The notes under the pieces: generated by a model
Databases searched by the model: none
Seen by the model: only the letters and a program-made list of their open reading frames with translations
Told to the model about the DNA's origin: nothing
Source: Candidatus Methanomethylicia archaeon
GTDB lineage: Archaea; Thermoproteota; Methanomethylicia; CALHIW01
Reading direction: 5' to 3'
Length of the DNA stretch: 64,000 bases
Assembly (NCBI GenBank): GCA_038845975.1
Contig: JAWBQF010000013.1
Coordinates: 1-64,000, forward strand
Position numbers and translations under genes: made by a program
Shown: positions 1 through 64,000 of the stretch, piece by piece
Position numbering within the stretch: position 1 is the first letter of the stretch
How the letters are laid out: the number at the start of each line of letters is the position of its first letter

Positions 1-233
1 AGGCATTGAGAAGAGATAACGTACAACCATAAGGAATTCAACATACCTAACGGTAATCTTGAAGGGATGACCTACCTTACCACGATTCAAAGCCGTAAGC
101 TCAACATCATAGCCTTCAGAAATTCCAGGCTAAGAAGAAGCTCACCACGCCTAATCAAACACTCATCAACAACCCTCCAATCCATAAACTAAAGATTCAA
201 TAAACCAGAAAATCAAATTAAGCCACAAAGCTC
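1..233 (-). mobile_element. IS5-family (IS903/ISC1058-like) element left end with frameshifted transposase N-terminus, truncated by the window edge
   Basis: Minus strand from ATG at 185 reads MDWRVVDECLIRRGELLLSLEF, then after a frameshift GYDVELTALNRGKVGHPFKITVRYVEFLMVVRYLFSMP. The end sequence GAGCTTTGTGGCT (233-221) resembles IS903-type TIRs. Confidence 0.7.
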
Positions 234-771
234 TAATTGTCTTATTCTTCTACAGATACGCTTGTACCAATGTTTAAACATATAATCTATTCTCATTTGC
301 CTAGGTAAATGTACTTCATAGCTTCTCTCCATTTCGACAACGTAGTTAGGCTTCGGTAACAAAAATACCAAATAGAATCTTCTTCTGCGTTTAAAAGTTC
401 CGTCTCTTTCATATGTTAAATAATCCAATTTCTAACTGCGTCTTCTTTCTCTACATCTAATAGCAAGCCTCCTCGGTTTCAGTCAAATCTAAACCATAAA
501 CATTTTTAATCGTTAAGTATTTATTTCTGATTGATCCAAATCATATCTGTAACTTATTCGTTTAAAACATAGTATAAATCAACTTTTAGAATTGAAGTAC
601 GTAATGATTCAAAATAAAAACCGAATCTTCAACTTTACAGTCTAAGCCAAGCTTACTTAAGCGATAATTCTTCTTGTTTTCTTATTGCTTTACTGATAAC
701 TCCATAAGCCATGAAAGAAGAATGCCGCTAGTGAGAATGAGTTTTATTGAAAGAGAAATTGCCGTTAACTT

Positions 772-838
772 TTTGCCAAATATTTTAAAAAGGTGAATAT
801 TTAAATATAAGCTTTGCCAAATAATAAATAAAGGTGAA
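772..838 (+). promoter_or_regulatory. Promoter with two 26-bp imperfect direct repeats (TTTGCCAAATA-N7-AAGGTGAA) flanking TATA box TTTAAATA; putative autoregulatory operators
   Basis: Repeats at 772-797 and 813-838, period 41 bp. TATA at 800. The second repeat overlaps the GTG start at 834. Confidence 0.6.
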
Positions 839-1553
839 CTTCGTGGAGGACTACTTAAAACGCTTCAATGAAAGGTTAAGGGAAAGATATGCTGGTTGCT
901 TGGTTAAAGTTAAGGATATAGAGAAGACTGAGCCGCACGCTAAGGAATACTTGAGTAAATTAGCTAGAGCAGGATTGGTTGAGAGGGTTAGGTGGGGTTG
1001 GTATTGGGTTCCCGATGATATTAAGGATGCTTGGGATTTCTTTGAAAAGGATAAAGGCTTTAAGATAATTTCATGTCAAACAGCTGCTTCCTTATGGAAC
1101 AATGACTTCATTCATAGGGATGCCTACTCGTTAAAAGTTTCGGATAGGTCTTATGGAAAAGCGTTGGCAGAGTTCGCAAGGAAGAAGGGATGGAGGGTTC
1201 AGGTAGAATACTCAGCTAAGCCAACAAACTATAGAAAAGCTGGAAAGTTATTTGTTGAGGATATGGATGAAACGATAATTGAGTGTATGCAGAGATGGGC
1301 TTTCATGGATGCTTTTGCAATATTATATTCCAATAGAGATGGAATAAAGTTAGAAAAGTTGCTTAAACAAAGTTACTGGAAGAGGATTCGTGGAACAAAG
1401 ATTAGAGTTAGACAAGCCTTAGGGTATGGGTGTCATTTAATCAATAAGTTGACTAGAGAAGAGATGTTTAATGTGAGGAAGCCTAAGTTAAGAGATGAAT
1501 ATGTTAAACGTGAGATAGAGGAAGCTGTGGAAAAAGTGGTTGAACTTGGCTAA
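834..1553 (+). CDS. AbiEi-like antitoxin / wHTH protein of a type IV TA-like pair
   Basis: N-terminal wHTH motif LSKLARAGLVERVRWGWY. Overlaps the downstream nucleotidyltransferase by 14 nt. Confidence 0.7.
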   Translation: MNFVEDYLKRFNERLRERYAGCLVKVKDIEKTEPHAKEYLSKLARAGLVERVRWGWYWVPDDIKDAWDFFEKDKGFKIISCQTAASLWNNDFIHRDAYSLKVSDRSYGKALAEFARKKGWRVQVEYSAKPTNYRKAGKLFVEDMDETIIECMQRWAFMDAFAILYSNRDGIKLEKLLKQSYWKRIRGTKIRVRQALGYGCHLINKLTREEMFNVRKPKLRDEYVKREIEEAVEKVVELG

Positions 1554-2286
1554 ATACGTTGAGATGGTAAGAGCAAGGGAGAAAGAGGTTGCTAATCTAA
1601 TAGAATTTCTGTCTGAGAAGTCAAAAGGTTTTGAGAAGCCTAAACTCATTTTAATAGGAGGATATGATCTAAGAGCCTTCATTCCATTTGTAAGGTCAAC
1701 TAGAGATTGCGATTTTGCGTTAAGGAAAGAAAATTGGCATTTAGATGAGGTGAAGAAATGGCTTGCTGAAGAGTTTTTAATCGAAACCTTTGAAAAGAAA
1801 GACAGTTCTGGATACATGAGATGTATCAAGCTTATAAAAATTGGAAGAAGGCATGTAAGAGTTTCTCTGGATTTTATGGAGGGGGAAGTAACTGGAAGGG
1901 CTGAAAAGGATGTAGTAAAAATAGATGAAATGTTTGTTTTAAACTCATGGAGGACAAAGATCGGGATAGCTGATAGAGAAATAGAAGTGAGGGTTCCAAG
2001 TTATACGGATTATTTAATACTTAAAGTCGTTTCAGGTAGAGTGAGCGATGCTAAGGATATAGCAGCATTAGTATGGAAGAACGGATTACCTGAAAGATTA
2101 GAAGAAAGAGTTAAGGAAATAATACCATATCCGGAAGTGTTTAGAGAGAAGCTTAGAAAATCTATACTGCCGATAATTAAAGATAAAAGATTTCTGCATT
2201 CGTGGAGAGGAACCTTCATGACAACAGAATTTAGTGAAGAAATTAAAGGGCAGATTATACAACAATTATCTAAACTAGATCTTTGA
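1540..2286 (+). CDS. AbiEii/DUF6036-like nucleotidyltransferase
   Basis: Motifs LIGGY, RSTRDCDF and LKVVSGRVSDAKD of the DNA pol-beta-like NTase superfamily. Confidence 0.75.
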   Translation: MNLAKYVEMVRAREKEVANLIEFLSEKSKGFEKPKLILIGGYDLRAFIPFVRSTRDCDFALRKENWHLDEVKKWLAEEFLIETFEKKDSSGYMRCIKLIKIGRRHVRVSLDFMEGEVTGRAEKDVVKIDEMFVLNSWRTKIGIADREIEVRVPSYTDYLILKVVSGRVSDAKDIAALVWKNGLPERLEERVKEIIPYPEVFREKLRKSILPIIKDKRFLHSWRGTFMTTEFSEEIKGQIIQQLSKLDL

Positions 2287-2900
2287 AAGTATGTTTAAAT
2301 ACTTCTCCATCCTCATCATTCTTCCTTCAGGCTGAATAAGCCACGTCATCCAGCAAAGCTCTATAGGCTTGTATCCGCAACTCAAAGCAACTTCCTCGGC
2401 TTTCTTGATAAATTCCATATCATCATTTACAGGCTCCAATCCAGCCTTAACCAAAATCTCATTTATCACTCTCTTAACAATTTTATCTGGCATTACCGTA
2501 TCTATGCCTTCCCATCATCCTCAAGTATTGGAAAGTTATTAAGCCAACTCCTTTAATTCTTCCAATAGGGTCTTCCCTCCAACTTTCAAGTTTCGCGTTT
2601 CTCGCCCAAGTTCTTAGAGCTTTTTTGCCGTCTTCGCTTAGAGTCGTCAAATAAGAAGCGATTTCTTCAGCGATAACCCATGACCTTTTATTTTTCCATA
2701 TCTTTCTTAACTCATTAATGTCAGCTTCAGCAAGTTCTTTAAGATTTTTATCCTCCCATTTTCAACAAACTTCTTGTTAAATTCCTCAACCTTTGGAACA
2801 ACGCTGTAAAATAGTTTAAGCCTATTGAAGTGAAGGATGCATCTATAACCATTAGAACAACGCTCCTTCCCCACCTCTCAGTTCTAAGGCACCTTTCACG
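2275..2900 (-). pseudogene. Frameshifted archaeal protein with helix-hairpin-helix motif (HhH-GPD-like)
   Basis: Across at least 3 frameshifts it reads ERCLRTERWGRSVVLMVIDASFTSIGLNYF...DPIGRIKGVGLITFQYLRMMG..IDTVMPDKIVKRVINEIL. Confidence 0.6.
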
Positions 2901-3003
2901 TTTTTATTTAGGGTTAATAAACGTAATCCTCTTATCTAGATTGCAGTATTAATTAGTGGTTTAGCTGAGGTAAATAGATTATGTTTTAGGTTAATATTAA
3001 GTG

Positions 3004-4167
3004 TTATGTTAATAGGTTTAGTGCTGTTAATGCTAGGGCTTTTGATGCCGTTAATACTTCGTTTAGATCTATCCATTCATCAATGCAGTGGCAGTTTTCA
3101 ATGTTTCCAGGACCGAAGGTTACAGCAGGTATTTTAGCATCATTAATGAAGTTTCTAACATCACATGTGTATGGTGTACCCCATGGTTCAGGCTCTACAC
3201 CAACTTCCCTAAGGCTTCTCGCTAAAGCTTTATATATTTCGGAGTCTATTGGTATTTCTGCTGGTTCTGAAAATTTCATAACTTTAAGATCATAGTTAAA
3301 TTCTGGATCTGAGCTTTTTATACGGTCTAGTATTTCTTTAATCTCTAAGATACAGTTTTCAATTGTTTCACTTGGAATTATTCTTCTATCAATAACTACT
3401 CTACATAGATCTGGTATAATGTTTTCTTTTAAGCCTCCTTGAATAACCGTAACTGAACACTTTGAGTATCCTATTAATCTATGAGTTCTTCTCTTAATTG
3501 CTTCATTGTATGTTTCAATTTCCCTAATGAATTTAGCTGCTTTACTTATAGCATTAATACCTACTTCAGGCTTGCTTGCATGTGCTGCCCTACCTTTAAT
3601 TAATACTTCAAACCATGCAAGACCGTTCTCAGCAGTAGCTATTTTAAGACTTGTAGGCTCAGTAACTATACCCCAATCACCTTTAACTCCTTTATCTATA
3701 AGGATTGACTTAGTTCCAGGCTCGTTTGTTTCTTCACCTGCAGCATAGGTTAATACTAGATCGCCTTTAAGCTTTATGTTAGCCTCCTTAATTGCTTTAG
3801 CAGCTATTGTGAATGCAACTAAGCCTCCCTTCTGGTCTCCTGCACCCCTACCGTATAAGCGATTTCCTACAACAACACCTTCAAATGGATTATATGTCCA
3901 GCTGGAAACATTTCCTTCAGGAACGGTATCTATATGACCGTTAAAAATAAGTTTCGGCCTACCAATTTCACCTCTAAGATATGCGATAACATTGGGGCGA
4001 TTAGGTAAGGCTTCATGAAGTTCAACTTCAAACCCCCAGTTTCTAAGCTGTTCAGTAATAGCTAATGCAAGATTTCTTTCTTCACCTGGAGGATTTCTAC
4101 TAGGAATACTAACCCATTTCCTTAATAAACTAGTTATTTCATCAATACTTATCCTATTTAAAACCAT
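3004..4167 (-). CDS. M20 family metallopeptidase/deacylase (ArgE/DapE-like)
   Basis: FNGHIDTVP, GRGAGDQKGG, GEE, EPT and a C-terminal H-x-x-DE motif. Start uncertain (4167/4188/4209). Confidence 0.9.
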   Translation of the reverse strand: MVLNRISIDEITSLLRKWVSIPSRNPPGEERNLALAITEQLRNWGFEVELHEALPNRPNVIAYLRGEIGRPKLIFNGHIDTVPEGNVSSWTYNPFEGVVVGNRLYGRGAGDQKGGLVAFTIAAKAIKEANIKLKGDLVLTYAAGEETNEPGTKSILIDKGVKGDWGIVTEPTSLKIATAENGLAWFEVLIKGRAAHASKPEVGINAISKAAKFIREIETYNEAIKRRTHRLIGYSKCSVTVIQGGLKENIIPDLCRVVIDRRIIPSETIENCILEIKEILDRIKSSDPEFNYDLKVMKFSEPAEIPIDSEIYKALARSLREVGVEPEPWGTPYTCDVRNFINDAKIPAVTFGPGNIENCHCIDEWIDLNEVLTASKALALTALNLLT

Positions 4168-4365
4168 TTCTTTAAAATTTTTAATCATACGTTTAACTGT
4201 TAAATACATAAAATTAAAGTTAACGGTTAGTTTAAGGGAAACTGTTGAGTTAGCAGTAGTAAACCTTATGGAGCTTATAGCTTGTCAATATCATTTCATC
4301 CAGAAACTTTAGGCTTTCTTGTGGGATTTTATGTAAAACATGTATACTCCATTTTTACTTCAATT

Positions 4366-4563
4366 CTAATAGTAACCTTGAAATACTGCTTTCAATATTG
4401 GAATTTCATTTTTAACAACATCCCAAACTATATCTATATCACTTTCTACTTTCTGCTCCTTTCCTACATGTGATCCAAATAGACCTATCCTTTTAACTCC
4501 AAATCCCTTAATTTTATCCATGTTTTCTATTATTTTCTTCATTATCTCTTCTGAAGTTAACAT
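4366..4563 (-). pseudogene. Collapsed MNT-HEPN (DUF86) toxin-antitoxin remnant
   Basis: MNT N-terminus (IGLFGS...ESDID) joins directly to a DUF86-type C-terminal helix (IVWDVVKNEIPILK). Confidence 0.6.
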
Positions 4564-4843
4564 TTCCTTCCTACTAATAGAATAGCTTCTCAATTTTAAA
4601 TCTTTTCAAGATTATGAAGTTGTTTACAAGTGAATAATACTCTTCATAGCTAGGATTATTGGTTTCAGCTATGTGGCTTCATCATATTAAGTTTTATCTA
4701 TTTCAACCATCATTGTGGACATGTAGTCTACAATTGCTGAGTACATCGTAGTTTCAATATAGTCTTTTAGCTTTCGTAATGGCTTGCTTAAAATCTAAAA
4801 TTTAGATTCACTATTAAACTTCAACATCATTCCAGAATTGAAT

Positions 4844-6031
4844 TTAGGCTTTCTTATTAAGCTGCCTTGTAAAATAATGGTTATTTATGGATTCGTTGAA
4901 TTCCTTTACTCCTATACCTAGCTCAACTTTAAATCCTAGTTTTAAGAGAGCATATTCTATTGCTGATATTGCTGCTATGAGGTCGTTTGGATTTATATTG
5001 CCCATATGTCCAACTCTAAATGTTTTCCCACGTAATGGTCCAAATCCTGGAGATATGAGGATATCTCTTTCAGCAACTAAGTTTCTAAATTTAACATCGT
5101 CAATTCCCTCAGGATAATATAGAGCTGTTACTGTATCCGCTTCATATCCCCTTTCAGCTACAAGCTTAAAGCCTAAAGCCTCCATGGATTTTCTAAAGGC
5201 TTCTCCTAGAATTCTATGTCTCTCAAATCTTTTCTCAATACCTTCATCAAATATTTGATTTAAAGCTTCCCTTAAAGCATATATGAGGTTTATAGGTGGA
5301 GTAGCCCAGTACTTAATATCTAATGGGTTACGCATTATTGGAAGCCATCCCTTAAGATCGCCGTAGAACATGCTGATAGGTGTCTCCCTCCTTTCAAGAT
5401 ATTCTAAAGCTCTTCTACTTAACCCTATAATTGCTAGTCCAGGTGGAGCTGCGAGACACTTCTGGGAGCATGTACATAATACATCAATATTCCAGCTCTC
5501 TGTTCTAACCTCAACACCTCCAAAAGAACATACAGCATCAACAATATAGTATGCTCCACTCTCAGCTACAACTTCACCGATTTCCCTTATAGGTGATTTA
5601 ACAGCTGTTGATGTTTCAATATGAGCTATAGTAACAGCTTTAAAATTATCCTCTTTTAAAGCCTTTTTAACATCTTCAGGCTTAATAGCTGAACCTAAAG
5701 GAGCCTCAAAAACTTTAGGTTTACCACCATGTCTCCTAACAATTTCAGAAAATCTACCTCCAAAAAAACCATTAGTAAAACATAAAACCTTATCACCTGG
5801 CTCAATAATATTTGCAATACTAATTTCCTGTGCAAGAGTACCTGAACCAGTTATAACGAAAACTTCAGAGGATTCTGAAAGCTTCTTTAAGTCGTCTACT
5901 ACGCTTTTAAGAACAGTGTTAAACTCTAAATGTAGATGAGAATCAACTTGTTTACTCATAGCTCTTAAAACACGTGAACTAACCATTGTTGGACCTGGAA
6001 TCAATAGGAGACGATCATCCATACTAACCAT
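4844..6031 (-). CDS. Class V aminotransferase (alanine-glyoxylate/serine-pyruvate family)
   Basis: LLIPGPT, HIETST, DAVCS, SQKCLAAPPG (PLP lysine), FRVGHMG. Confidence 0.92.
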   Translation of the reverse strand: MVSMDDRLLLIPGPTMVSSRVLRAMSKQVDSHLHLEFNTVLKSVVDDLKKLSESSEVFVITGSGTLAQEISIANIIEPGDKVLCFTNGFFGGRFSEIVRRHGGKPKVFEAPLGSAIKPEDVKKALKEDNFKAVTIAHIETSTAVKSPIREIGEVVAESGAYYIVDAVCSFGGVEVRTESWNIDVLCTCSQKCLAAPPGLAIIGLSRRALEYLERRETPISMFYGDLKGWLPIMRNPLDIKYWATPPINLIYALREALNQIFDEGIEKRFERHRILGEAFRKSMEALGFKLVAERGYEADTVTALYYPEGIDDVKFRNLVAERDILISPGFGPLRGKTFRVGHMGNINPNDLIAAISAIEYALLKLGFKVELGIGVKEFNESINNHYFTRQLNKKA

Positions 6032-6395
6032 AACGGTGAATACATGAAGATACTTAAACTTATCGCTTAGCAGACTTTAAGCGGATAGAGCAACCTAACA
6101 TATTATAGCTTCCTTCTTAAACAAGCCTTTACACTACAATAACCTAATAAGATAAAATTAAGTTGCTACATCCTTTTAAGCAGATAGTAAACTGAAATCT
6201 AAGATTTACAGCTTAATTTCGAATTTGTAAATTCAAGTTTACATAAATACGGAATCCTACGATATTGTATGCTTCAAAATACAAGTATTAAGCCGTAGAG
6301 TTTACTTTTTGATTTTAATCTAAGCCTTAACTTATTTGAACAGAGTATATTGTTTATCAGATAGATTTTTATTTATGTTTTTGGTTTGGATGTCT

Positions 6396-7535
6396 ATGAA
6401 GCTCTACGAGTATGAGTCTAAGGAGCTTTTTGCAAGATATTGTGTTAAAACTCCTAGAGGAAGCGTAGCGTTTTCCATAGGGGATGTTTTGAAAGCTATT
6501 GAAGTCTCAGGTTTACCTGCTGTTTTGAAGGCTCAGGTACTTGCTGGCGGTCGCGGTAAGGCTGGAGGAATTGTTAAGATTTCCAGTATTGAGGAAGCTG
6601 TAAGAGAAGCAAATATAATGTTTAAGATGAAGATTAAGAATGAAGCTATTAAGGCAATCTTAGTTGAAGAGGCTGTAAACATTTTAAGAGAACTCTACTT
6701 TAGCATTACTATTGATAGATTTCATAGATCATATCTAGTTCTCTCCAGTATGGAAGGTGGGGTAGATATTGAGGAAGTAGCTGCTAGATCACCTGAGAAA
6801 ATTATAAGGAAGCTTATAGATCCTGTAAAAGGGCTAAGAGACTATGAGGTAAGATCTATTGCGAAGAAACTTAATATACCTCCAAGTCTTCAAACATCAT
6901 TTATGGATATAGCTAGAAACCTATATAGGCTATTTATAGATTATTCAGCTGAACTTGTTGAGGTTAATCCTCTTGTGGTTACTAGTGATGAAAAACTTTT
7001 AGCTCTCGATGCTAAAGTAATAATTGACGATAATGCATTATTTAAACTTCCTGAATTTAGTGGGAAAGCTAAAGAGATAAGAGACTTGTCAGAGACGGAG
7101 TTTAAAGCTAGAATGCTTGGTTTAAACTATGTTGAGCTTGATGGAGATATAGGTATTATAGGGAATGGAGCTGGTTTAACTATGGCTACAATGGATTTAG
7201 TGTATGTTTACGGAGGAAAACCTGCAAACTTTCTTGATGTAGGTGGAGGAGCTAGATCTGAAGTGTTTAGAGAGGGGATTAAACTCATACTTGAACATCC
7301 AAGAGTAAAAGCATTATTTATAAATATATTTGGAGGTATTACGAGATGTGATGAAGTTGCAAGAGGTATTGTAGAGAGTATAAAGAATATAGGAGTATGG
7401 AAGCCTATAGCTGTTAGGCTTGTAGGTACAAATGAGGAGGAGGGGAGGAGAATACTTAGTGAATATGGAATAAATACATTTACAGACGCTGATGAAGCAG
7501 CAAAATACATCATAAATATCTTAAAGAGTGGTTAG
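6396..7535 (+). CDS. sucC: Succinyl-CoA synthetase beta subunit (ADP-forming)
   Basis: MKLYEYE, KAQVLAGGRGKAGG, GNGAGLTMATMD, PANFLDVGGG, NIFGGITRCD. Confidence 0.95.
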   Translation: MKLYEYESKELFARYCVKTPRGSVAFSIGDVLKAIEVSGLPAVLKAQVLAGGRGKAGGIVKISSIEEAVREANIMFKMKIKNEAIKAILVEEAVNILRELYFSITIDRFHRSYLVLSSMEGGVDIEEVAARSPEKIIRKLIDPVKGLRDYEVRSIAKKLNIPPSLQTSFMDIARNLYRLFIDYSAELVEVNPLVVTSDEKLLALDAKVIIDDNALFKLPEFSGKAKEIRDLSETEFKARMLGLNYVELDGDIGIIGNGAGLTMATMDLVYVYGGKPANFLDVGGGARSEVFREGIKLILEHPRVKALFINIFGGITRCDEVARGIVESIKNIGVWKPIAVRLVGTNEEEGRRILSEYGINTFTDADEAAKYIINILKSG

Positions 7536-8408
7536 ATGGCTATTCTAGCTAATAAAAATACATATATAGTTGTTCAAGGAATTACTGGACGTGAAGGAGC
7601 ATTCCATACAAAACTTATGCTTGAATATGGTAGTAAAATTATTGCTGGGGTTTCACCTGGTAAAAGTGGACAGCAAATACATGGAGTACCAGTATATGAT
7701 TCTATTGAGGAGGCTTTAAAGAACCATAGTGAGATAAACACATCAATAATATTTGTACCTGCCCGATATGCTTCTGATGCAGTATATGAAGCTATAGATG
7801 GAGGATTAAAACTTATTGTAGTTATAACTGAAGGAATACCAGTACATGAAACGCTAAAATTCGTAAACTATGCAAAATCTAGAGGAGTACATATAGTAGG
7901 TCCAAACTGTCCAGGTATAATTACACCTGGACAGTGTAAAATAGGAATTCTACCTGTAAAAGCCTTTAAACCTGGAAGGGTAGGTATTGTATCGAGAAGT
8001 GGAACCTTAACGTATGAAATAGCTGAAGCACTAACAAGAAGAGGAGTTGGACAATCAACAGTTTTAGGTATTGGGGGAGATCCTATAACAGGATTAAACT
8101 TTATAGAAGTAGTAGATATGTTTGAAGCAGATAAGGATACAGATATTATCGTAGTAATAGGGGAAATCGGAGGGGACATGGAGGAGAGACTAGCAAAACA
8201 CATAGTAGATAGACAGATTAGAAAACCAATAGTAGCATACATAGCCGGTAGAACAGCACCTCCAGGCAAGAGGATGGGGCATGCTGGAGCAATAATATCG
8301 ATGGGAACAGGATCAGCTGAAAGCAAGATAAAAGCATTAAGAGAAGCGGGAGTAAAAGTAGCTGAAACACCTAAACAAGTAGCTGAACTGGTAGCTGAAT
8401 ACATTTAG
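7536..8408 (+). CDS. sucD: Succinyl-CoA synthetase alpha subunit
   Basis: QGITG, GPNCPG, SRSGTLTYE, GKRMGHAGA (phospho-His). Abuts sucC. Confidence 0.95.
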   Translation: MAILANKNTYIVVQGITGREGAFHTKLMLEYGSKIIAGVSPGKSGQQIHGVPVYDSIEEALKNHSEINTSIIFVPARYASDAVYEAIDGGLKLIVVITEGIPVHETLKFVNYAKSRGVHIVGPNCPGIITPGQCKIGILPVKAFKPGRVGIVSRSGTLTYEIAEALTRRGVGQSTVLGIGGDPITGLNFIEVVDMFEADKDTDIIVVIGEIGGDMEERLAKHIVDRQIRKPIVAYIAGRTAPPGKRMGHAGAIISMGTGSAESKIKALREAGVKVAETPKQVAELVAEYI

Positions 8409-8564
8409 AGTAGTGGAAGTACTGTATCTAGCAATATAATTGACATAAAGTGGGAGTTACTCAGTTTTATGAGTACCCTACAAGTAATTAAAGTTTTGTT
8501 AAGAGATAATCCTATAGGAGTTATAGAAATGAACAATTTCAACCAATTCTAATTATCATGTAGT

Positions 8565-9512
8565 CTAGTGTTCTTTAATCCATCTCTTAGTTTCAATAGC
8601 TATAGCTCTTGCTAAAGGAGGTGGAACAGCTTCACCAATCATGTTATACTGCATCTCCACACTTCCAAGGAATATGTGGGTATCTGGGAAACCCATTAGT
8701 CTTGCATGTTCTCTAGGTGTAAGTAAACGGTTTTCAAACGGATGTATAAATCTTGAATTCCCCATAACTGTTGGTGCTAATCTATATGGGTGAAGCCTAA
8801 TCCAATTTTTATGGATTCCTCTAGCTCCTCTAAAATGTACTAGTGCATCACACCATCTAAGCCTAGCTATTCTTCCCTCTTTTCTATGTGTTACTGGAAC
8901 AAATACATGATTTGGAATTTCAGGATCTAGACTTGGTGCTGGAAGATCCTTAATAGCATCAATGACAACCATAGGCTTTCGACGTTTAGGATTTAACGGT
9001 ATATTGGATATGAATATTCTTCTTCTTATTGATGGAGTACCGTAACGTTCAGCTCTTAAAATATTGAAGTAAACATCCTCATATCCAACCCTTTTAAACT
9101 CCTGTATTAATGATTCTTTAAGCTCTCCATCGATTATCTGTGGAACATTCTCCATTATGAATACTTTAGGCTTAATATCACCAACAATTCTAATAAAATG
9201 GAGAACAAGCTGACCTATAGGATCACTATATAGCCTATCAATCGGGTTCCTCATACGCTTAACATTAGCTTCTGTAAAGGGCTCGCATGGAGGCCCACCA
9301 ATTACAACATCAATATCAGATACAACACTTAAAATGTCTTCAAACCCAATATTCTTAATATCATCATTAACCACATAGGCCTTAGGAAAATTCCTACTAA
9401 AGGTTTCAGCTACAATCTTTAAGCTATCAACACCATATACGATATCAAATCCTTCAAGAGCAAAACCACAACTAAATCCACCAGCTCCGCAGAAAAGATC
9501 TATTACCTTCAT
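8565..9512 (-). CDS. C5-cytosine DNA methyltransferase (orphan)
   Basis: DLFCGAGG, GGPPC, ENV, R-x-R, LTPREHARLMGFPD and GEAVPP motifs. GGTGA lies upstream of ATG 9512. Confidence 0.9.
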   Translation of the reverse strand: MKVIDLFCGAGGFSCGFALEGFDIVYGVDSLKIVAETFSRNFPKAYVVNDDIKNIGFEDILSVVSDIDVVIGGPPCEPFTEANVKRMRNPIDRLYSDPIGQLVLHFIRIVGDIKPKVFIMENVPQIIDGELKESLIQEFKRVGYEDVYFNILRAERYGTPSIRRRIFISNIPLNPKRRKPMVVIDAIKDLPAPSLDPEIPNHVFVPVTHRKEGRIARLRWCDALVHFRGARGIHKNWIRLHPYRLAPTVMGNSRFIHPFENRLLTPREHARLMGFPDTHIFLGSVEMQYNMIGEAVPPPLARAIAIETKRWIKEH

Positions 9513-9816
9513 TAATATCACCATAAGAAATAGTATAGTGGAATTTTAAGCTTTACATAAAACTCATAAAATCAGAATATCTATACTTTAAAGTTTACAG
9601 CTAATATCATTTTAAATTTAGAGCTAAATCAATTATTCTAGTAGTAATTGTCAAGTTACAGTCTATTATAGTAATTAGTTTAGGCTACTTAATAAGTAGT
9701 TATATAGGATAATTCCTAATCCATCATCTCCTAATTAGGAGAGCATAGAGATTCAATTAAGCTCTACTTATAATTTTAGGGATCATAAACAATAGGAAAT
9801 CTAAACATTAAGAATT

Positions 9817-10079
9817 CTACAGCTGTTTAGAGGTTATAATCCTTCCAATATCATCTATATGTTTTCTAACCTTTTCAACTTCTATTTTCAACATTTCAAT
9901 ATCTATAATTCCATTGTAGAACGTTGTTTCATGTAGGTATTTCTCTCTTGCACCATATTTATCTCTAAAGCCAAGTCTTTCAACTTCAGGTATTTTATCC
10001 TCAAGCTCTCTTAATCCTCTCTCAAAAAGTCTCTAGCATCCTCCAACAATATTCTAACCTTTTCAGCCTCTTTCACCAT
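9817..10079 (-). pseudogene. Internally deleted PaREP1-like gene
   Basis: MVKEAEKVRILLEDARDF... then LGFRDKYGAREKYLHETTFYNG...EKVRKHIDDI. Paralogous to 48734-49147 but lacks the middle. Confidence 0.6.
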
Positions 10080-10136
10080 GCAGGCTACCTATACTTACTA
10101 CTTGACTTAACTTATAAATATTTTTAAATCCTATGG

Positions 10137-10771
10137 GGCTTTGTTAACTTAGGCATGTTTATTACCTCTATTTTGGTATTGTGTTTCTATGAATTCCTTA
10201 GCTTTTATCTTTTCATTAATTCATGTTCCATTTATCATGTATGCTATTGATTTTATAAGCATTAATACATGTTCATTCTCCATTAATTCTAATTTCTAAA
10301 TTATATCATGTTTAAATTCAATATTTACATGATGCTTATAGTATTGTGTTCCGTCACTCAATACAATTATATTTGAGCCGTAAACAACTTTAATCTTTTT
10401 AAGAAGTGCCAATGATGTAAGTATATTTGAAACATCGTAAATCCATATATAAAAATCTTCCTAATAACGGCTTAAAACAACATACATAACCATACTCTTA
10501 GACTATACCTATAATAATATCATCAACCATAACAATCCTAACATATTTCTATCGAATTCAAATAGGAAGCTTAAGATAAACCACGATAATATAGAATAAC
10601 TCCTACAACAATAAACTAAATATCTGAAGCCATTCTAGAAGAACGAAAATATATAAGCAATAAACAACTAAAGTAAATGGAGTTCTCTCCCTAACAAACT
10701 TGATAACTTTAACCATAAACACACCATAAATAGGGGGCGAACTCCCAAATAAATCTAAAGTTAACAAAGTC
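10137..10771 (-). mobile_element. Decayed IS6-family element, group A copy 1
   Basis: TIRs GGCTTTGTTAACTT / AAGTTAACAAAGTC. Remnant peptides VKVIKFVRERTP, RIVMVDD and IIVLSDGTQYY. Homologous to 38253-38938, 40255-40877 and 58665-58870. Confidence 0.75.
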
Positions 10772-11040
10772 TCCTACAGATACTATTAGCTTTAAATACG
10801 AAAACACATATAGTTAATGGTTTAAGCTCATAGATGATTCAATGTATTCTCAGGATTAAATATAAATTCATTCAGAGTAAGTTCTAGACTTATATCGAGG
10901 TTTACTGTAACTGAGAGATTATCTGAAATACTGTATGTTAGTCTGTAAAGTTGCTTTATAGGTTAAACAGAGTGATTATGCTAATTTCTATACATATAGG
11001 TATTGTAGAGTGTATATGTTTGAAGTTGATGTAGATCTTG

Positions 11041-12054
11041 CTACCATTCAGTAAAATTTCCAATAATTGCTGTTGGTGTTAGCATATTCTTCATAGTTAG
11101 TAATCCAGGAGGAGATTTGTATACTTTAGGTATCATATTAATAACCATTGCTGCAGTAGCTATATCACCAGCTGTTCCATATTCATTTCTCCATTTAAGC
11201 TTTGGCTCTCCATCAATTATAACCTCATCATAATCTTCTCTTTCAGTAGATGCTAGTAGTTCAATTCTTATGAATTCACTACCATTAACATATCCTACAC
11301 CATATCCTTTTACACCACATACTTGACCTGGCTGGATTTTAAAGTATTGGGTTTCCATATATTTATCAGCTACTATAGGTTCTTGTCCTTCCTCGATTTT
11401 ATTTATCTTTACGTTTAGCATTGAGGCTAAGAGCATTATTGATTCTGCATATCCTACATGGGCTGTTATTTCTCCCTTAGATATTTTCTCCTGGAATTCC
11501 TGTACTGTCATGCTTAAACCGTACTTTTTCTGGAATGAATATCTTCTCCTTGATGCATTAATAGATCTAACAATATGAATTTTATTTATATTAATGCATA
11601 CTGAACTTAGAAATGCTGGTAGTGTATCAAATATAAATCCCGGATTAACACCAGTACCGAGAACTGTAACATTCTGCTTTTTTGCTGCTTCATCAATTAG
11701 GAATGCAAGTTCAGGATATCTATACCATGGATAAGCAAGGGTTTCCGATGTAGAGATAATATCTGCTCCAGCTTTAATACATTTAACAATTTGAGGATAT
11801 ATTTCGTCAAGATATGTAGTTGTTGAATGTAGAACAACATCAGCTTCACGTAGAATATCCATAGCATTATCTTCATGAATAACCTGTATGCCTAAACTTC
11901 TACCTAAACCTATAATTTCACCTATATCTCTACCTACTTTATCTGGAGATATATCAATACCTCCAATTAATCTAATACCTGACTTTATAGTAACATACTT
12001 AGCTATTAAACTACCTATAGGGCCAAGACCATAGATAACAACCTGAATACTCAT
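11041..12054 (-). CDS. 2,4-diaminopentanoate dehydrogenase-like / DapB-related NAD(P)-dependent amine dehydrogenase
   Basis: YGLGPIG Rossmann motif, GTGVNPGF, HVGYAES, GDIATAA. Confidence 0.8.
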   Translation of the reverse strand: MSIQVVIYGLGPIGSLIAKYVTIKSGIRLIGGIDISPDKVGRDIGEIIGLGRSLGIQVIHEDNAMDILREADVVLHSTTTYLDEIYPQIVKCIKAGADIISTSETLAYPWYRYPELAFLIDEAAKKQNVTVLGTGVNPGFIFDTLPAFLSSVCININKIHIVRSINASRRRYSFQKKYGLSMTVQEFQEKISKGEITAHVGYAESIMLLASMLNVKINKIEEGQEPIVADKYMETQYFKIQPGQVCGVKGYGVGYVNGSEFIRIELLASTEREDYDEVIIDGEPKLKWRNEYGTAGDIATAAMVINMIPKVYKSPPGLLTMKNMLTPTAIIGNFTEW

Positions 12055-12375
12055 GGAGTCACCAAGACAGTTAAAAAACAGCATTATATAACTCTTTCTA
12101 AGAGATAGGTTTAAAATTTAAGATTTGTTTATTTTCTTTATCTTAACTAGGTAATTTAACTGCTTAAAATTAGTAAACCCCATTAAAACTTTGTTTATTT
12201 TGAATAATTCCAATCTCAAGATTAACTTAACGATTTATCCAACAATATATAATCCTCCTATTTACGTTTCATGAAGTACATGTTTAAAGCTTCAAAGACG
12301 TAATGTGGAAGCATTATAGGTTTATTTATGCTAGTTTATCCCATTATAGAGGATGAGCTTATCCAGTTTAACAAT

Positions 12376-12458
12376 GAATTTATCTGAAAACTCTTAAATA
12401 TTGTTAAAGCTTAATTAGGTTAATAATTAACTACCAATTAATTATGAGTTTCAGATTC
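12376..12458. mobile_element. ~85-bp MITE copy 1
   Basis: Ends GAATTTATCTGAAAACTC / GAGTTTCAGATTC. The interior is similar to 29810-29899. Confidence 0.55.
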
Positions 12459-12638
12459 AATAAATGTTGTAGACGAACTCAGCTTCTATTAGTTAATCTA
12501 TAGCATAAAAGTAAATAGAATTGCTATAAGCAATAGTTAAGATCATTGAGATAACATAATCAAAGCCGTTGAATAATTAGTAACTCCAACAAGATTAATT
12601 CAAAACATTACTGCTTACTATTGGATTTTAAGAATTGA

Positions 12639-14636
12639 TTATTTAATCCATTTCAGGAGTGTTTGACGTATTCCCTCTCTTATTGTATCTACTATGTTTC
12701 TATATGTTTTCCTTATCTTTCTATTTCTTGCTTTTAACGCTAGTTTCTCAACTACTAGTTCTGGTGTGCTTATGCCTAGCTTATTAAATATTGGTTGTCT
12801 ATCAACTATTAAGTTACCTTTTTCATCAAGCCCTTTAGCAACTATTCCATCTATTCTTACATTTCTTAGAAGATGAGGAGTTATTTCAGCTGCTAGATGT
12901 GTCACTAGGATCATGTATGTATTTGGTGGAGTATTGTTTATTATTGAAGCTATTATCCTACCCATAGCTCCAGGTTCTGTTAATGCTTCAAATTCATCTA
13001 TTAAAACTAGTTTAGCTCTACTATCACTAAACATTCTTCCCATTGATCTTAATGATGCTTCAAGACTTCCAGTTCTTTTAGCTGTTTTCCTTTTAAACAT
13101 GTAGAGAGGCATTAACGATACTTCAGCTTTTTCTGCTGGAACAGGTAGTCCATGTAGGGTTAATATATGTATTATTGCTATTGTTTCAATAAGTGTTGTT
13201 TTACCTCCACTGTTAGCACCTGTTAGAAGAGCTATGTTTAGAGGGGTTGCATCCTTAACCTTAACAGTATCCGTTTCACCTAAAGCATAGGATACTGATT
13301 GAAGCTTTAATCCAAGCTTAAACTCTTCAGCTTGTAGTAATAGGTTTCTACCATTTATAAATGCAAACCCCCTACTACCTATAATGGGCTTCGTTAAACC
13401 ATATTCCTCAGTAAATAGCGCTAATGCTATCTCTAAGTCAAGGCTGAAAAGCTTCTTTAAGGCTTCATCAACATCATCAATATAGGATTTAAGCTTTAAG
13501 GCTATTTCTCTAAGTTTCATATGTTTCTTCTCCATCATTCTCTTCACATATAGAATCTCTAAGCTTCTAATCTTTACTGGATGAAACTGAAACGGTAATT
13601 CAAAACTTTCAAATGCAGCCTCCCATAAAAGCTTACGTTCATTCTCAGTAAGTTTTAGTCTTCCAGTAATATCCCAAAGCATGGATTCTAAAGCTTTTCT
13701 AAACTCTATAGTTGAACTAGTACTGATAAGCTTCTTTAATTCATTATTTATCTTCTCCTCATACTCAACAATTATCTGCTTAAAGTCTGGAGGAGACTGC
13801 TTTTCAGCTTCATCAACGAGGCTTAGAGCTTCACATATACGGTTTATAAGGTTTTCATCTGAAAAACCTTCAACTAAACTGTAAAGTTCAATAAAGCATT
13901 CAAGAATAGGTTTTCTAGTAGTAAAATAGTTTATAAGTATTGATGGATTAATATCGATTAGGTTTGGAAGCTCATTGAAAGCTATAACTCCAGGCTCATG
14001 TATAGGTTCTTCTCCAACGTATATTATAGGCTCCTTTAAGCTTATAAGCTGCTTAAACTTATCCTTTGAATCTATAAGTTCAACTCTATGAAATACACTA
14101 AACATTTTAGATAGGTTATTATAGTATTCCCTACTTGAAGTAGCTATAACTAATGGTTTTTCATGGGGTGGTTTAGTAAATCTAGCTTTTGAAAGAATAT
14201 TTAAAACCCTTGAAAGCAATCCCCTATTTCTCAATCGTTTAAGAATTTCTAAACCATTATCAACTAGTTTAAGTCTATCTTCAATAATACTTCTATTCAA
14301 TGTAGGAGTAATGGATAAAACCCTACATCTACCAACATCAGTTACAGGATAACTTGAAATAAGCTTTAAAATCCTTTCTGCTAAAATTCTTATATCCTTA
14401 GTTCTTAAAATACTTAAAACCCTAAATCCAGATATGGTTTCACCATATTTCTTAACGATACTATAACTATCATCAACACTAATACCTAAATATTCTGAAA
14501 TACCCTCAAAAAATCCTAACTCTAGAAATTCAATAACTGATCTTAGCCTATACTCATCAATATCCTTTAATAACCTAGCATAATACTCTGAAAGGAAGTT
14601 TAAAGCTTTTAATCTATTTTTGGTTTCATCACTCAT
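12639..14636 (-). CDS. Archaeal MutS-like ATPase (no mismatch-binding domain)
   Basis: C-terminal MutS domain V: LLTGANSGGKTT, LIDEFEALTEPGA, VTHL. Confidence 0.85.
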   Translation of the reverse strand: MSDETKNRLKALNFLSEYYARLLKDIDEYRLRSVIEFLELGFFEGISEYLGISVDDSYSIVKKYGETISGFRVLSILRTKDIRILAERILKLISSYPVTDVGRCRVLSITPTLNRSIIEDRLKLVDNGLEILKRLRNRGLLSRVLNILSKARFTKPPHEKPLVIATSSREYYNNLSKMFSVFHRVELIDSKDKFKQLISLKEPIIYVGEEPIHEPGVIAFNELPNLIDINPSILINYFTTRKPILECFIELYSLVEGFSDENLINRICEALSLVDEAEKQSPPDFKQIIVEYEEKINNELKKLISTSSTIEFRKALESMLWDITGRLKLTENERKLLWEAAFESFELPFQFHPVKIRSLEILYVKRMMEKKHMKLREIALKLKSYIDDVDEALKKLFSLDLEIALALFTEEYGLTKPIIGSRGFAFINGRNLLLQAEEFKLGLKLQSVSYALGETDTVKVKDATPLNIALLTGANSGGKTTLIETIAIIHILTLHGLPVPAEKAEVSLMPLYMFKRKTAKRTGSLEASLRSMGRMFSDSRAKLVLIDEFEALTEPGAMGRIIASIINNTPPNTYMILVTHLAAEITPHLLRNVRIDGIVAKGLDEKGNLIVDRQPIFNKLGISTPELVVEKLALKARNRKIRKTYRNIVDTIREGIRQTLLKWIK

Positions 14637-14856
14637 TTATATAAATATGAGTGAAGAATTTATTAAATCTTTCCCAGCTAAACCAATATTAACTAACCAG
14701 TTTAAATTCTAATATTTAGAAAATATTTAAATTGTCCTTCATTCTAATGGATAATGGCTTACAGTTCCTGACTATATGATGTACGAAGATTGCTAGTGGG
14801 CTGGTTTTATAATATATGTTTAGAGCTGTGATGAAAACCAATTTCAAGAGACTACT

Positions 14857-16005
14857 TTAAAGATTCAATGTTTTAATTAGAAACTCTGTTAAATCAAGAA
14901 CTTCTAGATCGGATTCAAGAGCTGATACACCGTCTCTTAAAGTCATTTTACATGATGGACAGGAAGTAACTAGGATCTTGGCTCCTATGTTTAGGGCTTG
15001 CTTAACTCTTTTCTGGGATACTTTAACTCTAACCTCATTATCTACTGCTTGAAGTAGTCCTCCACCACCACAACACTCTGAACTTAAACCATGAGTAGGA
15101 AGCTCAATAAAGCTTTTAGAGAACTTTTTAAGAATTAATCTTGGCTTTCTAATTATTCCTCCAAGTCTTCCAAGTTCACATGGATCATGATAGGTTACGG
15201 TACTGTTAATTAGGCTTTGAGGCTTTAAGTTATTAATATGCTCTACTATAAGCTCAGTAATATGTAATACTTTAAAACCTAATTTCCTACCTAGAAGAGA
15301 TGGATATTTCCATTTAAGCATTCTATAACATGAAGGACAAGTAGTTACAACCTCATTAGCATTCAGATCCTCAATGAGTTTAACGTTATGTTTAGCGTGT
15401 TCTACAGCTTTCTCCTCAGATCCAGCCATAATCCAGGGAGCTCCACAACACCATTCATCATTACCTAAAAAACTCCAGTTTAAATTTAGCTTATTAAGTA
15501 GTAGAGATGATGCATAAGCTATTTCTTGACATACTCCCTTAAATGCAGGGGTACAACCAACAAAGTAGATAATATTAGCCTTCTTAGATACTGGAGGGTT
15601 TTCTAATCCTAAATAGTCAATCCAATCAAATCTAGATTCAGCCATCATAGAGTATGGATTCTTAAATTCTTGAAGACTATTAGTGATAAGGTTCAAGTTT
15701 TCAGGATTTCTACCTAAACTATAAACATAGCCTCTTAAATACTCCCAGAAATCAATAGTTGAAATACCGAATGGACATACCTCCATACATCTACCACAGA
15801 GAGTACACTCATAAATATTGAGGAACTCAAAATCCTCAGTAATACTCTTACCCTTAACAATATTCTGCATAACTCTTAACCTATAAACTGGACTTTTACC
15901 TAAATCACCAGTCTCTAAGTATACATGACATGAATCCCTACATACCCCACATTTCACACAAATATCTAGAAATACTGAGGATAGAAAGCTGTGAAACTTA
16001 ATCAT
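14857..16005 (-). CDS. Fe-S oxidoreductase, HdrD/GlpC-like (2x[4Fe-4S] + two CCG domains)
   Basis: CVKCGVCRDSC, CTLCGRCMEVCP, GC...CCG...CPSC, HDPC...CCGGGG...CPSC. Confidence 0.9.
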   Translation of the reverse strand: MIKFHSFLSSVFLDICVKCGVCRDSCHVYLETGDLGKSPVYRLRVMQNIVKGKSITEDFEFLNIYECTLCGRCMEVCPFGISTIDFWEYLRGYVYSLGRNPENLNLITNSLQEFKNPYSMMAESRFDWIDYLGLENPPVSKKANIIYFVGCTPAFKGVCQEIAYASSLLLNKLNLNWSFLGNDEWCCGAPWIMAGSEEKAVEHAKHNVKLIEDLNANEVVTTCPSCYRMLKWKYPSLLGRKLGFKVLHITELIVEHINNLKPQSLINSTVTYHDPCELGRLGGIIRKPRLILKKFSKSFIELPTHGLSSECCGGGGLLQAVDNEVRVKVSQKRVKQALNIGAKILVTSCPSCKMTLRDGVSALESDLEVLDLTEFLIKTLNL

Positions 16006-16251
16006 CTAAACACCTTACATAAACTATTAGATATAGTCACTTAATAATCCAATATATAAATCTTACCTATAATGTGATGTTTACGAGCTTAAACACCTAT
16101 TAATCTAAGTAATGCAGCTCTAATTTTAGCATTTAATTAACCTACTTTACGGCATGAAAACCATAGCTTCATAGATATTTAATTCCTACTACTATAAAGT
16201 AGATTTTTGAAATCATCCATTTTATATTTAAGGTTTCTGAGTACTTACCAT

Positions 16252-16550
16252 GATACTGTTACTTTTAGGTTTTGAGTAGGCTTTAGGAAGCTATCTCTTG
16301 GAGGTGATTTTTGTAGATAATCTTCTCAAAGCCCTTAGAGATAAAGGAGTTTTCAGATAAGGTTTCGCTTAAAGAAGTTGAGAGCATACATCCTATACAT
16401 GGCTGGGCTTAGCTATAGGGATATAGCTTACGTCTATCGGATCGTTGATTTAAGCCACGTATCAGTATGACGTTGGGTTCAAAAGATTGAAAGCATAAGG
16501 TTTGATGTGAAGCCAAAGCATAGAAAACTTCCCACCACAACAGCAACATA
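16252..16550 (+). mobile_element. Internally deleted IS6-family element, group B copy 1
   Basis: The first ~265 bp are highly similar to 47567-47833, including TIR GATACTGTTACTTTTAG. It then jumps to sequence resembling 48224-48250; the right TIR is lost. Confidence 0.8.
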
Positions 16551-16784
16551 TATTTCACTATCTATACTCTATCGGACTTAACTTCAGCTTAATTACTGTT
16601 ATAGTGTATTAAAAGATACAGCCCCCATTCAGCTCTTAAACTAGGCTACATCCTTTCTAGCTACTAACAGAGAGTATTTAAACTTCGGTAATTAACTCTG
16701 TAAATATAGGCTTTCTTATTAAAGTTCTTGTAGTAGGCTTAATCATGGATGGTTTAGTATAGAAAACATAGTAGTATTAGAGCT

Positions 16785-18704
16785 TCACAGCTTTCTTAGA
16801 GAGAAAGACACTATCAATACTATTAATAGTGCACTTACAAGCTTAATAGTTATATCTGGACTCATAAGAATTAAAACCCCGAGAACTGGGCAAATCCATA
16901 ATATAATCGATTTTAGGGAACTCATATTTATTCCGAATGTTATAAATCTTATTGATAATCCTATGGATGCTGTAAAGATAAGGAATCCGTAGAGTAAACC
17001 TGAAAGACTTATAGATAAGACTTCTGGGAAAGCTAGAAATGCAAATGGAAATAGGAATACTGGTAAGGAGATTATGATTGAGTTGTACATAGTTCTATAG
17101 AATGATCCCTCCGAAATCTTAGAGGCAACAGCAGCAGCTATAGAGGCTGGTGGTGAGTATTCAGCAATTACTGCAAGAATAAATGCGAAGAAGTGAGCTG
17201 CCCAAAGATTAAAACCTGCCTTAACCATTGCTGGAACGAAGAGTATAGATAGTGAAATATATGTTGCTGTTGGTGGAATACCGAGACCAATAATAATTCC
17301 AAATAAGTAGGCTGCAACTACTAGTAGTAGAGGGGATGCTTCAGCTAGATCAATTAGAGTCCAGCTTAAATCCTGTATTAAGCCAGTAGCTGTCATCATG
17401 TTTATCATAACTCCAAGTGTTGCAAGGAGAAGTGTAACATCAACAACCGAATTTACACCCTGACATATTCCATTCAAGATTGATTTCCCAAATTCTAATA
17501 GAAGAATCTTAAAGCTCCCATGTTTAATAATTACGTATATTATTTTCAGCACTACGATATAGATTATAAAGGATATCATAGAGTAATAGGACGCTGTTGG
17601 AAGCTCATATTGTAAATAACCTATAAAGTATACAAGCATTACCAATGCAATAATAAATCCCCCGAAATTTATGAATACTATTTTCTCAATAGGACTCCTA
17701 TTAACATCTATTGTTTTAGTGGATTTAATAAATTTTGAAGTAATTATGTATACACATAACCCTACTGATGCATAATATACGATTGCAGGTATAAGTGCAC
17801 GGGTAGCTACCTCCCAATAGGGAACTCCTATTGTTGCAGCCATAACGAATGCTGCTACACCCATTATAGGAGGCATTATCATACCGCCTAGTGAAGATGA
17901 AACCTCAATAGCTCCAGCATAGTTTGGATGAATACCTATTCTCTTCATTAAGGGTATTGTATAGCTCCCAGTAGTAGCTACATTAGCCGTTATACTACCA
18001 GTAACTGTCCCTACACAAGCACTGCTAATAACACTAATTTGAGGTATAAGTCTTGGAGACCTTACATAACCAATAATTAGCTTAACCATAGATTCAAGAA
18101 TACCAAAACCTATAAGTAGTCCTATAAGAATTAGGATTGGAGATACTGTTTGAACACCAATTATAGATAATGAGCCGAAAACACCGAATCCTTCCAACGT
18201 GTTTGATGTAATAAACCTAATATATGGAAGACCTAGATGAAAGAAGGGTTCAGGTAATAGCCTACCAATAAATGGAGTCGCATATATAAAGAAGAATATA
18301 TTTATATAGAAGAGAACTGGATGTATCCTTCTTGAAAACTCCATCACTAATAAAAGAATGAAAAGACCAATAGTTAAATCCATTATTGAGAATTCAGTAG
18401 ATGTTAACCAGAATATTCTTGAAAACTCTAAATTTAAGTAAAAACCTGAAAGAAATGGAAATATGATAAATATAAATGCTATTACAACATTTAATTTTCT
18501 ACCTAACCTCGGATATAGAGTATTATTTCTTCTATATTCATTAAGAAAGTATAGTGATAACAGTAAGGGTACTAGTTGAAATACAAGCTGTGTGCCACTT
18601 ATAAACGCTGTAACCATATATAGTAGGATTATACTGAAAATTAATATGGAAAACCCATAACTAAAAAAATTAAGGATTGATTTAGACTGCAATTTTCCAT
18701 TCAT
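16785..18704 (-). CDS. TAXI-TRAP fused 4TM/12TM permease
   Basis: GSITANVATTGSYTIPLMK, MPPIMG, GIPPTATY, SPP; multi-TM. Confidence 0.9.
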   Translation of the reverse strand: MNGKLQSKSILNFFSYGFSILIFSIILLYMVTAFISGTQLVFQLVPLLLSLYFLNEYRRNNTLYPRLGRKLNVVIAFIFIIFPFLSGFYLNLEFSRIFWLTSTEFSIMDLTIGLFILLLVMEFSRRIHPVLFYINIFFFIYATPFIGRLLPEPFFHLGLPYIRFITSNTLEGFGVFGSLSIIGVQTVSPILILIGLLIGFGILESMVKLIIGYVRSPRLIPQISVISSACVGTVTGSITANVATTGSYTIPLMKRIGIHPNYAGAIEVSSSLGGMIMPPIMGVAAFVMAATIGVPYWEVATRALIPAIVYYASVGLCVYIITSKFIKSTKTIDVNRSPIEKIVFINFGGFIIALVMLVYFIGYLQYELPTASYYSMISFIIYIVVLKIIYVIIKHGSFKILLLEFGKSILNGICQGVNSVVDVTLLLATLGVMINMMTATGLIQDLSWTLIDLAEASPLLLVVAAYLFGIIIGLGIPPTATYISLSILFVPAMVKAGFNLWAAHFFAFILAVIAEYSPPASIAAAVASKISEGSFYRTMYNSIIISLPVFLFPFAFLAFPEVLSISLSGLLYGFLIFTASIGLSIRFITFGINMSSLKSIILWICPVLGVLILMSPDITIKLVSALLIVLIVSFSLRKL

Positions 18705-19818
18705 CCTTCCATGCACCATGCTCCTTAAGAATCTTAGCTAAACCAGGATGAACAGGTAGATCCGGCCATAAGGAGATTGCTTTCACCTGAAATCCAATAG
18801 GATCTTTAGCAAACTCTGAGAAGTACGCATGTTTAGCTTTAAGCTCATCCTTAGCATTAATCATCCCCTTAATCATAAGATAAACAGCTTCCTCAGGTAT
18901 AACTTTTGGATGAGTATGCCAGCCACCTACTAGAATTAATCCAAAAATCTCCTTCACACCAGTACCGAAAGGATCAGGAACCCAGCTGAATGGATATTTT
19001 GCCTTAGTAATCTTATCTATATCTTCAGGAAGAGGATTTATAACTGTAAGCTTCATCTTAGCTAATATCTCCGCAGCTTGGGGTGCAGGTACTCCAGCAC
19101 CAGTCCAAATCCCAATGGCAACAACATCCTCTCTCTTCAAAGCATCTCCTTGAAGAGCAAAATCGATCTCTACATGTGTAGGCTTAACACCTATAAGTGA
19201 GAATACCTTCATATACCATGCATGTGAAGCCCACTTCGCAGTAAGTAATGCTATTTTCCTACCATTAAGATCTCTCCATGAGTTTAAACCATACTTCTCC
19301 TTCAATTCAGGTGTAGTAGCTATATGGAATGTGTTAGTATATACGTGGATCGTATGTATAGGTGTTACTGCACCAGATGGAAGAGTATCAAATGGTGCTT
19401 CACGATTCATAGCGCTAATCATTGATGTTGGATCAGTATATGCAACCTCCAAGTTTCCTGCAGCAAACTCCTTTATATTAACTGGCCAACCACCAACAGG
19501 ATAAACTGAGATATCAATGCCGGGAACAGATTTCCTAATAACATCCGCTATCAGAGACCCTACAGCATAACCTACACTACCAGCCTCTGTGGTTCCTAGC
19601 CTCCAGGCTTTTGGACCTGGAACTGTTGTTGGTATAGTTACAGGTGTTGTAGGAGTTATTATTGGTGAGGTAGCAGTTATAGTTTTTGTCTCTGTTCTAA
19701 CTATGGTTACCGTAGTTGTAGATACTGTTAAACTACTAGTAAAATATCCAACAATAACTCCAACTATAAGGAAGACCACAATTAATATAGATAGTGTTTT
19801 TTTACTGCTTACACTCAT
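18682..19818 (-). CDS. TAXI family TRAP solute-binding protein with Thr/Pro-rich linker
   Basis: LGTTEAGSVGY and C-terminal PVHPG motif; N-terminal TM anchor; adjacent to the permease. Confidence 0.88.
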   Translation of the reverse strand: MSVSSKKTLSILIVVFLIVGVIVGYFTSSLTVSTTTVTIVRTETKTITATSPIITPTTPVTIPTTVPGPKAWRLGTTEAGSVGYAVGSLIADVIRKSVPGIDISVYPVGGWPVNIKEFAAGNLEVAYTDPTSMISAMNREAPFDTLPSGAVTPIHTIHVYTNTFHIATTPELKEKYGLNSWRDLNGRKIALLTAKWASHAWYMKVFSLIGVKPTHVEIDFALQGDALKREDVVAIGIWTGAGVPAPQAAEILAKMKLTVINPLPEDIDKITKAKYPFSWVPDPFGTGVKEIFGLILVGGWHTHPKVIPEEAVYLMIKGMINAKDELKAKHAYFSEFAKDPIGFQVKAISLWPDLPVHPGLAKILKEHGAWKDEWKIAV

Positions 19819-19875
19819 TTATAATCCCTCACTATTGTACATTACAAATTTATAAATTTTTAGGATAATAGATTT

Positions 19876-20716
19876 CGTCCTATCAACTTAGGTAAAATGC
19901 CTCTAGAAATAGAGCATTGATTTTAAGATGGGATAATTATGGCTTAGTAATAATCTATCTATTTAATTTTAAGGTGGTTATGACCTACAATAATGCTTAA
20001 CTATTCTATTGTAAGCAACATAATGTATATGAGAGATAATACTATCAATAAACATAGTGAATAAAGATAGTCTTGAGTTTAAAGTTGGTATGATGCCTAG
20101 AAACTGTCCTTAGAAGTTTGTTTGGAATGTTCTTACTCTGTATTAATATGATTTGTAGTTATGGATTTCTTAATAGAATTAGGAAAGTAACTCATATTTG
20201 TATTCAGGTCTTATTAGACTATTTCTCATGTAGTTTTGAGGAAAATAGATCTTATATGCTAGGTATAGTTATGAGTATGTAGATGGATTTATGAGCTATC
20301 ACTGATTATCCCATTGGTTAGGAATATGTATTGATGAATATAGGGTTCATTTACTGTATGGACTGTACTTAAAAGTAGGAAATAGCCTATACATCATTTC
20401 CACATAGCGGTTTGATACATATAGATTCTAATGGTTTAGTGTTAAATGTTATTGCTAAATCATCTAAATATTATACAGCTAATGTTTAGACATTGAATAG
20501 ATGTAAGATGCTAAGAGATTAACAGGTATTTGAGAATTTATGAAGAAACATAAGTAGATGTAAAACATTAGATTATGCTAGGAGCTAATATGGTATACGT
20601 AACATATTACAACTGGATAATACCTCACATCGCCAAGAATCAAAATGTAAAAATGGATAAAATGAAGACCTAACAAGAGAGTAATAAGATGATGTAAATT
20701 TAACGTTGACAGAACA
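19876..20716 (+). mobile_element. Highly decayed IS6-family element (group C) filling a divergent intergenic region
   Basis: Ends GTCCTATCAACTTA (19877) and TAACGTTGACAGAAC (20701-20715). C-terminal IS6-type motif YYNWIIPH at ~20606-20629. Confidence 0.6.
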
Positions 20717-20760
20717 TTAAAGGAGGTATAAATTTATATTTTCCTCTAAAATTAATTGTT

Positions 20761-21198
20761 ATGTTCTACTTTGATGATTTTAAAATTGGAGATAAGTTTA
20801 CTTCGAGACCACGAATATTAACTTCTACGGATATAGATTTATTTACCGGAATTACTGGTGCTGTAAATCCTCTTTTTCTAAGTGATGAGGTAGCTAGGAA
20901 GAGAGGATTTGAAGGAAGAATTGCGCCTGGACTTCTAGTTTTAAGTGTTGCTGTAGGACTTCTTTATCAACTTGGATTATTTGATAATATCATTGCCTTG
21001 CTAGGTATTAATGATTTGAAATTTACATCACCGGTTAGGCCAGGTGATGAAGTTAATGCTGAATGTGAAGTTGTTGAAAAGAAGGAAGTGAAGACAGGTG
21101 ATAGAGGTATAGTAAGGCTTAAAATAACTTGTAGAAACATAACTAGAAACTCTATTGGTATAGATGGGTTCATTACTCTTCTTTATCCTAAAAAATGA
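20761..21198 (+). CDS. MaoC-family (R)-specific enoyl-CoA hydratase/dehydratase
   Basis: YFDDFKIGD, GAVNPLF, RIAPG and FTSPVRPGD hot-dog motifs. Confidence 0.88.
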   Translation: MFYFDDFKIGDKFTSRPRILTSTDIDLFTGITGAVNPLFLSDEVARKRGFEGRIAPGLLVLSVAVGLLYQLGLFDNIIALLGINDLKFTSPVRPGDEVNAECEVVEKKEVKTGDRGIVRLKITCRNITRNSIGIDGFITLLYPKK

Positions 21199-21287
21199 AG
21201 AAAGATATTCATAATATTAATGTGATTATACAATTATTTAAGGCTATTCTAACAAAGCTTAGTATTCTAGATGAATTTATTTTATTA

Positions 21288-22517
21288 TTAAGAGTAAAAT
21301 CTTTGATTGTTTTTCTGAATAGTTATTCTACCTGGTGTTTCAGACATTTTGAATGGTGAGTTTGGAATAATTATATCTTTATTATCTATGCTTGTTTTTA
21401 AAAGTGAGTTTCTAATATACCAGTGTTTTTCATTAATAACTTCCTTAAGTGTATAGGCTTTTACTATGATTGGTCCTCCTATTAATCTTCTAAGTCTTGC
21501 CGGCCCCTTTCTTAGTGATTCACTTCTCCTAGTAAGTTCTTCAATAGAGTATTTTGCTATTTCTTTACATATTTCTTTATGTAGTTCAGCAAGTCGATCT
21601 ATATCATCAGATAATCTATCAATACCGTATTTCCAATCAGGCTCTAAATCCCACCTCTTAATGATTTTAAGTAATCCTCTAAAATCTGTATCGAATGGTG
21701 TAGCTATGCTAACGTATCCGTTTTTCGCTTTAAAAATAGAGAATGGATATACTATGTAGTCTAAGAAGCCATATGCAGGTCTTGATTTCCCAAATAGGAA
21801 GCCTACTAGAACTGGAAACTTATGTGTTATAGCTAATGCATCATGAGTAGCAACATCTATAAATTGCCCCTTTCCACTTCTTAACCTCTCATATAAAGCT
21901 AAAAGTACTCCTATTACTGCATTTATAGCTGCCATCATCCATGCAGCCCATATACCTGCACGTAATGGTATTGGTTTTATACGTGGATCTCCTATGATTG
22001 ATGGATATCCATTATAGGCTTGCGCAGTTAAATCAGAATCCGGAACATTAAAGAATTCTTCAGCTTTTCTTGTAAAATGTCCATAGGGTGATATTGCTAC
22101 ATATATAATTCTTGGGTTCTCATTTGAAATGTATTGATACCCTAGTTTAATAGAATCCAAATATCCGGGTTTAACAGCATCAACTACAACATCACACGAT
22201 AATAAAAGCTTTTTCAACTTTTCCCTCTCCTCCTCCAGTTCTAAATCTAAATAAATTATCTTTTTACCTATGTTCTCAATGAAGTAAGGTATTCCAATAC
22301 CTCCTATGTTAACGCCATAGGGTGAAATGTTTTTAGCAGGATCCCCATTTGGCGGCTCAATCTTTAAAACTTCAGCGCCTAGCTCCTTAAGCAATGCACC
22401 AACCATTGATCCAGAAAGATTAGATTTAGAGATTTCTACTACTTTAATTCCCTCCAGTACTGATGGTTTACCTTCAAGACTGAACAGTTTTGCTAAGAGT
22501 TCATCTCTCTTGCTCAT
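21288..22517 (-). CDS. Class III (CaiB/BaiF) CoA-transferase subunit, apparently lacking the catalytic Asp
   Basis: LEGIKVVE, LGAEVLKIEPP, GKGQFIDVA. Trp appears where the active-site Asp normally lies (GIWAAWMMA). Confidence 0.85.
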   Translation of the reverse strand: MSKRDELLAKLFSLEGKPSVLEGIKVVEISKSNLSGSMVGALLKELGAEVLKIEPPNGDPAKNISPYGVNIGGIGIPYFIENIGKKIIYLDLELEEEREKLKKLLLSCDVVVDAVKPGYLDSIKLGYQYISNENPRIIYVAISPYGHFTRKAEEFFNVPDSDLTAQAYNGYPSIIGDPRIKPIPLRAGIWAAWMMAAINAVIGVLLALYERLRSGKGQFIDVATHDALAITHKFPVLVGFLFGKSRPAYGFLDYIVYPFSIFKAKNGYVSIATPFDTDFRGLLKIIKRWDLEPDWKYGIDRLSDDIDRLAELHKEICKEIAKYSIEELTRRSESLRKGPARLRRLIGGPIIVKAYTLKEVINEKHWYIRNSLLKTSIDNKDIIIPNSPFKMSETPGRITIQKNNQRFYS

Positions 22518-23838
22518 CTTCTTCACCTTTAAATACAGAGTCATCTTCAGGATTCCAAGTAGCTGGTGGGCATGGACCTGGAACCTGATCCCAATAGCCT
22601 ATAACTCCTTCTTTTTCAAGTATTCTTATTTCCTCATCTGTATATCCAAGCCACTTCTTAAGGATTAACCTATTATGATAGCCAACAGGTCTTGCAAGCC
22701 ATTTTATTTTAGCTGGCGTTGCAGATAAATGTACTGCAGAACCAGGTATATGTATTTTACCGTATATTCTATCGTTAAATTCAAGTATGCTTCCCCTCTC
22801 CCATCTCCATGGATCCTTATATATCTCAACGTCTGTAAGAACTGGTGAAGCTGGAAAACCGTATGTTTTAGCATAATTTAGAATTTCATCTAAAGTTTTT
22901 GAAGAAACCCATTGAAATATTAAATCATTTAACTCATTTATACATTCCTTACTTCTAAGTTTACCTTTATATGGATTAGTTAACTCGGTATTCATTGCCT
23001 TTGAAATAGCGGATAGCTGTTCCTCATCCATAATTGCAATAGCTACAAATCTTCCATCACTAGTATTAAATATTCCGGAAGCTATTGCCGTAGGATCTAT
23101 ATTCCCGGTTTTACCTATCTCCTCTCCAGTAATGCTTAGATATGTAATATCGTAGAAGAATCTAAGAAGGGATTCTGCCTGGGATATATCTATATACTGT
23201 CCCTTCCCAGTTTTTTCCCTATAATATAGTGCTGCTAGTATTGCTGCAACTGCAATCATAGCTGGAAAATAATCTCCAAAGTAGTCAGGTAACTTATAAA
23301 ATTCATCCACATCCGGCCATCCATTCTTCATAGTTAACCCTATAATTCCCTGAGCAGATACATCAAAACTAGGTGCCCTACTTAAGGGACCATATTGACC
23401 GTATCCACTACAACTTACATAAATTATCCTTGGATTCACCTTACTAATATGTAGATATCCAATACCCATTTGATCAGTAAGTCCTGCTCTTAAATTCTCT
23501 ATGAATACATCTGCCTTCTCAACAAGCTTGAAAAGTATTTCACGTGCCTTAATATTTCTTGTATCAAGAGTTATAAAGTACTTGTTTGAGTTTAGCGTTA
23601 GGAAGTTAGGTTCAGCTTTTTTAAACATTCTCATCCATATTGCCCTATATCTACGTCTATCTCCTTCTCCCGGAGGCTCTATTTTAATAACCTCAGCACC
23701 AAACTGAGCTAAAACCATACCTACACATGGCCCATAAATATAGTGTGTTATCTCAATAACTTTAATACCCTTAAGTGGAAGGCTACGTTTCTCCCCGCTC
23801 TTAAAAAGCTTTTCCACGTACTCAAAGTAATTACTCAT
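22501..23838 (-). CDS. Class III (CaiB/BaiF) CoA-transferase subunit
   Basis: PLKGIKVIE, FGAEVIKIEPPGEGD, SGYGQYGP, FGD (active Asp), GKGQYIDIS. Confidence 0.9.
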   Translation of the reverse strand: MSNYFEYVEKLFKSGEKRSLPLKGIKVIEITHYIYGPCVGMVLAQFGAEVIKIEPPGEGDRRRYRAIWMRMFKKAEPNFLTLNSNKYFITLDTRNIKAREILFKLVEKADVFIENLRAGLTDQMGIGYLHISKVNPRIIYVSCSGYGQYGPLSRAPSFDVSAQGIIGLTMKNGWPDVDEFYKLPDYFGDYFPAMIAVAAILAALYYREKTGKGQYIDISQAESLLRFFYDITYLSITGEEIGKTGNIDPTAIASGIFNTSDGRFVAIAIMDEEQLSAISKAMNTELTNPYKGKLRSKECINELNDLIFQWVSSKTLDEILNYAKTYGFPASPVLTDVEIYKDPWRWERGSILEFNDRIYGKIHIPGSAVHLSATPAKIKWLARPVGYHNRLILKKWLGYTDEEIRILEKEGVIGYWDQVPGPCPPATWNPEDDSVFKGEEDEQER

Positions 23839-24545
23839 ATTCCTAAATACACCTCCCTAATTCTTTTATCTCTTCTTAAATCATCATAGGTCCCCTCCAT
23901 AACGACTCTACCGTTCTCGATTATATAGACTCTATCACTTATATCTAGAACTCTATGTGCATTTTGATCAGCAATTAGTATAGTGATGTTATGTTCATCT
24001 CTTAGAGACCTTATAACCTTGTATAAATCCATAACTATTCTAGGAGCTAAACCTAAGCTCGGTTCATCAATTAACAGTAAGCTCGGTCTTGACATAAGAG
24101 CACGTGCTATTGTAAGCATTTGTTGCTCACCACCACTTAAAGTTCCAGCTAATTGTCTTCTTCTCTCCTTTAATCGTGGAAACAATGTGTAAACAAATTG
24201 AAGAGTATCATATCTTCTTCTCCAATATACTCCATGTATTGATCCTAGAAGTAGATTCTCCTCTACTGTTAGAAATGGGAAGATCCGTCTCCCTTCTGGA
24301 ACTATAAATAATCCCTTTTTAATCACTTCATGAGGAGCTTTACCATCTATTCTCTCACTATTAAACAGTATTTTACCGCTTTTCGGCTTAAGAATACCTA
24401 TTATTGTATTTAGCGTTGTTGTTTTGCCTGATCCGTTTGGACCTATGAGGCCGACAATTTCATTTCTACTAATCCATAAGGAAACATTCCATAACGCCTT
24501 AATTTTACCATACCAAACCTCAATATCCTCAACTGTTAGCATCAT
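23835..24545 (-). CDS. livF: Branched-chain-type ABC transporter ATPase (LivF-like)
   Basis: Walker A GPNGSGKT, VPEGRRIF, LSGGEQQM, DEPSLGLAP. Confidence 0.9.
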   Translation of the reverse strand: MMLTVEDIEVWYGKIKALWNVSLWISRNEIVGLIGPNGSGKTTTLNTIIGILKPKSGKILFNSERIDGKAPHEVIKKGLFIVPEGRRIFPFLTVEENLLLGSIHGVYWRRRYDTLQFVYTLFPRLKERRRQLAGTLSGGEQQMLTIARALMSRPSLLLIDEPSLGLAPRIVMDLYKVIRSLRDEHNITILIADQNAHRVLDISDRVYIIENGRVVMEGTYDDLRRDKRIREVYLGI

Positions 24546-25282
24546 ATTTTTATCATCTCTTCACCTATATATGCCTTAATAACCTCAATATTTCTTACTA
24601 TTTCATATGGTACACCATCAGCGATAACTTCTCCCTCACTCATCACTACAACTCTCTCAACAGATTTCATAATAATCCTTAAAACATGTTCAACCCATAC
24701 AATAGTTAAATTAAATTCCTCCCTTAATCTCTCTATTAGTTTTGCAACATTGTCTGCTTCTGTTGGATTAAGACCTGCCATAGCTTCATCGACCATGATG
24801 AACTTCGGATTTAATGCAAGAGCTCTAGCAAGCTCTAATAAACGTAGCTCATATATTGGTAAATCTCTACAGAGAATATCCCTCTTCCTTAGTAGGTTAA
24901 CTATATCTAAATAATATAAGGCTTCTTCACCAGCTTCTGCTAAAGTCATTTTCCTCTCTTTAAACCTTTTACTTCCAATAACAGCATATACTACGTTCTG
25001 TAACACGGTCATATTACCTATTACTTTAGGAATCTGAAATGTACGGGCTATGCCTAACTTTACTCTTTCATCTGCCCGTTTCCCAGTTATATCAATACCC
25101 TCAAAAATTACTCTTCCACTATCCGGCTTATAAAATCCTGATATTAAGTTTACTAATGTTGTTTTGCCTGATCCGTTTGGACCTATGAGGCCGACAATTT
25201 CATTTCTACTAATCCGTAAAGAAACATTATTTACAGCAGTAATACCTCCAAACCTCTTAGTCAAACTATCAACTTGGAGCAT
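24542..25282 (-). CDS. livG: Branched-chain-type ABC transporter ATPase (LivG-like)
   Basis: FGGITAV, GIARTFQ, DEAMAGLN, VEH. Confidence 0.9.
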   Translation of the reverse strand: MLQVDSLTKRFGGITAVNNVSLRISRNEIVGLIGPNGSGKTTLVNLISGFYKPDSGRVIFEGIDITGKRADERVKLGIARTFQIPKVIGNMTVLQNVVYAVIGSKRFKERKMTLAEAGEEALYYLDIVNLLRKRDILCRDLPIYELRLLELARALALNPKFIMVDEAMAGLNPTEADNVAKLIERLREEFNLTIVWVEHVLRIIMKSVERVVVMSEGEVIADGVPYEIVRNIEVIKAYIGEEMIKI

Positions 25283-25292
25283 ACAATATTAC

Positions 25293-26369
25293 CTATAGCT
25301 TCCTCCTTATGCGGACACTAGGCATATATTCTCTATATCTCCTTCTCCTATACAATCCCCATAATCCTTCAGGTAGTAAGTAGAGTAATACAAGTAGAAT
25401 AATGTATAATACTAGTAATGCAGTTTCTCTAAGATAGCTTCTTAGAACTTCTCTAAGTAATACTATAAAGTATGCACCTATAACTGTACCATATATTGCA
25501 CCCTTACCTCCAAGAACACTACTTAGCAGTATAAATATTAGCATCCAAGGTTCAAGCCATACCGTTCCCGTAAAGGAGCCGTAGTAATGAGTTATAAACC
25601 ATCCAGAGATGCCCATGACACCAGAGGTAATAGTAAATACAATCATCTTAATTCTTCCTATATTCAACCCGAATGAGATGGCAACATCTTCATCTTCATT
25701 AATAACACCAAGTATGAAGCCCCATCTAGATCTGAGAATCTTATCAATTACTAGTAGAATTATAGCTACTATTATGAATGATGTGTAGAAATATATGTAT
25801 AGGTCATATATAACGCTACCTGTAGATATTAATCTAGCAATTCCCGGTATGCCTGTTTCAGCACCAAATATATCACTACGCCAGTAAGTGAATTCATGCA
25901 GTATTGATGGTAATATTAATGTAATCAATGTGAAGTATATACCTCTAGCTATTACGGTTAATGGACTTAATACAAGTCCTATTAATGCAGTAATAGTGAA
26001 GGAAGATAGGAAGGTTATAATTGGATCTACACCATAGCTTTTATTTAGGAGGGCTGCTACATAGCCACCAGTAACAACAAAGAAGTGCGGTCCAAAGTTA
26101 ACCCTACCAGTTCCTATAGTTTGGAAAGAATGAGCAAGCGCACTAATAGCTATTACATTAGCTAGAATTAATGTTGATAGTAAAGCCATAGGACCAATAC
26201 CTATAACTCCACTTGGTGTAAATGGTATTAGAAGTGGAATACAAATCCATAGAAAAGTAGCTATCATCGGGTTCCTCCAATATCTAGGTTCAACAACCCA
26301 TTCAAACCTCCATCTATTTAGAAAATGAATTATAATTCTTCCCCTTCTTTCCTCAAACCTCATTACCAT
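25293..26369 (-). CDS. livM: Branched-chain-type ABC permease (LivM-like)
   Basis: GIYFTLIT, EDEDVA, VLGG, LPEGL; multi-TM; operon context. Confidence 0.85.
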   Translation of the reverse strand: MVMRFEERRGRIIIHFLNRWRFEWVVEPRYWRNPMIATFLWICIPLLIPFTPSGVIGIGPMALLSTLILANVIAISALAHSFQTIGTGRVNFGPHFFVVTGGYVAALLNKSYGVDPIITFLSSFTITALIGLVLSPLTVIARGIYFTLITLILPSILHEFTYWRSDIFGAETGIPGIARLISTGSVIYDLYIYFYTSFIIVAIILLVIDKILRSRWGFILGVINEDEDVAISFGLNIGRIKMIVFTITSGVMGISGWFITHYYGSFTGTVWLEPWMLIFILLSSVLGGKGAIYGTVIGAYFIVLLREVLRSYLRETALLVLYIILLVLLYLLPEGLWGLYRRRRYREYMPSVRIRRKL

Positions 26370-27235
26370 ATGGTTTCAGCCCTTGCTAAACCTTTAGGTT
26401 TAAATACTAGGATAAGGACAACAGCTATTAAGGATGCTAAATTCATTAGGCGTGGATCGATTAGGAAGCCTATGAAGGCATGAATGGAACCTACTATGTA
26501 TGCAGCTATGATTGTCCCCTTTAGATTACCTAAACCGCCAAGTACTGAAACCATTAATCCAAACATAAACAAAGTCCACCCTATAAATGGGTTTAAAGCC
26601 CATACTGGGGATATAAGCAAGATTATTATACCTGGAGGAATGGATCCGGCAATCATAGCAATTATAAACATTACATCGAAATTAATGCCTAACATTTTTG
26701 ATGCGAAGTAGTCTTGACTTATAGCCCTCATAATAAGGCCTATTTTTGTCTTAACAAAGAAAATCACATAGAAAAAAACCATGATAGTAGATATTAAAGC
26801 AGTAATTAGTAGCTGTCCTGAAACTGCTGCAAATCCAATATTAACTGTTCCAGGTAATATAAGAGTCGGTAAGTAGACTCCCTTCCATTCAGGATAGATG
26901 AGATTAATAGTTTCCTCAGTTGATAGAAATATGAGTAGTAGCGCTGTCAGCAAGTAGTCCTCAGCATCTATAAACTTACTTATTACAAATCTGTAGAGGA
27001 TTGGTGTTAAAATAATTATTAAAATAAACGATAATACTATTGATAATATAAATGTTAATCCTAAATCCCTCCAAAACAGCCAAGTACCATAAGCTACAAT
27101 TAGGAATAATACTGGATAAGCTAGGTGGAAAACTCTTAGAATTCCTGTTATAATTGAAAAACCTAATGCAATACCTAAATATAGAGAACCAAAAATAAAA
27201 GTGTAAATAATGGTTAAATATATAAGTTCAATCAT
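26363..27235 (-). CDS. livH: Branched-chain-type ABC permease (LivH-like)
   Basis: GFSIITGILRVFHLA, GLIMRAISQD, VLGGLG, KPKGL. Confidence 0.87.
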   Translation of the reverse strand: MIELIYLTIIYTFIFGSLYLGIALGFSIITGILRVFHLAYPVLFLIVAYGTWLFWRDLGLTFILSIVLSFILIIILTPILYRFVISKFIDAEDYLLTALLLIFLSTEETINLIYPEWKGVYLPTLILPGTVNIGFAAVSGQLLITALISTIMVFFYVIFFVKTKIGLIMRAISQDYFASKMLGINFDVMFIIAMIAGSIPPGIIILLISPVWALNPFIGWTLFMFGLMVSVLGGLGNLKGTIIAAYIVGSIHAFIGFLIDPRLMNLASLIAVVLILVFKPKGLARAETIW

Positions 27236-27239
27236 TGCT

Positions 27240-28625
27240 TTAACCAGCCTGCTTTCTTAATTCAGCAGGTGGCTTTGCAAGCTCTGGATGGCAATACTTT
27301 CCAAGAAGATCTTTCGGATAGCGTTCAAGTAGGATTGGATCATTCGGATCTGAAATATTTACTACTTTATCCTTTCCTTGGAACTGGAAAAGGAAACCTA
27401 CATAAGCAGGATACGAATGGAATATTGGGCTTTTCTCACCGAGAAATACCTTTGGAGCTAAAAGTATTGTATGCCCCTTAAACTCTACTTCCTCTAATGC
27501 CTTAATAACAGCATCTATATTATCAGGATCACCAGCTTTCTCAATAGCAGCCTTAATATGGTAGATTAGAGAATAGTAATAGTGTGCGCTCATATCAACT
27601 CTTAAACCTTTTTCATGCATCTTTTTTATGAATGATTGTGTATATGGTGAGACTGGTGGGAAATCTTCAATATCATATACGCCTGATATTACTCCAAGTG
27701 CAGCACCGCCAGTTAAATCCCAGAATGTAGTCCAGTGGTTTGGACCACCATACAATGCTAAGTATGCATCTCCTGCAGCAGATGTAGCCCACTGCTTAGT
27801 TAATGTAACACAATCAGTGTACCAGCTTGTCATAGCGAAAATGTATTGAGCACCTCTAGCAGCTATAGTTTCTAGTATTGGAACAAAATTTTTCTCACCA
27901 ACAGCGATCTTAGCCTCATAAACAACTTCTAAACCAAGTTCTTTAGCAAGCTCCCTTAATGGTTTTTGCTTAACATCACCAAGCTTAGTTGTTGCTTGAA
28001 ATCCCTCTCTTGCACCATATGTCCATGCAGCATCTTCAATAAGTATTGCTATTTTACTAACTTTAAGAACATCTCTAGCATGTAAGAAGTAATCGTAGGG
28101 CCGACGTACATTAGCATCATAATCTACATCAAACATTCTGAACGCAAATTTATACTTATCATACTCATTAATAATTTTAAGGCTAACTTCAGAAGCCATG
28201 CCGACATACATGAGGATATGTGGATACTGAGAATATAGCTTCGTCCCTTCTTCCATTAATGCTAGCATTTCCTCACTAACACCCTCAAGAACCACGTATT
28301 TCGCTCCCTCCTCAATAAGAGCTTTCCTATATGCTGTAATAGCTACATCAACCTTCCTCATGGTGTTAAGCCACACATACTCAACTCTCCTACCTAGTAT
28401 ACCGCCAGTCTTATTAATATCTTCAATTGCAAGTATTGAAGCTTCACCTTGACCCTTAAGTACTGGAAGTGTAAAATCAGTCAATATAGCTATTTTTACA
28501 GGTTTAGCTACTGTAGGCTTTGGTACTGTATAAATATAACCTAGATAGCCGGCAGCAATAATGATAATAGCAACAACAATCAGTATCAAACCTTTCCTAG
28601 ATACAGGGTTCAAAGCAGAAATCAC
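27240..28625 (-). CDS. LivK-type periplasmic-binding-fold substrate-binding protein
   Basis: AIEDINKTGGILGRRVE motif; N-terminal anchor; heads the Liv operon. Confidence 0.85.
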   Translation of the reverse strand: MISALNPVSRKGLILIVVAIIIIAAGYLGYIYTVPKPTVAKPVKIAILTDFTLPVLKGQGEASILAIEDINKTGGILGRRVEYVWLNTMRKVDVAITAYRKALIEEGAKYVVLEGVSEEMLALMEEGTKLYSQYPHILMYVGMASEVSLKIINEYDKYKFAFRMFDVDYDANVRRPYDYFLHARDVLKVSKIAILIEDAAWTYGAREGFQATTKLGDVKQKPLRELAKELGLEVVYEAKIAVGEKNFVPILETIAARGAQYIFAMTSWYTDCVTLTKQWATSAAGDAYLALYGGPNHWTTFWDLTGGAALGVISGVYDIEDFPPVSPYTQSFIKKMHEKGLRVDMSAHYYYSLIYHIKAAIEKAGDPDNIDAVIKALEEVEFKGHTILLAPKVFLGEKSPIFHSYPAYVGFLFQFQGKDKVVNISDPNDPILLERYPKDLLGKYCHPELAKPPAELRKQAG

Positions 28626-28904
28626 CCTTTATATTATAATTTTTATAGTATATAAAGTTTTCTTCAAAATAATATATCCTATCAACTTTGGCTTTAAACT
28701 ATTTCTTATTTTACAGATAGTAGTATCTTCTATACTATGTAAAATTATTTTTAATTTTCTGCTATTGAGTTTGCCCTTACTGATTTTCTATACATTAAAT
28801 ACTAAACTCATTGCAAAACCCTCAGGTATATCATTCACTATATACTGAAAACGGCTTGACTTTAAAATTTTAGGATTAGGAAGTCTTCACTCCTTTTTTT
28901 TAAT

Positions 28905-29712
28905 TTCTCATTCAAACTATTTAAGTTTTCTTCATTATTCTCTCTTCATGGAGTTTCGTGAGATTAGTGATGGTGAGTGCGGGTTTATTAAGTCTTTACT
29001 TCCTCCTAGAGCTAGGACTGTTAGGCCTAGGGTTGATGATAGGCGAGTATTAAATGGTATTCTATATATGCTTGTCACCGGCTGCTGATGAATTGCCTAC
29101 TAAGTATGGGCATTATTCAACAGCCTTCAGGAGGCTTAAGAAGTGGATGGAGCTAGGTGTTTGGAGGCAAATGCTTAACTTCTTAATATCTAAAGGTTAT
29201 TTCACGGTAAGCCTAGATAAAGTCGCTGTTGACAGCAATTAAGGCTAGGAAGGGGGCTTGTAGGCTAGATGGATATAAGCATATTAAGGGTGCAAAGATT
29301 CATGCTTTTGTATCGCCTGAATCCCTACCCTTAAACGTTCAAGTAGGGCCAGGTAATGAGCATGATTCCAAATCTTCGTAAAGCTCCTTGAGGGTATAAG
29401 GATTAAGCATGGCTTGGGCAGACCTAAGGAGGTTATAGGCAACTTAGCATACTAAGGAGATAAGAGCATATCTTAAGAGTAGAGGAATAAAGGCGAACAT
29501 AGATGTTAACCAAGGAGTAAGCCTAAACGTGGAGGACCATATAGATTTGATAGGAAGTCATATAAGAGCATGAGGAGTGCTGTTGAAAGGTTCTTCTCAT
29601 GGATAACATCATTCAGAAAATAACCATAAGATATGAAAGGCTAGCATCAACATTCCTAGAATTCATAAAAGTAGCATGCATAATAATATACTTGAGGGTT
29701 TTGCAATGAGTT
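28905..29712 (+). mobile_element. Decayed IS5-family (IS427 group) element, copy 1
   Basis: MEFREISD...LLPP...DDRRVLNGILY, VAVDS, VERFFSW, RYE motifs with stops and frameshifts; right TIR GTTTTGCAATGAGTT. Confidence 0.85.
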
Positions 29713-29809
29713 TACTGTTAGGTATAGACATATATTGTTTACATATTTCTCTATGTATTTGTAGCTATAGTATATCATTGATGTTCTAGTTTCACAATTG
29801 TTATCTAGT

Positions 29810-29899
29810 GAATTCATCTGAAAACTCTTTAAATGTTGCTAAGACTTAATAGGTTAATATGTTAACTACTAATTAACTATGGAGTTTTCAGACAGACTC
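29810..29899. mobile_element. ~90-bp MITE copy 2
   Basis: TIRs GAATTCATCTGAAAACTC / GAGTTTTCAGACAGACTC; homologous to 12376-12458. Confidence 0.6.
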
Positions 29900-29949
29900 A
29901 GTAGTTGCCTTTAACCTATTTGTCTCAGAATAGTTTACATATTCATGTT

Positions 29950-30550
29950 CACATTCAGCTACTTAGACTCGTAACTGGAGTTGCCGAGATGTATTGTTAA
30001 GCTGCTCTCAATATACTACTATTATTTTAGTAGTTGTTCAGATTCAACATTGCTTAACGAAGCATATTTCTTATCTACTAACAAATACTTTTGGCTTATT
30101 ATAGCTTCATGATTTGTTCCTTCAGGTATCTCTACTCTTAGCTAACTAAATGCTTAGTATTGCTATTTCTCCTGTCTTTCAGCCTGCATTAACATATAAC
30201 TCATCAACCTCAATAGCTCCTTAAACTTAACCATTCCTACCCAATATGCTGCATCTTTAAGCTTTAGGGATGATTGTTAGGCTACTGTTAGTAAGCTGCC
30301 TAAACTACAGTATGAGTTATGTAAGCTTAGAAGGAACAATATGAGGTAAACCATTCTTTAAGGCTAAGCCTAAAGTATGGGGGAACAATTAGTATTACCA
30401 TTAACATCCTTCACAAGTTCTACAGAAACATCATTTAAACAATCACTATAACTCTCATAGAGGTATACATACAACAATAAAAACCATCAACTCATATAGT
30501 AACATAAGTAAATTCTCTCCACTTAAAGAAAAACATTCAGAGAGAACATT
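29950..30550 (-). mobile_element. Possible IS1595-family transposase remnant
   Basis: Minus-strand peptide GAIEVDELYVNAG at 30179-30220 matches the IS1595 first-catalytic-Asp motif. Boundaries uncertain. Confidence 0.4.
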
Positions 30551-30626
30551 AAAAGAAAACAGATACAAAATCTTATTAAGAAGCAAATTTTTTATATTGT
30601 TAACTTTATATTTAGATGGTGTTTGT

Positions 30627-31805
30627 ATGCGTGATGTATTTATAGTTGGATATTTAAGAACACCTATTTCTAGAACCTATCGTGACCAACCTGAAAGGGA
30701 TGTTTTCTATAATGTTAGACCTGATGAGCTTGCAGCTATTGTTATAAAGGAGCTCATAAATAGAGCAAAAATTGATCCCCAAGAAGTTGATGAATGTATT
30801 ATGGGTAGTGCAAGAATGGGTGGTGTTCAGTGGAGTTATGGTGGTAGATTAATATCTCTACGTGCAGGATTACCCTTTGAGACTGCTGGTATAGGTGTTG
30901 ATAGACAATGTGCTTCAGCTATGACAGCTATAAACATAGGCTTCATGGAGATAGCTCTAGGAATATCTGATACCATAATTGCAGGTGGGTATGAGCATAT
31001 GTCCAGACTACCTATAGGTGTAGGGGTTGATATAGATCCTAAACTATTTGAGGCTGAGAAGAGGTTTGACTGGTGGATTGCTTTAAACATGGGTTTAACA
31101 GCTGAGAAGCTTGCTGAGGAATCTGGAATTACAGCTAGGGAAATGGCTGAGTGGAGCTGTAGAAGCCATATGCTTGCATGGAAGGCATATAGTGAAGGAT
31201 ACTTTAAAGATGAAATAATACCCATAGAAATCACTCTTCCAGATGGATCCAAACAAGTTATCGATAGGGATTTAAGTATTAGGTCTGATACATCAGTTGA
31301 GAAGATATTAAGCCTACCACCAGCATTCAAGCCTGGCGGAGTTATAAATGCTGGAAATTCCTCACCACTAAATACTGGAGCAGCAGCAGTCCTCCTCATG
31401 TCTAGAGAGAGAATGGAGAAATATGGCTTAAAGCCTCTAGCTAAAATTAAAGGATACGCTTATGCTGGAGTAGATCCAAGCGTTATGGGTAAAGGACCTG
31501 TACCTGCAACTAGAAAGCTTCTATCAAAATATAACTTAAAAGTTAAAGATATTGACTATTGGGAAATTAATGAAGCATTCGCTGTTGTAACTCTATATGC
31601 AGTAAAGGAGTTAAAAATAGATCCAAATAAAGTGAATATTAAGGGAGGAGCAATAGCTATAGGCCACCCATTAGGAATGACTGGAGCTAGACTTATTGGA
31701 ACACTTGCTAGAATACTAAAAATACATAATGGTAATCTCGGAGTAGCAACACTCTGTGTAGGAGGGGGACAAGGAGTAGCTACTCTAATAGAGAATGTGG
31801 ATTAA
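30627..31805 (+). CDS. Acetyl-CoA C-acyltransferase (thiolase)
   Basis: DRQCASA (active Cys), NEAFA, GHPLG, LCVGGGQG. Confidence 0.95.
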   Translation: MRDVFIVGYLRTPISRTYRDQPERDVFYNVRPDELAAIVIKELINRAKIDPQEVDECIMGSARMGGVQWSYGGRLISLRAGLPFETAGIGVDRQCASAMTAINIGFMEIALGISDTIIAGGYEHMSRLPIGVGVDIDPKLFEAEKRFDWWIALNMGLTAEKLAEESGITAREMAEWSCRSHMLAWKAYSEGYFKDEIIPIEITLPDGSKQVIDRDLSIRSDTSVEKILSLPPAFKPGGVINAGNSSPLNTGAAAVLLMSRERMEKYGLKPLAKIKGYAYAGVDPSVMGKGPVPATRKLLSKYNLKVKDIDYWEINEAFAVVTLYAVKELKIDPNKVNIKGGAIAIGHPLGMTGARLIGTLARILKIHNGNLGVATLCVGGGQGVATLIENVD

Positions 31806-32248
31806 GCCATAAACATTACATAGTGTTTAAGACATTAAAATAGCATATTTAACCTGAAGCAATAAGTCATGGAATGAATAGCTTAGCCATTACTATAACA
31901 TATTTGGTGATGAGAGCTAATCATTCTTAAGTCTATATTCCTGCTTAAGATTTAGATTCTTCTACACAGACTTATGAGAAAACTTTACTACTCAAAACTA
32001 TTACATTAATGCTATACGAGGAATCGAGATAAGTATGTTAAAGCATGAATTTAGGTATAATAATAGCATGTATCTATGCTTATGAAACTCTCTTCTACAG
32101 CATCCGTTTCGTTAAATTTATTCTTCTAGAGAAGTCATAATTACCTATAATTTAGGTAAAACACCCTACTTAAACTTTTAAAGTTGACGAGGCATTTCGA
32201 ACTTTAGTTAAGTTTATATGTTTCAGTATTTCTCTAGTTTGGATATTT

Positions 32249-33409
32249 ATGAGGAGAGTAGCTATCATTGGTGTTGGTAATTCTAAATTTGGTGTACGTA
32301 ATGATGCTCTTATACAGGAGATAGCTTTTGAAGCTGTTAAAGAAGCTTTTGAAGATGCTGGTATCACTCAGAAAGATATAGATTTAAGTGTTGTAGGATC
32401 TGTAGGGACAAGGCTTTATGAGGCTTTACCTGCTGTTCCTATAAATGAATATGTCGGGCTTGATGGTAAGGGACCTATAAGAGTTGAAGCTGCATGTGCT
32501 ACCGGAAGCGCAGCTGTATTTACTGCTTATAATGCTATAGCTTCCGGATATGTTGATACAGCTATCGCTATAGGTGTAGAGAAAATGTGTGAGGTAGATA
32601 CTCCAACTTCAACAGCTGTAGGAGGTAGAGGTGGAAATTACTTATGGGAATTCCATATGTTTGGTACAAGCTTTGCAGGATATTATGCCTTATATGCTAC
32701 AGCACACATGTCAAAATATGGAACTAAAGAGGAGCAATTAGCTAAAGTTGCTGTAAAAGCTCATAAATATGGAGCTATGAATCCTAAAGCCCACTTCCAA
32801 AAGGAAATAAATATGGAGTCTGCTCTTAAATCTAGGGTTGTATGTTGGCCTCTTAAGCTATATGATTGCTGTCCTATAAGTGATGGAGCTGCAGCAGTCA
32901 TATTATCATCTGAGGATAAAGTGAGGGAGTTTAAAGTAGAGGATCCTATATGGATTAAAGCTATAGGATTCAGTTCAGATACTTCAAATCTTGTTAGGAG
33001 GCCAGATTATGTTGGATTAGGAGCTACAGTAAGAGCTGCTGAAATGGCTTATAGGATTGCTAAGATTACGCCGGGAGATGTTGATGTAGCTACTGTTCAT
33101 GACTGCTTTACAATAGCTGAAATAATGGCTTACGAAGACCTAGGATTCTGTAAGAAGGGGGAGGGAGGTAAATTAATAGATGAGGAGCAAACCTATGTAG
33201 GAGGTAAAATACCTGTAAACGTTGATGGAGGACTTAAAGCTAAGGGACATCCACTAGGCGCTACTGGATGCTCTATGATTTATGAATTGACAAAACAGTT
33301 AAGAAATGAAGCTGGGAGAAGACAAGTTCCACTAAAGAGAAATATAGCATTAGCACATAATGTAGGTGGAACAGGACATTACTGTTACGTAACAATTCTT
33401 GAAAGGTGA
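32249..33409 (+). CDS. SCP-x-type thiolase-domain protein
   Basis: EAACATG, HDCF, GHPLGATG, HNVGG. Confidence 0.92.
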   Translation: MRRVAIIGVGNSKFGVRNDALIQEIAFEAVKEAFEDAGITQKDIDLSVVGSVGTRLYEALPAVPINEYVGLDGKGPIRVEAACATGSAAVFTAYNAIASGYVDTAIAIGVEKMCEVDTPTSTAVGGRGGNYLWEFHMFGTSFAGYYALYATAHMSKYGTKEEQLAKVAVKAHKYGAMNPKAHFQKEINMESALKSRVVCWPLKLYDCCPISDGAAAVILSSEDKVREFKVEDPIWIKAIGFSSDTSNLVRRPDYVGLGATVRAAEMAYRIAKITPGDVDVATVHDCFTIAEIMAYEDLGFCKKGEGGKLIDEEQTYVGGKIPVNVDGGLKAKGHPLGATGCSMIYELTKQLRNEAGRRQVPLKRNIALAHNVGGTGHYCYVTILER

Positions 33410-33413
33410 GAAA

Positions 33414-33839
33414 ATGTCAATAAAAAGTAGACCGCTAAACTTCATACATGATATTCCAATCATTAAAACTAAGAAGTTTTGGGATGGCTTAAATGAGGGG
33501 AAAATATATGCAACAAAATGTAAGGATTGCGGTAAAGTATATTTCCCACCTCAAGTTGACTGCCCTAAATGTTTAAAATCAAACTTTGAATGGATCCCTC
33601 TAACTAATGAGGGAGAAATAGAAACTTTTACTGAATCCCATCTTAAACCACAAGGATTTACACATTACGAAAAACCATACATAATAGCTATAGCTAAAAC
33701 ATTAGAAGGAGTGAAAATCATGGGTTGGCTTGAAGGGGTAGAAATCAGTAATGTAAAAGTAGGAATGAAAGTAGAAATAACATCTAAAACACAGCCGGAT
33801 GGATATCCAGTAATATTATTTAAACCAAAAACTACATAA
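33414..33839 (+). CDS. DUF35 Zn-ribbon/OB-fold thiolase partner
   Basis: KCKDCG...PP...CPKC followed by an OB fold. Confidence 0.9.
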   Translation: MSIKSRPLNFIHDIPIIKTKKFWDGLNEGKIYATKCKDCGKVYFPPQVDCPKCLKSNFEWIPLTNEGEIETFTESHLKPQGFTHYEKPYIIAIAKTLEGVKIMGWLEGVEISNVKVGMKVEITSKTQPDGYPVILFKPKTT

Positions 33840-34536
33840 TTTTCATTCTTTCTCTTTAATAAAATATTTATAGCTACCTTCCAGCCTTATTATGAGTATT
33901 CTCAATTTTCTTCAAGTGAAATTGTTTACTTTAGGCTGTTTGAAGTTGTTAAATGATTGTGATACTCATCATCCTAGATGGCTTTACAAGAGTTAGGGGT
34001 CATAGGAATTATAAGCATGTTCTAAAAATATTTCCGTAAGGAAATATTTAAGAAGATAGATGAAAGATTAATGGTTTAAACATGTGTTAGTGAGGAATTT
34101 AATAGTTTAGAAAGGATAGTTAAGCATTCTGATTTATTCTTCTAAATTTTAGAGGGTTTTGCTAAGCTTTCAGCTTGTAAAGATTGTTAAAAATAAGTCT
34201 AAAAATTCTGATAGATGATACTAAGAGAGCTATTAAGTTAGTTGTATGAATCTATTATTGAAAGATGGCTTTAGAAAGATGGAGGAATATATTAAGGATA
34301 CTATTATGATTAGGGAGTTAAGAGGTTTAGAGGTCTTGCTAGGAGGATGCTATGAAGTATGATGAACATTCTAAAGCGAAAAGCTAACATATACATGACA
34401 ATAACACTAGTACTACAATAAAGAAACATTTAGAATAACGGGAATCATAATTCTTAGAGAATCCATGATAAGAATCTTTAAAATGAATACATTGAAATAC
34501 TGATAATGTTTATACTGTATGACTACTGGGCATAAG

Positions 34537-34574
34537 TTTAAATAATGTTTTCATAAATGTAAACATATGTTTAC
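34537..34574 (+). promoter_or_regulatory. TATA box and perfect 16-bp palindrome GTAAACATATGTTTAC over the start codon; putative operator
   Basis: TTTAAATA at 34537; the palindrome at 34559-34574 contains ATG 34567. Confidence 0.6.
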
Positions 34575-35391
34575 CGGTGTTCAGTTCCGTATTATTAAAG
34601 CGCTGATGAAAGCTAGAAGACCTATTGGGATTAGGATATTGGCATCTATGGCTGGTTGTAGTGTTGTTGAGGTTTGGAGACAGGTTCAGAAATTAGTAGT
34701 TCTTGGCCTGGTAAAGCCCCTTCCTAAGAGGAGTAAGTATAGGATTTATGTATTGAATATGGAGTCACCGTTAATAAAGCCTCTAATAGATCTTATTAAT
34801 ACAGTAGATAGCTATGAGTTTATTATTGGTAAAAACCTGATTGAAGCTATATCTAGCCTAAATAGATACTATGTTTCAGGATTGTTTGCTGTTAAGGGGT
34901 TAATCATGGACTTCGTCATTCCTGAAGGACTATTATTAATTGTTGATAATATGGAGAAGGAGAAAGCATACAAGATCAGAGAATGGTTTAAGGGGATTTA
35001 TAGAGTTGATGTTGTTGTAAGAAATATTGATTCAGCCTACTACATACCTGCTGACGACATACTACCGTACAATAGAGCCATAGTTGAGCAGGCAATAGCT
35101 GATTCAGCGGCTCTCTTCAATTTAGATCCCTACAATAATATTGAAGTAATTCTACTTGTACTATATAGGTATGTAGATAATGATGTTTTAATTAAGGCTC
35201 TTGAAGAGTGGGGTGATGAAGCTAAATATAGGGTTTGGCTTACACTACTTACGGGTAGGTCATTAGGCTTTCCATATACTACAGATATGTTTAAACCGTT
35301 AAAGTATTGTAGAGATAAGTTTTTCGAGTTTCTACTAGCTTCTAGAGTTCCTAGAGTACTAATACCTGATAGGATAGTAAGAGGATGGTAG
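34567..35391 (+). CDS. wHTH protein, putative AbiEi-like antitoxin
   Basis: N-terminal HTH (IGIRILASMAGCSVVEVWRQVQKLVVLGLV) and AbiEi-like EQAIAD motif. 1 nt from the NTase gene. Confidence 0.65.
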   Translation: MFTGVQFRIIKALMKARRPIGIRILASMAGCSVVEVWRQVQKLVVLGLVKPLPKRSKYRIYVLNMESPLIKPLIDLINTVDSYEFIIGKNLIEAISSLNRYYVSGLFAVKGLIMDFVIPEGLLLIVDNMEKEKAYKIREWFKGIYRVDVVVRNIDSAYYIPADDILPYNRAIVEQAIADSAALFNLDPYNNIEVILLVLYRYVDNDVLIKALEEWGDEAKYRVWLTLLTGRSLGFPYTTDMFKPLKYCRDKFFEFLLASRVPRVLIPDRIVRGW

Positions 35392-35392
35392 A

Positions 35393-36394
35393 ATGGATTG
35401 GTTTAAACCTATTAGCTGCTGGAATCACAATGTATTCAATGTTAAGGAACTTAAAAGAATTGCTGAAGGACTTGAATGGAAGCTTGGATTAGAAATCGTG
35501 GAGAGAGAAATTCTCTTCTATGATACAATGTATACTTTATTCAGTTATTTTCCACGTATACTTATTGCAGGGGGCGGATCAATAATAAATAGAGTATTCA
35601 TAAAGGATAGTGTAAGATTCTCCTTTGATATTGATGCTACAGCTCTAGAACCTCTTGAAGGGAAAGCACAGCTATTAATGGATATACTTGACCTAAACGT
35701 GGAAATTGAGAATTTAATGAATATTCTTCAAATAAGTGGAAGGGAAATTAGAATTGGTGAGTTTACGTTAGATACAGAGAAAAACTTCTTTCCAAATATC
35801 ATATCGCTTAAACGTATTGTTCCATCAGTAACATTTGGAACACATCTACCAACATACCTTAAAAGTAGATACAATATTGATACCAGTAGTAGTAGCTTCT
35901 CCAAGTGGTTTATGGATTTAAAGGATGAGGTGGGATTTATGCCATGCATAGAGGAGATAAGGATTGAAATAGGATTTTCAAGAAAAGGATTTGAAGGAGA
36001 GTATTACGAAGTAGATGTAGATTCACTTATCAGTAGAATTGAAGCACCAAGACTACGTTTAAGATGCAAAGTATCAACAATAGAGTATTCAATAGTAAGT
36101 AAGTTACTCTCCCTATCTCGTAAGTATTCCAATATTATACTTCAAGATATGGTTAGAGATCTATGTGATTTACAAATGTTTAAACAGCCAATAAATAAAG
36201 ATAGGCTTAGAAAACTCATAGAAAAAAATAATGTTAATCTAGGAGAGGTTAAGGAAAACATTGAAATTCTACTTAGAAATGGTGAAGAAATATTTATGAG
36301 TTCATGGCACTTCACATTGGTTAGAAGGAAATATAGCTGGAGTGAAATATGTAAATCAGCTCTAAAAGAAATAAAAACGCTCTACAATACCTGA
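35393..36394 (+). CDS. AbiEii-family nucleotidyltransferase
   Basis: GGGS...RFSFDID, SKL, RDLCDL. Confidence 0.75.
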   Translation: MDWFKPISCWNHNVFNVKELKRIAEGLEWKLGLEIVEREILFYDTMYTLFSYFPRILIAGGGSIINRVFIKDSVRFSFDIDATALEPLEGKAQLLMDILDLNVEIENLMNILQISGREIRIGEFTLDTEKNFFPNIISLKRIVPSVTFGTHLPTYLKSRYNIDTSSSSFSKWFMDLKDEVGFMPCIEEIRIEIGFSRKGFEGEYYEVDVDSLISRIEAPRLRLRCKVSTIEYSIVSKLLSLSRKYSNIILQDMVRDLCDLQMFKQPINKDRLRKLIEKNNVNLGEVKENIEILLRNGEEIFMSSWHFTLVRRKYSWSEICKSALKEIKTLYNT

Positions 36395-36446
36395 AATCTT
36401 TAAAACCCTATATATAATATCTCTATAAATATTAGAGAATAAACCA

Positions 36447-37142
36447 TTATATATTAACGTTATAAAGTACTGTATCCCTAACATTAACAGATATTCTCAC
36501 AATATCACCATCACGTAGGTTTAATTCCTTTCTAAGATTTAAAGGAGAAAGCACCTCTAAAACATCTGGGCCATAATGAGTACGGGAACATATTATTACA
36601 GCAGCTTTTACTGAGTTATTGATTAATGCATGATAGCACTTTACGGAGCCGTAAGTTCTTAAGCCATTTGAGCCACCCTCTATATTGATGGAGGGGAGAA
36701 GTTCTAAACTCCTCCTCTTAGCAACATCATCAATAGATCTAAGCCTTAAATTAAGAGTACCAGGATAAGGTTCAAAACCTAACTTACTTATAAACTGCTG
36801 CTTATAAAATGGAAGAGAAACATAGAAGGCTCCCTCTCCAAGTCCAGTAAATACTATACCCTCAAACTGAAGATTAGTAATATTGTTAAATATCATGTGA
36901 AGATCTGTATAAACCTCTCTTAAAAACTCTATAGCCTTACTGGTTAGTATTATAGCTTGTCCCCTCTTTAATAGTGTTCTCTGAATATATCCAGCCTTAT
37001 ATAGCTCAATAATTCTCCTTGAGGCTGTCTGCTGAGAGATATTAAGGTATTTCGAAAACGTCTTAGTATCTATTTTTAACTCTCTACCTATCGCACCAAG
37101 CTTTGCAAGTACGTAAAGTGTATGTATATACCATCCCTTCAT
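36447..37142 (-). CDS. ribK: CTP-dependent riboflavin kinase with N-terminal HTH (RbkR-type)
   Basis: ISQQTASR HTH; GLGEGAFY, LGFEPYPGTLN, RTHY, LEVLSP. Confidence 0.93.
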   Translation of the reverse strand: MKGWYIHTLYVLAKLGAIGRELKIDTKTFSKYLNISQQTASRRIIELYKAGYIQRTLLKRGQAIILTSKAIEFLREVYTDLHMIFNNITNLQFEGIVFTGLGEGAFYVSLPFYKQQFISKLGFEPYPGTLNLRLRSIDDVAKRRSLELLPSINIEGGSNGLRTYGSVKCYHALINNSVKAAVIICSRTHYGPDVLEVLSPLNLRKELNLRDGDIVRISVNVRDTVLYNVNI

Positions 37143-37276
37143 ATCTGTCGATCACACTCAATGTCTACATGTATTTCAATACCTATTTATAAATCTTAAT
37201 CAAACAGCTTAAACATCAATTCATATCATAATTAGGATTACATTAAAGATAAAAAGTCAAACATAACCTACATAAT

Positions 37277-38089
37277 GGACTCATTGCAAAACTATTTAAA
37301 TCTTACCTAATATTGTGTATGGAGTTTCGTGAGATTAGTGATTGTGAGGGGCTTATTAGGTTTTTGCTTCCTCTTAGAGCTAGGACTGGTGGGCTTAGGG
37401 TTGATGATAGGAAATATTGAACAGTATATTTACGCTTACTACTGGTTGTAGGTGGGTAGATATGCTTGTTAAGTATGGATATTACTTAACGCTTTTAGGA
37501 GGCTTAAAAGTGGGTGAAGCTAAATGTATGGAAGAATATACTTGATAACCTAATATCTAAGGATACTCTATGGGTAAGTCTTGATATGGTTGCTGTTGAT
37601 AGTACAACTATTAGGACTAGGAAAGGGAGGAGACGGTTGGCTTGATGGTTATAAGCGTATTAAGGATACGAAGATACATGTAGTTGTATCATGTGAAGCC
37701 CTACGGTTAAACATTCAAACTGATCCTGACGACTAGTATGATTCTAAACGCTTCATACCACTCATAGAGGTTTAAGAATGGTAGGGGTAAACCTAGGAGT
37801 AAGACTAGAGAGGCTATAGGAGGTTCAGCATACGATACTAGAGGGATTATAGAATACCTCAAGTATAAGAAGATAAAAACGAATATAGATATCAATCCGA
37901 GGAGTAAGCCTAAACGTGGAAGACTCGATAGAAGACATATAGGAGTATGAGAAGTGCTGTTAAAAGATTCTTCTCATGAATAAATCATTCAGAAAATAAC
38001 AATAAGATATGAAAAACTAACATCAACATTCCAAGCATTCATACAAGTAGCATGCATAGTAATATACCTAAGAGTTTTGCAATGAGTTC
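37277..38089 (+). mobile_element. Decayed IS5-family (IS427 group) element, copy 2
   Basis: TIRs GGACTCATTGCAAAACT / AGTTTTGCAATGAGTTC; homologous to 28905-29712. Confidence 0.85.
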
Positions 38090-38252
38090 AATATTAATCC
38101 CAAATATTTTACACTCTATTATTACTAACATTTAAGTATTCATTTAAAGCATTAATAAAATCCAATAAATAAAGATTTCATACATCGCCAATTCAATACG
38201 GCATGTATAAGCTTTAAAGTTTAACTAGAAGAAATTATCTATAGGTTAATTG

Positions 38253-38938
38253 GGCATTGTTAATTTAAGTATGTTTATTATTTCTGTTTTGTTTCTATGA
38301 GTTCTTGGTTTTATCTTCTTATTAACCAATGTTTGTTAGTTATATTATTGATCATAGGATAGATGTATGTTCATTATTGTGCTTATACTTATACATGTAT
38401 GCAATTATCAAGTAGTTTATTTATTCTAGTTATGATTCTTTCTATTAATTCTAATTTTAAACTGTATCTGCTTAATTAGTATTCTACATGGTGTTTATAA
38501 TATTGAGTATATACTCATAAAATTAGAATCATAGATAACTCTAATCTTCTAATGTTAGAGATGTAAGTATATTTGTAATATCATAAGCCAATGTATAGAA
38601 TTCCCTCAATAATGACTTAAACATAAACAATCCTCCTCATAGAGACCATAATTATAACGTATCATCAACAAATGCTGGTGCGGAAACCGAAGCTCCGATT
38701 TTAGCTATACCATTAAATATAGTTAAAGATCTTAACCTATGGCCTACAGCTAGGGATATAAGTGTAGTGGTTAGAGAGTTAGATTCTGAAACTCTAGGAT
38801 ATTTACCTCCAGTAAGGGTATTTGTAGAGTTACTTGACGAGTCTGGAAATAAGCTATCGGAAACATAAAAAACCGTATCTGTTTAATTCACCAAAATAAG
38901 GAGAAAGTTCCTGAATAAAGCTAAAGTTTAACAAAGCT
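38253..38938 (-). mobile_element. Decayed IS6-family element, group A copy 2, carrying a foreign gene fragment
   Basis: Ends GGCATTGTTAATTT / AAAGTTTAACAAAGCT. Homologous to copies 1 and 3 except ~38670-38870. Confidence 0.7.
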
Positions 38939-39002
38939 ATCTAATCAATGTAAAAATGTATAATTTTAAGATAATGTAGTAGTAACCATTGTGTTAAATA
39001 GG

Positions 39003-40208
39003 TTAGTATGCTCTTAGTATTTCTCTTCCAAGCATTATCCTAGCTATTGTGTTCTTCTGTATTTCCTTAGTTCCCTCAACTATTTCAAGCTGTTTAACAA
39101 ATCTATACCATCTTTCAGCGTCACTTTCAACATATCCATAGCCAGCCATAACATCTACAAGTAGATCGCATGCCTCAACAGCAACCCTAGCACTATACCA
39201 TTTAGCCATTGAGGCAAGCTTCACTGACTCCTCAGCAAACGATAAATCCTCTCTAGTCTTCTCAACCATCTTTACAGACTTCCAAACTAGGGATTTTGCA
39301 GCTTCTATTTTAGTTGCCATTTCAACAAGTCTAAATCCTAATCCTTGAAATCCTGCTATAGGTTTACCGAAAGCTTTCCTCTCCTTACTGTAAGATATAG
39401 CTTTCTCAAGAGCTTGCTCAGCTGTAGCTACTGCTATTACTCCTATAGCTGCTCTTGCCTGATCTAGAAACATAAGACCCATATAGAAGCCTCTATTAAG
39501 GTTTTGCGGTCCCCCAAGTATATCATCATCTCTTACCTTCACATTATTAAACACTACTTGTCCTGTTGGTGATGCTAACCATCCAAGTTTTTCCTCAAAG
39601 GCTGTTGTTTCAATTCCATTCTGTCTCTCAATAATGAACTCTGTCTGCCCTCTATATGATGGTTGAACATTAAGATCTGTTTGGGCTAGTGTTATGAAGA
39701 ATGATGCGGTAGTAGCATTCGTTATGAAAGTTTTAGTTCCATTTATTATCCAGTAATCTCCATCCTTAACAGCTTGAGTATCTAGTTTACGGGATATATC
39801 ACTTCCACCTGCTGGCTCGGTAAAACATGCAGCACTTGTTATCTCTCCCTTGGCTACTCTTGGAAGCCATTTAGCTTTCTGTTCATGAGTACCAAAATGA
39901 GCTATCATATCAGAACCAAATGATCCAGCTATAACAGCATTTGTTAGTGATGGATCACCATACCTTATAAGCTCATAGTGTGCTATAACCTGCTCAGTAA
40001 AGCTTGCTCCCTGACCGCCATACTCTGGAGGCCAGGTCATACCTATAAATCCTTGCTCCGCCATTTTTCTATAGAGATCCCATGGAAACTCTCTTTTCTT
40101 CTCATATTCAGAGGCAACTTTAGGAGCAAAGTATTTAATAGAGAATTCATGAGCGGTTTGCTTCAAAAGTTTCTGTTCCTGAGTTAACTCAAAATCAGGA
40201 ATAACCAC
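39003..40208 (-). CDS. Acyl-CoA dehydrogenase
   Basis: FTEPAGGSD, INGTKTFITN, RKAFGKPI, IVEGT (catalytic Glu). Confidence 0.95.
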   Translation of the reverse strand: MVIPDFELTQEQKLLKQTAHEFSIKYFAPKVASEYEKKREFPWDLYRKMAEQGFIGMTWPPEYGGQGASFTEQVIAHYELIRYGDPSLTNAVIAGSFGSDMIAHFGTHEQKAKWLPRVAKGEITSAACFTEPAGGSDISRKLDTQAVKDGDYWIINGTKTFITNATTASFFITLAQTDLNVQPSYRGQTEFIIERQNGIETTAFEEKLGWLASPTGQVVFNNVKVRDDDILGGPQNLNRGFYMGLMFLDQARAAIGVIAVATAEQALEKAISYSKERKAFGKPIAGFQGLGFRLVEMATKIEAAKSLVWKSVKMVEKTREDLSFAEESVKLASMAKWYSARVAVEACDLLVDVMAGYGYVESDAERWYRFVKQLEIVEGTKEIQKNTIARIMLGREILRAY

Positions 40209-40254
40209 ATAATTAGTTATAGAATATATTTATAAATTTTTCCACTAAGAAAAT

Positions 40255-40877
40255 GGCTTTGTTAACTTAAGCATGTTTTACTACCTCTATTTTGCATTCA
40301 TGTTTTATTCAACATGAAAGATATTGACTTTATAAGTATAAATACATACTCACCATTACATCTATTCTTCATGATATGTAATTATCAAATATTCAGCTTT
40401 ATCTTAACTGAATTATTCTCCCCATTAAGTTTTTAATCTTTAAATCCCATATCCTTGCTTAATTAGTATTCTACAGTCGCTTTATAATGTTCATCAATAT
40501 ATACTCATCTAGAGCTGTATATAGCTTAATTTAGGAAATGATAAATATGTAAATGTATTTGTAGCTCAAGTCCATATGTAGGGTATCTTTCTCAATAATG
40601 GCTTGAAAGCACTATACGTAATTTTACTTCTAGAATCTACACTCATCAATATCATCAACAATCAATTTTAACTCTTTATCAAACTTAAATAGATTAAGAA
40701 TCTAAACCAAATGTAAATATAACTCTACAATAATGAAGATTAGGATATCTGAAGCCATCCTAGATGGACAAAATATATAAACAATACAAATCAATTATCC
40801 TAATAGACTTAGTAGCTTTGGTATATTTTCATTATAAATAAAGGAAAGTCTTAAATAAAGCTAAAGTTTACAAGCTC
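40255..40877 (-). mobile_element. Decayed IS6-family element, group A copy 3
   Basis: TIRs GGCTTTGTTAACTT / AAAGTTTACAAGCTC. Remnant NLMGRIIQ..KDKAEY.DNY resembles the IS6 N-x-I-E-R...KDR...FD motif. Confidence 0.75.
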
Positions 40878-40924
40878 ATGAATGAGTCAGTAAAAATTAT
40901 ATAATAGTTAACTACTTAATTTAT

Positions 40925-41992
40925 ATGTGTAGAATTAGGTTTGGTATTGCTCTGCCAGTACCTGTTAAAACCAGTATTAGTAGTTTAATTGAAGAAGCTC
41001 AGAGAAATGAGCTTTTAGGATTTGACTCTATATGGGCTTCTGACCACCTACTTATGATGCCGCCTGGACCTACTCCTGAAATATGGAGTATTCTAGCTGT
41101 TGCTGCCTCGTATACTTCTAAAGCTACTTTGGGAAGTGCTGTTTCTGATATTCATAGATATCATCCAGCTGTTTTTGCTCAGAAGCTCGCTACAATTGAT
41201 CATCTTTCTAAGGGTAGGATTAGTTTGGGGCTTGGTATCGGTGAAGCTATGAATCTTGAACCCTTCGGCTTTGATTGGCTTAGGAAGCCATTAGCTAAGA
41301 TGATTGAATATATTGAGGTTTTAAGAGGATTGTGGACAATGGATAGTTTCAATTTTAATGGTGAATTCTTCAAATTAAAAAATGCATTCCTACAGATAAA
41401 ACCAATACAGAAAACAATACCAATATATATAGCTGCAAACTCACCAAAAACAAGAAGAATAACTGGTAGAATAGGGGATGGATGGATACCGACAAGAGAA
41501 ACACCTGAAACATACATGAGGAACATTGAGGATGTTAAGAAGGGAGCTGAGGAAGCTAATAGATCAATAAATGATATTGATAGAGGACTATGGATATATA
41601 CAGCAATAGCTGATGAATATAATGAGGCATTAAATGCATTAAAAGCAAAACCTATTAAATCCATGTATGCAATATGGCCTAAGAAGATTGAAGAGGCAGG
41701 ATTTAAAATAAATCTACCTGAAAAATATCCTCAAAACTACTATATGTCTAAGTGTATGCCTACTGAGGAGGGTATTAGGGATTTTGAGGAGCTTGCTAAC
41801 TATGTAACTGATGATGTTATTGAAGCTTTCAGTATATGTGGAACAGTTGATGATGCTATAGGTAAAATAGAGAAATACGTAAAAGCAGGAGTAACACACT
41901 TCATGCTGGTAAATGCAGGACCAGACAGACTAAAAGTAATGGAAGCATATAGTCAAAAAATAATACCATACTTTAAAGAGTACAAATCATAG
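40925..41992 (+). CDS. LLM-class flavin/F420-dependent oxidoreductase
   Basis: GFDSIWASDH, ATIDHLSKGR, LGLGIGE, GDGW. Confidence 0.9.
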   Translation: MCRIRFGIALPVPVKTSISSLIEEAQRNELLGFDSIWASDHLLMMPPGPTPEIWSILAVAASYTSKATLGSAVSDIHRYHPAVFAQKLATIDHLSKGRISLGLGIGEAMNLEPFGFDWLRKPLAKMIEYIEVLRGLWTMDSFNFNGEFFKLKNAFLQIKPIQKTIPIYIAANSPKTRRITGRIGDGWIPTRETPETYMRNIEDVKKGAEEANRSINDIDRGLWIYTAIADEYNEALNALKAKPIKSMYAIWPKKIEEAGFKINLPEKYPQNYYMSKCMPTEEGIRDFEELANYVTDDVIEAFSICGTVDDAIGKIEKYVKAGVTHFMLVNAGPDRLKVMEAYSQKIIPYFKEYKS

Positions 41993-42074
41993 TTAATTAT
42001 CCATCACAACCTATATTATTTAGAAAGTAGCATACTTATTATATTTACTATTAATTGTAGTATAGATAGCTTAA

Positions 42075-43620
42075 ATGAATATCAGATTGAATATTGGCTT
42101 ATATGTTTAGGGGAATACAGTTACCACCTAGGAATTATTGAGGGGAAGGGTGAGGAACCTATTGATATGATGTAGACTCATTAGGGATTGAGTATGCTTA
42201 CGGATTAGTAAAGAGTGTTATTGAGAATCGCAGTATGTTCACGTATGTTTTAAATGATGATCAGGTTAGAAATGCTATGCTTTTAAGAATGAAGTAGTAA
42301 GAAATGTATCTGAACCTTTATATGTAGTAACTCATAACGCTATACCATCTTCAATACGTATCGAAATAGTGGAGGAGATTTAAAGTTTGGAGTTAAAATA
42401 ATAGATGCTCCTATAAGTGGTGGACTTATGGGAGCTAAGGAGGAAACATTAACATTCATGGTTGGTGAAGATAGAGAAGCTTTCGAGAAGTTTAAACCCA
42501 TACTTGAATTAATGGGAAGAAACATCTTTACCTAGGGCCTTTAGGATCATGACTAAAAGTTAAGCTCCTAAACAATCTTATTCTCTATTGCAATAAAGTT
42601 ATAGCAGCTGAAGCTATAGAAATAGCTAGAAAAATAGATATTTCAGAAAATGATTTCCTTAATGTAGTAAATACTTCTTCAGGAGGGAGATAGGTTACAC
42701 AGAAGTGGAATACTCTTAATATAGAGGCGGTTTCAAAATATTTAAGCTTTTATTATTATGGTTTTTGTATGGGGTTTCGTGAGCTTAGCGATTATGAATG
42801 GGGGTTCATTAAGCCTCTTCTCCCTCCTAGGCCTGTTAGAGGTAGGGGGCTTATGGTTAATGATATGGAGATAATTAACGGCATCATGTACGTCGTTACT
42901 ACTGGTTGCAGATGGAGGGATATGCCTAGGAGGTATGGCTCATATGTGACTGCTGGAGGATGTTGAGGAGGCTTCAGGAGGCTAACGTATGGGAAGGGAT
43001 GCTAGCCTCCAAAAGTTTTGATGATGTAGTAATCGATAGCATAACTATAGAGGCTAAAAGGGATGAGATGATAGGCTACGATGGATTTAAGCATAGAAAT
43101 GGCTTGAAGGTCCATGTGATAGTTGATAAGAATTCTATGCAGATAGCCTCAGCCATAAGCCCTGGTAACACTCACGACTCGAAGGTTTTGATGAGCTTTA
43201 CGATAGCATTTTATATAAGCCTAGGAGGCTATATGGGGATTCAGCATACGATGCTGATAGAATAAGGATTAGGCTGGGGAACGATGGAGTTGAAGCAAAC
43301 ATACCAGTGAACCCAAGGAATGGCAGGGTAAGCATACCATACGATGTTAAGGGCTATAAAAGGATGAGGTCGGCTATAGAAAGGTTTAATGCATGGCTAA
43401 AACGTTCAGGAGGGCAACAATAAGATATGAAAGGCTAGCAGTGATGTTTAAAGCCATAATAACGTTCATATGCATAATAATACACATGAGGTATGGACTA
43501 TGGAAAGCTTAAATATTTTGAAACCACCTCATATTTAAATGGATTATGAGGAGCTTGGATTTGCGGAATTAGTACTTAAAGATATAGAGGACAGTATTAA
43601 AACCATTTATGAATATGAGT
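42075..43620 (+). pseudogene. 3-hydroxyisobutyrate dehydrogenase-family pseudogene interrupted by IS5
   Basis: DAPISGG...LTFMVG...KLLNNL...AEA motifs with stops; IS inserted at 42724. Ends approximate. Confidence 0.7.
42724..43530 (+). mobile_element. IS5-family (IS427 group) element, frameshifted transposase
   Basis: 27-bp TIRs GAGGCGGTTTCAAAATATTTAAGCTTT / AAAGCTTAAATATTTTGAAACCACCTC and ATA target duplication. Transposase reads LSDYEW..IKPLLPP, TGCRWRDMP, IDS, HDS. Confidence 0.92.
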
Positions 43621-43689
43621 TAAAATCTATTATCTTCGAATTCTTTAAGAGCTTCTATGAATATAGAAAGTTTTAAGATATAGGAGAAG

Positions 43690-44184
43690 TTATTCCTCTA
43701 GCTCGACAACCATTTCGCAGTAGGGATCACCTGCTGATCGAAGCTTCTCAAATTTTACCTTTAGCTTGTGATTAAGAAGCTCAGCTGCTCTCTTCTCAAA
43801 TTCAAAGTGGCCTTCACTACATAGTTTAGCTGCTATTGGATCAGGATTCTCAAAGAAGTGGCATGTATGGTATCTTAGAATAGCCTTTTTACTTGATGCT
43901 TCCACAATCTCCATTTTATAACCCATTATTTCCTGAGCCAACTTAAAGTATGAAACAAAAGTTTTAGCATCGTTTCCCTCTATATTGAATGATTTAAGTC
44001 CTCTTAGAAAGAAGTTTTCAGCTCCTTTCCTCCATACTTGCTTAATTACTTTAAGACCGGCTTCTCCAAACCTCTCATATACTGCTCTTTCAAGCTCAGC
44101 CATGTACCAGCATCTAGTTCTACCTGTAGCTTTCCATTTCTTTTCAGGGGGCCATTCCTCCTCAGACAGCTTTACTTCACTCAA
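43690..44184 (-). CDS. ATC-hydrolase/V4R-like small protein
   Basis: ERFGE, HTCHFF, LC and GDPYCE motifs; overlaps the ACAD stop. Confidence 0.7.
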   Translation of the reverse strand: MSEVKLSEEEWPPEKKWKATGRTRCWYMAELERAVYERFGEAGLKVIKQVWRKGAENFFLRGLKSFNIEGNDAKTFVSYFKLAQEIMGYKMEIVEASSKKAILRYHTCHFFENPDPIAAKLCSEGHFEFEKRAAELLNHKLKVKFEKLRSAGDPYCEMVVELEE

Positions 44185-45409
44185 TCTTTACCCTCCCTTC
44201 AACTAGACTTCTAGCTATAAGATCTCTTAATGCTTTCGGAGCTCCTTCAGCTCCCTGAATATAGGCGAATGCTCCTAGTAATGCTCTGAATACTGGTAGC
44301 TCCGTGAAGTATGCCATTCCACCAAACCATTGCATAATTTCTTCAGAGGCTTTTAAAGCTACTTCCGTTGCTTTTGTTTTAGCTGTTGCTCCTGCAACTC
44401 CTATATCTATAGGCTTTATTGTTGGATCTTTATGCTTATAGTATCTATCTGCTAGCCATGCAGCCTTATATACTAATAGTCTAGCGGCTTCAAGCTCCTC
44501 ATATATTTTAGCAAGCTCAAAACTTATTCCTTGATATGATGCTAGAGACTGTCCGAAAAGCTTCCTCTCCTTAATCCACTGTAATCCCTGATTTATAAGC
44601 CATTTAACTCCTCCTAGAATTGAGCCTCCAATAAATGTTCTCCCTAGATTAAAGCCTTCAACTGCAACTCTAAAACCATCATTAACCCCTCCAACTCTAT
44701 ACTTATCCTCAACTTCAGCCTTCTCAATAGTAAGAATATCGCTATCTAATGCATGTCTGCCCATATGCTTATATCTACTATAGTTTACATTACTAATTAT
44801 TTCCCCATCCCTTTTACGGTATATTATGAAGTTCGTAAGTCCTTTATGTCTAGTTTCTAAGGGAGCTGTTCTAGCTAGTAGGAACCATCCACCTCCCCAC
44901 GGCATACTATCTATTAATACCCCACCACTAACTATGCTTTTCTCTCCTTCAATTAGCCATTTATTCTCATCTATTTTTCTAGCTTGTACTCTTTGTATTC
45001 CAGCTAGATCTGTTCCACCTTGAGCTTCAGTAGAAGCAATTCCTAAAACAGCATCTCCTGAAGTAATTTTAGGGAGAAGCTCACTTTTAGCATCGCTACT
45101 TCCATAAAGTTGAACTATGTAGGGCCAAGAGTTTGAAAGTCCCATAACCCCTGCAGTAACAAGAGTGGGGTCATGTGATGATAACTCCTCCTGAACCAAT
45201 GCTACATCTAAAAACGACATATCTGAACCTCCAAACTCTTCAGATAATACTCCTCCATGAACTCCAAGCCTAGCTAACTCCTTAACAGTATTTGAGGGGA
45301 ATTTACCCTCATCATCTATCTTAACCCAGTTAGGATCTATGTTTTTTACGCAGAATTCATGAATACTATTAATAAGAAGTTTCTGCTCAGTAGTTAGTAG
45401 GAAATCCAT
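44177..45409 (-). CDS. Acyl-CoA dehydrogenase
   Basis: STEAQGGTD, GEK, RKLFGQ, QWFGGMAY, GAEG. Confidence 0.92.
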   Translation of the reverse strand: MDFLLTTEQKLLINSIHEFCVKNIDPNWVKIDDEGKFPSNTVKELARLGVHGGVLSEEFGGSDMSFLDVALVQEELSSHDPTLVTAGVMGLSNSWPYIVQLYGSSDAKSELLPKITSGDAVLGIASTEAQGGTDLAGIQRVQARKIDENKWLIEGEKSIVSGGVLIDSMPWGGGWFLLARTAPLETRHKGLTNFIIYRKRDGEIISNVNYSRYKHMGRHALDSDILTIEKAEVEDKYRVGGVNDGFRVAVEGFNLGRTFIGGSILGGVKWLINQGLQWIKERKLFGQSLASYQGISFELAKIYEELEAARLLVYKAAWLADRYYKHKDPTIKPIDIGVAGATAKTKATEVALKASEEIMQWFGGMAYFTELPVFRALLGAFAYIQGAEGAPKALRDLIARSLVEGRVKIE

Positions 45410-45447
45410 AATAACACCTAGCTAATCTTTACCTTTAATATTTAAAC

Positions 45448-46239
45448 TTATCTTCCCCTCCATTCAGGCTTCCTCTTCTCTAGGAATGCTCTTGCCCCTT
45501 CCTTCTGGTCTTCAGTACTAAATAGTTGCGCGAAGATTTGAGCCTCATATTTAAGTCCTTCTGTTAAGCCTATTTCCAGAGAGGCATTAATAGCTTCCTT
45601 TGCAGCAGCAATCATAACTGGGCTTTTACTCTTTATTTTCTCTAGAAACTCATTAACAGTATCCATAAGTTTATCTGGGGGAACTACTTTATTTATTAAT
45701 CCTAGCTCAGCCATTTCCTTTGCTGATACTCTATCTCCAGTAAATATTAGTTCTTTAGCTTTCTTCTCACCTATGAGTCTAGGTAGTCTTTGAGTCCCCC
45801 CACCACCAGGTATTACTCCAACATTTATTTCGGGCTGTCCAAATACAGCATCCTCGGAAGCTATGATGATATCGCATGCCTGTGTAAGTTCGAACCCGCC
45901 TCCTAAGCAGTATCCATGAACTGCTGCAATAACTGGTTTAGGCATTTCTCTTATTATTCTTGATAGTACGAATGATGTTCCAACCTCCTTAAATACCTCC
46001 ATAACCTTAATTGGAGTCCATTCAAGGAAAGCTTTAATATCAGCTCCTGCACTAAATGCTTTACCGGATCCCTTTATGACAACGGCTCTTATATTTTCAT
46101 CTTTACCTGCATCTTCTAGAGCCTCTTTTAATTCTCTACGCATCTCATAGTCTAAAGCATTGTATCTATCAGGATTATTTAGAGTTATCCATGCAACATT
46201 GTCTTTCTTCTCATAGATTACACGTTTAAATCCATTCAT
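45448..46239 (-). CDS. Enoyl-CoA hydratase (crotonase)
   Basis: AFSAGADI, GGGFEL, PEINVGVIPGGGGTQRL. Confidence 0.95.
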   Translation of the reverse strand: MNGFKRVIYEKKDNVAWITLNNPDRYNALDYEMRRELKEALEDAGKDENIRAVVIKGSGKAFSAGADIKAFLEWTPIKVMEVFKEVGTSFVLSRIIREMPKPVIAAVHGYCLGGGFELTQACDIIIASEDAVFGQPEINVGVIPGGGGTQRLPRLIGEKKAKELIFTGDRVSAKEMAELGLINKVVPPDKLMDTVNEFLEKIKSKSPVMIAAAKEAINASLEIGLTEGLKYEAQIFAQLFSTEDQKEGARAFLEKRKPEWRGR

Positions 46240-46245
46240 GTTTCC

Positions 46246-47505
46246 TCACCATGTATAGAAGCCTTCCCCAGTCTTTTTACCTAGTTTTCCCCTACTGATA
46301 AACTCTAGAAGTAGTTGATCAGGCTCATAGAAAATACCATAATCCTCCTTTACAGTTTTCCTCTTATCCCTTAAAATGTTTACAATATTATCTAGGCCAT
46401 ATTCATCAGCTATCTCTAGGAGACCCTTCGGGAAATTGTATCCAAGCTTTAGAGAAGTATCTATTTCTTTAGCTGTAGATACATTATTTCTAACTAGCCA
46501 AGCGGATAAGTTAACTGCTGGAGCTAATACTTGTATTGGATCTATTTTTTCACCGGCATCTTTAGGAATCTCTACTTTAACCCATTGACCTGGCTTAGGA
46601 TAATCATAGAATCCCTTACCTGTCTTAACTCCAAGCCATCCCTTACCATGGTATTCCATTGAAAGCTTTAATGCATATTCACGTATTTTAACGTATTCCT
46701 CATGAGGCTCCCATTCAGGATATTTATTACGCATCTCATTAAAGTATGTATTTTCGCCGATCTCTATATCTATTGCTCCAGTAAAATCTACTAGTTCAAA
46801 TGGACCCATAGGTAGGTTAAGCTTATATCTAAATGCTGAATCTATTTCTACTGGTTTAGCTTCTCCTCTTTGAATCATTGCAAAGGCTTCATATCTAATA
46901 GTTCTATAAACTCTATTAGCTATGAATCCTCTTATATCCTTATTAACAAGTATAGGTTCCTTCCCTAATTTTTGGGCTAGCTTAAAAGCTACCTCAGCAG
47001 TTTCATTACTTGTATATTTACACTTCACAATCTCTATAAGCCTCATTACTTGAGGAGGGTTAAACCAATGCATACCTACAACTTTATCCGGTCTATTGGT
47101 AGCTTCAGCCATAGGCGTAATTGGTAAGCCACTAGTATTGGAAGCTATTACTGCGTGAAATGGAGCATGTTCATCAACATCTTTAAAGGTCTGAATTTTA
47201 AGGTCTAGTCTTTCAGGTATGGCTTCAATAATGAAGTCAGCGTTATTAACAGCCTCTCTAACATTAACATAGGTTGAAATTCTACTTAGTGTCGAATCAG
47301 CATCTACCCTACTAATTCTCCCGCGCTCAATAAGCTTATCTAAACTCCACTTTATCTTCTCAATAGCTCTATTAAGTATTTCATGAGAAACATCAACTAA
47401 GTTGACACTGTATTTGTTCATAGCAAAAACTTGAGCGATACCGTGACCCATAATACCAGCACCAATAACAGAAACAGTTTTTAAATTTTCAAGCTTTAAG
47501 CCCAT
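46246..47505 (-). CDS. 3-hydroxyacyl-CoA dehydrogenase with duplicated C-terminal domain
   Basis: GAGIMGHGIA, EAIPE, SNTS, HWFNPP, GFIANR, PMGPF. Confidence 0.95.
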   Translation of the reverse strand: MGLKLENLKTVSVIGAGIMGHGIAQVFAMNKYSVNLVDVSHEILNRAIEKIKWSLDKLIERGRISRVDADSTLSRISTYVNVREAVNNADFIIEAIPERLDLKIQTFKDVDEHAPFHAVIASNTSGLPITPMAEATNRPDKVVGMHWFNPPQVMRLIEIVKCKYTSNETAEVAFKLAQKLGKEPILVNKDIRGFIANRVYRTIRYEAFAMIQRGEAKPVEIDSAFRYKLNLPMGPFELVDFTGAIDIEIGENTYFNEMRNKYPEWEPHEEYVKIREYALKLSMEYHGKGWLGVKTGKGFYDYPKPGQWVKVEIPKDAGEKIDPIQVLAPAVNLSAWLVRNNVSTAKEIDTSLKLGYNFPKGLLEIADEYGLDNIVNILRDKRKTVKEDYGIFYEPDQLLLEFISRGKLGKKTGEGFYTW

Positions 47506-47566
47506 AATTAATAACACCCATTCCGGCTATTAAAGCTTAGAATAAAAACTTTTCTATTATTAACTT

Positions 47567-48270
47567 GATACTGTTACTTTTAGATTTTTGAGTAGGCTTT
47601 AGGAAGCTATCTCTTGGAGGTGATTTTTGTAGATAGACTTCTTAAAGCCCTGAGGGATAGAGGTATTTTCAGGCGTAATAAGGTTTCGCTTAAAAGAAGC
47701 TGAGGGCATGTATTCTCTACATGGCTTAGTTATAGGGATATTGCTACGTCTGTCGGGTTGTTGATGTGAGCTATGTATCTGTATGGTGTTGGATTCAGAA
47801 GATTGAGGGAGTAAGAATTGATGTGAAGCCAATAGGGGGATGGTAGCTATTGATGAGATGAAGCTGAGGAGGCATCATTTCTATTATGGGCTGCAATAGA
47901 TGTTAAGACCAAGAGCTTCCAGCAATGAGGGCTTCATGGCGGAGAAGCATACTGGATGCAGATCTCTTCCTGAAGCAAGTCCTTAAGGCATGTGTTAATA
48001 AGCCTCTAATCCTAGTAGGGGCCATGGTATCCCCAGGCATTACATAACCATGGTTTAAGATGGAGGCATCAAACCTTCGCTAGGAATACGATAGAGAGAT
48101 GGTTTCGAACACTTAAGGATCGAACAAAAGATTCTACACAACTTCAGACAAGAAACTCATAAAGATCAACCTATTCCTAAACTTCTTCATACTCTGGTAT
48201 AACTGGATAAGACCTCATCAAACCATAGGAAAACCACCAGCAATAACATAAACCTAAAAGTAACAGTATA
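47567..48270 (+). mobile_element. Decayed IS6-family element, group B copy 2
   Basis: TIRs ATACTGTTACTTTTAG / CTAAAAGTAACAGTAT. Remnants VAIDE, WAAIDV, GPWY, RNTIERWFRTLKDRT, WYNWIRPHQT. Confidence 0.88.
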
Positions 48271-48395
48271 AATCCAATTTCATTAGCTTAGCATACACAT
48301 AGTAATGATCATAACATTTATACTAGCCTTCAATATTTTGAGAGTATATACCAAATCATATAAGAATGGGGGTATGTAGCCTTTGTTAGGGCTAG

Positions 48396-48436
48396 TATTA
48401 ATTTTAATATGATATCTTATCATATTAAAATTAGTA
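48396..48436. repeat. Palindrome with perfect 16-bp arms and 3-nt loop
   Basis: TAATTTTAATATGATA-TCT-TATCATATTAAAATTA at 48399-48433. Confidence 0.8.
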
Positions 48437-48733
48437 TGATAAGGATATGTAGACTGTTTCTTTACACTCTCAAATGTAACTCATTATGGACTTAATTAAT
48501 ATTATATTCATCAATAAACTCTTTTAATTAACATGGATAATTGATTACAGTCCACTAAATATTCTGAAAAGAAAAATTATTCTTATAAATATAGATGGTA
48601 TTCCTACTTTCTTAAAACCCATAACCAATAATTATATCAAACAAGTAGGAAATACTCCAAGTAAGACTTCTTAAGACATGAAACATGAATCGTCTATAAG
48701 TAAAACTTGAATTTATTATCACAGTATTGTATT

Positions 48734-49147
48734 ATGAATAGCAATATAAGATATTTGCTAAATGAGTCTAGGAGGTTTTTAAATCTTGCTTTTGAAGAGT
48801 TTAAAAGAGGACTTAATGAGGAAAGGGATGAAGTCATTAGGGATGATGCTGAAAAATCATGGAATGCTATAGTTCAAGCAACAGCAGCTCTCCTACTATT
48901 TAAGGGGTTTAAAGAGGAGGAGGCAAAGACATATAAGCAAAAGAGGACTGCACTTGAAGATTTAGGTATTAGGGATGAGACTATTAGGAAACTAGGTTTT
49001 AGAGATAGATTTATGGCCAAGGAGAATACGCTACATATAAAATGCTTCTACGATGGAGAGTATAGAGTAGAAGTAATTAGAGAGGAAATTGAAAAAACCA
49101 AACAATACATAGATGATATAGAGAAGCTATTAAAGGGAACCATCTAA
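48734..49147 (+). CDS. PaREP1-family (HEPN-like) protein
   Basis: AEKSWNAIVQATAAL and LH..CFYDG motifs. Confidence 0.75.
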   Translation: MNSNIRYLLNESRRFLNLAFEEFKRGLNEERDEVIRDDAEKSWNAIVQATAALLLFKGFKEEEAKTYKQKRTALEDLGIRDETIRKLGFRDRFMAKENTLHIKCFYDGEYRVEVIREEIEKTKQYIDDIEKLLKGTI

Positions 49148-49541
49148 TAGAGAAATTATCTGGAAACCATTTAAATTTTCTCTTAGGATTGCATGGAGTT
49201 TAAATGTTTCTGGTTATGGGATTCAAGCTTCTAGTTCCATCCAAGTGAAGACTTCTAGAATTGAGGACCTACCTATACAGTTGTATAATGAAGCCATAAA
49301 GTATTGATGGGGCTAGTAATGAATGCGACTCTAAATATCTCATCTTAGATGATTTTGGGGGGTTAAGTATGGTAGGTCTAAGAGCCTGGGGTTACAGATA
49401 ATTCAACATATAACACAAAGAAGATAAATGTTGAAAGCCTCATAGGAAATATAATACTAAAGTAGGGTAATAAATATGCTTAAGTTTACAGAATCCATGT
49501 GCTATACGCTAAGTTTAAATATTGTTATTCTTAGTGATGTT

Positions 49542-50978
49542 ATGCGTTCCCCATCAGCTTATATTGAAAAGCTAATGAATATGAAGCCTAATATCTATAT
49601 TGGCGGTAAAAAAGTTGGAAGAGATTTTAAAGCTTTTCAGCCTGGTATTAAAACCATTTCTATGACTTATCAGCTTGCGGAAAGTAGTGAGTTTAGAGAT
49701 TTTATAATTGCTGAATCACATCTTACAGGGGAGAAAATTAATAGATTTACACATATATGTCAAAGTCCTGATGATCTTTTAAAGAAGCAGGAAATGATAA
49801 GGAGAACATGTCAAATTGTTGGTAGATGTATTCAGAGATGTATGGGATGTGATGCTATAAATGCTCTTTCAGTTGTTACAAAGGAAGTTGATGATAAATA
49901 TGGAACAGAATATTATAGGAGATTTCTAAAGTATTTATATATGTTTCAAAGAGAAGACTTAACTGCAGCTTGTGCCCAAACAGATGTAAAGGGAGATAGA
50001 AGTCTAAGACCTTTTCAACAGCATGATCCTGACCTCTATTTAAGAATTGTTAAGAAGACAGATGAGGGAGTTATTGTAAGAGGAGCTAAGACTCATATTA
50101 CTATTGCACCTTATGCTGATGAGATTATAGCTTTACCTACAAGAGCAATGACTGAGAGGGATTCTGATTATGCTATTGCATTTGCTATCCCAGCTGATTG
50201 GGATGGTGTTAAGCTAATAACAGTTTCCCATAGTCATAGGGAGAGGAAAGAATTGAAGGCGCCTGTAACTGAGTATTCAGCATCACATTCTATGGTTGTT
50301 TTCGATGATGTATTTGTTCCATGGGATAGGGTTTTCATGTGTGGTGAATGGGATTTTGCTGGGAGATTAGCTATGCTTTTCGCTACATATCATAGACATA
50401 GCTATACTGGCTGTAAACCAGCTATGACTGATATATTGATGGGAGCTGCTGCTTTAGCTGCAGAATATAATGGCATTGAGGGGGCACATCATGTTAGAGA
50501 TAAATTAGCAGATATGGTTGCAACAGCTGAACTTGTTTATGCAGCTGGAATAGCTTCAGCAGTAAAGGGTGTTAAAGCATCATCAGGAACCTTCATCCCA
50601 AATATAGTATATGCAAACGTTGGAAGATACCATGCAGGAGTAAAAATATATAGTGAGTTTGAAATTGTTGCTGATATTGCAGGCGGAATTGCAGCAACAG
50701 TACCATATGAGGAGGACTATCTAAACCCTGAAACAAGAAAATACATTGAGAAATACATAGCTAGAAAGAAGAACATACCTCCAGAACATATATATCGCTG
50801 CTTTAAATTCATTCAAGACATAATATGCTCCGCACCAGCGGCAGCTTCACAGATTAGTGGAGTTCATGGTGGGGGGTCCCCTATAATGGAGAGAATTACA
50901 ATAATGGCTAACTACGATATAGAATCTAAGAAGAAAATAGCGAAATATTTAGCTGGAATTGAGGAATTAGCAATATAG
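49542..50978 (+). CDS. abfD: 4-hydroxybutyryl-CoA dehydratase family protein
   Basis: CIQRC, AQTDVKGDRS, HRHSYTGCK ([4Fe-4S] ligands 3 Cys + His), HGGGSP. TATA at 49514 supports the start at 49542. Confidence 0.85.
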   Translation: MRSPSAYIEKLMNMKPNIYIGGKKVGRDFKAFQPGIKTISMTYQLAESSEFRDFIIAESHLTGEKINRFTHICQSPDDLLKKQEMIRRTCQIVGRCIQRCMGCDAINALSVVTKEVDDKYGTEYYRRFLKYLYMFQREDLTAACAQTDVKGDRSLRPFQQHDPDLYLRIVKKTDEGVIVRGAKTHITIAPYADEIIALPTRAMTERDSDYAIAFAIPADWDGVKLITVSHSHRERKELKAPVTEYSASHSMVVFDDVFVPWDRVFMCGEWDFAGRLAMLFATYHRHSYTGCKPAMTDILMGAAALAAEYNGIEGAHHVRDKLADMVATAELVYAAGIASAVKGVKASSGTFIPNIVYANVGRYHAGVKIYSEFEIVADIAGGIAATVPYEEDYLNPETRKYIEKYIARKKNIPPEHIYRCFKFIQDIICSAPAAASQISGVHGGGSPIMERITIMANYDIESKKKIAKYLAGIEELAI

Positions 50979-51074
50979 AATACTGGGAAAAGCTCATATT
51001 GAAACTGGAAAACGGTAGTTAAGCTATTATTTTTATACTATGAAGCTTAGGATTAGTTAGACTTTAAGCTAGAA

Positions 51075-51322
51075 GTTTAGAAAATAATGTGGAAGTTCTA
51101 GCTGAAGAAGACTGTGTAAATGAGTTTATAAAATTTCATAAGAAAGAACTACTCAAAGCATGCTGAAGTTGAAGGAATAGAAATTTAGGACTATAATGGG
51201 AAAACGCTAAAGAAACAGGATGAAATGCTAAACGAGGTGGGCTTAGAAAGAATTTGCAATGAAGATTTAAGAAAATCGAGAAGGAAATAAGAGTTATGAA
51301 AGAGAAGATAGGACTTATATAG
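51075..51322 (+). pseudogene. Acylphosphatase-like + coiled-coil gene remnant
   Basis: Fragments ENNVEVLAE, FIRKNYSKHAEVEGIEI, KKQDEML and KIEKEIRVMKEKIGLI across frameshifts. Confidence 0.4.
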
Positions 51323-51363
51323 GTATAGTTAGTAAAGGTTGATTAGAGTTTATAGATAGGTAG

Positions 51364-52068
51364 CTATAGACCTAGATATGCTCTTTTAACTATTGGGTTG
51401 TTAGCTAGCTCCTCAGCTTTACCTTCCCCTACGGTAATTCCACCTTCTATAAGGAAGCCGTAGTCCATGATTTTAAGTGTTAAGTGTATATTTTGCTCTA
51501 CTAGGAGTATTGTAATTCCCTCGTTTCTAAGCTTTTCAACAATACTGATTATTTGCTGTGTTATTTTTGGTGCTAATCCTAGACTTGGTTCATCAAACAT
51601 TAGTAGTTTAGGTCTAGTTATAAGGGCTCTAGCAATAGCTAGCATTTGCTGCTCACCACCACTTAGAGTTTCCGCTCTTTGATTTCTTCTCTCCTTTAAT
51701 ACTGGGAATAATGTATATATCCAATCTAAACTATCTCTAAAACGTCTTCTAGCATCCTTAATATATGCTCCCATCTCTAGATTCTCGTAAACAGTCATAT
51801 TTCCAAATATCCTTCTACCTTCTGGAACAAGTCCTATACCAAGCTTTACTATTTCACTAGGCTGTTTACCGGTAATATTAGCTCCATTAAATTCTATTAA
51901 TCCACTCCAGGGTTTTAATAATCCAATTATAGTATTTAACGTTGTTGTTTTCCCAGCTCCATTAGGTCCTAGAAAAGCTGTTATGCTTTTCTCCTCTACT
52001 TTTAGGTTAACATTATGGAGTACCTTAAAATCTCCATATCCTCCTTCTAGCTTCTCAACTTTAAGCAT
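51364..52068 (-). CDS. livF: ABC ATPase LivF-like
   Basis: GPNGAGKT, VPEGRRIF, LSGGEQQM, DEPSLGLAP. Confidence 0.92.
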   Translation of the reverse strand: MLKVEKLEGGYGDFKVLHNVNLKVEEKSITAFLGPNGAGKTTTLNTIIGLLKPWSGLIEFNGANITGKQPSEIVKLGIGLVPEGRRIFGNMTVYENLEMGAYIKDARRRFRDSLDWIYTLFPVLKERRNQRAETLSGGEQQMLAIARALITRPKLLMFDEPSLGLAPKITQQIISIVEKLRNEGITILLVEQNIHLTLKIMDYGFLIEGGITVGEGKAEELANNPIVKRAYLGL

Positions 52069-52072
52069 TTCA

Positions 52073-52828
52073 TCACCTCTTAACGAATTTAAATGCTAAA
52101 TCCCGATCGCCGAAATATACTTCTGCAACCTTAATATTGCTTGCTATATCTTCAGGTTTTCCTTCAGCTATTTTTACCCCTTCATGGAGAACAGCAATTC
52201 TATCTGAAACATTCATTACAGCATGCATTAAATGTTCAATCATAAGTATTGTTATTTTCTTTTCATTTTTAATTCTCCTAATAATATCAAGCATTTCAGA
52301 AATCTCAGATGGTGTTAATCCAGCTAGACATTCATCAAGTAGTAGTAATTCAGGCTCTGAACCAAGCGCTCTTGCCAGTTCAAGTCTCTTTCTTCCTTGA
52401 GCATTTAAAGACTTGGATGGAGTTTCCTTAAACTTGTCTAACCCAATAGTTTCAATAATATTCTCGGCTAATTTTTTAGCTTCTTCTACTGATATTTTAC
52501 CATACCTCTTACCATTAAGGATACTTACCATTACATTTTCAAGTACTGTTAGGTTATTGAATGGACGTGTTACCTGATATGTTCTCGCAATACCCATACG
52601 ACATCTTAAATGGGGAGGTAGCCTAGTAATATCTTTCTCCCTATATACTATTCTACCTGAGTCAGGAAGATATACCCCAGTTATTACATTAACAAGTGTT
52701 GTCTTCCCTGAGCCGTTTGGACCTATTAATCCTAAAATCTCGTTTTCATAAATATCTATTGAAACATCTTTTAGAGCAGTAACTCCTCCAAATCTTTTAA
52801 CAATATTCTCTACCTTAAGTAGAGTCAT
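52073..52828 (-). CDS. livG: ABC ATPase LivG-like
   Basis: FGGVTAL, GIARTYQ, LLDECLAGL, IEH. Confidence 0.92.
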   Translation of the reverse strand: MTLLKVENIVKRFGGVTALKDVSIDIYENEILGLIGPNGSGKTTLVNVITGVYLPDSGRIVYREKDITRLPPHLRCRMGIARTYQVTRPFNNLTVLENVMVSILNGKRYGKISVEEAKKLAENIIETIGLDKFKETPSKSLNAQGRKRLELARALGSEPELLLLDECLAGLTPSEISEMLDIIRRIKNEKKITILMIEHLMHAVMNVSDRIAVLHEGVKIAEGKPEDIASNIKVAEVYFGDRDLAFKFVKR

Positions 52829-52836
52829 ACTCCCAC

Positions 52837-53760
52837 CTAAATTAAAAAGTCTCTTAACCTCTTAAATCTACTTCTTAGTAATCCTATAATACCTTCAGGA
52901 GCTATTGAAATTATAGCTACTACAAGTAATCCAAATATAAGTAGCTGTAATCCTGGGAAGTATCTCATAAGTAGGTCTTTAAGCATTTCATATATTACTG
53001 CTCCAATTATAGGTCCTATAGCTGTTCCACTACCTCCAAGTAGAACTATAAGTATTGCTTCAATAGACCATGAGAGATCTATTACTGTTTCAGGCATTAC
53101 CCAAAATATTTTGAAGGCTACAACACCTCCTGCAATTCCTGGAAATAATGCACTTAAAATGAATGCTATTACCTTACATCTAGTTGTATTAACACCTGAT
53201 GTTTCAGCTGCATCATGATCCTCTCTTAAAGCCTTTAGAGAGTAGCCGAGAGGAGATATTGATAGTTTCAATGTTAAAACTGTTGCTGCTATTGATAATA
53301 GTAGGAGGATATATGTGAGAACATATGGATTGTATGCTTCACCTAAATATCTAAATAGCGTTATTCCAGCAGCTCCTCCTGCAATCTTACCCCCAATTAT
53401 AAGATACCTAACAGCAGGAACAGTGCATAAAGTACATATAGCAAAGAAGGGGCCTCTAAGCCTTAAAACCACAATTCCAATAAGAAATGCTACAATAGAT
53501 GATACTATACCTCCAATAATCATCGATAAATATGGATTCAGCCCTTGAACAACCAGTAATGCAAACATGTAAGCCCCTATACCTATGAATACTGCATGTC
53601 CAAAATTGTATAGTCCACCGAAACCCATAATTATATTTAGAGACTGTGATATAACCATTAGAAATAATATGTAGTAAACTATTTCAAGATATGCTTTAGA
53701 AATTAGTGATGAAGCTATTAAGAGAATATATATAAGTATAAATCCAACATATTTCTTCAT
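52837..53760 (-). CDS. livM: ABC permease LivM-like
   Basis: FGHAVFIGIGAY, RLRGPFFAI, REDHDAA, LLGGSG. Confidence 0.9.
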   Translation of the reverse strand: MKKYVGFILIYILLIASSLISKAYLEIVYYILFLMVISQSLNIIMGFGGLYNFGHAVFIGIGAYMFALLVVQGLNPYLSMIIGGIVSSIVAFLIGIVVLRLRGPFFAICTLCTVPAVRYLIIGGKIAGGAAGITLFRYLGEAYNPYVLTYILLLLSIAATVLTLKLSISPLGYSLKALREDHDAAETSGVNTTRCKVIAFILSALFPGIAGGVVAFKIFWVMPETVIDLSWSIEAILIVLLGGSGTAIGPIIGAVIYEMLKDLLMRYFPGLQLLIFGLLVVAIISIAPEGIIGLLRSRFKRLRDFLI

Positions 53761-53764
53761 AATA

Positions 53765-54655
53765 TCACCTACGTCTCCCAAGAATTCCTTCAGGCATTAC
53801 AAGCAATACAATAATTAGGATGAGAAAGCTTAGAAATGGAGTAAATGAAAAGGGTTCAATCCCTGGGAAATAGCCTAAAACTATAGGTGAGATTTGTTCT
53901 AGAAGACCGAGAATTAAACCACCAATCAATGCACCCCATGGATTCCCTAATCCACCTACAACAGCTATTACGAAGCATCTAAGTAGATATATATGCCCCA
54001 TGTATGGGTTTATACCTGTTGGAAGATAGACAACAATAAGTGATCCGCCGATAAATGCTAATACTGAACCTAAAGCAAAGCCTAGAGCTAGAGTAGTTTT
54101 AACATTTACACCGCAAATAGCTGCTGCACCTGAATCCCATATTACAGCTCTAATTGATTTACCGAAGTATGTTCTATACAGGATAAAGTATACTATAACT
54201 ATTATAATGATACATGATATAAATGTAAATATGTATGTGATTGGTAGGGAGAACCAGTAATGCTTAATAACTCCTAGAGCCCATGGAACTCCACGATAAT
54301 CAGCAGTCCATAAAACCTTCATAAGCTCTGCAAGAGCTATTCCTAGAGCAAATGTAGCTACGAGAGTGGAGTGAATATCAGGAGAGAATAGTAATCTATA
54401 GATTATAGTGTAGAATGTAAGTATACCAATAACGAATCCTAGTAGTGCGGAGAGAGGTATACTAGCGATTGGATTAAGACCTATTAAAACCCACGCCCAA
54501 TAGGCAGTATAGGCTCCTAATGTTAGGAATTCTGCATGGGTGAAATTAACAACCCTCATTACCCCCCATATTAGATTTAAACCCATAGTAGCTAAGCCAT
54601 AAACGGCCCCTATAATCACTCCGTATACTACTATCTGAACTATAAGTTCAAACAT
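53765..54655 (-). CDS. livH: ABC permease LivH-like
   Basis: GLNLIWGVMRVVNFTH, GKSIRAV, VVGGLG, PEGILG. Confidence 0.9.
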   Translation of the reverse strand: MFELIVQIVVYGVIIGAVYGLATMGLNLIWGVMRVVNFTHAEFLTLGAYTAYWAWVLIGLNPIASIPLSALLGFVIGILTFYTIIYRLLFSPDIHSTLVATFALGIALAELMKVLWTADYRGVPWALGVIKHYWFSLPITYIFTFISCIIIIVIVYFILYRTYFGKSIRAVIWDSGAAAICGVNVKTTLALGFALGSVLAFIGGSLIVVYLPTGINPYMGHIYLLRCFVIAVVGGLGNPWGALIGGLILGLLEQISPIVLGYFPGIEPFSFTPFLSFLILIIVLLVMPEGILGRRR

Positions 54656-54676
54656 AAAATCACCAAAAAGAAAAAA

Positions 54677-56107
54677 TTAGGGTTTTAGTTCTGGCCATCC
54701 TTCCTTTTCCTCCCATGTAGGCATAGGTATAGGATTAGAAGTAGCAAACTCAAATGGATAGATAACAGCGTAAACCAGCTTATTACCCTCCCCTCTCTGC
54801 CACTGTACTACAGGATTTATGGATCCAATCTGTTTAGCTGGATTCTCAGGATCCACCTTAAATCTTGACTTCACACAGTAAAAGTCAAGCTGCTTAGCAG
54901 CTTGTATCAGCTTATCAGGATTAAGACTTTGAGCGGTTTCTATACATTTAGCCGCAACAAGTACTGATATAGCTCCATATCCTGTATAGGCTGAGGGTCT
55001 TCCAGTTCCTCCAAGCTCATAATAGAGTTTTACAAGCTCATCACTTGTAGGACCATAATACTCCTTCCCCTCCTTAGCTGCTATAACATCCCACTTACAT
55101 TCAGGCTCCCATGTTGTTTCACCCATAAAGCCAACAGCCCACTTACCAAGATCACTAAATTCAGGTTTTGCAACCGTTACTTGTATTATTACCCATTTAA
55201 TATTTATTCTTAAATCTCTTAATTGTGTAGCTATTAAATATCCATCCTTGTAGTGGCCACCAACACAAAGTATATCTGGTTTAAGAGCTGCTATTTCTCT
55301 AAGCATTGGCGTAGCATCAGTAATATCTGGAGGATAAGACCTATCATAAACCACTTCAAAACCGAAATTCTTCGTCTTTATACGAGCTGATTCACCTAGA
55401 CTTCTACCCCATTCATCATCCTTAAATATTATAGCAACCTTCTTCGCTCCAGGATCTACTTCCTTAATCATAGTGAATGGGGTTTGCCAATAGTGTATTA
55501 CTGCGAATCCATGTGTAGAAACCATGTATTTAAATCCTTGCTGATATAGGGCATCAGAACTACCTCCAAAGTTTATTGAAAACATCTTATACTTTTCAGT
55601 TACTGGTGCTGTAGCCATAACAAATGTTGAGGCATATGGATGAATTACAATATGAACCTTATCCTCAGTAATAAGCTTCTCAACAAGCTTAACAGCATAA
55701 TCCCTCTTACTCTCACAATCATAGTATATTAGCTTTAACGGTACCTTCCTCCCCTTAAAGTTTACACCTCCATGATCATTAATCCATTTTACAGCACACT
55801 GTATACCCCTAAAGCTTGCAGCACCCTCAACAACCTGAGCACCACTTAGCTGTATTGCAACGCCTATACGTATCTCACTAGGAATCTCCTCAATCGGAGT
55901 TGTAGGTGTAGTTGGGGTAGGAGTTGTAGGGGTTGGAGTAGGAGGTGTGGTTGGTGTTGTGGGGGTGGTTGGAGTTGGTTTAGGGGAGGGGGATGTTGGA
56001 GATGGCGTAGGAGGAGTCATAACCATTGCTGCAGCCGCAATTATAGCTATAACAACAATAACAGCAATTATTATAGCTATAGTTTTAGATACCGCACGCG
56101 AGTACAT
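54677..56107 (-). CDS. LivK-type substrate-binding protein with Pro/Thr repeat linker
   Basis: IRIG...LSG, INDHGGV, YYDCES; PT-rich linker encoded at ~55895-56017. Confidence 0.9.
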   Translation of the reverse strand: MYSRAVSKTIAIIIAVIVVIAIIAAAAMVMTPPTPSPTSPSPKPTPTTPTTPTTPPTPTPTTPTPTTPTTPIEEIPSEIRIGVAIQLSGAQVVEGAASFRGIQCAVKWINDHGGVNFKGRKVPLKLIYYDCESKRDYAVKLVEKLITEDKVHIVIHPYASTFVMATAPVTEKYKMFSINFGGSSDALYQQGFKYMVSTHGFAVIHYWQTPFTMIKEVDPGAKKVAIIFKDDEWGRSLGESARIKTKNFGFEVVYDRSYPPDITDATPMLREIAALKPDILCVGGHYKDGYLIATQLRDLRINIKWVIIQVTVAKPEFSDLGKWAVGFMGETTWEPECKWDVIAAKEGKEYYGPTSDELVKLYYELGGTGRPSAYTGYGAISVLVAAKCIETAQSLNPDKLIQAAKQLDFYCVKSRFKVDPENPAKQIGSINPVVQWQRGEGNKLVYAVIYPFEFATSNPIPMPTWEEKEGWPELKP

Positions 56108-56160
56108 AATGCTCGTTAGCTAAACCTTAAACTCCCTTATAAACATAACGCATAACTTTA

Positions 56161-56711
56161 AGACGTATCAACTTATAGTTTAAATATTACCTAATAACTA
56201 CTACATTGAATCTAACAGCTTTACAAACTAAGTTTTACTTGAATCTTCTTAAATGGAATGTGAAAATGCTTTATAGATTTATTAATGAATTCATTACAAA
56301 ATTAAATATTAGCTTTCTTTACAAAAGATGTTTTAAGTGTTGTTTAAATCTAGCTGTTTGGTTGTTAACTAGCCTTTGTAATTTAACTAGGCTATGTTAA
56401 GCTGTTAATAGCTGACTTAAGATCAGCTAAAATGATATGCATATTACTCCTTCAAATATTATTCACATAGTGGAATCTTAATAGTTAATTATTGACATAA
56501 ATACTTTCAACATACAATAAATAAATGATATAATCCCCATTAAATCTAGGAATCTACTTATATATGGTTATGATCAATATGGAGTTCTGTAATCTTAAAC
56601 TATAAGGTAAGCTATTAAAGTCTACAAATACGAATAGTTGTTCACCAGAGAATTCACAACTACAAACTTAGTATAGAGGGGAAATCTAGTCAAACCAAAG
56701 TTGACAAACAT
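56161..56711. mobile_element. Probable ancient IS6-derived relic bounded by TIR-like ends
   Basis: GACGTATCAACTTA at 56162 and AAAGTTGACAAAC at 56697-56709 in inverted orientation. The interior has no recognisable transposase. Confidence 0.4.
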
Positions 56712-56775
56712 CAAACCGATGCAGTTAGATTTATATTTCTATAGATTTAGAGTTTGATAGGTTAAGGGTGATATT

Positions 56776-58290
56776 ATGGATATCTATGAGAGGATTAAGT
56801 GTAAGGATCTTTTAGATGTTGTTTTACCCCCTACCGAAGTAGTGAAAAAACATATACCTAGGAAAGGAACTATTGCTTGTAGTGGAATGGCGCAGATGAG
56901 TACTCCTAAAGTAGTTCCTATATTTCTCGCTAAGTATGTGGAGGAGACAGGTGAAGAGTTTAAACTGAATATCTATACTAGTGGTTCAGCAGCTCCTGAA
57001 CTTGATGGAGTATTAGCAAGAGTTAATGCTATCAATAGACGGTATGTTTACCAAAACAACCCTATTGTCAGGGAGAAAATAAATAGGGGGATAACTCACT
57101 ACTATGATATATGGCTTGGAGAGTTCCCCCGTCAGTTAAAGTACGGTTTTCTAAATGATGTTTGCGGCCCAATAGATGTAGCAATAATAGAGGCGGTAAG
57201 TATAAGGGAGGACGGGTTCATTATCCCTTCATTATCTCTTGATAATATACCTTTATATATGCAGCTTGCTAAGAAAGTTATTATTGAGCTAAATACTGCT
57301 AAACCTGAGAACCTTGAGGGAATACATGACGTATATTCTCCCCAGCCAGGAACCCCTATACCTATAGTTAGAGTTAATCAAAGAATTGGAGTTCCATATG
57401 TTCCATGCGATCCTAAAAAGATAGTAGCTATAGTTCCATCTGAAGCTCTTGAAAAGGAAATATTCTACGGAAAGCCAACAGTTATTGAGGAGAAAATAGT
57501 AGATAACTTATTCAACTTCCTACTAGATGAAGTTAAAAAAGGAAAAATATCTAAAAGCCTCTATCCTCTCCAAACAGGTATAGGTCCAATTGGAGATACT
57601 GTAGCTGCCAAGTTAATAGATTCTGACTTCACAGATTTAGAAATATGGACTGAAGTTGCTCAAGCAGGCTATCTAGATGCTTTAGATTCAGATAAGGTAA
57701 AATCATTAAGTACATCAGTGTTCATGATTCCCCCTGAAGATAAAAAGCATGGAGAAAGATTTTTGGAAAATCTAGCAGAATATAAGAAGTCTATAGTATT
57801 AAGACCTCTTGAAATTACAAACAACTCAGAACTAATAACCAGACTTAACCTTATAGCAATGAATCAAGCTATAGAAATCGATATTTACGGAAATGTAAAT
57901 ATGACACATGTACTTGGAAGTAGCGTAGTTAACGGTGTTGGAGGTTCAGGAGAATTTGCAAGATCCTCCTATCTCTCTATATTCCTACTCTCATCTACAG
58001 CTAGAGATAATAAAATTTCCAGAATTGTTCCAATGACACCCCATGTAGATGTAACAGATCATGATGTTGATGTTATAGTAACGGAGCATGGATGGGCTGA
58101 TCTTAGAGGATTATCTCCAAGAGAAAGAGCTAAGGAAATAATAGAGAAATGCTCCTCACCGGAATATAAAGATGAACTATGGAAATACTTTAATGAAGCA
58201 TGTAGAAAAGTTGGAGGACATATACCACACATTCTCTCTAAAGCCTTCTCATTCCATGAAAGACTAATAGAAACAGGAAGTATGAAGTAA
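56776..58290 (+). CDS. Acetyl-CoA hydrolase/succinyl-CoA:acetate CoA-transferase family (class I)
   Basis: LQTGIG, WTEV, EIDIYGNVN, NGVGGSGEF, VTEHGWADLRGLSP. Confidence 0.92.
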   Translation: MDIYERIKCKDLLDVVLPPTEVVKKHIPRKGTIACSGMAQMSTPKVVPIFLAKYVEETGEEFKLNIYTSGSAAPELDGVLARVNAINRRYVYQNNPIVREKINRGITHYYDIWLGEFPRQLKYGFLNDVCGPIDVAIIEAVSIREDGFIIPSLSLDNIPLYMQLAKKVIIELNTAKPENLEGIHDVYSPQPGTPIPIVRVNQRIGVPYVPCDPKKIVAIVPSEALEKEIFYGKPTVIEEKIVDNLFNFLLDEVKKGKISKSLYPLQTGIGPIGDTVAAKLIDSDFTDLEIWTEVAQAGYLDALDSDKVKSLSTSVFMIPPEDKKHGERFLENLAEYKKSIVLRPLEITNNSELITRLNLIAMNQAIEIDIYGNVNMTHVLGSSVVNGVGGSGEFARSSYLSIFLLSSTARDNKISRIVPMTPHVDVTDHDVDVIVTEHGWADLRGLSPRERAKEIIEKCSSPEYKDELWKYFNEACRKVGGHIPHILSKAFSFHERLIETGSMK

Positions 58291-58664
58291 TTATAACTCA
58301 CAAATCTAACTTATCTACATGTATACTAATTAGGCTATTAAAATCTATTTATACTCATCTTTTAAGTATAAGACGTACAATATATAGTAAATATCTGATA
58401 GCTTAAGAAGTAAGTTGTCTAGTATACATTAATATAGGTAAAGATATCTTACTAATCTCCAGGCTTATTATTTAAGCTTAATATTCTTTGATTTATCTTT
58501 TAAATCTATACCTTTATGTACTTCTTCAACTTCACTACATAAATCCTTAACAAGATCTTTAGGACCTATAGCATCAACTTTACCCTTATCATATCTATTA
58601 GTTTTAGGGCTAATCACAAATATTTAGATAATAACATATATAAAAACTTAACTTATTTCTTATA

Positions 58665-58870
58665 CGCCTTGTAAGCTTTAGCTTTATTTAGAAACTTTCC
58701 CCCTTATTTATGGTGGCAATATAGCTAGAGTTATTAGATTATAGGGGAAGCTTCACATACCCTAGTTGTATCTATATATTTGTTTATTTAGATGATTTCA
58801 GATATTTTAAGCTTATTGTAGAGTTATGCATCCATGTATGGTTTATCTTAAGCTATTCGAATCTATGGGA
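58665..58870 (+). mobile_element. IS6-family group A end fragment (copy 4)
   Basis: GCCTTGTAAGCTTTAGCTTTATTTAG... matches the reverse complement of the right ends of copies 1-3. Confidence 0.6.
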
Positions 58871-59016
58871 AATGTTAGGATTAATTGTTAATAATATTCC
58901 TAATAGGTAGATTCTAAAGGTAAGATTACTGCTCTTATATTCTATTGAATAATTGTTCACCATATTGACTTGATTTACATGATATAGAAATCATTACAAA
59001 TCTATGAGGGGCATAA

Positions 59017-59913
59017 TCAATCATTCTTGCTTCTCTCAGTTATTTCCTTTACTAGTTGTAGAAGGGATTTTGCTTGTTTATATGTTGCTTCATCAATCAT
59101 TCTTCCAGCATATGTTGTTGCTCCAAGACCTTTAACTAATGCATCCTCATATGCTTTAACAATTCCTTCAGCTTCCTCAACTTCTTGAGGTGATGGTGTA
59201 AAGATCTTATTTACTATTTCAACATGAGATGGATGAATAACAAACTTACCTTTAAATCCAAGCGCTGAAGCTATTCTTGTCTCCCTTTCTAATCCCTCCA
59301 TATCTATTATTAAGCCTAAATATACCGTATCTAAAGCTAAGATATTGTAGGCATGGGCTGTAATGGATATTACAGATCTAATGTATAGAAGTTCAAACTC
59401 ATCTTTTGAAAGCTGCATATAGCTTCTACCTAGATCACGTAGGAAGTCCGCAGCTCCAAATGTTAAAGCTACTATTCTAGGGCTTGCCTTAACTACTTCA
59501 TTTATATTTACTAATCCCTTAGCACTTTCAATTATTGGTATTATGGATATTCTATTCTTTAAATTCTTCCTATTCTCTTCAGCTTTAATAGCTTCCTCAA
59601 GCATAAATATATCATTTCCAGATTCTGTTTTAGGTAGTACAATACCATCCAATGTTTTCTGAACAGCATACTTAACATCTTCACCATATAGACCGGAGCT
59701 AATACTATTAACTCTTACAAATATGCTTGAGCTCTTAGGCTTATCCTCAATATCCTCTAGGAAGTCCTTAATAAACCATCTTGCAGTTTCCTTTTCACCT
59801 ATAGGTACAGAATCCTCTAGATCTAAAACTATAGCATCAGCTCTCTCACTTAGTGATCTTGTAATCATTCTCCAGCTATTTGCTGGAACAAATAGTAGCG
59901 ATCTTAAAATCAT
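59017..59913 (-). CDS. CitE/malyl-CoA-lyase superfamily acyl-CoA lyase
   Basis: RSLLFVPAN, DLEDSVP, VRVN, PK, IESAKG, FGAADF, GK..IHP. Confidence 0.9.
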   Translation of the reverse strand: MILRSLLFVPANSWRMITRSLSERADAIVLDLEDSVPIGEKETARWFIKDFLEDIEDKPKSSSIFVRVNSISSGLYGEDVKYAVQKTLDGIVLPKTESGNDIFMLEEAIKAEENRKNLKNRISIIPIIESAKGLVNINEVVKASPRIVALTFGAADFLRDLGRSYMQLSKDEFELLYIRSVISITAHAYNILALDTVYLGLIIDMEGLERETRIASALGFKGKFVIHPSHVEIVNKIFTPSPQEVEEAEGIVKAYEDALVKGLGATTYAGRMIDEATYKQAKSLLQLVKEITERSKND

Positions 59914-59917
59914 GGTT

Positions 59918-60814
59918 TCACCTCCTTAAAATCTTGGATAGCGTTATAGCAATGTCTTTAGGCTTATCGACAATATATGCTCCAGCATCTTTAAGAGCTT
60001 TAATCTTACTTTCAGCAGATCCTCTACCTCTCTCAACTATAGCGCTTGCATGTGAAAACCTTATACCTGATGGTAGGAATCTACCTGCTATATATGCTAC
60101 TAGAGGCTTTGTAAATCCACCGCTTCTAATTAGCTCTGCAGCTTCCTCCTCCTGTACACCGCCAATCTCTCCAAATAGGGCTACAGCTTCGGTTTCCTCA
60201 TCTTTCTCAAACATTTCAAGTAGTTCAGCCTCAACAGTTCCAAGTAGGGGCTCAGCACCTACATGTACTGCTGTAGTTATACCTAGTCCAGCCCTACATA
60301 TACTCCATGAAACTGTTGTTGTCTGCCCACCACTACGGGAAATAACCCCTATAGATCCTGGCTTAAAGGCTTCCCTAGCATTCTCTATGGATCCTCCAAC
60401 CCATCCAAGTACAGCTTTCCCAGTACTTATAGTTCCAAAGGATCCTGGACCGATAATCCTAACTTCCTTAACTCTGGCATAGGCTATTATTTCAAGCACG
60501 TCATGTACTGGAACATGCTCAGTAGGAATCTGGAGTATCTTAATATTGCTATTTATAGCTTCAAAAGCAGCCTTCTTAACTTCCTGTGGAGGTACAAGAA
60601 TAACTGAAGCATCAACCTCTCCATGAGCTTTTTTAAGCTCCTCTACACTATTATATACTGGAACACCCCATACATTTAATCCTCCACGTCCAGGAGTTAC
60701 ACCTCCAACAATCTTAGTACCATACTCCAACATGTATCGAGCTGCAAACTCCCCTGTTCTACCAGTTATTCCCTGAACAATAACTCTAGTTTCCTCATTG
60801 ATAAGTATAGCCAT
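59918..60814 (-). CDS. Divergent acid:CoA ligase alpha subunit (SucD/ACL-like)
   Basis: QGITG, GVTPG, GEIGG, RFSHASAI (phospho-His retained). Confidence 0.85.
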   Translation of the reverse strand: MAILINEETRVIVQGITGRTGEFAARYMLEYGTKIVGGVTPGRGGLNVWGVPVYNSVEELKKAHGEVDASVILVPPQEVKKAAFEAINSNIKILQIPTEHVPVHDVLEIIAYARVKEVRIIGPGSFGTISTGKAVLGWVGGSIENAREAFKPGSIGVISRSGGQTTTVSWSICRAGLGITTAVHVGAEPLLGTVEAELLEMFEKDEETEAVALFGEIGGVQEEEAAELIRSGGFTKPLVAYIAGRFLPSGIRFSHASAIVERGRGSAESKIKALKDAGAYIVDKPKDIAITLSKILRR

Positions 60815-60822
60815 AATCCCAC

Positions 60823-61083
60823 CTAAAGTGGAACCACTACCTTAACTGCTTTACCACCACTCCATTCACAGTGTATCTCACATGCTAAACATTCATTACA
60901 TATTCTACTTGCTTCATCCATGTTAACAGCTAAGACAGGTTTTCCATTAGCTATTTTTAGAATACTCCTACCGTAAAGTCTATCAGCCTTAACACATGCA
61001 AACCTACATTTAGGAGCTATACACTTATCATAGTCTATTATGACTTCACATGTCCTCGTCTTAAAGATAAGTCTATTAGACAT
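60823..61083 (-). CDS. Atypical ferredoxin-like protein
   Basis: C-x4-C-x3-C-x3-D and C-x2-C-x2-C-x3-C motifs; TAATG coupling with the upstream gene. Confidence 0.75.
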   Translation of the reverse strand: MSNRLIFKTRTCEVIIDYDKCIAPKCRFACVKADRLYGRSILKIANGKPVLAVNMDEASRICNECLACEIHCEWSGGKAVKVVVPL

Positions 61084-62324
61084 TATTTCACCTCCTTTAG
61101 ATAAGCATCAACAAGTTCCTTAACCCTATCAGCTATGAAATCTGTTTCATAAATATAGTCTCTACCATAAATCTCTAGTCTTATAGGTAGATCTTTAAGG
61201 CCTCTTCTTATTATTTCATGTGTTTCAGCCTCCTTATTACCTGCTAGGAGAATAACTACTGGAAATCCGGGTTTATCCTTAAGCATTTCATTTAATGCTT
61301 TAACAATAGCATGACCGTGATGCCACTGCTCCTGACTTGCAAGTGTAGACCCAATTAAAACATATCCAACTACTCCAGGCTGGGAAAGTATTGCTTTAAC
61401 AACTCTATAAACCTTTGATGCTGGCGGATCTCCGCTTGTATCTGCATAATTCGCTATTTTGATACCTCTTTTAATTAAAGCATCTGCTGCAAGCATGGCT
61501 CCACCCCCACCAATACCGTGAAATCCTACACAACCGCTAGTATCTTGAACTAACTGTATGAAGTATCCTGTTCCACGCGGATCATTCTCCTCATAACTCC
61601 AAATTCTCTTTTCAATCTCAGTAAATTCTCTACCAATATCTCTAGGAGCTTTAATTTCTGGATGTCTATATAGGGAATTATCATCAATTGTTATTCTACA
61701 ATCAGCAGCAACCAATTCACCACTACTAGTTAATACTAGTGGGTTTATTTCAGCAATTGTTGCATCATAATCTTTAGATAGCTTAAATAACTTACATGCA
61801 GTATCAGTTACCATATTAACTATGTTATCACTAAGCTGGAAAGCTGAAAGCTCCTTTTTAACATTTTCAATATTAAACCCGCTTATGGGATTAATAGTTA
61901 TGCTCCTAATCTTCTCAGGACTTCTAGAAGCTACTTCCTCTATATCTACACCCCCCTCAATACTAAATATTAATGTTTGAGCTCTTACTCTATATGAATC
62001 ATTAACAATTAACCCAAGATAGAATTCATGTTTAACATCTAGTTTCTCCTCTATTAGAATCTTATCAACTTTAAAACCCCTAATATTGGATCCTAAAAGA
62101 CTTCGAGCAGTTTCTTTAACTTCCAAATTGTTTGATGCTATTTTTATCCCTCCAGCTTTAAAACGTCCAGTAATATGTATCTGAGCCTTTACCATAACTG
62201 GATATTTAACTCTAAATGATACTTCACTAGCCTCCTCAAATGTACTGGCAACAAAGCCATTAGGAATCTTTATGCCATACATCTCAAGTAAACGCTTACC
62301 CTGATATTCAAGAAGACGGGCCAA
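61083..62324 (-). CDS. Divergent acid:CoA ligase beta subunit (ATP-grasp, ACL/Ccs-like substrate domain)
   Basis: LLEYQGK, KAQ..GRFKAGGI, EINPL; substrate domain GIGGGGAML, ANYADTSGDPP, GSTLASQ. Confidence 0.85.
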   Translation of the reverse strand: MARLLEYQGKRLLEMYGIKIPNGFVASTFEEASEVSFRVKYPVMVKAQIHITGRFKAGGIKIASNNLEVKETARSLLGSNIRGFKVDKILIEEKLDVKHEFYLGLIVNDSYRVRAQTLIFSIEGGVDIEEVASRSPEKIRSITINPISGFNIENVKKELSAFQLSDNIVNMVTDTACKLFKLSKDYDATIAEINPLVLTSSGELVAADCRITIDDNSLYRHPEIKAPRDIGREFTEIEKRIWSYEENDPRGTGYFIQLVQDTSGCVGFHGIGGGGAMLAADALIKRGIKIANYADTSGDPPASKVYRVVKAILSQPGVVGYVLIGSTLASQEQWHHGHAIVKALNEMLKDKPGFPVVILLAGNKEAETHEIIRRGLKDLPIRLEIYGRDYIYETDFIADRVKELVDAYLKEVK

Positions 62325-62636
62325 GACATCACCTAGCGGAATAATACTGGAAACATTTATGTTTTTCGGGAGCTAATTAAACCTTTCAAGATATTGAATG
62401 ACTGAATAATTAAGTTTACAAGACCAGCATATTCTAGAAAATTTACCTAAATCGTTTACATAAAACAAATTATATATACTTCACATTTATACATTAAGTC
62501 TATCATGCACTAATCTGGTATTTACTTAGACAATCTTAACATATTTAGCTTAATTTAAACATTAATTATGCTGTATAGAGATTTAGATATTTTAATACTA
62601 CTATAAGTTTATTTATTAGCTTCATAATTTATAGTT

Positions 62637-63322
62637 ATGGTTGAAAACATTTTAGAGAAGGTTCTTAGAGAAGTGGAAGAGAATCCTGAACTAGCATATA
62701 AACTATACGATATATTAAGAAGAAAATTTGTAACTATAGAATTATTGGAGGAATACATGAAGAGGAGTGATAGAAGATTTAGTAAGCTATTAAGGGAGAT
62801 AAAAATATTGAGAAGGGATTGGGGCAAAAGATTTGAGGCTGTAGAGAAAACATTACTTGAGCATAGTAAAAGGCTTGAAGCAATAGAGAAAACATTACTT
62901 GAGCATACTAGGCTTATTGGTGAGGTTAGGGCTGGTATTGGCGGTATTACTAGGAGGCTTGGAATGGATTTGGAGAAGACAATTTTAAATGTATATAGGG
63001 ATGTATTGGAGGGACTAGGTATTAAGCCAGGCAAAGTTGAGAAGTTTATATATAAGGATATTGACGGTAAATACTATAAGAGGGGGCCAGAATAGATTTA
63101 GCTATATATGTTCATGATGAGGACGTATACTTCATGGAGGTTAAAAGCCTAATAGAAATAGATGATATTGAATGGTTTAACCAGAAATGCGAAATAGTAG
63201 AGAGAATAATAGGTAGAAAACCGAGAAGAAAAATAGCTATAGGAATAAACATGGTAAAGGAAGCATATGAAAGGACAAAAGAGCTAAACATAGAGGCAAT
63301 ATACGGAGCAATAATAGAATAG
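62637..63322 (+). pseudogene. Coiled-coil + PD-(D/E)XK (DUF3782-type) gene split by a single frameshift
   Basis: Coiled-coil with a 42-bp repeat. Adding one G to the G5 run at 63082-63086 joins KRG-ARIDLAIYVHDEDVYFMEVKS. Confidence 0.75.
62826..62909 (+). repeat. Tandem 42-bp (14-aa) repeat x2
   Basis: KRFEAVEKTLLEHS / KRLEAIEKTLLEHT with shared TAGAGAAAACATTACTTGAGCATA. Confidence 0.85.
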
Positions 63323-63790
63323 CTACCATAGTGAATGAATTTAGACCGTTTATGTAGCTTATAGGCTTCCTTGATGGTCTAATTGTTTTTTCTACCTTAT
63401 CGTACTTTTAAAGGGATACAGCTAGAGTATTAGGTAGGTATTTAGGTGTAAAATTATGATTTAGGCTTCCATCAACTTTACTCTATTGTTATGGAGATTA
63501 ATTATTTTAAGTTAGATGAAAGCTTGTAGAGCTAATGGAAGAATAGTACTCATAAATGAATCTGAAAAGTTTCAGGATAATATTGAGAAGAATAATAGCA
63601 TTAAAGAATATAAATGATTAAATGAATATAGATTCTATAGTTTAACGCTGAATTCAGATATACTAGATATTATTTAGAGTGTATAGTTTTAATTCTAGCT
63701 ATTAAATAGATAAAAGGATAAGTAGAGTTAAGGTTTACGAGGTAATTAATAGCTTAGGAAGCTTTATTAGATAGCAGTTATTGTGTACTT

Positions 63791-64000
63791 ATGGTTCTTG
63801 AAGTTACATGGTATGGTACTTCATGTTTTAAATTAAGGACAGATACTGGAATTGAAATATATATGGATCCCTATCTAGATAGTAGAAGAGGTTTTAATCC
63901 ACCACCAATACTTAGTAAGGATATTAAGAAAGCTGATTTACTGCTTGCTACACACGGTCATTTTGATCATTTCCAGGATGCCTTAACAATTCTAAAGGAG
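63791..64000 (+). CDS. Metallo-beta-lactamase-fold hydrolase (5' part, runs off the window)
   Basis: MVLEVTWYGTSCFKL...DPYL...THGHFDH; TATA at 63763. Confidence 0.85.
   Translation, partial: MVLEVTWYGTSCFKLRTDTGIEIYMDPYLDSRRGFNPPPILSKDIKKADLLLATHGHFDHFQDALTILKE

Follow-up and report, generated by a model that had tools for sequence, protein, structure and literature searches.

Transposition of the decayed IS6-type insertion sequences of a Candidatus Methanomethylicia archaeon was aimed at promoters. Among the copies that keep their target site duplication (TSD), 22 of 23 have a promoter on exactly one side, 18 nt (±1) from the element tip. An IS5-like control family in the same genome is blank in this respect, and relatives in metagenomes behave alike. 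Promoter-targeted transposition, which an earlier note on this DNA had proposed, is thus strongly supported. A promoter with TFB and TBP bound to it was most likely the guide, a reading to which we give an even chance and in which the contact with the transposase is predicted.

Elements, families, and host promoters

The archaeon is an uncultured hot-spring dweller, and it carries hundreds of decayed IS6-type elements whose tips are docked at gene TATA boxes, i.e., stand at a fixed distance from them. The window analysed here comprises 64,000 nucleotides (positions 1-64,000 of contig JAWBQF010000013.1, assembly GCA_038845975.1), and genome-wide counts refer to the whole 2.77 Mb assembly. Elements of the window were assigned to two families, A and B, by nhmmer models. 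Promoters were scored in bits with a BRE+TATA matrix trained on the genome-wide IS6 flanks; for gene starts, a crude longest-ORF rule was applied. Ahead of 2421 ORF starts the matrix peaks at 28-29 nt (-28/-29) and at -37/-38, which shows that the docked motif is the ordinary promoter of the host. The background rate of the motif outside long ORFs is 0.0069 per position. The genome encodes TBP and two TFBs.

The elements probably belong, as relics, to a divergent clade of the IS6 family. According to the accessible part of a review (PMC7986276), this family has lengths of 700-890 bp, inverted repeats of 15-20 bp, 8-bp repeats, and a cointegrate mechanism. Our elements have short terminal inverted repeats (TIRs), one ORF, and lengths within the ~700-890 bp range; they resemble IS26, IS257, and ISC774 in their ~710-750 bp, their single DDE transposase of ~228 residues, and their 8-bp duplication. 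The latter, defined as an 8-bp repeat abutting the tips with at most one mismatch, is kept in 23 of the 58 full-length copies of family A, the only copies considered for this count, and in 17 of 27 full-length metagenome copies with both flanks. Family A (720-bp model) has the tips GGCTTTGTTAACTT[A/T]AG at both ends and family B (708-bp model) the tips GATACTGTTACTTTTAG; the two share ~34% identity over the sole aligned stretch of 74 residues. The alignment of the 228-aa transposase spans the IS6 model from one end to the other and leaves just a tail of ~29 residues, with no obvious tethering domain, and D74, D132, and E160 are invariant across 7 transposase sequences. Scores with curated IS6 models fall below the cut-offs in an intact relative, P0002, which matches NF033587 over 2-197 of 202 positions (E 5.7e-14), but with 52 bits against a cut-off of 125, and has no Pfam match. 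A family A fragment scores 27.5 bits with IS6 models, and a family B-like fragment 55.8 bits with NF033587 and 27.9 bits with PF13610 (cut-off 27).

Element ends in the window

All 16 pairs of tips and TATA boxes listed in the earlier note hold, the top matrix score (5.1-10.8 bits) falling exactly at the claimed spacing of 28-31 nt to the TIR-core G. The two ends described there as having no clear TATA box were confirmed as such: the best score at 48270 is only 2.9 bits, and 38253 has no motif at docking distance, its nearest promoter motif being ~33 nt from the tip. Other claims had to be revised. None of the IS6 copies of the window is intact, all being frameshifted relics, as is every copy examined in the assembly. 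The proposed three IS6 groups reduce to two verified families, A and B, and a third that is TIR-like only. To take the docking of 10 of the 12 IS6 ends of the window as a rule was an overstatement, since genome-wide around half of the ends are docked, which is the share predicted if each insertion gives one docked end.

Family A is represented in the window by nhmmer matches at 10137-10771, 38253-38938, and 40255-40877 on the reverse strand, and at 58666-58930 on the forward strand. The relic at 10137-10771, also matched with P0002 by tblastn (E 3e-24), has an internal deletion (model positions 141-214 are absent) and no TSD. Both its tips are docked, to a left-pointing BRE+TATA at 10111-10124 on the reverse strand (first T at 10118, 18 nt from the tip; 7.6 bits) and to a right-pointing one at 10785-10798 on the forward strand (first T at 10791; 5.1 bits). 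The full-length relic at 38253-38938 is docked at its right tip (TATA at 38957) and undocked at its left one. The relic at 40255-40877, amid divergent genes, is again docked at both tips without a TSD: on one side to the promoter of an acyl-CoA dehydrogenase gene at 39003-40208 (BRE+TATA at 40229-40242, reverse strand; first T at 40236; 10.8 bits), on the other to that of a luciferase-like monooxygenase gene at 40925-41992 (40890-40903, forward strand; first T at 40896; 8.9 bits). The match at 58666-58930 is a right-end fragment (model positions 428-719) docked by its tip at 58666 (TATA at 58646; 8.7 bits). Family B has two nhmmer matches, both on the forward strand. One is a left-end fragment at 16252-16520 (model positions 1-265), whose tip at 16252 faces a left-pointing BRE+TATA at 16225-16238 on the reverse strand (first T at 16232; 6.4 bits). 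The other, full length at 47567-48270 (model positions 1-707), is undocked on the right and docked on the left to the promoter of a 3-hydroxyacyl-CoA dehydrogenase gene at 46246-47517 (47541-47554, reverse strand; first T at 47548; 9.1 bits).

The third element, at 19876-20716, and six solo motifs match neither nhmmer model and were identified by their TIR-like tips only. The former (tips GTTGATAGG / GTTGACAG) also has no protein similarity to families A or B. It is docked at both ends to promoters of real genes, those of an NMT1-like ORF at 18682-19818 (BRE+TATA at 19849-19862, reverse strand; first T at 19856; 8.8 bits) and of a MaoC-like ORF at 20761-21198 (20727-20740, forward strand; first T at 20733; 7.7 bits). 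The solo motifs are remnants with no recognisable body. Those at 28675-28715 and 32154-32194 are docked to the promoters of ORFs 27240-28625 (TATA at 28656; 9.6 bits) and 32249-33409 (TATA at 32213; 9.3 bits), that at 56161-56201 to the promoter of a binding-protein gene at 54677-56107 (TATA at 56143; 7.5 bits), and that at 63704-63744 to a TATA at 63763 (5.5 bits). By eye, the motifs with core G at 49484 and 56700 look like family A ends: the remnant at 49455-49495 resembles the left end and is docked (TATA at 49514; 7.3 bits), and that at 56671-56711 resembles the right end and is docked to the promoter of an acetyl-CoA hydrolase/transferase gene at 56776-58290 (TATA at 56730; 8.7 bits). When all 47 AAGTTDAY sites on both strands of the window are considered, a promoter motif stands 29-31 nt from the G in 11 of them, against 0-2 at other distances; the docked cases include two, 11025 and 63044, that had not been listed before. 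The control family is present as IS5-like relics on the forward strand at 28907-29712 (tips GAACTCATTGCAAAAC; not docked), 37278-38089, and 42734-43491.

Docking across the genome

The distribution of distances between IS6 tips and promoters is not flat genome-wide. In family A (~720 bp), 146 of 268 ends have a BRE+TATA starting 16-20 nt past the tip, where ~9 were expected. The earlier note had put the element end ~18-19 nt from the TATA box, just upstream of the BRE and with the promoter pointing outward, and this agrees with a genome-wide peak at 18 nt (counts of 20, 120, and 25 at 17, 18, and 19 nt). Of 230 family A ends, 50 have a strict TTTAWA exactly 18 nt past the tip, other offsets giving 0-6 each. 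Matrices trained on left ends and applied to right ends, and vice versa, place the motif at 17-19 nt in 74 of 110 and 68 of 120 ends. In family B, 29 of 54 ends are docked, at 16-19 nt. The IS5-like family, for which no such spacing had been noticed, has a motif at 11-23 nt in 0 of 54 ends.

The association also appears from the side of the genes. Among 878 promoters of ORFs of at least 100 aa, 67 have a TIR-core G at -31 to -29 relative to the TATA box, 46 of them at -30, with ~1 at other offsets. An ORF of at least 60 aa starts 25-39 nt downstream of 63 of the 146 docked motifs; of the 122 undocked ends, 100 lack an ORF of this size within 120 nt. Counting against the association, 47 of the 146 docked motifs also have none within that distance.

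Target duplications

Copies that keep their TSD are not placed at random, as they would be if the pattern reflected only events after insertion. The 23 such copies of family A comprise 12 docked on the left only, 10 on the right only, one on both sides, and none on neither; none of the 23 disrupts a gene. The other 35 of the 58 copies have flanks that are apparently randomly paired: 9 are docked at neither end, 17 at one, and 9 at both, against 8.75, 17.5, and 8.75 for random pairing of half-docked ends. Many copies without duplications are expected from replicative, cointegrate-type events, given the likeness to IS6. One family B copy with a TSD (C68) has, by eye, no motif at 18 nt.

Flank positions 1-12 are almost uninformative and the TSD bases are close to background composition, the determinant being one-sided and outside the TSD. 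The docking of TSD copies on one side, in either orientation, shows that the aim lay in the insertion step. With the usual 8-bp stagger, strand transfer took place at positions -18 to -11 relative to the first T of the TATA box, a few bases upstream of the BRE. Such a one-sided target site leaves each insertion with one tip docked at 18 nt (±1) and the other undocked.

Relatives in other genomes

The check in related genomes that the earlier note had suggested gave the same picture. On hot-spring metagenome contigs, 71 of 113 ends are docked at 17-19 nt, and 15 of 17 copies with a TSD are docked on one side. One intact 228-aa copy (L041), the only one to come with both flanks, keeps a TSD and has just one of its tips docked; one TSD locus, seen twice, is undocked. 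Among the tips of ISC774-type IS6 in genome G137, only 16 of 101 have a motif at 17-22 nt. This is a weak trend at best, and the trait is not general to archaeal IS6.

Mechanism and alternative explanations

All copies in this gene-dense genome are old relics, so that some selective filtering is possible. If insertion had been random and only copies sparing gene and promoter had survived, these would have piled up at the nearest permitted distance, with a lower bound just outside the BRE. Yet selection should leave a boundary with a tail instead of a peak of ±1 nt, harmless sites farther upstream are unoccupied, and none of the 23 TSD copies is undocked while the IS5-like relics of the same genome never dock; we find this explanation highly improbable. 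It is also very unlikely that new copies homed to the ends of existing ones and inherited the promoter link from a few founders. An inward-facing older tip beside an end is 6-8 nt off in 11 of 12 cases, and, according to how many mismatches are allowed, 5-8 of the 22 one-side-docked TSD copies abut an older tip at offset 8. However, the remaining 14-17 are docked even though their undocked side lacks an older tip at this offset, no TSD copy lies beside a promoterless end, and stacks of tips are equally explained by repeat hits at one promoter. The TATA boxes at both ends of several window copies could suggest outward promoters belonging to longer element ends. But the 8-bp duplications directly abut the GGC/GCC tips, with the TATA box beyond them and on one side only, which indicates that it is not borne by the element; similarity between copies ends at the tip, and most docked motifs serve host genes at normal promoter distance. 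We give this last reading next to no chance.

The choice of guide is less clear-cut. The TIR-binding domain of the transposase may have taken promoter DNA, by its sequence or shape, for an element end, with no host protein involved. In our own alignment of consensus sequences, 9 of the 12 positions of the TIR core GTTAACTTTAGA match BRE/TATA, so that the DNA-binding domain could read promoters directly, and the transposase has no extra domain. Insertion beside end-like sequences is known in other IS families, and IS26 prefers joining beside another IS26. Docked promoters are slightly more tip-like than other promoters (7.93 vs 7.36 of 12, p 0.004), but this excess arises only where tip and BRE coincide, tip-specific bases not being enriched over other promoters (T at -4, 0.23 vs 0.26; C at -1, 0.11 vs 0.14). 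The registers also differ, the TIR core starting at tip position 7 and the BRE at flank position 13, and flank positions 1-12 bear no likeness to the tip. Moreover, 62 of 127 right ends hold a promoter-like motif 18 nt inside the tip, yet the element's own motif never served as a target (0 of 326 ends), which target immunity could explain. When sites are chosen on TATA alone, the docked ones have the stronger BRE: A at -3 reaches 0.98, against 0.82 in other promoters, and G at -6 reaches 0.59, against 0.38, a difference that may partly stem from false promoters in the comparison set, as gene starts came from the longest-ORF rule. Direct reading of BRE/TATA by the transposase accounts for the observations roughly as well as TBP-TFB tethering or recognition of the bent complex. 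It is, in our judgement, a serious possibility that falls well short of even, and nearly as likely as guidance by TFB and TBP.

Under guidance by TFB and TBP, the transposase would measure its distance from the complex on the BRE side. The fuller version of this model, in which the small DDE transposase is guided by the TFB-TBP-promoter complex and, in virtually every transposition, inserts one turn of the helix upstream of the BRE, we hold to be slightly less probable than an even chance. The element inserted in either orientation, leaving promoter and gene whole and pointing outward. Later exchange between copies, by recombination or replicative cointegrate-type events, would reshuffle flanks and may have produced copies docked at both ends, such as those between divergent genes in the window, or at neither. 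Repeat hits on one promoter would stack a new copy against an older tip, with an 8-bp duplication between them.

Comparison with known systems

Tn7 at attTn7, recognised by TnsD, likewise has a one-sided determinant outside the duplicated bases, at a fixed distance and in a harmless spot; it differs in that the transposon encodes a protein devoted to target selection and that each genome offers a single site, unlike the relics, which have one small protein and hundreds of sites. The target of Ty3 is marked by Brf1, a TFB-like factor, with TBP in TFIIIB. Like the relics, Ty3 of yeast integrates at a set spacing from a promoter to which TBP is bound, where insertion is safe in a compact genome, according to the accessible part of one study (10.1101/2021.07.27.453949). 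It is an LTR retroelement with an integrase and targets Pol III genes, upstream of which it uses a narrow window; its contact with TFIIIB is shown by structure. The relics, in contrast, are DNA transposons found upstream of the BRE at ordinary gene promoters, and their contact with the factor is only proposed. TRE5-A of Dictyostelium integrates ~50 bp upstream of tRNA genes via the TFIIIC/IIIB complex, sparing genes in a dense genome, as described in the accessible parts of PMC3159450 and PMC5391098. The relic tip, ~47 bp (18 + 29) upstream of a leaderless start codon, is akin to this. TRE5-A is, however, a non-LTR retrotransposon, restricted to Pol III genes and with a window broader than ±1 nt. 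As in factor-tethered integration of the Ty3 and TRE5-A type, the distance here is fixed while the local target sequence is irrelevant.

Bacterial IS6 elements form hybrid promoters in which the element end gives a -35 box beside a resident -10, and these cases were seen after selection. Here, the target supplies the whole BRE+TATA and the spacing is fixed at insertion. Aimed target choice is not described in the accessible part of the IS6 review (PMC7986276), and the literature that we searched gave no description of promoter-aimed insertion of this kind.

Significance

Docking at promoters offers a safe harbour, from which the element spreads through a gene-dense genome and leaves its genes unbroken. 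If the proposed guidance is true, it would be the first prokaryotic counterpart of the TFIIIB-guided integration of Ty3 and TRE5-A, and the relics would mark ~8% of the gene promoters of an uncultured archaeon.

IS6-type relics in the genome

The assembly comprises 2.77 Mb in 76 contigs, with one TBP gene and two TFB genes that identify the organism as an archaeon. The window covers bases 1-64000 of contig C13 and has a G+C content of 35%. The sequencing runs containing DNA of this organism carry hot-spring metagenome labels, and the genes flanking elements in the window are those of ordinary metabolism (acyl-CoA dehydrogenase, luciferase-like monooxygenase, 3-hydroxyacyl-CoA dehydrogenase). 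No open frame of at least 90 aa is present in any of the IS6 copies of the window, which are members of large, old repeat families. Family A (model of 720 bp, both ends tipped GGCTTTGTTAACTT[A/T]AG) has 246 nhmmer matches genome-wide, 58 of them full length. All its copies, and even the family consensus, are frameshifted, the longest open stretch being 145 aa. An intact relative, used as protein query, had 105 matches in the genome, and all those covering most of the protein carry stop codons. Family B (model of 708 bp, tips GATACTGTTACTTTTAG) has 55 matches, and its identity with family A is around 34% over the sole 74-residue stretch that aligned.

The 145-aa fragment of family A and the fragments of family B weakly match the NCBIfam model for IS6 family transposases. 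The intact relative P0002, a 228-aa protein from a metagenome, is 63% identical to the family A fragment and aligns with this model from end to end (E = 5.7e-14, 52 bits for a cut-off of 125). Given these matches, the 8-bp target site duplications (TSD), the short inverted repeats, and the size, the two families make up a putative divergent clade of IS6. Searching the PDB with the sequence of P0002 gave no match at E up to 1, and its predicted structure, based on a 7-row alignment, has a mean pLDDT of 37.6, too low to be of use. Among species-representative genomes, a relative of the transposase was found in none except the window's own genome. The Pfam profile PF13610, searched in 40 relatives, identified only a different, larger type (open frame of about 340-385 aa) in three genomes, which we set aside as too distant and too few. 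The element at 19876-20716 and the six isolated tip-like motifs of the window are matched neither by the family models nor by the protein search, and are candidates recognized by their tip-like sequence.

Contigs often end inside copies of family A or B (e.g., C2:376, C19:236, C36:341, C40:312, and C15:178 in the window's own genome, G000), and these terminal fragments are the closest to the intact relative, with up to 78% identity. Given these many breaks inside copies, the youngest copies, which may be intact, are probably missing from the assembly.

The window contains other repeats. Three IS5-like relics (28907-29712, 37278-38089, and 42734-43491) have tips GAACTCATTGCAAAAC and, by eye, a DUF4096-type N-terminus. 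Their family has 63 nhmmer matches in the genome, all decayed and lacking promoter docking. A repeat of about 85 bp (12366-12463 and 29801-29903) has 29 genomic BLAST matches, one copy lying just past the right end of an IS5-like relic; it may be a MITE. Another of about 235 bp (1-237) recurs at 10 other places with 84-97% identity, in several cases close to a contig end. Rfam gave no match in the window.

Element tips lie at a fixed distance from host promoters

The earlier note had listed 16 pairs of an IS6-type tip and an outward-pointing TATA box in the window, and had proposed that transposition is guided by TBP and TFB. All 16 pairs were found at the distances it had counted, and the pattern extends to the whole genome. 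Two further motifs with the tip core AAGTTDAY, at 11025 and 63044, have a promoter motif at 32 and 29 nt from their G. Hereafter, an end is called docked when its tip lies about 18 nt from the first T of an outward-pointing host TATA box.

Ends of family A were anchored on the model, and we kept the 230 of 271 whose last 12 bases have at most 3 differences from the consensus. A strict TTTAWA starts exactly 18 nt past the tip in 50 of these, while each other offset up to 100 has between 0 and 6. Flank positions 13-24 read G-W-A-A-A-R-T-T-T-A-W-A, i.e., BRE and TATA, while positions 1-12 and 25-45 are near background. When matrices trained on left ends were applied to right ends, and vice versa, 74 of 110 and 68 of 120 ends were docked at 17-19 nt, with about one match at every other offset. 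Over five registers, 146 of 268 family A ends are docked, for about 9 predicted from a motif frequency of 0.0069 per position outside long ORFs. Docking at 16-19 nt was also found in 29 of the 54 family B ends. The IS5-like family of the same genome has no motif between 11 and 23 nt in any of its 54 ends. The peak of tip-to-TATA distances is thus present genome-wide in families A and B and missing in the IS5-like family, as the earlier note had seen for the few copies of the window.

The docked motif behaves as a host promoter. Upstream of the start codons of 2421 ORFs of at least 100 aa, the matrix derived from the flanks peaks at 28-29 nt, with a smaller peak at 37-38 nt, as archaeal genes that are leaderless or have short leaders should show. 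An ORF of at least 60 aa starts 25-39 nt downstream of 63 of the 146 docked motifs, and 100 of 122 undocked ends have no such ORF within 120 nt. Viewed from the genes, a tip core is found at -31 to -29 from the TATA in 67 of 878 promoters (46 at -30, and about one at other offsets). Hence, roughly 8% of the callable gene promoters have a docked relic.

Insertions are aimed rather than selected

Docking could result from aimed insertion or from the survival of harmless copies. Our key test was limited to full-length family A copies that keep their TSD, since both flanks then come from one insertion. Among the 23 copies with an 8-bp duplication (at most one mismatch), 12 are docked on the left only, 10 on the right only, one on both sides, and none is undocked. 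None of these insertions interrupts a gene. The duplication directly abuts the tip and the BRE begins a few bases further out, so the cuts fell at positions -18 and -11 relative to the first T of the TATA, whichever way round the element went in. This distribution of TSD copies rules out element-borne promoters and symmetric targets as reasons for docking at both ends. The 35 full-length copies lacking a TSD match a random pairing of ends of which half are docked: 9 are docked on neither side, 17 on one, and 9 on both, for 8.75, 17.5, and 8.75 expected. This random pairing of flanks explains copies of the window such as 40255-40877, which lies between divergent genes, has both ends docked, and lacks a duplication. 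If every insertion is aimed and yields one docked and one free end, the overall share of docked ends, about 54%, is as high as it can be. Selection acting alone predicts a boundary with a tail, whereas the counts observed at 17, 18, and 19 nt are 20, 120, and 25. With 22 of 23 TSD copies docked on exactly one side, the promoter-targeted transposition suggested by the earlier note is well supported by sequence evidence alone.

Promoter sites are re-used

In 11 of the 12 cases in which an older, inward-facing tip adjoins an end, the distance is 6-8 nt, and it is never 0. Of the 22 TSD copies docked on one side, 5 to 8 abut an older tip at offset 8, the number varying with the mismatches allowed; here, new copies landed at a previously used site and displaced the older one from the promoter. 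This could suggest homing to old ends, but the remaining 14-17 copies have no older tip at that offset, and such homing therefore cannot be the primary rule. On metagenome contigs, the loci L052 and L075 have copies in opposite orientation at one promoter site, which points to independent insertions or to an inversion of the element.

The right ends of family A (e.g., 10742-10771 and 38909-38938 in the window) carry a promoter-like motif of their own, TTTAGATTTATTT. In 62 of 127 copies, it begins exactly 18 nt inward of the transposase-side tip, just as the host promoter begins 18 nt outward. A motif likewise lies 16-18 nt inside one tip of the IS5-like family, and this arrangement may be a common design of IS. 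None of the 326 ends of families A and B has another tip at offset 0, i.e., the element's own promoter was not used as a target in that register, for about 10 cases expected from a rough estimate based on motif counts. Target immunity, or a promoter left unoccupied, may be the reason.

What guides the transposase

The sequences show where strand transfer took place relative to the BRE and TATA, that the element enters either way round, that each event yields one docked end, and that sites are re-used and genes spared. In the mechanism we propose, the agent recognizing the promoter would be the complex of TFB and TBP bound to it, acting as a tether for the transposase. Several observations favor such a tether. 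What determines the target is found on one side only and beyond the duplicated bases, which themselves have almost no sequence preference. One-sidedness is unusual for a two-fold symmetric transpososome that reads DNA by itself, and typical of tethered systems. When sites are chosen on the TATA alone, the BRE, which is the TFB site, is stronger at docked sites than at other promoters (A at -3: 0.98 vs 0.82; G at -6: 0.59 vs 0.38). By simple arithmetic, the centre of the TSD is about 10.5 bp, or one helical turn, upstream of that of the BRE. The element's unused internal motif argues in the same direction.

The transposase could instead read the DNA of the BRE and TATA directly. It is without a spare domain, and the tip core of the element, GTTAACTTTAGA, agrees with the consensus of BRE and TATA at 9 of 12 positions. 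However, the bases specific to the tip are not enriched at docked promoters, and the registers of tip core and BRE are 6 nt apart. We regard direct reading as possible but somewhat doubtful, and guidance by a TBP/TFB tether as an attractive hypothesis with about even chances of being right. In a predicted complex of the TFB core, TBP, and P0002, no supported contact was found, a result that counts neither way. Relics also occur near the genes of these factors, one of family B about 210 nt upstream of a TFB gene, and family A ends within about 200-650 nt of the TBP gene (C33:2232-3236 and C9:50235-50657 of G000). This proximity is probably a coincidence given the copy number.

Other populations and limits of the trait

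Scanning metagenome contigs with the transposase alignment gave 80 loci at 47-96% identity; this set contains duplicates, with at least four loci entered twice and several identical to copies of the window's genome. The motif is present at 17-19 nt in 71 of 113 ends (duplicates included). Duplications flank 17 copies; 15 of these have one docked side, and the other two are one undocked locus seen twice. Most independent cases come from a distinct subfamily with tips GTTTACAAAGCG. The sole intact 228-aa gene with both flanks, locus L041, has a TSD and is docked on one side. Docking hence recurs in related populations and at an intact copy. The copy on contig C19 is present in 17 DNA-type hot-spring runs, with no RNA run among those listed. 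In the contigs of four runs, those flanking it end inside the element tips, none spans the whole element, and no empty-site allele was seen, although contigs cannot show absence.

As a test of generality, we searched another genome (G137, complete, 2.69 Mb) for ISC774-type IS6 tips and their MITE-like derivatives, using 40 tip-holding regions that cover 795 kb and 101 of the 111 tips. With a matrix from another organism, the promoter motif was found in 16 of 101 tips at a distance of 17-22 nt, counted from where the search motif ends. About 6 are expected from neighbouring offsets, and this excess, perhaps twice the background, is at most a weak trend. Strong docking, as judged with this foreign matrix, thus marks the present clade and does not extend to archaeal IS6 as a whole.

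Significance

IS6 elements are usually regarded as having little target preference. To our knowledge, aimed, position-specific insertion at promoters is otherwise found only in eukaryotic retroelements at Pol III genes, such as Ty3 and TRE5-A. In our searches of the open-access full-text literature, no archaeal IS was described as aiming its insertions at promoters. The part of an IS6 review available to us (PMC7986276) describes, in bacteria, hybrid promoters made with a -35 box that lies in the element end, and that part describes no aimed target choice, whereas in families A and B the BRE and TATA lie in the host flank.

Our results show a DNA transposon that, in practically all of its insertions, struck a window of 1-2 nt lying upstream of ordinary archaeal promoters. 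The same targeting appears across several hot-spring populations and in two transposase lineages (around 34% identity over the one aligned stretch of 74 residues). The system lends itself to direct tests, since an intact transposase gene, the ends, and the target rule are all known. If the tether is real, transposition would be linked to the basal transcription machinery common to archaea and eukaryotes, and tools for safe-site insertion in archaea might be developed from it. Whether the transposase is tethered or reads the DNA itself, the relics provide a base-precise promoter map of an uncultured organism, and the targeting would explain how its compact genome accommodates hundreds of IS copies without visible damage to genes.

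Follow-up and report, generated by a model that had tools for sequence, protein, structure and literature searches.

The window, by which we mean the whole 64,000-nt stretch of DNA that was analysed, encodes two pairs of proteins that resemble the subunits of succinyl-CoA synthetase (SCS), which raises the question of what the second pair does. One pair is canonical, as the first-pass annotation had proposed: its SucC scores 452.3 bits and its SucD 411 bits, above the equivalog cut-offs of 370 and 336, respectively. The other pair lies together with a small cysteine-rich ORF and a lyase gene (Table 1), and these four ORFs were confirmed on the minus strand at the coordinates given earlier. The stop codon of the beta gene overlaps the start of the 86-aa ORF and the other genes are separated by 8 nt and 4 nt, a spacing that fits a single transcript and thus agrees with the co-transcription suggested for them. 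A Shine-Dalgarno-like GGTGA box is found 5 nt ahead of the TTG start of beta, and some 35-40 nt upstream lies what reads as an A/T-rich box, in a leader presumed to be the promoter region. Within the 64 kb, the cassette is accompanied only by genes for a Liv-type ABC transporter and a convergently oriented ScpC-like CoA-transferase; the informative neighbours of related cassettes are all missing.

Table 1. Features of the cassette, its flanks and the canonical succinyl-CoA synthetase genes in the window
Feature	Position	Strand	Remarks
Beta subunit (SucC-like)	61083-62324	minus	413 aa, TTG start
Cys-rich ORF (eight Cys)	60823-61083	minus	86 aa, between beta and alpha
Alpha subunit (SucD-like)	59918-60814	minus	298 aa
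CitE-family lyase	59017-59913	minus	298 aa, HpcH_HpaI
AT-rich leader	62325-62636	minus	312 nt, 5′ of beta, read from sequence
DUF3782 gene	62637-63095		divergent, next gene beyond the leader
Canonical SucC	6396-7535		passes SucC equivalog cut-off
Canonical SucD	7536-8408		passes SucD equivalog cut-off

We consider it probable, at roughly 85%, that the four genes form one two-step metabolic module, in which a ligase acts before a lyase. This reading is supported by the conserved gene order, the conserved phosphohistidine of alpha, the Arg and Asp of the lyase and the separate clade formed by beta. Hundreds of anaerobes, archaeal as well as bacterial, carry the four-gene unit, of which we found no description in the literature. 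Among the related loci with at least 2300 bp after beta (70 loci, from Thermoproteota, Bathyarchaeia, Heimdallarchaeota, Archaeoglobi, Dehalococcoidia and Desulfobacterota), the Cys protein and alpha are each present in 70/70 and the lyase in 66/70, and the order beta, Cys protein, alpha, lyase is kept in 66/70. Such an identical order places the arrangement far above chance, and the linkage to the lyase proposed for this locus is conserved.

The beta subunit combines an N-terminal SucC-like ATP-grasp domain (ATP-grasp_2, 180 bits) with a C-terminal acid-binding domain of the type found in ATP-citrate lyase (ACL) and citryl-CoA synthetase (CCS) (Citrate_bind, PF16114, 33.5 bits, above the cut-off of 26.8); Pfam gave no match to Ligase_CoA (PF00549), for which the canonical SucC scores 8e-24. 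Beta remains under the cut-offs of NCBIfam SucC (NF001913, 250.2 bits against 370), NCBIfam MtkA (NF010647, 173.3 against 604) and the ACL-type ATP-grasp (PF24948, 46.4 against 83). The GNGAGL, NFLDVGG and NIFGGI loops of the window's canonical SucC are all replaced: GIGGGGAML, ANYADTSGDPP and GSTLASQ, which the first-pass annotation had read there, are all present in the translation, and the family carries the motifs HGIGGGGAM, ANYADTSGDPPASK and ASQEQWHHGH. The likeness of these loops to ACL and CCS holds for the C-terminal domain, as the closest solved structure to residues 240-413 is the citryl-CoA synthetase 6hxq_B (1.7e-13), followed by Thermus SCS (8.6e-7) and AclB (1.1e-6); over the whole length, the best solved match is Thermus SCS (2e-61). 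The accompanying statement that ANFT is lacking needs qualification: at the position where ACL presumably reads ANFT, the window's beta reads LASQ, but most relatives read LANQ, so that the Ala-Asn pair is usually retained. In the alignment with CCS, vvrr-ngpeae stands opposite villagnkeae of beta, that is, the basic Arg stretch of ACL and CCS, which we take to bind citrate, reads AGNKE. In a quick tree search of 80 rows, with a long outgroup branch and with CcsA absent, the beta family forms a separate clade (SH-aLRT 99, stem 1.52) outside the SucC+MtkA clade (99), and two named MtkA sequences fall with E. coli SucC rather than with the beta family. Beta is thus neither SucC nor MtkA, as it falls under both cut-offs and has its own clade. 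Taken with the conserved lyase linkage, this supports the first-pass interpretation.

The alpha subunit matches CoA_binding (87 bits) and Ligase_CoA (36.7 bits) and scores 291.5 bits against NCBIfam SucD, under the cut-off of 336. Its phosphohistidine loop reads FSHASAI, in which His255, unchanged across 29 sequences, aligns to the GHAGA histidine (MGHAGAI) of the window's canonical SucD. That this pair is simply a second succinyl-CoA synthetase, beside which the lyase and Cys-rich genes lie as unrelated neighbours, is very improbable: the SucC-like ATP-grasp half, the whole-length match to Thermus SCS, the public label “succinyl-CoA synthetase beta subunit” carried by relatives and the succinate dehydrogenase genes that adjoin some cassettes, as they often do sucCD, would all agree with it, but both subunits fall under the SucC and SucD cut-offs that the window's other pair passes, beta has no Ligase_CoA match, stands in a separate clade and has another loop in place of NIFGGI, and the lyase is attached in 66/70 loci and the Cys protein in 70/70.

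The product of the last gene matches HpcH_HpaI (PF03328, 150.5 bits) and C-C_Bond_Lyase (83 bits) and is under every NCBIfam equivalog cut-off, including those of citE (207 against 443), RipC (172 against 375) and haloarchaeal malyl-CoA lyase (84 against 500). Its best solved relative is human CLYBL (2.3e-45), which we take to be a citramalyl-CoA lyase, followed by the malyl-CoA lyases 5ugr and 4l9y. The catalytic Arg (R67) and the lid Asp (D274) are invariant in 25 sequences and align to Arg76 and Asp299 of the R. sphaeroides malyl-CoA lyase. These features place it among the CitE/HpcH-family acyl-CoA lyases, so that it would cleave or form a C-C bond between acetyl-CoA and a 2-oxo acid.

The 86-aa protein contains two ferredoxin-type Cys motifs (C21, C26, C30 and C62, C65, C68, C72), of which the second, CNECLACEIHC, is canonical and the first reads C-x4-C-x3-C-x3-D. 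C21, C30, C68 and C72 are invariant across 36 sequences, and one cluster site is variable or lost in some lineages. A Pfam search at E ≤ 0.01 gave no match, Fer4 included, and the fold model (pLDDT 90.3) resembles ferredoxin-like structures weakly, with oxalate oxidoreductase and the PFOR delta subunit as Foldseek matches (E 0.4-0.5, TM 0.55-0.56). Modelled together with beta, the protein gave an ipSAE of 0.83 against 0.00 for the best of three controls, a level attained by 58/80 solved complexes and 2/110 mismatched pairs, these counts being rough as own alignments were used; contact agreement between runs was at least 93% and partner pLDDT at least 88. The modelled contacts on beta fall on the family-specific PPASK (301-311) and WHHGHAIVKA (334-342). 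Moreover, a sister lineage carries a natural beta-ferredoxin fusion (P0121), whose best 120 matched clusters share 59-100% identity and nearly all measure 506-529 aa at 98-100% coverage; precomputed Fer4 Pfam matches exist in two such fused relatives. We therefore propose, on the strength of the complex model and the fusion, that the 86-aa protein is a third, iron-sulfur subunit of the ligase that would dock on the C-terminal domain of beta, so that what had been called a ferredoxin is most likely a ligase subunit and not a separate electron carrier.

In the proposed mechanism, a heterotrimeric ADP-forming acid-CoA ligase of the SCS/CCS/ACL superfamily would act first, with ATP bound at the ATP-grasp domain of beta, the acid at its C-terminal domain, on which the model positions the iron-sulfur protein, and CoA and the phosphohistidine on alpha. 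The CitE-type lyase would then interconvert a 3-hydroxy-3-carboxy-acyl-CoA with acetyl-CoA and a 2-oxo acid. The most likely ligase reaction would be (S)-malate + ATP + CoA ↔ malyl-CoA + ADP + Pi, and the most likely lyase reaction malyl-CoA ↔ acetyl-CoA + glyoxylate. In energy-limited anaerobes, the module would probably run towards malate, as a malate synthase equivalent that conserves the thioester energy as ATP. Thus, of the ATP-dependent cleavage put forward in the first-pass annotation, the two-step ligase/lyase logic stands, while the direction may be the reverse, a condensation with ATP yield. Which acid is used, which way the module runs and whether the clusters have a redox role are all matters of inference.

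The malate reading is best supported for one subclade, clade B, whose loci adjoin genes for GlcD-like FAD oxidases (9/16), a Fer4+CCG protein (7/16), a TRAP transporter (5/16) and oxaloacetate decarboxylase (4/16). Desulfofustis glycolicus DSM 9705, a glycolate oxidiser of this subclade that is listed among malyl-CoA-pathway anaerobes in passages of PMC6313629, has the cassette (L072) beside glycolate-oxidase-like genes; the single HpcH_HpaI gene above cut-off in its genome is the cassette lyase, its two SucC-like genes are one canonical and one cassette beta, and a search of the genome gave no malate synthase. The glycolate-oxidase-like neighbours of clade B and the cassette lyase as the only CitE-family gene of D. 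glycolicus point to malyl-CoA, and here the analogy drawn earlier to malate thiokinase and malyl-CoA lyase is the best-supported reading. Malate synthase gave one weak match among 51 genomes, all of them cassette-bearing; the enzyme is generally rare in anaerobes. The window's cassette belongs to clade A, in whose neighbourhoods GlcD-like and OadAB genes were found at 0/64 loci. The ligase motifs are nearly identical between the two clades, but the lyases share only 30-37% identity and the neighbourhoods do not overlap, so that the case for malate, well supported in clade B, may not apply to the window. In clade A, the commonest neighbour is an MmgE/PrpD-family protein (33/64 loci), along with true SdhA/FrdA (862-936 bits, cut-off 826), TfrB/SdhB, class I fumarase (342 bits, cut-off 276) and malic enzyme; the archaeal relatives nearest the window have neighbours above the true SdhA/FrdA and fumarase cut-offs. 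Since SdhA/FrdA, fumarase and malic enzyme make or use malate, these neighbours count for malate. The window's own genome encodes TfrAB and fumarase orthologues and a class V aminotransferase whose best match, under cut-off, is aspartate-glyoxylate aminotransferase. Malate would, however, give the MmgE/PrpD-family neighbour no role, the C-terminal domain of beta is nearest a citryl-CoA synthetase and the sister lineage has a citryl-CoA lyase partner, the window's lyase reads DTVY rather than the DGPF of malyl-CoA lyases, and the window's cassette has none of these neighbours. We thus regard malate as the leading candidate for the acid used by the window's module, at slightly less than even odds.

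Citrate or 2-methylcitrate is an unlikely substrate. The module would then be a citryl-CoA synthetase with a CitE-type citryl-CoA lyase, acting either as an ATP-citrate lyase in two steps or, run backwards, as an ATP-yielding (methyl)citrate synthase that feeds the neighbouring PrpD-like dehydratase; in prp operons, a synthase beside a dehydratase is the norm. In agreement with this, beta passes the Citrate_bind cut-off and is closest to the H. thermophilus CCS in its C-terminal domain, and in the sister lineage the fused beta-ferredoxin and alpha are followed by a citrate-synthase-fold protein whose 290 bits exceed the NCBIfam citryl-CoA lyase subfamily cut-offs of 212 and 245. The top NCBIfam match of the window's lyase is citE, it is 34% identical to the true Enterococcus CitE, its genome (93% complete) has no match to the PF00285 citrate synthase, and the SDH, fumarase and malic enzyme neighbours would fit a methylcitrate or TCA cluster as well. 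Yet the PrpD-like neighbours adjoining the 33 clade A cassettes score 44-77 bits, far below PrpD cut-offs of 458-950, and the AGNKE stretch replaces the presumed citrate-binding Arg. The only aconitase-family protein of the window's genome is LeuC-type, beside an isopropylmalate-type dehydrogenase, and no ICL/PrpB match was found there, which would leave citrate or methylcitrate without an obvious onward route. Across cassette genomes, PF00285 is matched in 36/50, 25 of them with one or more full-length citrate synthase matches that reach 415 bits or more, and citrate synthase and the cassette are thus not anticorrelated; one genome (G006) has two CitE cassettes as well as a CCL-type system, which argues for different substrates, and the neighbourhoods of clade B associate it with glycolate oxidase rather than with enzymes of citrate metabolism.

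More improbable still is (S)-citramalate, which would be converted with ATP and CoA to citramalyl-CoA and on to acetyl-CoA and pyruvate, at the end of a branched C5 dicarboxylate route (mesaconate, itaconate, methylsuccinate) in which an ATP-dependent ligase replaces the usual CoA-transferase. CLYBL as the best solved relative and RipC as the second NCBIfam match of the lyase speak for it, as does the DTVY that the window's lyase has in common with CLYBL, CitE and a RipC-like paralogue, while the Pro of malyl-CoA lyases, kept in most clade A lyases, speaks against it. Class I fumarases acting as mesaconases next to CitE-like lyases are known, and several bacterial neighbours are divergent, among them the TfrA of L009 and L047 (556-581 bits, cut-off 718) and the fumarase of L047 (247 bits, cut-off 276), which might act as methylsuccinate dehydrogenase and mesaconase; the nearest archaeal relatives, however, have neighbours passing the true SdhA/FrdA and fumarase cut-offs, and the cassette neighbourhoods contain neither a hydratase nor an isomerase from any known C5 route. 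Passages of PMC3832036 describe CitE-family lyases as promiscuous among malyl-, methylmalyl- and citramalyl-CoA. The window's own genome already has, at C15, a RipA/RipB/RipC-like operon that is complete, with genes for a CoA-transferase, both subunits of a MaoC hydratase, a lyase with a higher RipC score (217 bits) than the cassette's, an acyl-CoA dehydrogenase and an MFS transporter, and which fits the role of citramalyl-CoA lyase better.

Returning to malate, or in some clades (methyl)citrate, a broader proposal is tentative and rather doubtful: that the cassette is a third, hitherto unrecognised branch of the SCS/CCS/ACL superfamily with an Fe-S-requiring ligase, carrying out an ATP-conserving condensation with the Fe-S subunit as a redox or oxygen switch. 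If true, glyoxylate + acetyl-CoA would yield malate + ATP and, in some clades, oxaloacetate + acyl-CoA would yield (methyl)citrate + ATP, so that energy-starved anaerobes, from Asgard/TACK archaea to Desulfobacterota and Dehalococcoidia, would use the cassette in place of malate synthase or citrate synthase. The acid-binding loop contacted by the Fe-S subunit in the model would then be the target of the switch, and the malyl-CoA pathway by which anaerobes oxidise glycolate would gain its genes. According to passages of PMC8092247 and PMC6313629, this pathway, which serves anaerobic glycolate/glyoxylate degradation in Syntrophobotulus glycolicus, Desulfofustis glycolicus and Moorella sp. HUC22-1, requires precisely a malyl-CoA lyase and an ATP-yielding step from malyl-CoA to malate, the two steps proposed here; it is defined from enzyme activities, however, and the neighbourhood of the window's subclade differs. 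In the literature, we found no assignment of the pathway to the cassette gene family.

In CcsAB plus Ccl of Hydrogenobacter thermophilus and in AclAB, an ADP-forming ligase likewise makes a hydroxyacyl-CoA from which a lyase gives acetyl-CoA and an oxo acid, and CcsA/AclB share GGGG and ANY..SG.P-type loops with beta. The cassette differs by its proposed extra Fe-S subunit, by AGNKE in place of the basic VRR(N/G)GP stretch and by an ATP-grasp half nearer SucC; furthermore, Ccl and the AclA C terminus have a citrate-synthase fold, whereas the cassette lyase is a CitE/HpcH TIM-barrel (66/70 loci), a Ccl-type partner occurring only in the fused sister lineage. MtkAB and Mcl of serine-cycle methylotrophs resemble the cassette in the proposed chemistry and in clustering a SucCD-type ligase with a CitE-superfamily lyase, as in the mcl-mtkA-mtkB cluster of an Aminobacter plasmid. 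Unlike beta, MtkA keeps the SucC loops (GNGAGL, NFLDIGG, NIFAGI) and groups with bacterial SucC; the two MtkAB clusters examined have no Fe-S subunit, Mcl, with 31% identity to the cassette lyase, is the longer protein and contains GKWAIHP, and its hosts are methylotrophs, in contrast to the strict anaerobes and archaea that carry the cassette. Finally, CitE, CLYBL and RipC/Ccl of the CitE-like superfamily share the fold and catalytic residues of the cassette lyase, but the cassette lyase is paired with an ATP-dependent ligase rather than with CitD/CitF or a CoA-transferase.

The cassette's four open reading frames lie head to tail: the stop codon of the beta gene overlaps the next start, and the remaining gaps measure 8 nt and 4 nt. 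The beta start codon is a TTG, with GGTGA before it, and the resulting N terminus, MARLLEYQGK, agrees with that of all relatives. Pfam finds no Ligase_CoA domain on beta, and scored against NCBIfam the proteins reach 250 bits for SucC (cut-off 370) and 173 bits for MtkA (cut-off 604) in the case of beta, 291.5 bits for SucD (cut-off 336) in the case of alpha, and 207 bits for citE (cut-off 443) and 172 bits for RipC (cut-off 375) in the case of the lyase. The first-pass annotation had placed these four frames and a separate canonical SucCD in the window, and every detail that we checked was correct; its claim that the cassette beta replaces the SucC loop motifs is borne out by comparison with the window's own SucC, which keeps the classical loops. 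No other SucC-like gene than these two occurs in the window's genome (2.77 Mb, 93% complete). The window is AT-rich (G+C ~31-40%); among its named relatives, Thermoproteota and Methanomethylicia metagenome-assembled genomes (MAGs) are the closest, and hot-spring metagenomes contain DNA near-identical to the window.

Features of the window and of related genomes (L, genomic stretch; G, genome, G000 being the window's own; C, contig)
Feature	Location	Strand	Remarks
Beta	61083-62324	-	413 aa; ATP-grasp_2 + Citrate_bind (Pfam)
Small Cys-rich protein	60823-61083	-	86 aa; no Pfam or NCBIfam match
Alpha	59918-60814	-	298 aa; CoA_binding + Ligase_CoA (Pfam)
Lyase	59017-59913	-	298 aa; HpcH_HpaI (Pfam)
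Liv-type ABC transporter	51364-56107	-	flanks cassette
ScpC-type succinyl-CoA:acetate CoA-transferase	56776-58290	+	convergent; flanks cassette; 523 bits, cut-off 500
True SucCD	6396-8408		both equivalog cut-offs passed
Class V aminotransferase	4844-6031	-	divergent from canonical sucCD; best NCBIfam match BhcA, 242 bits, cut-off 650
665-aa ORF and Fer4+CCG protein	12639-16005	-	Fer4+CCG protein HdrD/GlcF-like
TAXI-type TRAP transporter	16785-19818		adjoins the preceding genes
MaoC-like dehydratase, two family III CoA-transferases	20761-23838		dehydratase divergent from the adjoining pair
Liv-type ABC transporter	23835-28625		after the CoA-transferase pair
Thiolases	30597-33409
Acyl-CoA enzyme cluster	39003-50978		two acyl-CoA dehydrogenases, enoyl-CoA hydratase, 3-hydroxyacyl-CoA dehydrogenase
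HpaB-family protein	49476-50978		in acyl-CoA enzyme cluster
Second CitE-like lyase operon	L104:8454-14518 (G000, C15)	-
Fused-beta system	L098:7582-10829 (G006, C15)	-	beta 514 aa, alpha, citrate-synthase-fold protein 265 aa
Short Ccl-like genes	L095:6839-8955 (G002); L096:7583-8362 (G008); L097:3692-4450 (G036)		252-272 aa
DUF1847 and cluster 28 proteins	L014:5592-7468; L009:1159-1893; L047:12549-13265		examples from clade A

A beta tree of 80 sequences (IQ-TREE quick mode, SH-aLRT support) comprised 72 family betas including the window's, a fused sister lineage in which a ferredoxin-like domain is joined to the C terminus of a related beta, the window SucC, two second SucC-like locus copies, the named SucC of E. 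coli and Natrinema, two named MtkA (malate thiokinase) and one ACL-like (ATP-citrate lyase-like) plasmid protein. This phylogeny, which the first-pass annotation had named as a check on its reading, sets the beta apart from SucC and MtkA: among these rows, the family and the fused sister form one clade (SH-aLRT 99, stem 1.52), and SucC and MtkA the other (SH-aLRT 99), with MtkA beside the SucC of E. coli. At a branch length of 10, the ACL-like outgroup, which comes from a Paraburkholderia plasmid, is too long to inform the tree. Among solved relatives, the whole beta is nearest to the succinyl-CoA synthetase (SCS) of Thermus (2e-61), then to citryl-CoA synthetase (CCS; 6e-41) and AclB (1e-32), and its acid-binding domain (residues 240-413) is nearest to CCS (1.7e-13), ahead of SCS (8.6e-7) and AclB (1.1e-6). 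In alpha, FSHASAI aligns with MGHAGAI of the window SucD and His255 is invariant across 29 sequences; on this alignment, alpha retains the catalytic histidine.

The protein search returned a large beta family of 52-100% identity over the full length, whose members carry only the database names "ATP-grasp domain-containing," "acetate-CoA ligase family," and "succinyl-CoA synthetase beta." Scanning a one-genome-per-species collection for A[SN]QEQWHH together with DTSGDP[PT]AS gave 352 confirmed stretches, of which the best 80 were taken for locus analysis. These best 80 of 352 span archaea (Thermoproteota, Nitrososphaeria, Bathyarchaeia, Heimdallarchaeota, Geothermarchaeales, Archaeoglobi, and Thermoplasmata) and bacteria (Dehalococcoidia, Desulfobacterota, Myxococcota-labelled MAGs, Syntrophomonadaceae, and one isolate, Desulfofustis glycolicus DSM 9705). 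In the 70 loci among them that extend 2300 bp or more beyond beta, the small Cys protein (70/70), alpha (70/70), and the lyase (66/70) follow, always in the same order. The cassette is a conserved unit and no local accident, and the lyase linkage, whose conservation had been the other check put forward, is kept in 66 of 70 loci. The four loci without a lyase after alpha, two from Desulfohalobiaceae (L059, L061) and two from Dehalococcoidales (L015, L017), retain beta, the small, putatively Fe-S protein, and alpha; in the Desulfohalobiaceae, an aldehyde:ferredoxin oxidoreductase and a family III CoA-transferase stand in the lyase's place.

The small protein keeps four cysteines (C21, C30, C68, C72) across 36 sequences. 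Moreover, position 34 (Asp or Cys) covaries with position 62 (Cys, Asp, or Gly), so that one putative cluster site would consist of three Cys and an Asp in many members; this site is lost in a few members, the other being kept. Its AlphaFold model is confident (pLDDT 90.3). Foldseek returned no match at E<=0.001, the nearest solved folds being ferredoxin-like subunits of oxalate and pyruvate oxidoreductases, a weak likeness (E 0.4-0.5, TM 0.55-0.56). Modelled together as a complex, beta, alpha, and the small protein scored 0.83, vs. 0.00 for the best of three controls, with at least 93% contact agreement between runs and partner pLDDT of at least 88. In the benchmark, 58 of the 80 solved complexes attained this mark, as did 2 of the 110 mismatched pairs; these counts hold only roughly here because custom alignments were used. 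The modelled contacts join beta 240-248, 301-311, 334-342, and 371-375 to residues 9-12, 37, 63-70, 74, and 82-86 of the small protein; on beta they coincide with the family-specific PPASK and WHHGHAIVKA motifs flanking the presumed acid-binding loop, and the model places the small protein on the helix after that loop. A natural fusion, the 514-aa beta with a C-terminal ferredoxin-like domain found in one deltaproteobacterial genome, offers independent support; among the best 120 clusters listed for it (59-100% identity), nearly all are 506-529 aa long with 98-100% coverage. Since the complex model supports binding and the fusion agrees, we regard the small protein as a probable third subunit of the ligase. 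As neither cassette reaction is redox, its modelled position would fit a structural part or the sensing of redox state better than the transfer of electrons. To our knowledge, no characterized member of the SCS/CCS/ACL superfamily has an Fe-S subunit, and a full-text search of article main texts found none described.

We clustered 927 ORFs from the best 80 of 352 loci and the window and annotated the representatives. The loci fall into two non-overlapping neighbourhood contexts, that of clade A, the subclade of the window's relatives (64 loci), and that of clade B, the subclade with D. glycolicus (16 loci).

Genes recurring near the cassette
Neighbour	Clade A	Clade B
MmgE/PrpD-family protein	33/64	0/16
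Succinate dehydrogenase/fumarate reductase-type flavoprotein	19/64	0/16
DUF1847	9/64	0/16
Class I fumarase	8/64	0/16
Liv-type ABC transporter	9/64	3/16
Fer4+CCG protein	7/64	7/16
TRAP transporter	1/64	5/16
GlcD-like FAD oxidase	0/64	9/16
Oxaloacetate decarboxylase	0/64	4/16

Malic enzyme occurs in one clade A locus. Among archaeal loci, those nearest to the window have a flavoprotein (862-936 bits) that passes the SdhA/FrdA subfamily cut-off of 826 and a fumarase (342 bits) that passes the equivalog cut-off of 276; several bacterial flavoproteins and fumarases score below these cut-offs, and the PrpD-like neighbours score far short of the PrpD models (44-77 bits vs. cut-offs of 458-950). In the window, only the Liv-type ABC transporter and the ScpC-type CoA-transferase flank the cassette, and none of the other tabulated neighbours adjoins it. 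Elsewhere, the window's genome encodes orthologues of the TfrA (67% identity) and TfrB (51%) that neighbour one related cassette locus (L002); its contig C10 carries a class I fumarase gene, and its contig C15 PrpD-like and DUF1847 genes. In clade A, the interval separating the cassette from the fumarate-reductase-like flavoprotein repeatedly holds DUF1847 proteins and a ~300-aa protein (cluster 28), and in Archaeoglobi a cupin; all three may be extra subunits of this flavoenzyme.

The clade B context suggests a route for the cassette. Glycolate oxidase produces glyoxylate, which the CitE-type lyase would join with acetyl-CoA; the ADP-forming ligase, running in reverse, would release malate and ATP, and oxaloacetate decarboxylase would fit the onward route. 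In the D. glycolicus genome, the only HpcH_HpaI gene over the cut-off is the cassette lyase, the SucC-like genes are the canonical and cassette ones alone, and a search for malate synthase found none. PMC6313629 counts this organism among anaerobes with the malyl-CoA pathway, and a related description for S. glycolicus appears in PMC8092247. Malate/malyl-CoA is, on these genomic grounds, a well-supported candidate substrate for clade B.

For the window's cassette we tentatively favor malate as well, at a probability of about 0.45, because fumarase, succinate dehydrogenase/fumarate reductase, and malic enzyme genes neighbour cassettes of its clade, the ligase motifs are near-identical to those of clade B, most lyases keep the Pro of malyl-CoA lyases, the window's class V aminotransferase best matches aspartate-glyoxylate aminotransferase (below the cut-off), and a separate RipA/B/C-like operon of the same genome better suits citramalyl-CoA cleavage. 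The ligase loops of clades A and B, almost identical save two or three residues before A(N/S)QEQ, are no more than suggestive. Citrate or methylcitrate would accord with the CCS-like acid domain, the pairing of the sister lineage with citryl-CoA lyase (Ccl), the PrpD-like neighbours, and the failure to find citrate synthase in the window's genome, but we consider it unlikely, as true aconitase and PrpB/ICL were not found in that genome either, many cassette genomes have citrate synthase, and one genome holds both CitE cassettes and a Ccl-type system. PF00285 is present in 36 of 50 cassette genomes, 25 of those 36 having at least one full-length match of at least 415 bits, which rules out the cassette as a general citrate synthase replacement. 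Citramalate, less probable again, is favored by the lyase's best solved match, CLYBL, and by its DTVY motif, common to CitE, CLYBL, and RipC-like proteins; CLYBL is, however, the best solved match for lyases of both clades and so does not discriminate. An acid beyond all of these is about as improbable as citrate.

Lyase residues give little guidance. PMC3832036 describes a Pro and a Trp of malyl-CoA lyases that leave the methyl group of pyruvate little room; across cassette lyases the Trp position holds F, Y, L, or M, and the Pro, kept in most, is Val in the window, making the pair non-discriminating. The same paper describes CitE-family lyases as promiscuous among malyl-, citramalyl-, and related thioesters, and sequence alone is therefore insufficient to settle the acid. 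A glyoxylate-cycle link was also considered: true isocitrate lyase in 1/51 and malate synthase in 1/51 (a weak match) say little, the count covering cassette-bearing genomes alone.

Because the anaerobic hosts are energy-tight and the reaction lies near equilibrium, the condensing, ATP-yielding direction may be as plausible as ATP-dependent cleavage. Pieces of all four cassette genes (0-8 differences) occur in short contigs that come from one study, from two of its metatranscriptome runs; none bridges two cassette genes by at least 31 letters, and these RNA-library contigs therefore do not demonstrate transcription or co-transcription.

Carbon metabolism relies at key branch points on ATP-coupled hydroxyacyl-CoA cleavage or formation in two steps: the reductive TCA cycle has ATP-citrate lyase for this, the serine cycle malate thiokinase plus malyl-CoA lyase. 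The cassette shares this known logic with both and with CCS plus Ccl; what is new is its separate ligase lineage, its CitE pairing, and its probable third subunit. The full-text search found no description of the four-gene cassette; the "new ACL" idea for T. tenax, as quoted in PMC1403158, involves a different gene set (citE, acetyl-CoA synthetase, and CoA-transferase). Because the ligase is annotated generically or as succinyl-CoA synthetase, reconstructions of Bathyarchaeia, Heimdallarchaeota, Dehalococcoidia, and sulfate reducers probably take the cassette for part of the TCA cycle. If ATP is conserved during glyoxylate and acetyl-CoA condensation, the energy balance assumed for anaerobic C2 and amino-acid metabolism would change. 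The cassette also gives pathway engineering a compact module.

Several further observations concern related genes. In the fused-beta system, the citrate-synthase-fold protein passes the NCBIfam citryl-CoA lyase subfamily cut-offs and a class I fumarase alpha gene adjoins; the same genome (G006) has two CitE-type cassettes (L009, L016). Three close relatives of the window's genome carry short Ccl-like citrate-synthase-fold genes with no ligase nearby, that of G002 adjoining a family III CoA-transferase. The window's genome has a second CitE-like lyase, which lies in an operon with a YgfH-type CoA-transferase, an acyl-CoA dehydrogenase, an MFS transporter, and two RipB/Ich-like MaoC hydratase subunits; the operon resembles a module for degrading itaconate, mesaconate, or methylsuccinate. 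Like the window's canonical sucCD, mtkAB of the serine-cycle plasmid clusters inspected adjoins a class V aminotransferase gene. In the window, the 665-aa ORF is near-matchless (MutS_V, 4.8e-6, weak), and the best matches of the two family III CoA-transferases beside the MaoC-like dehydratase, all below cut-off, are succinyl-CoA:mesaconate CoA-transferase and formyl-CoA transferase.
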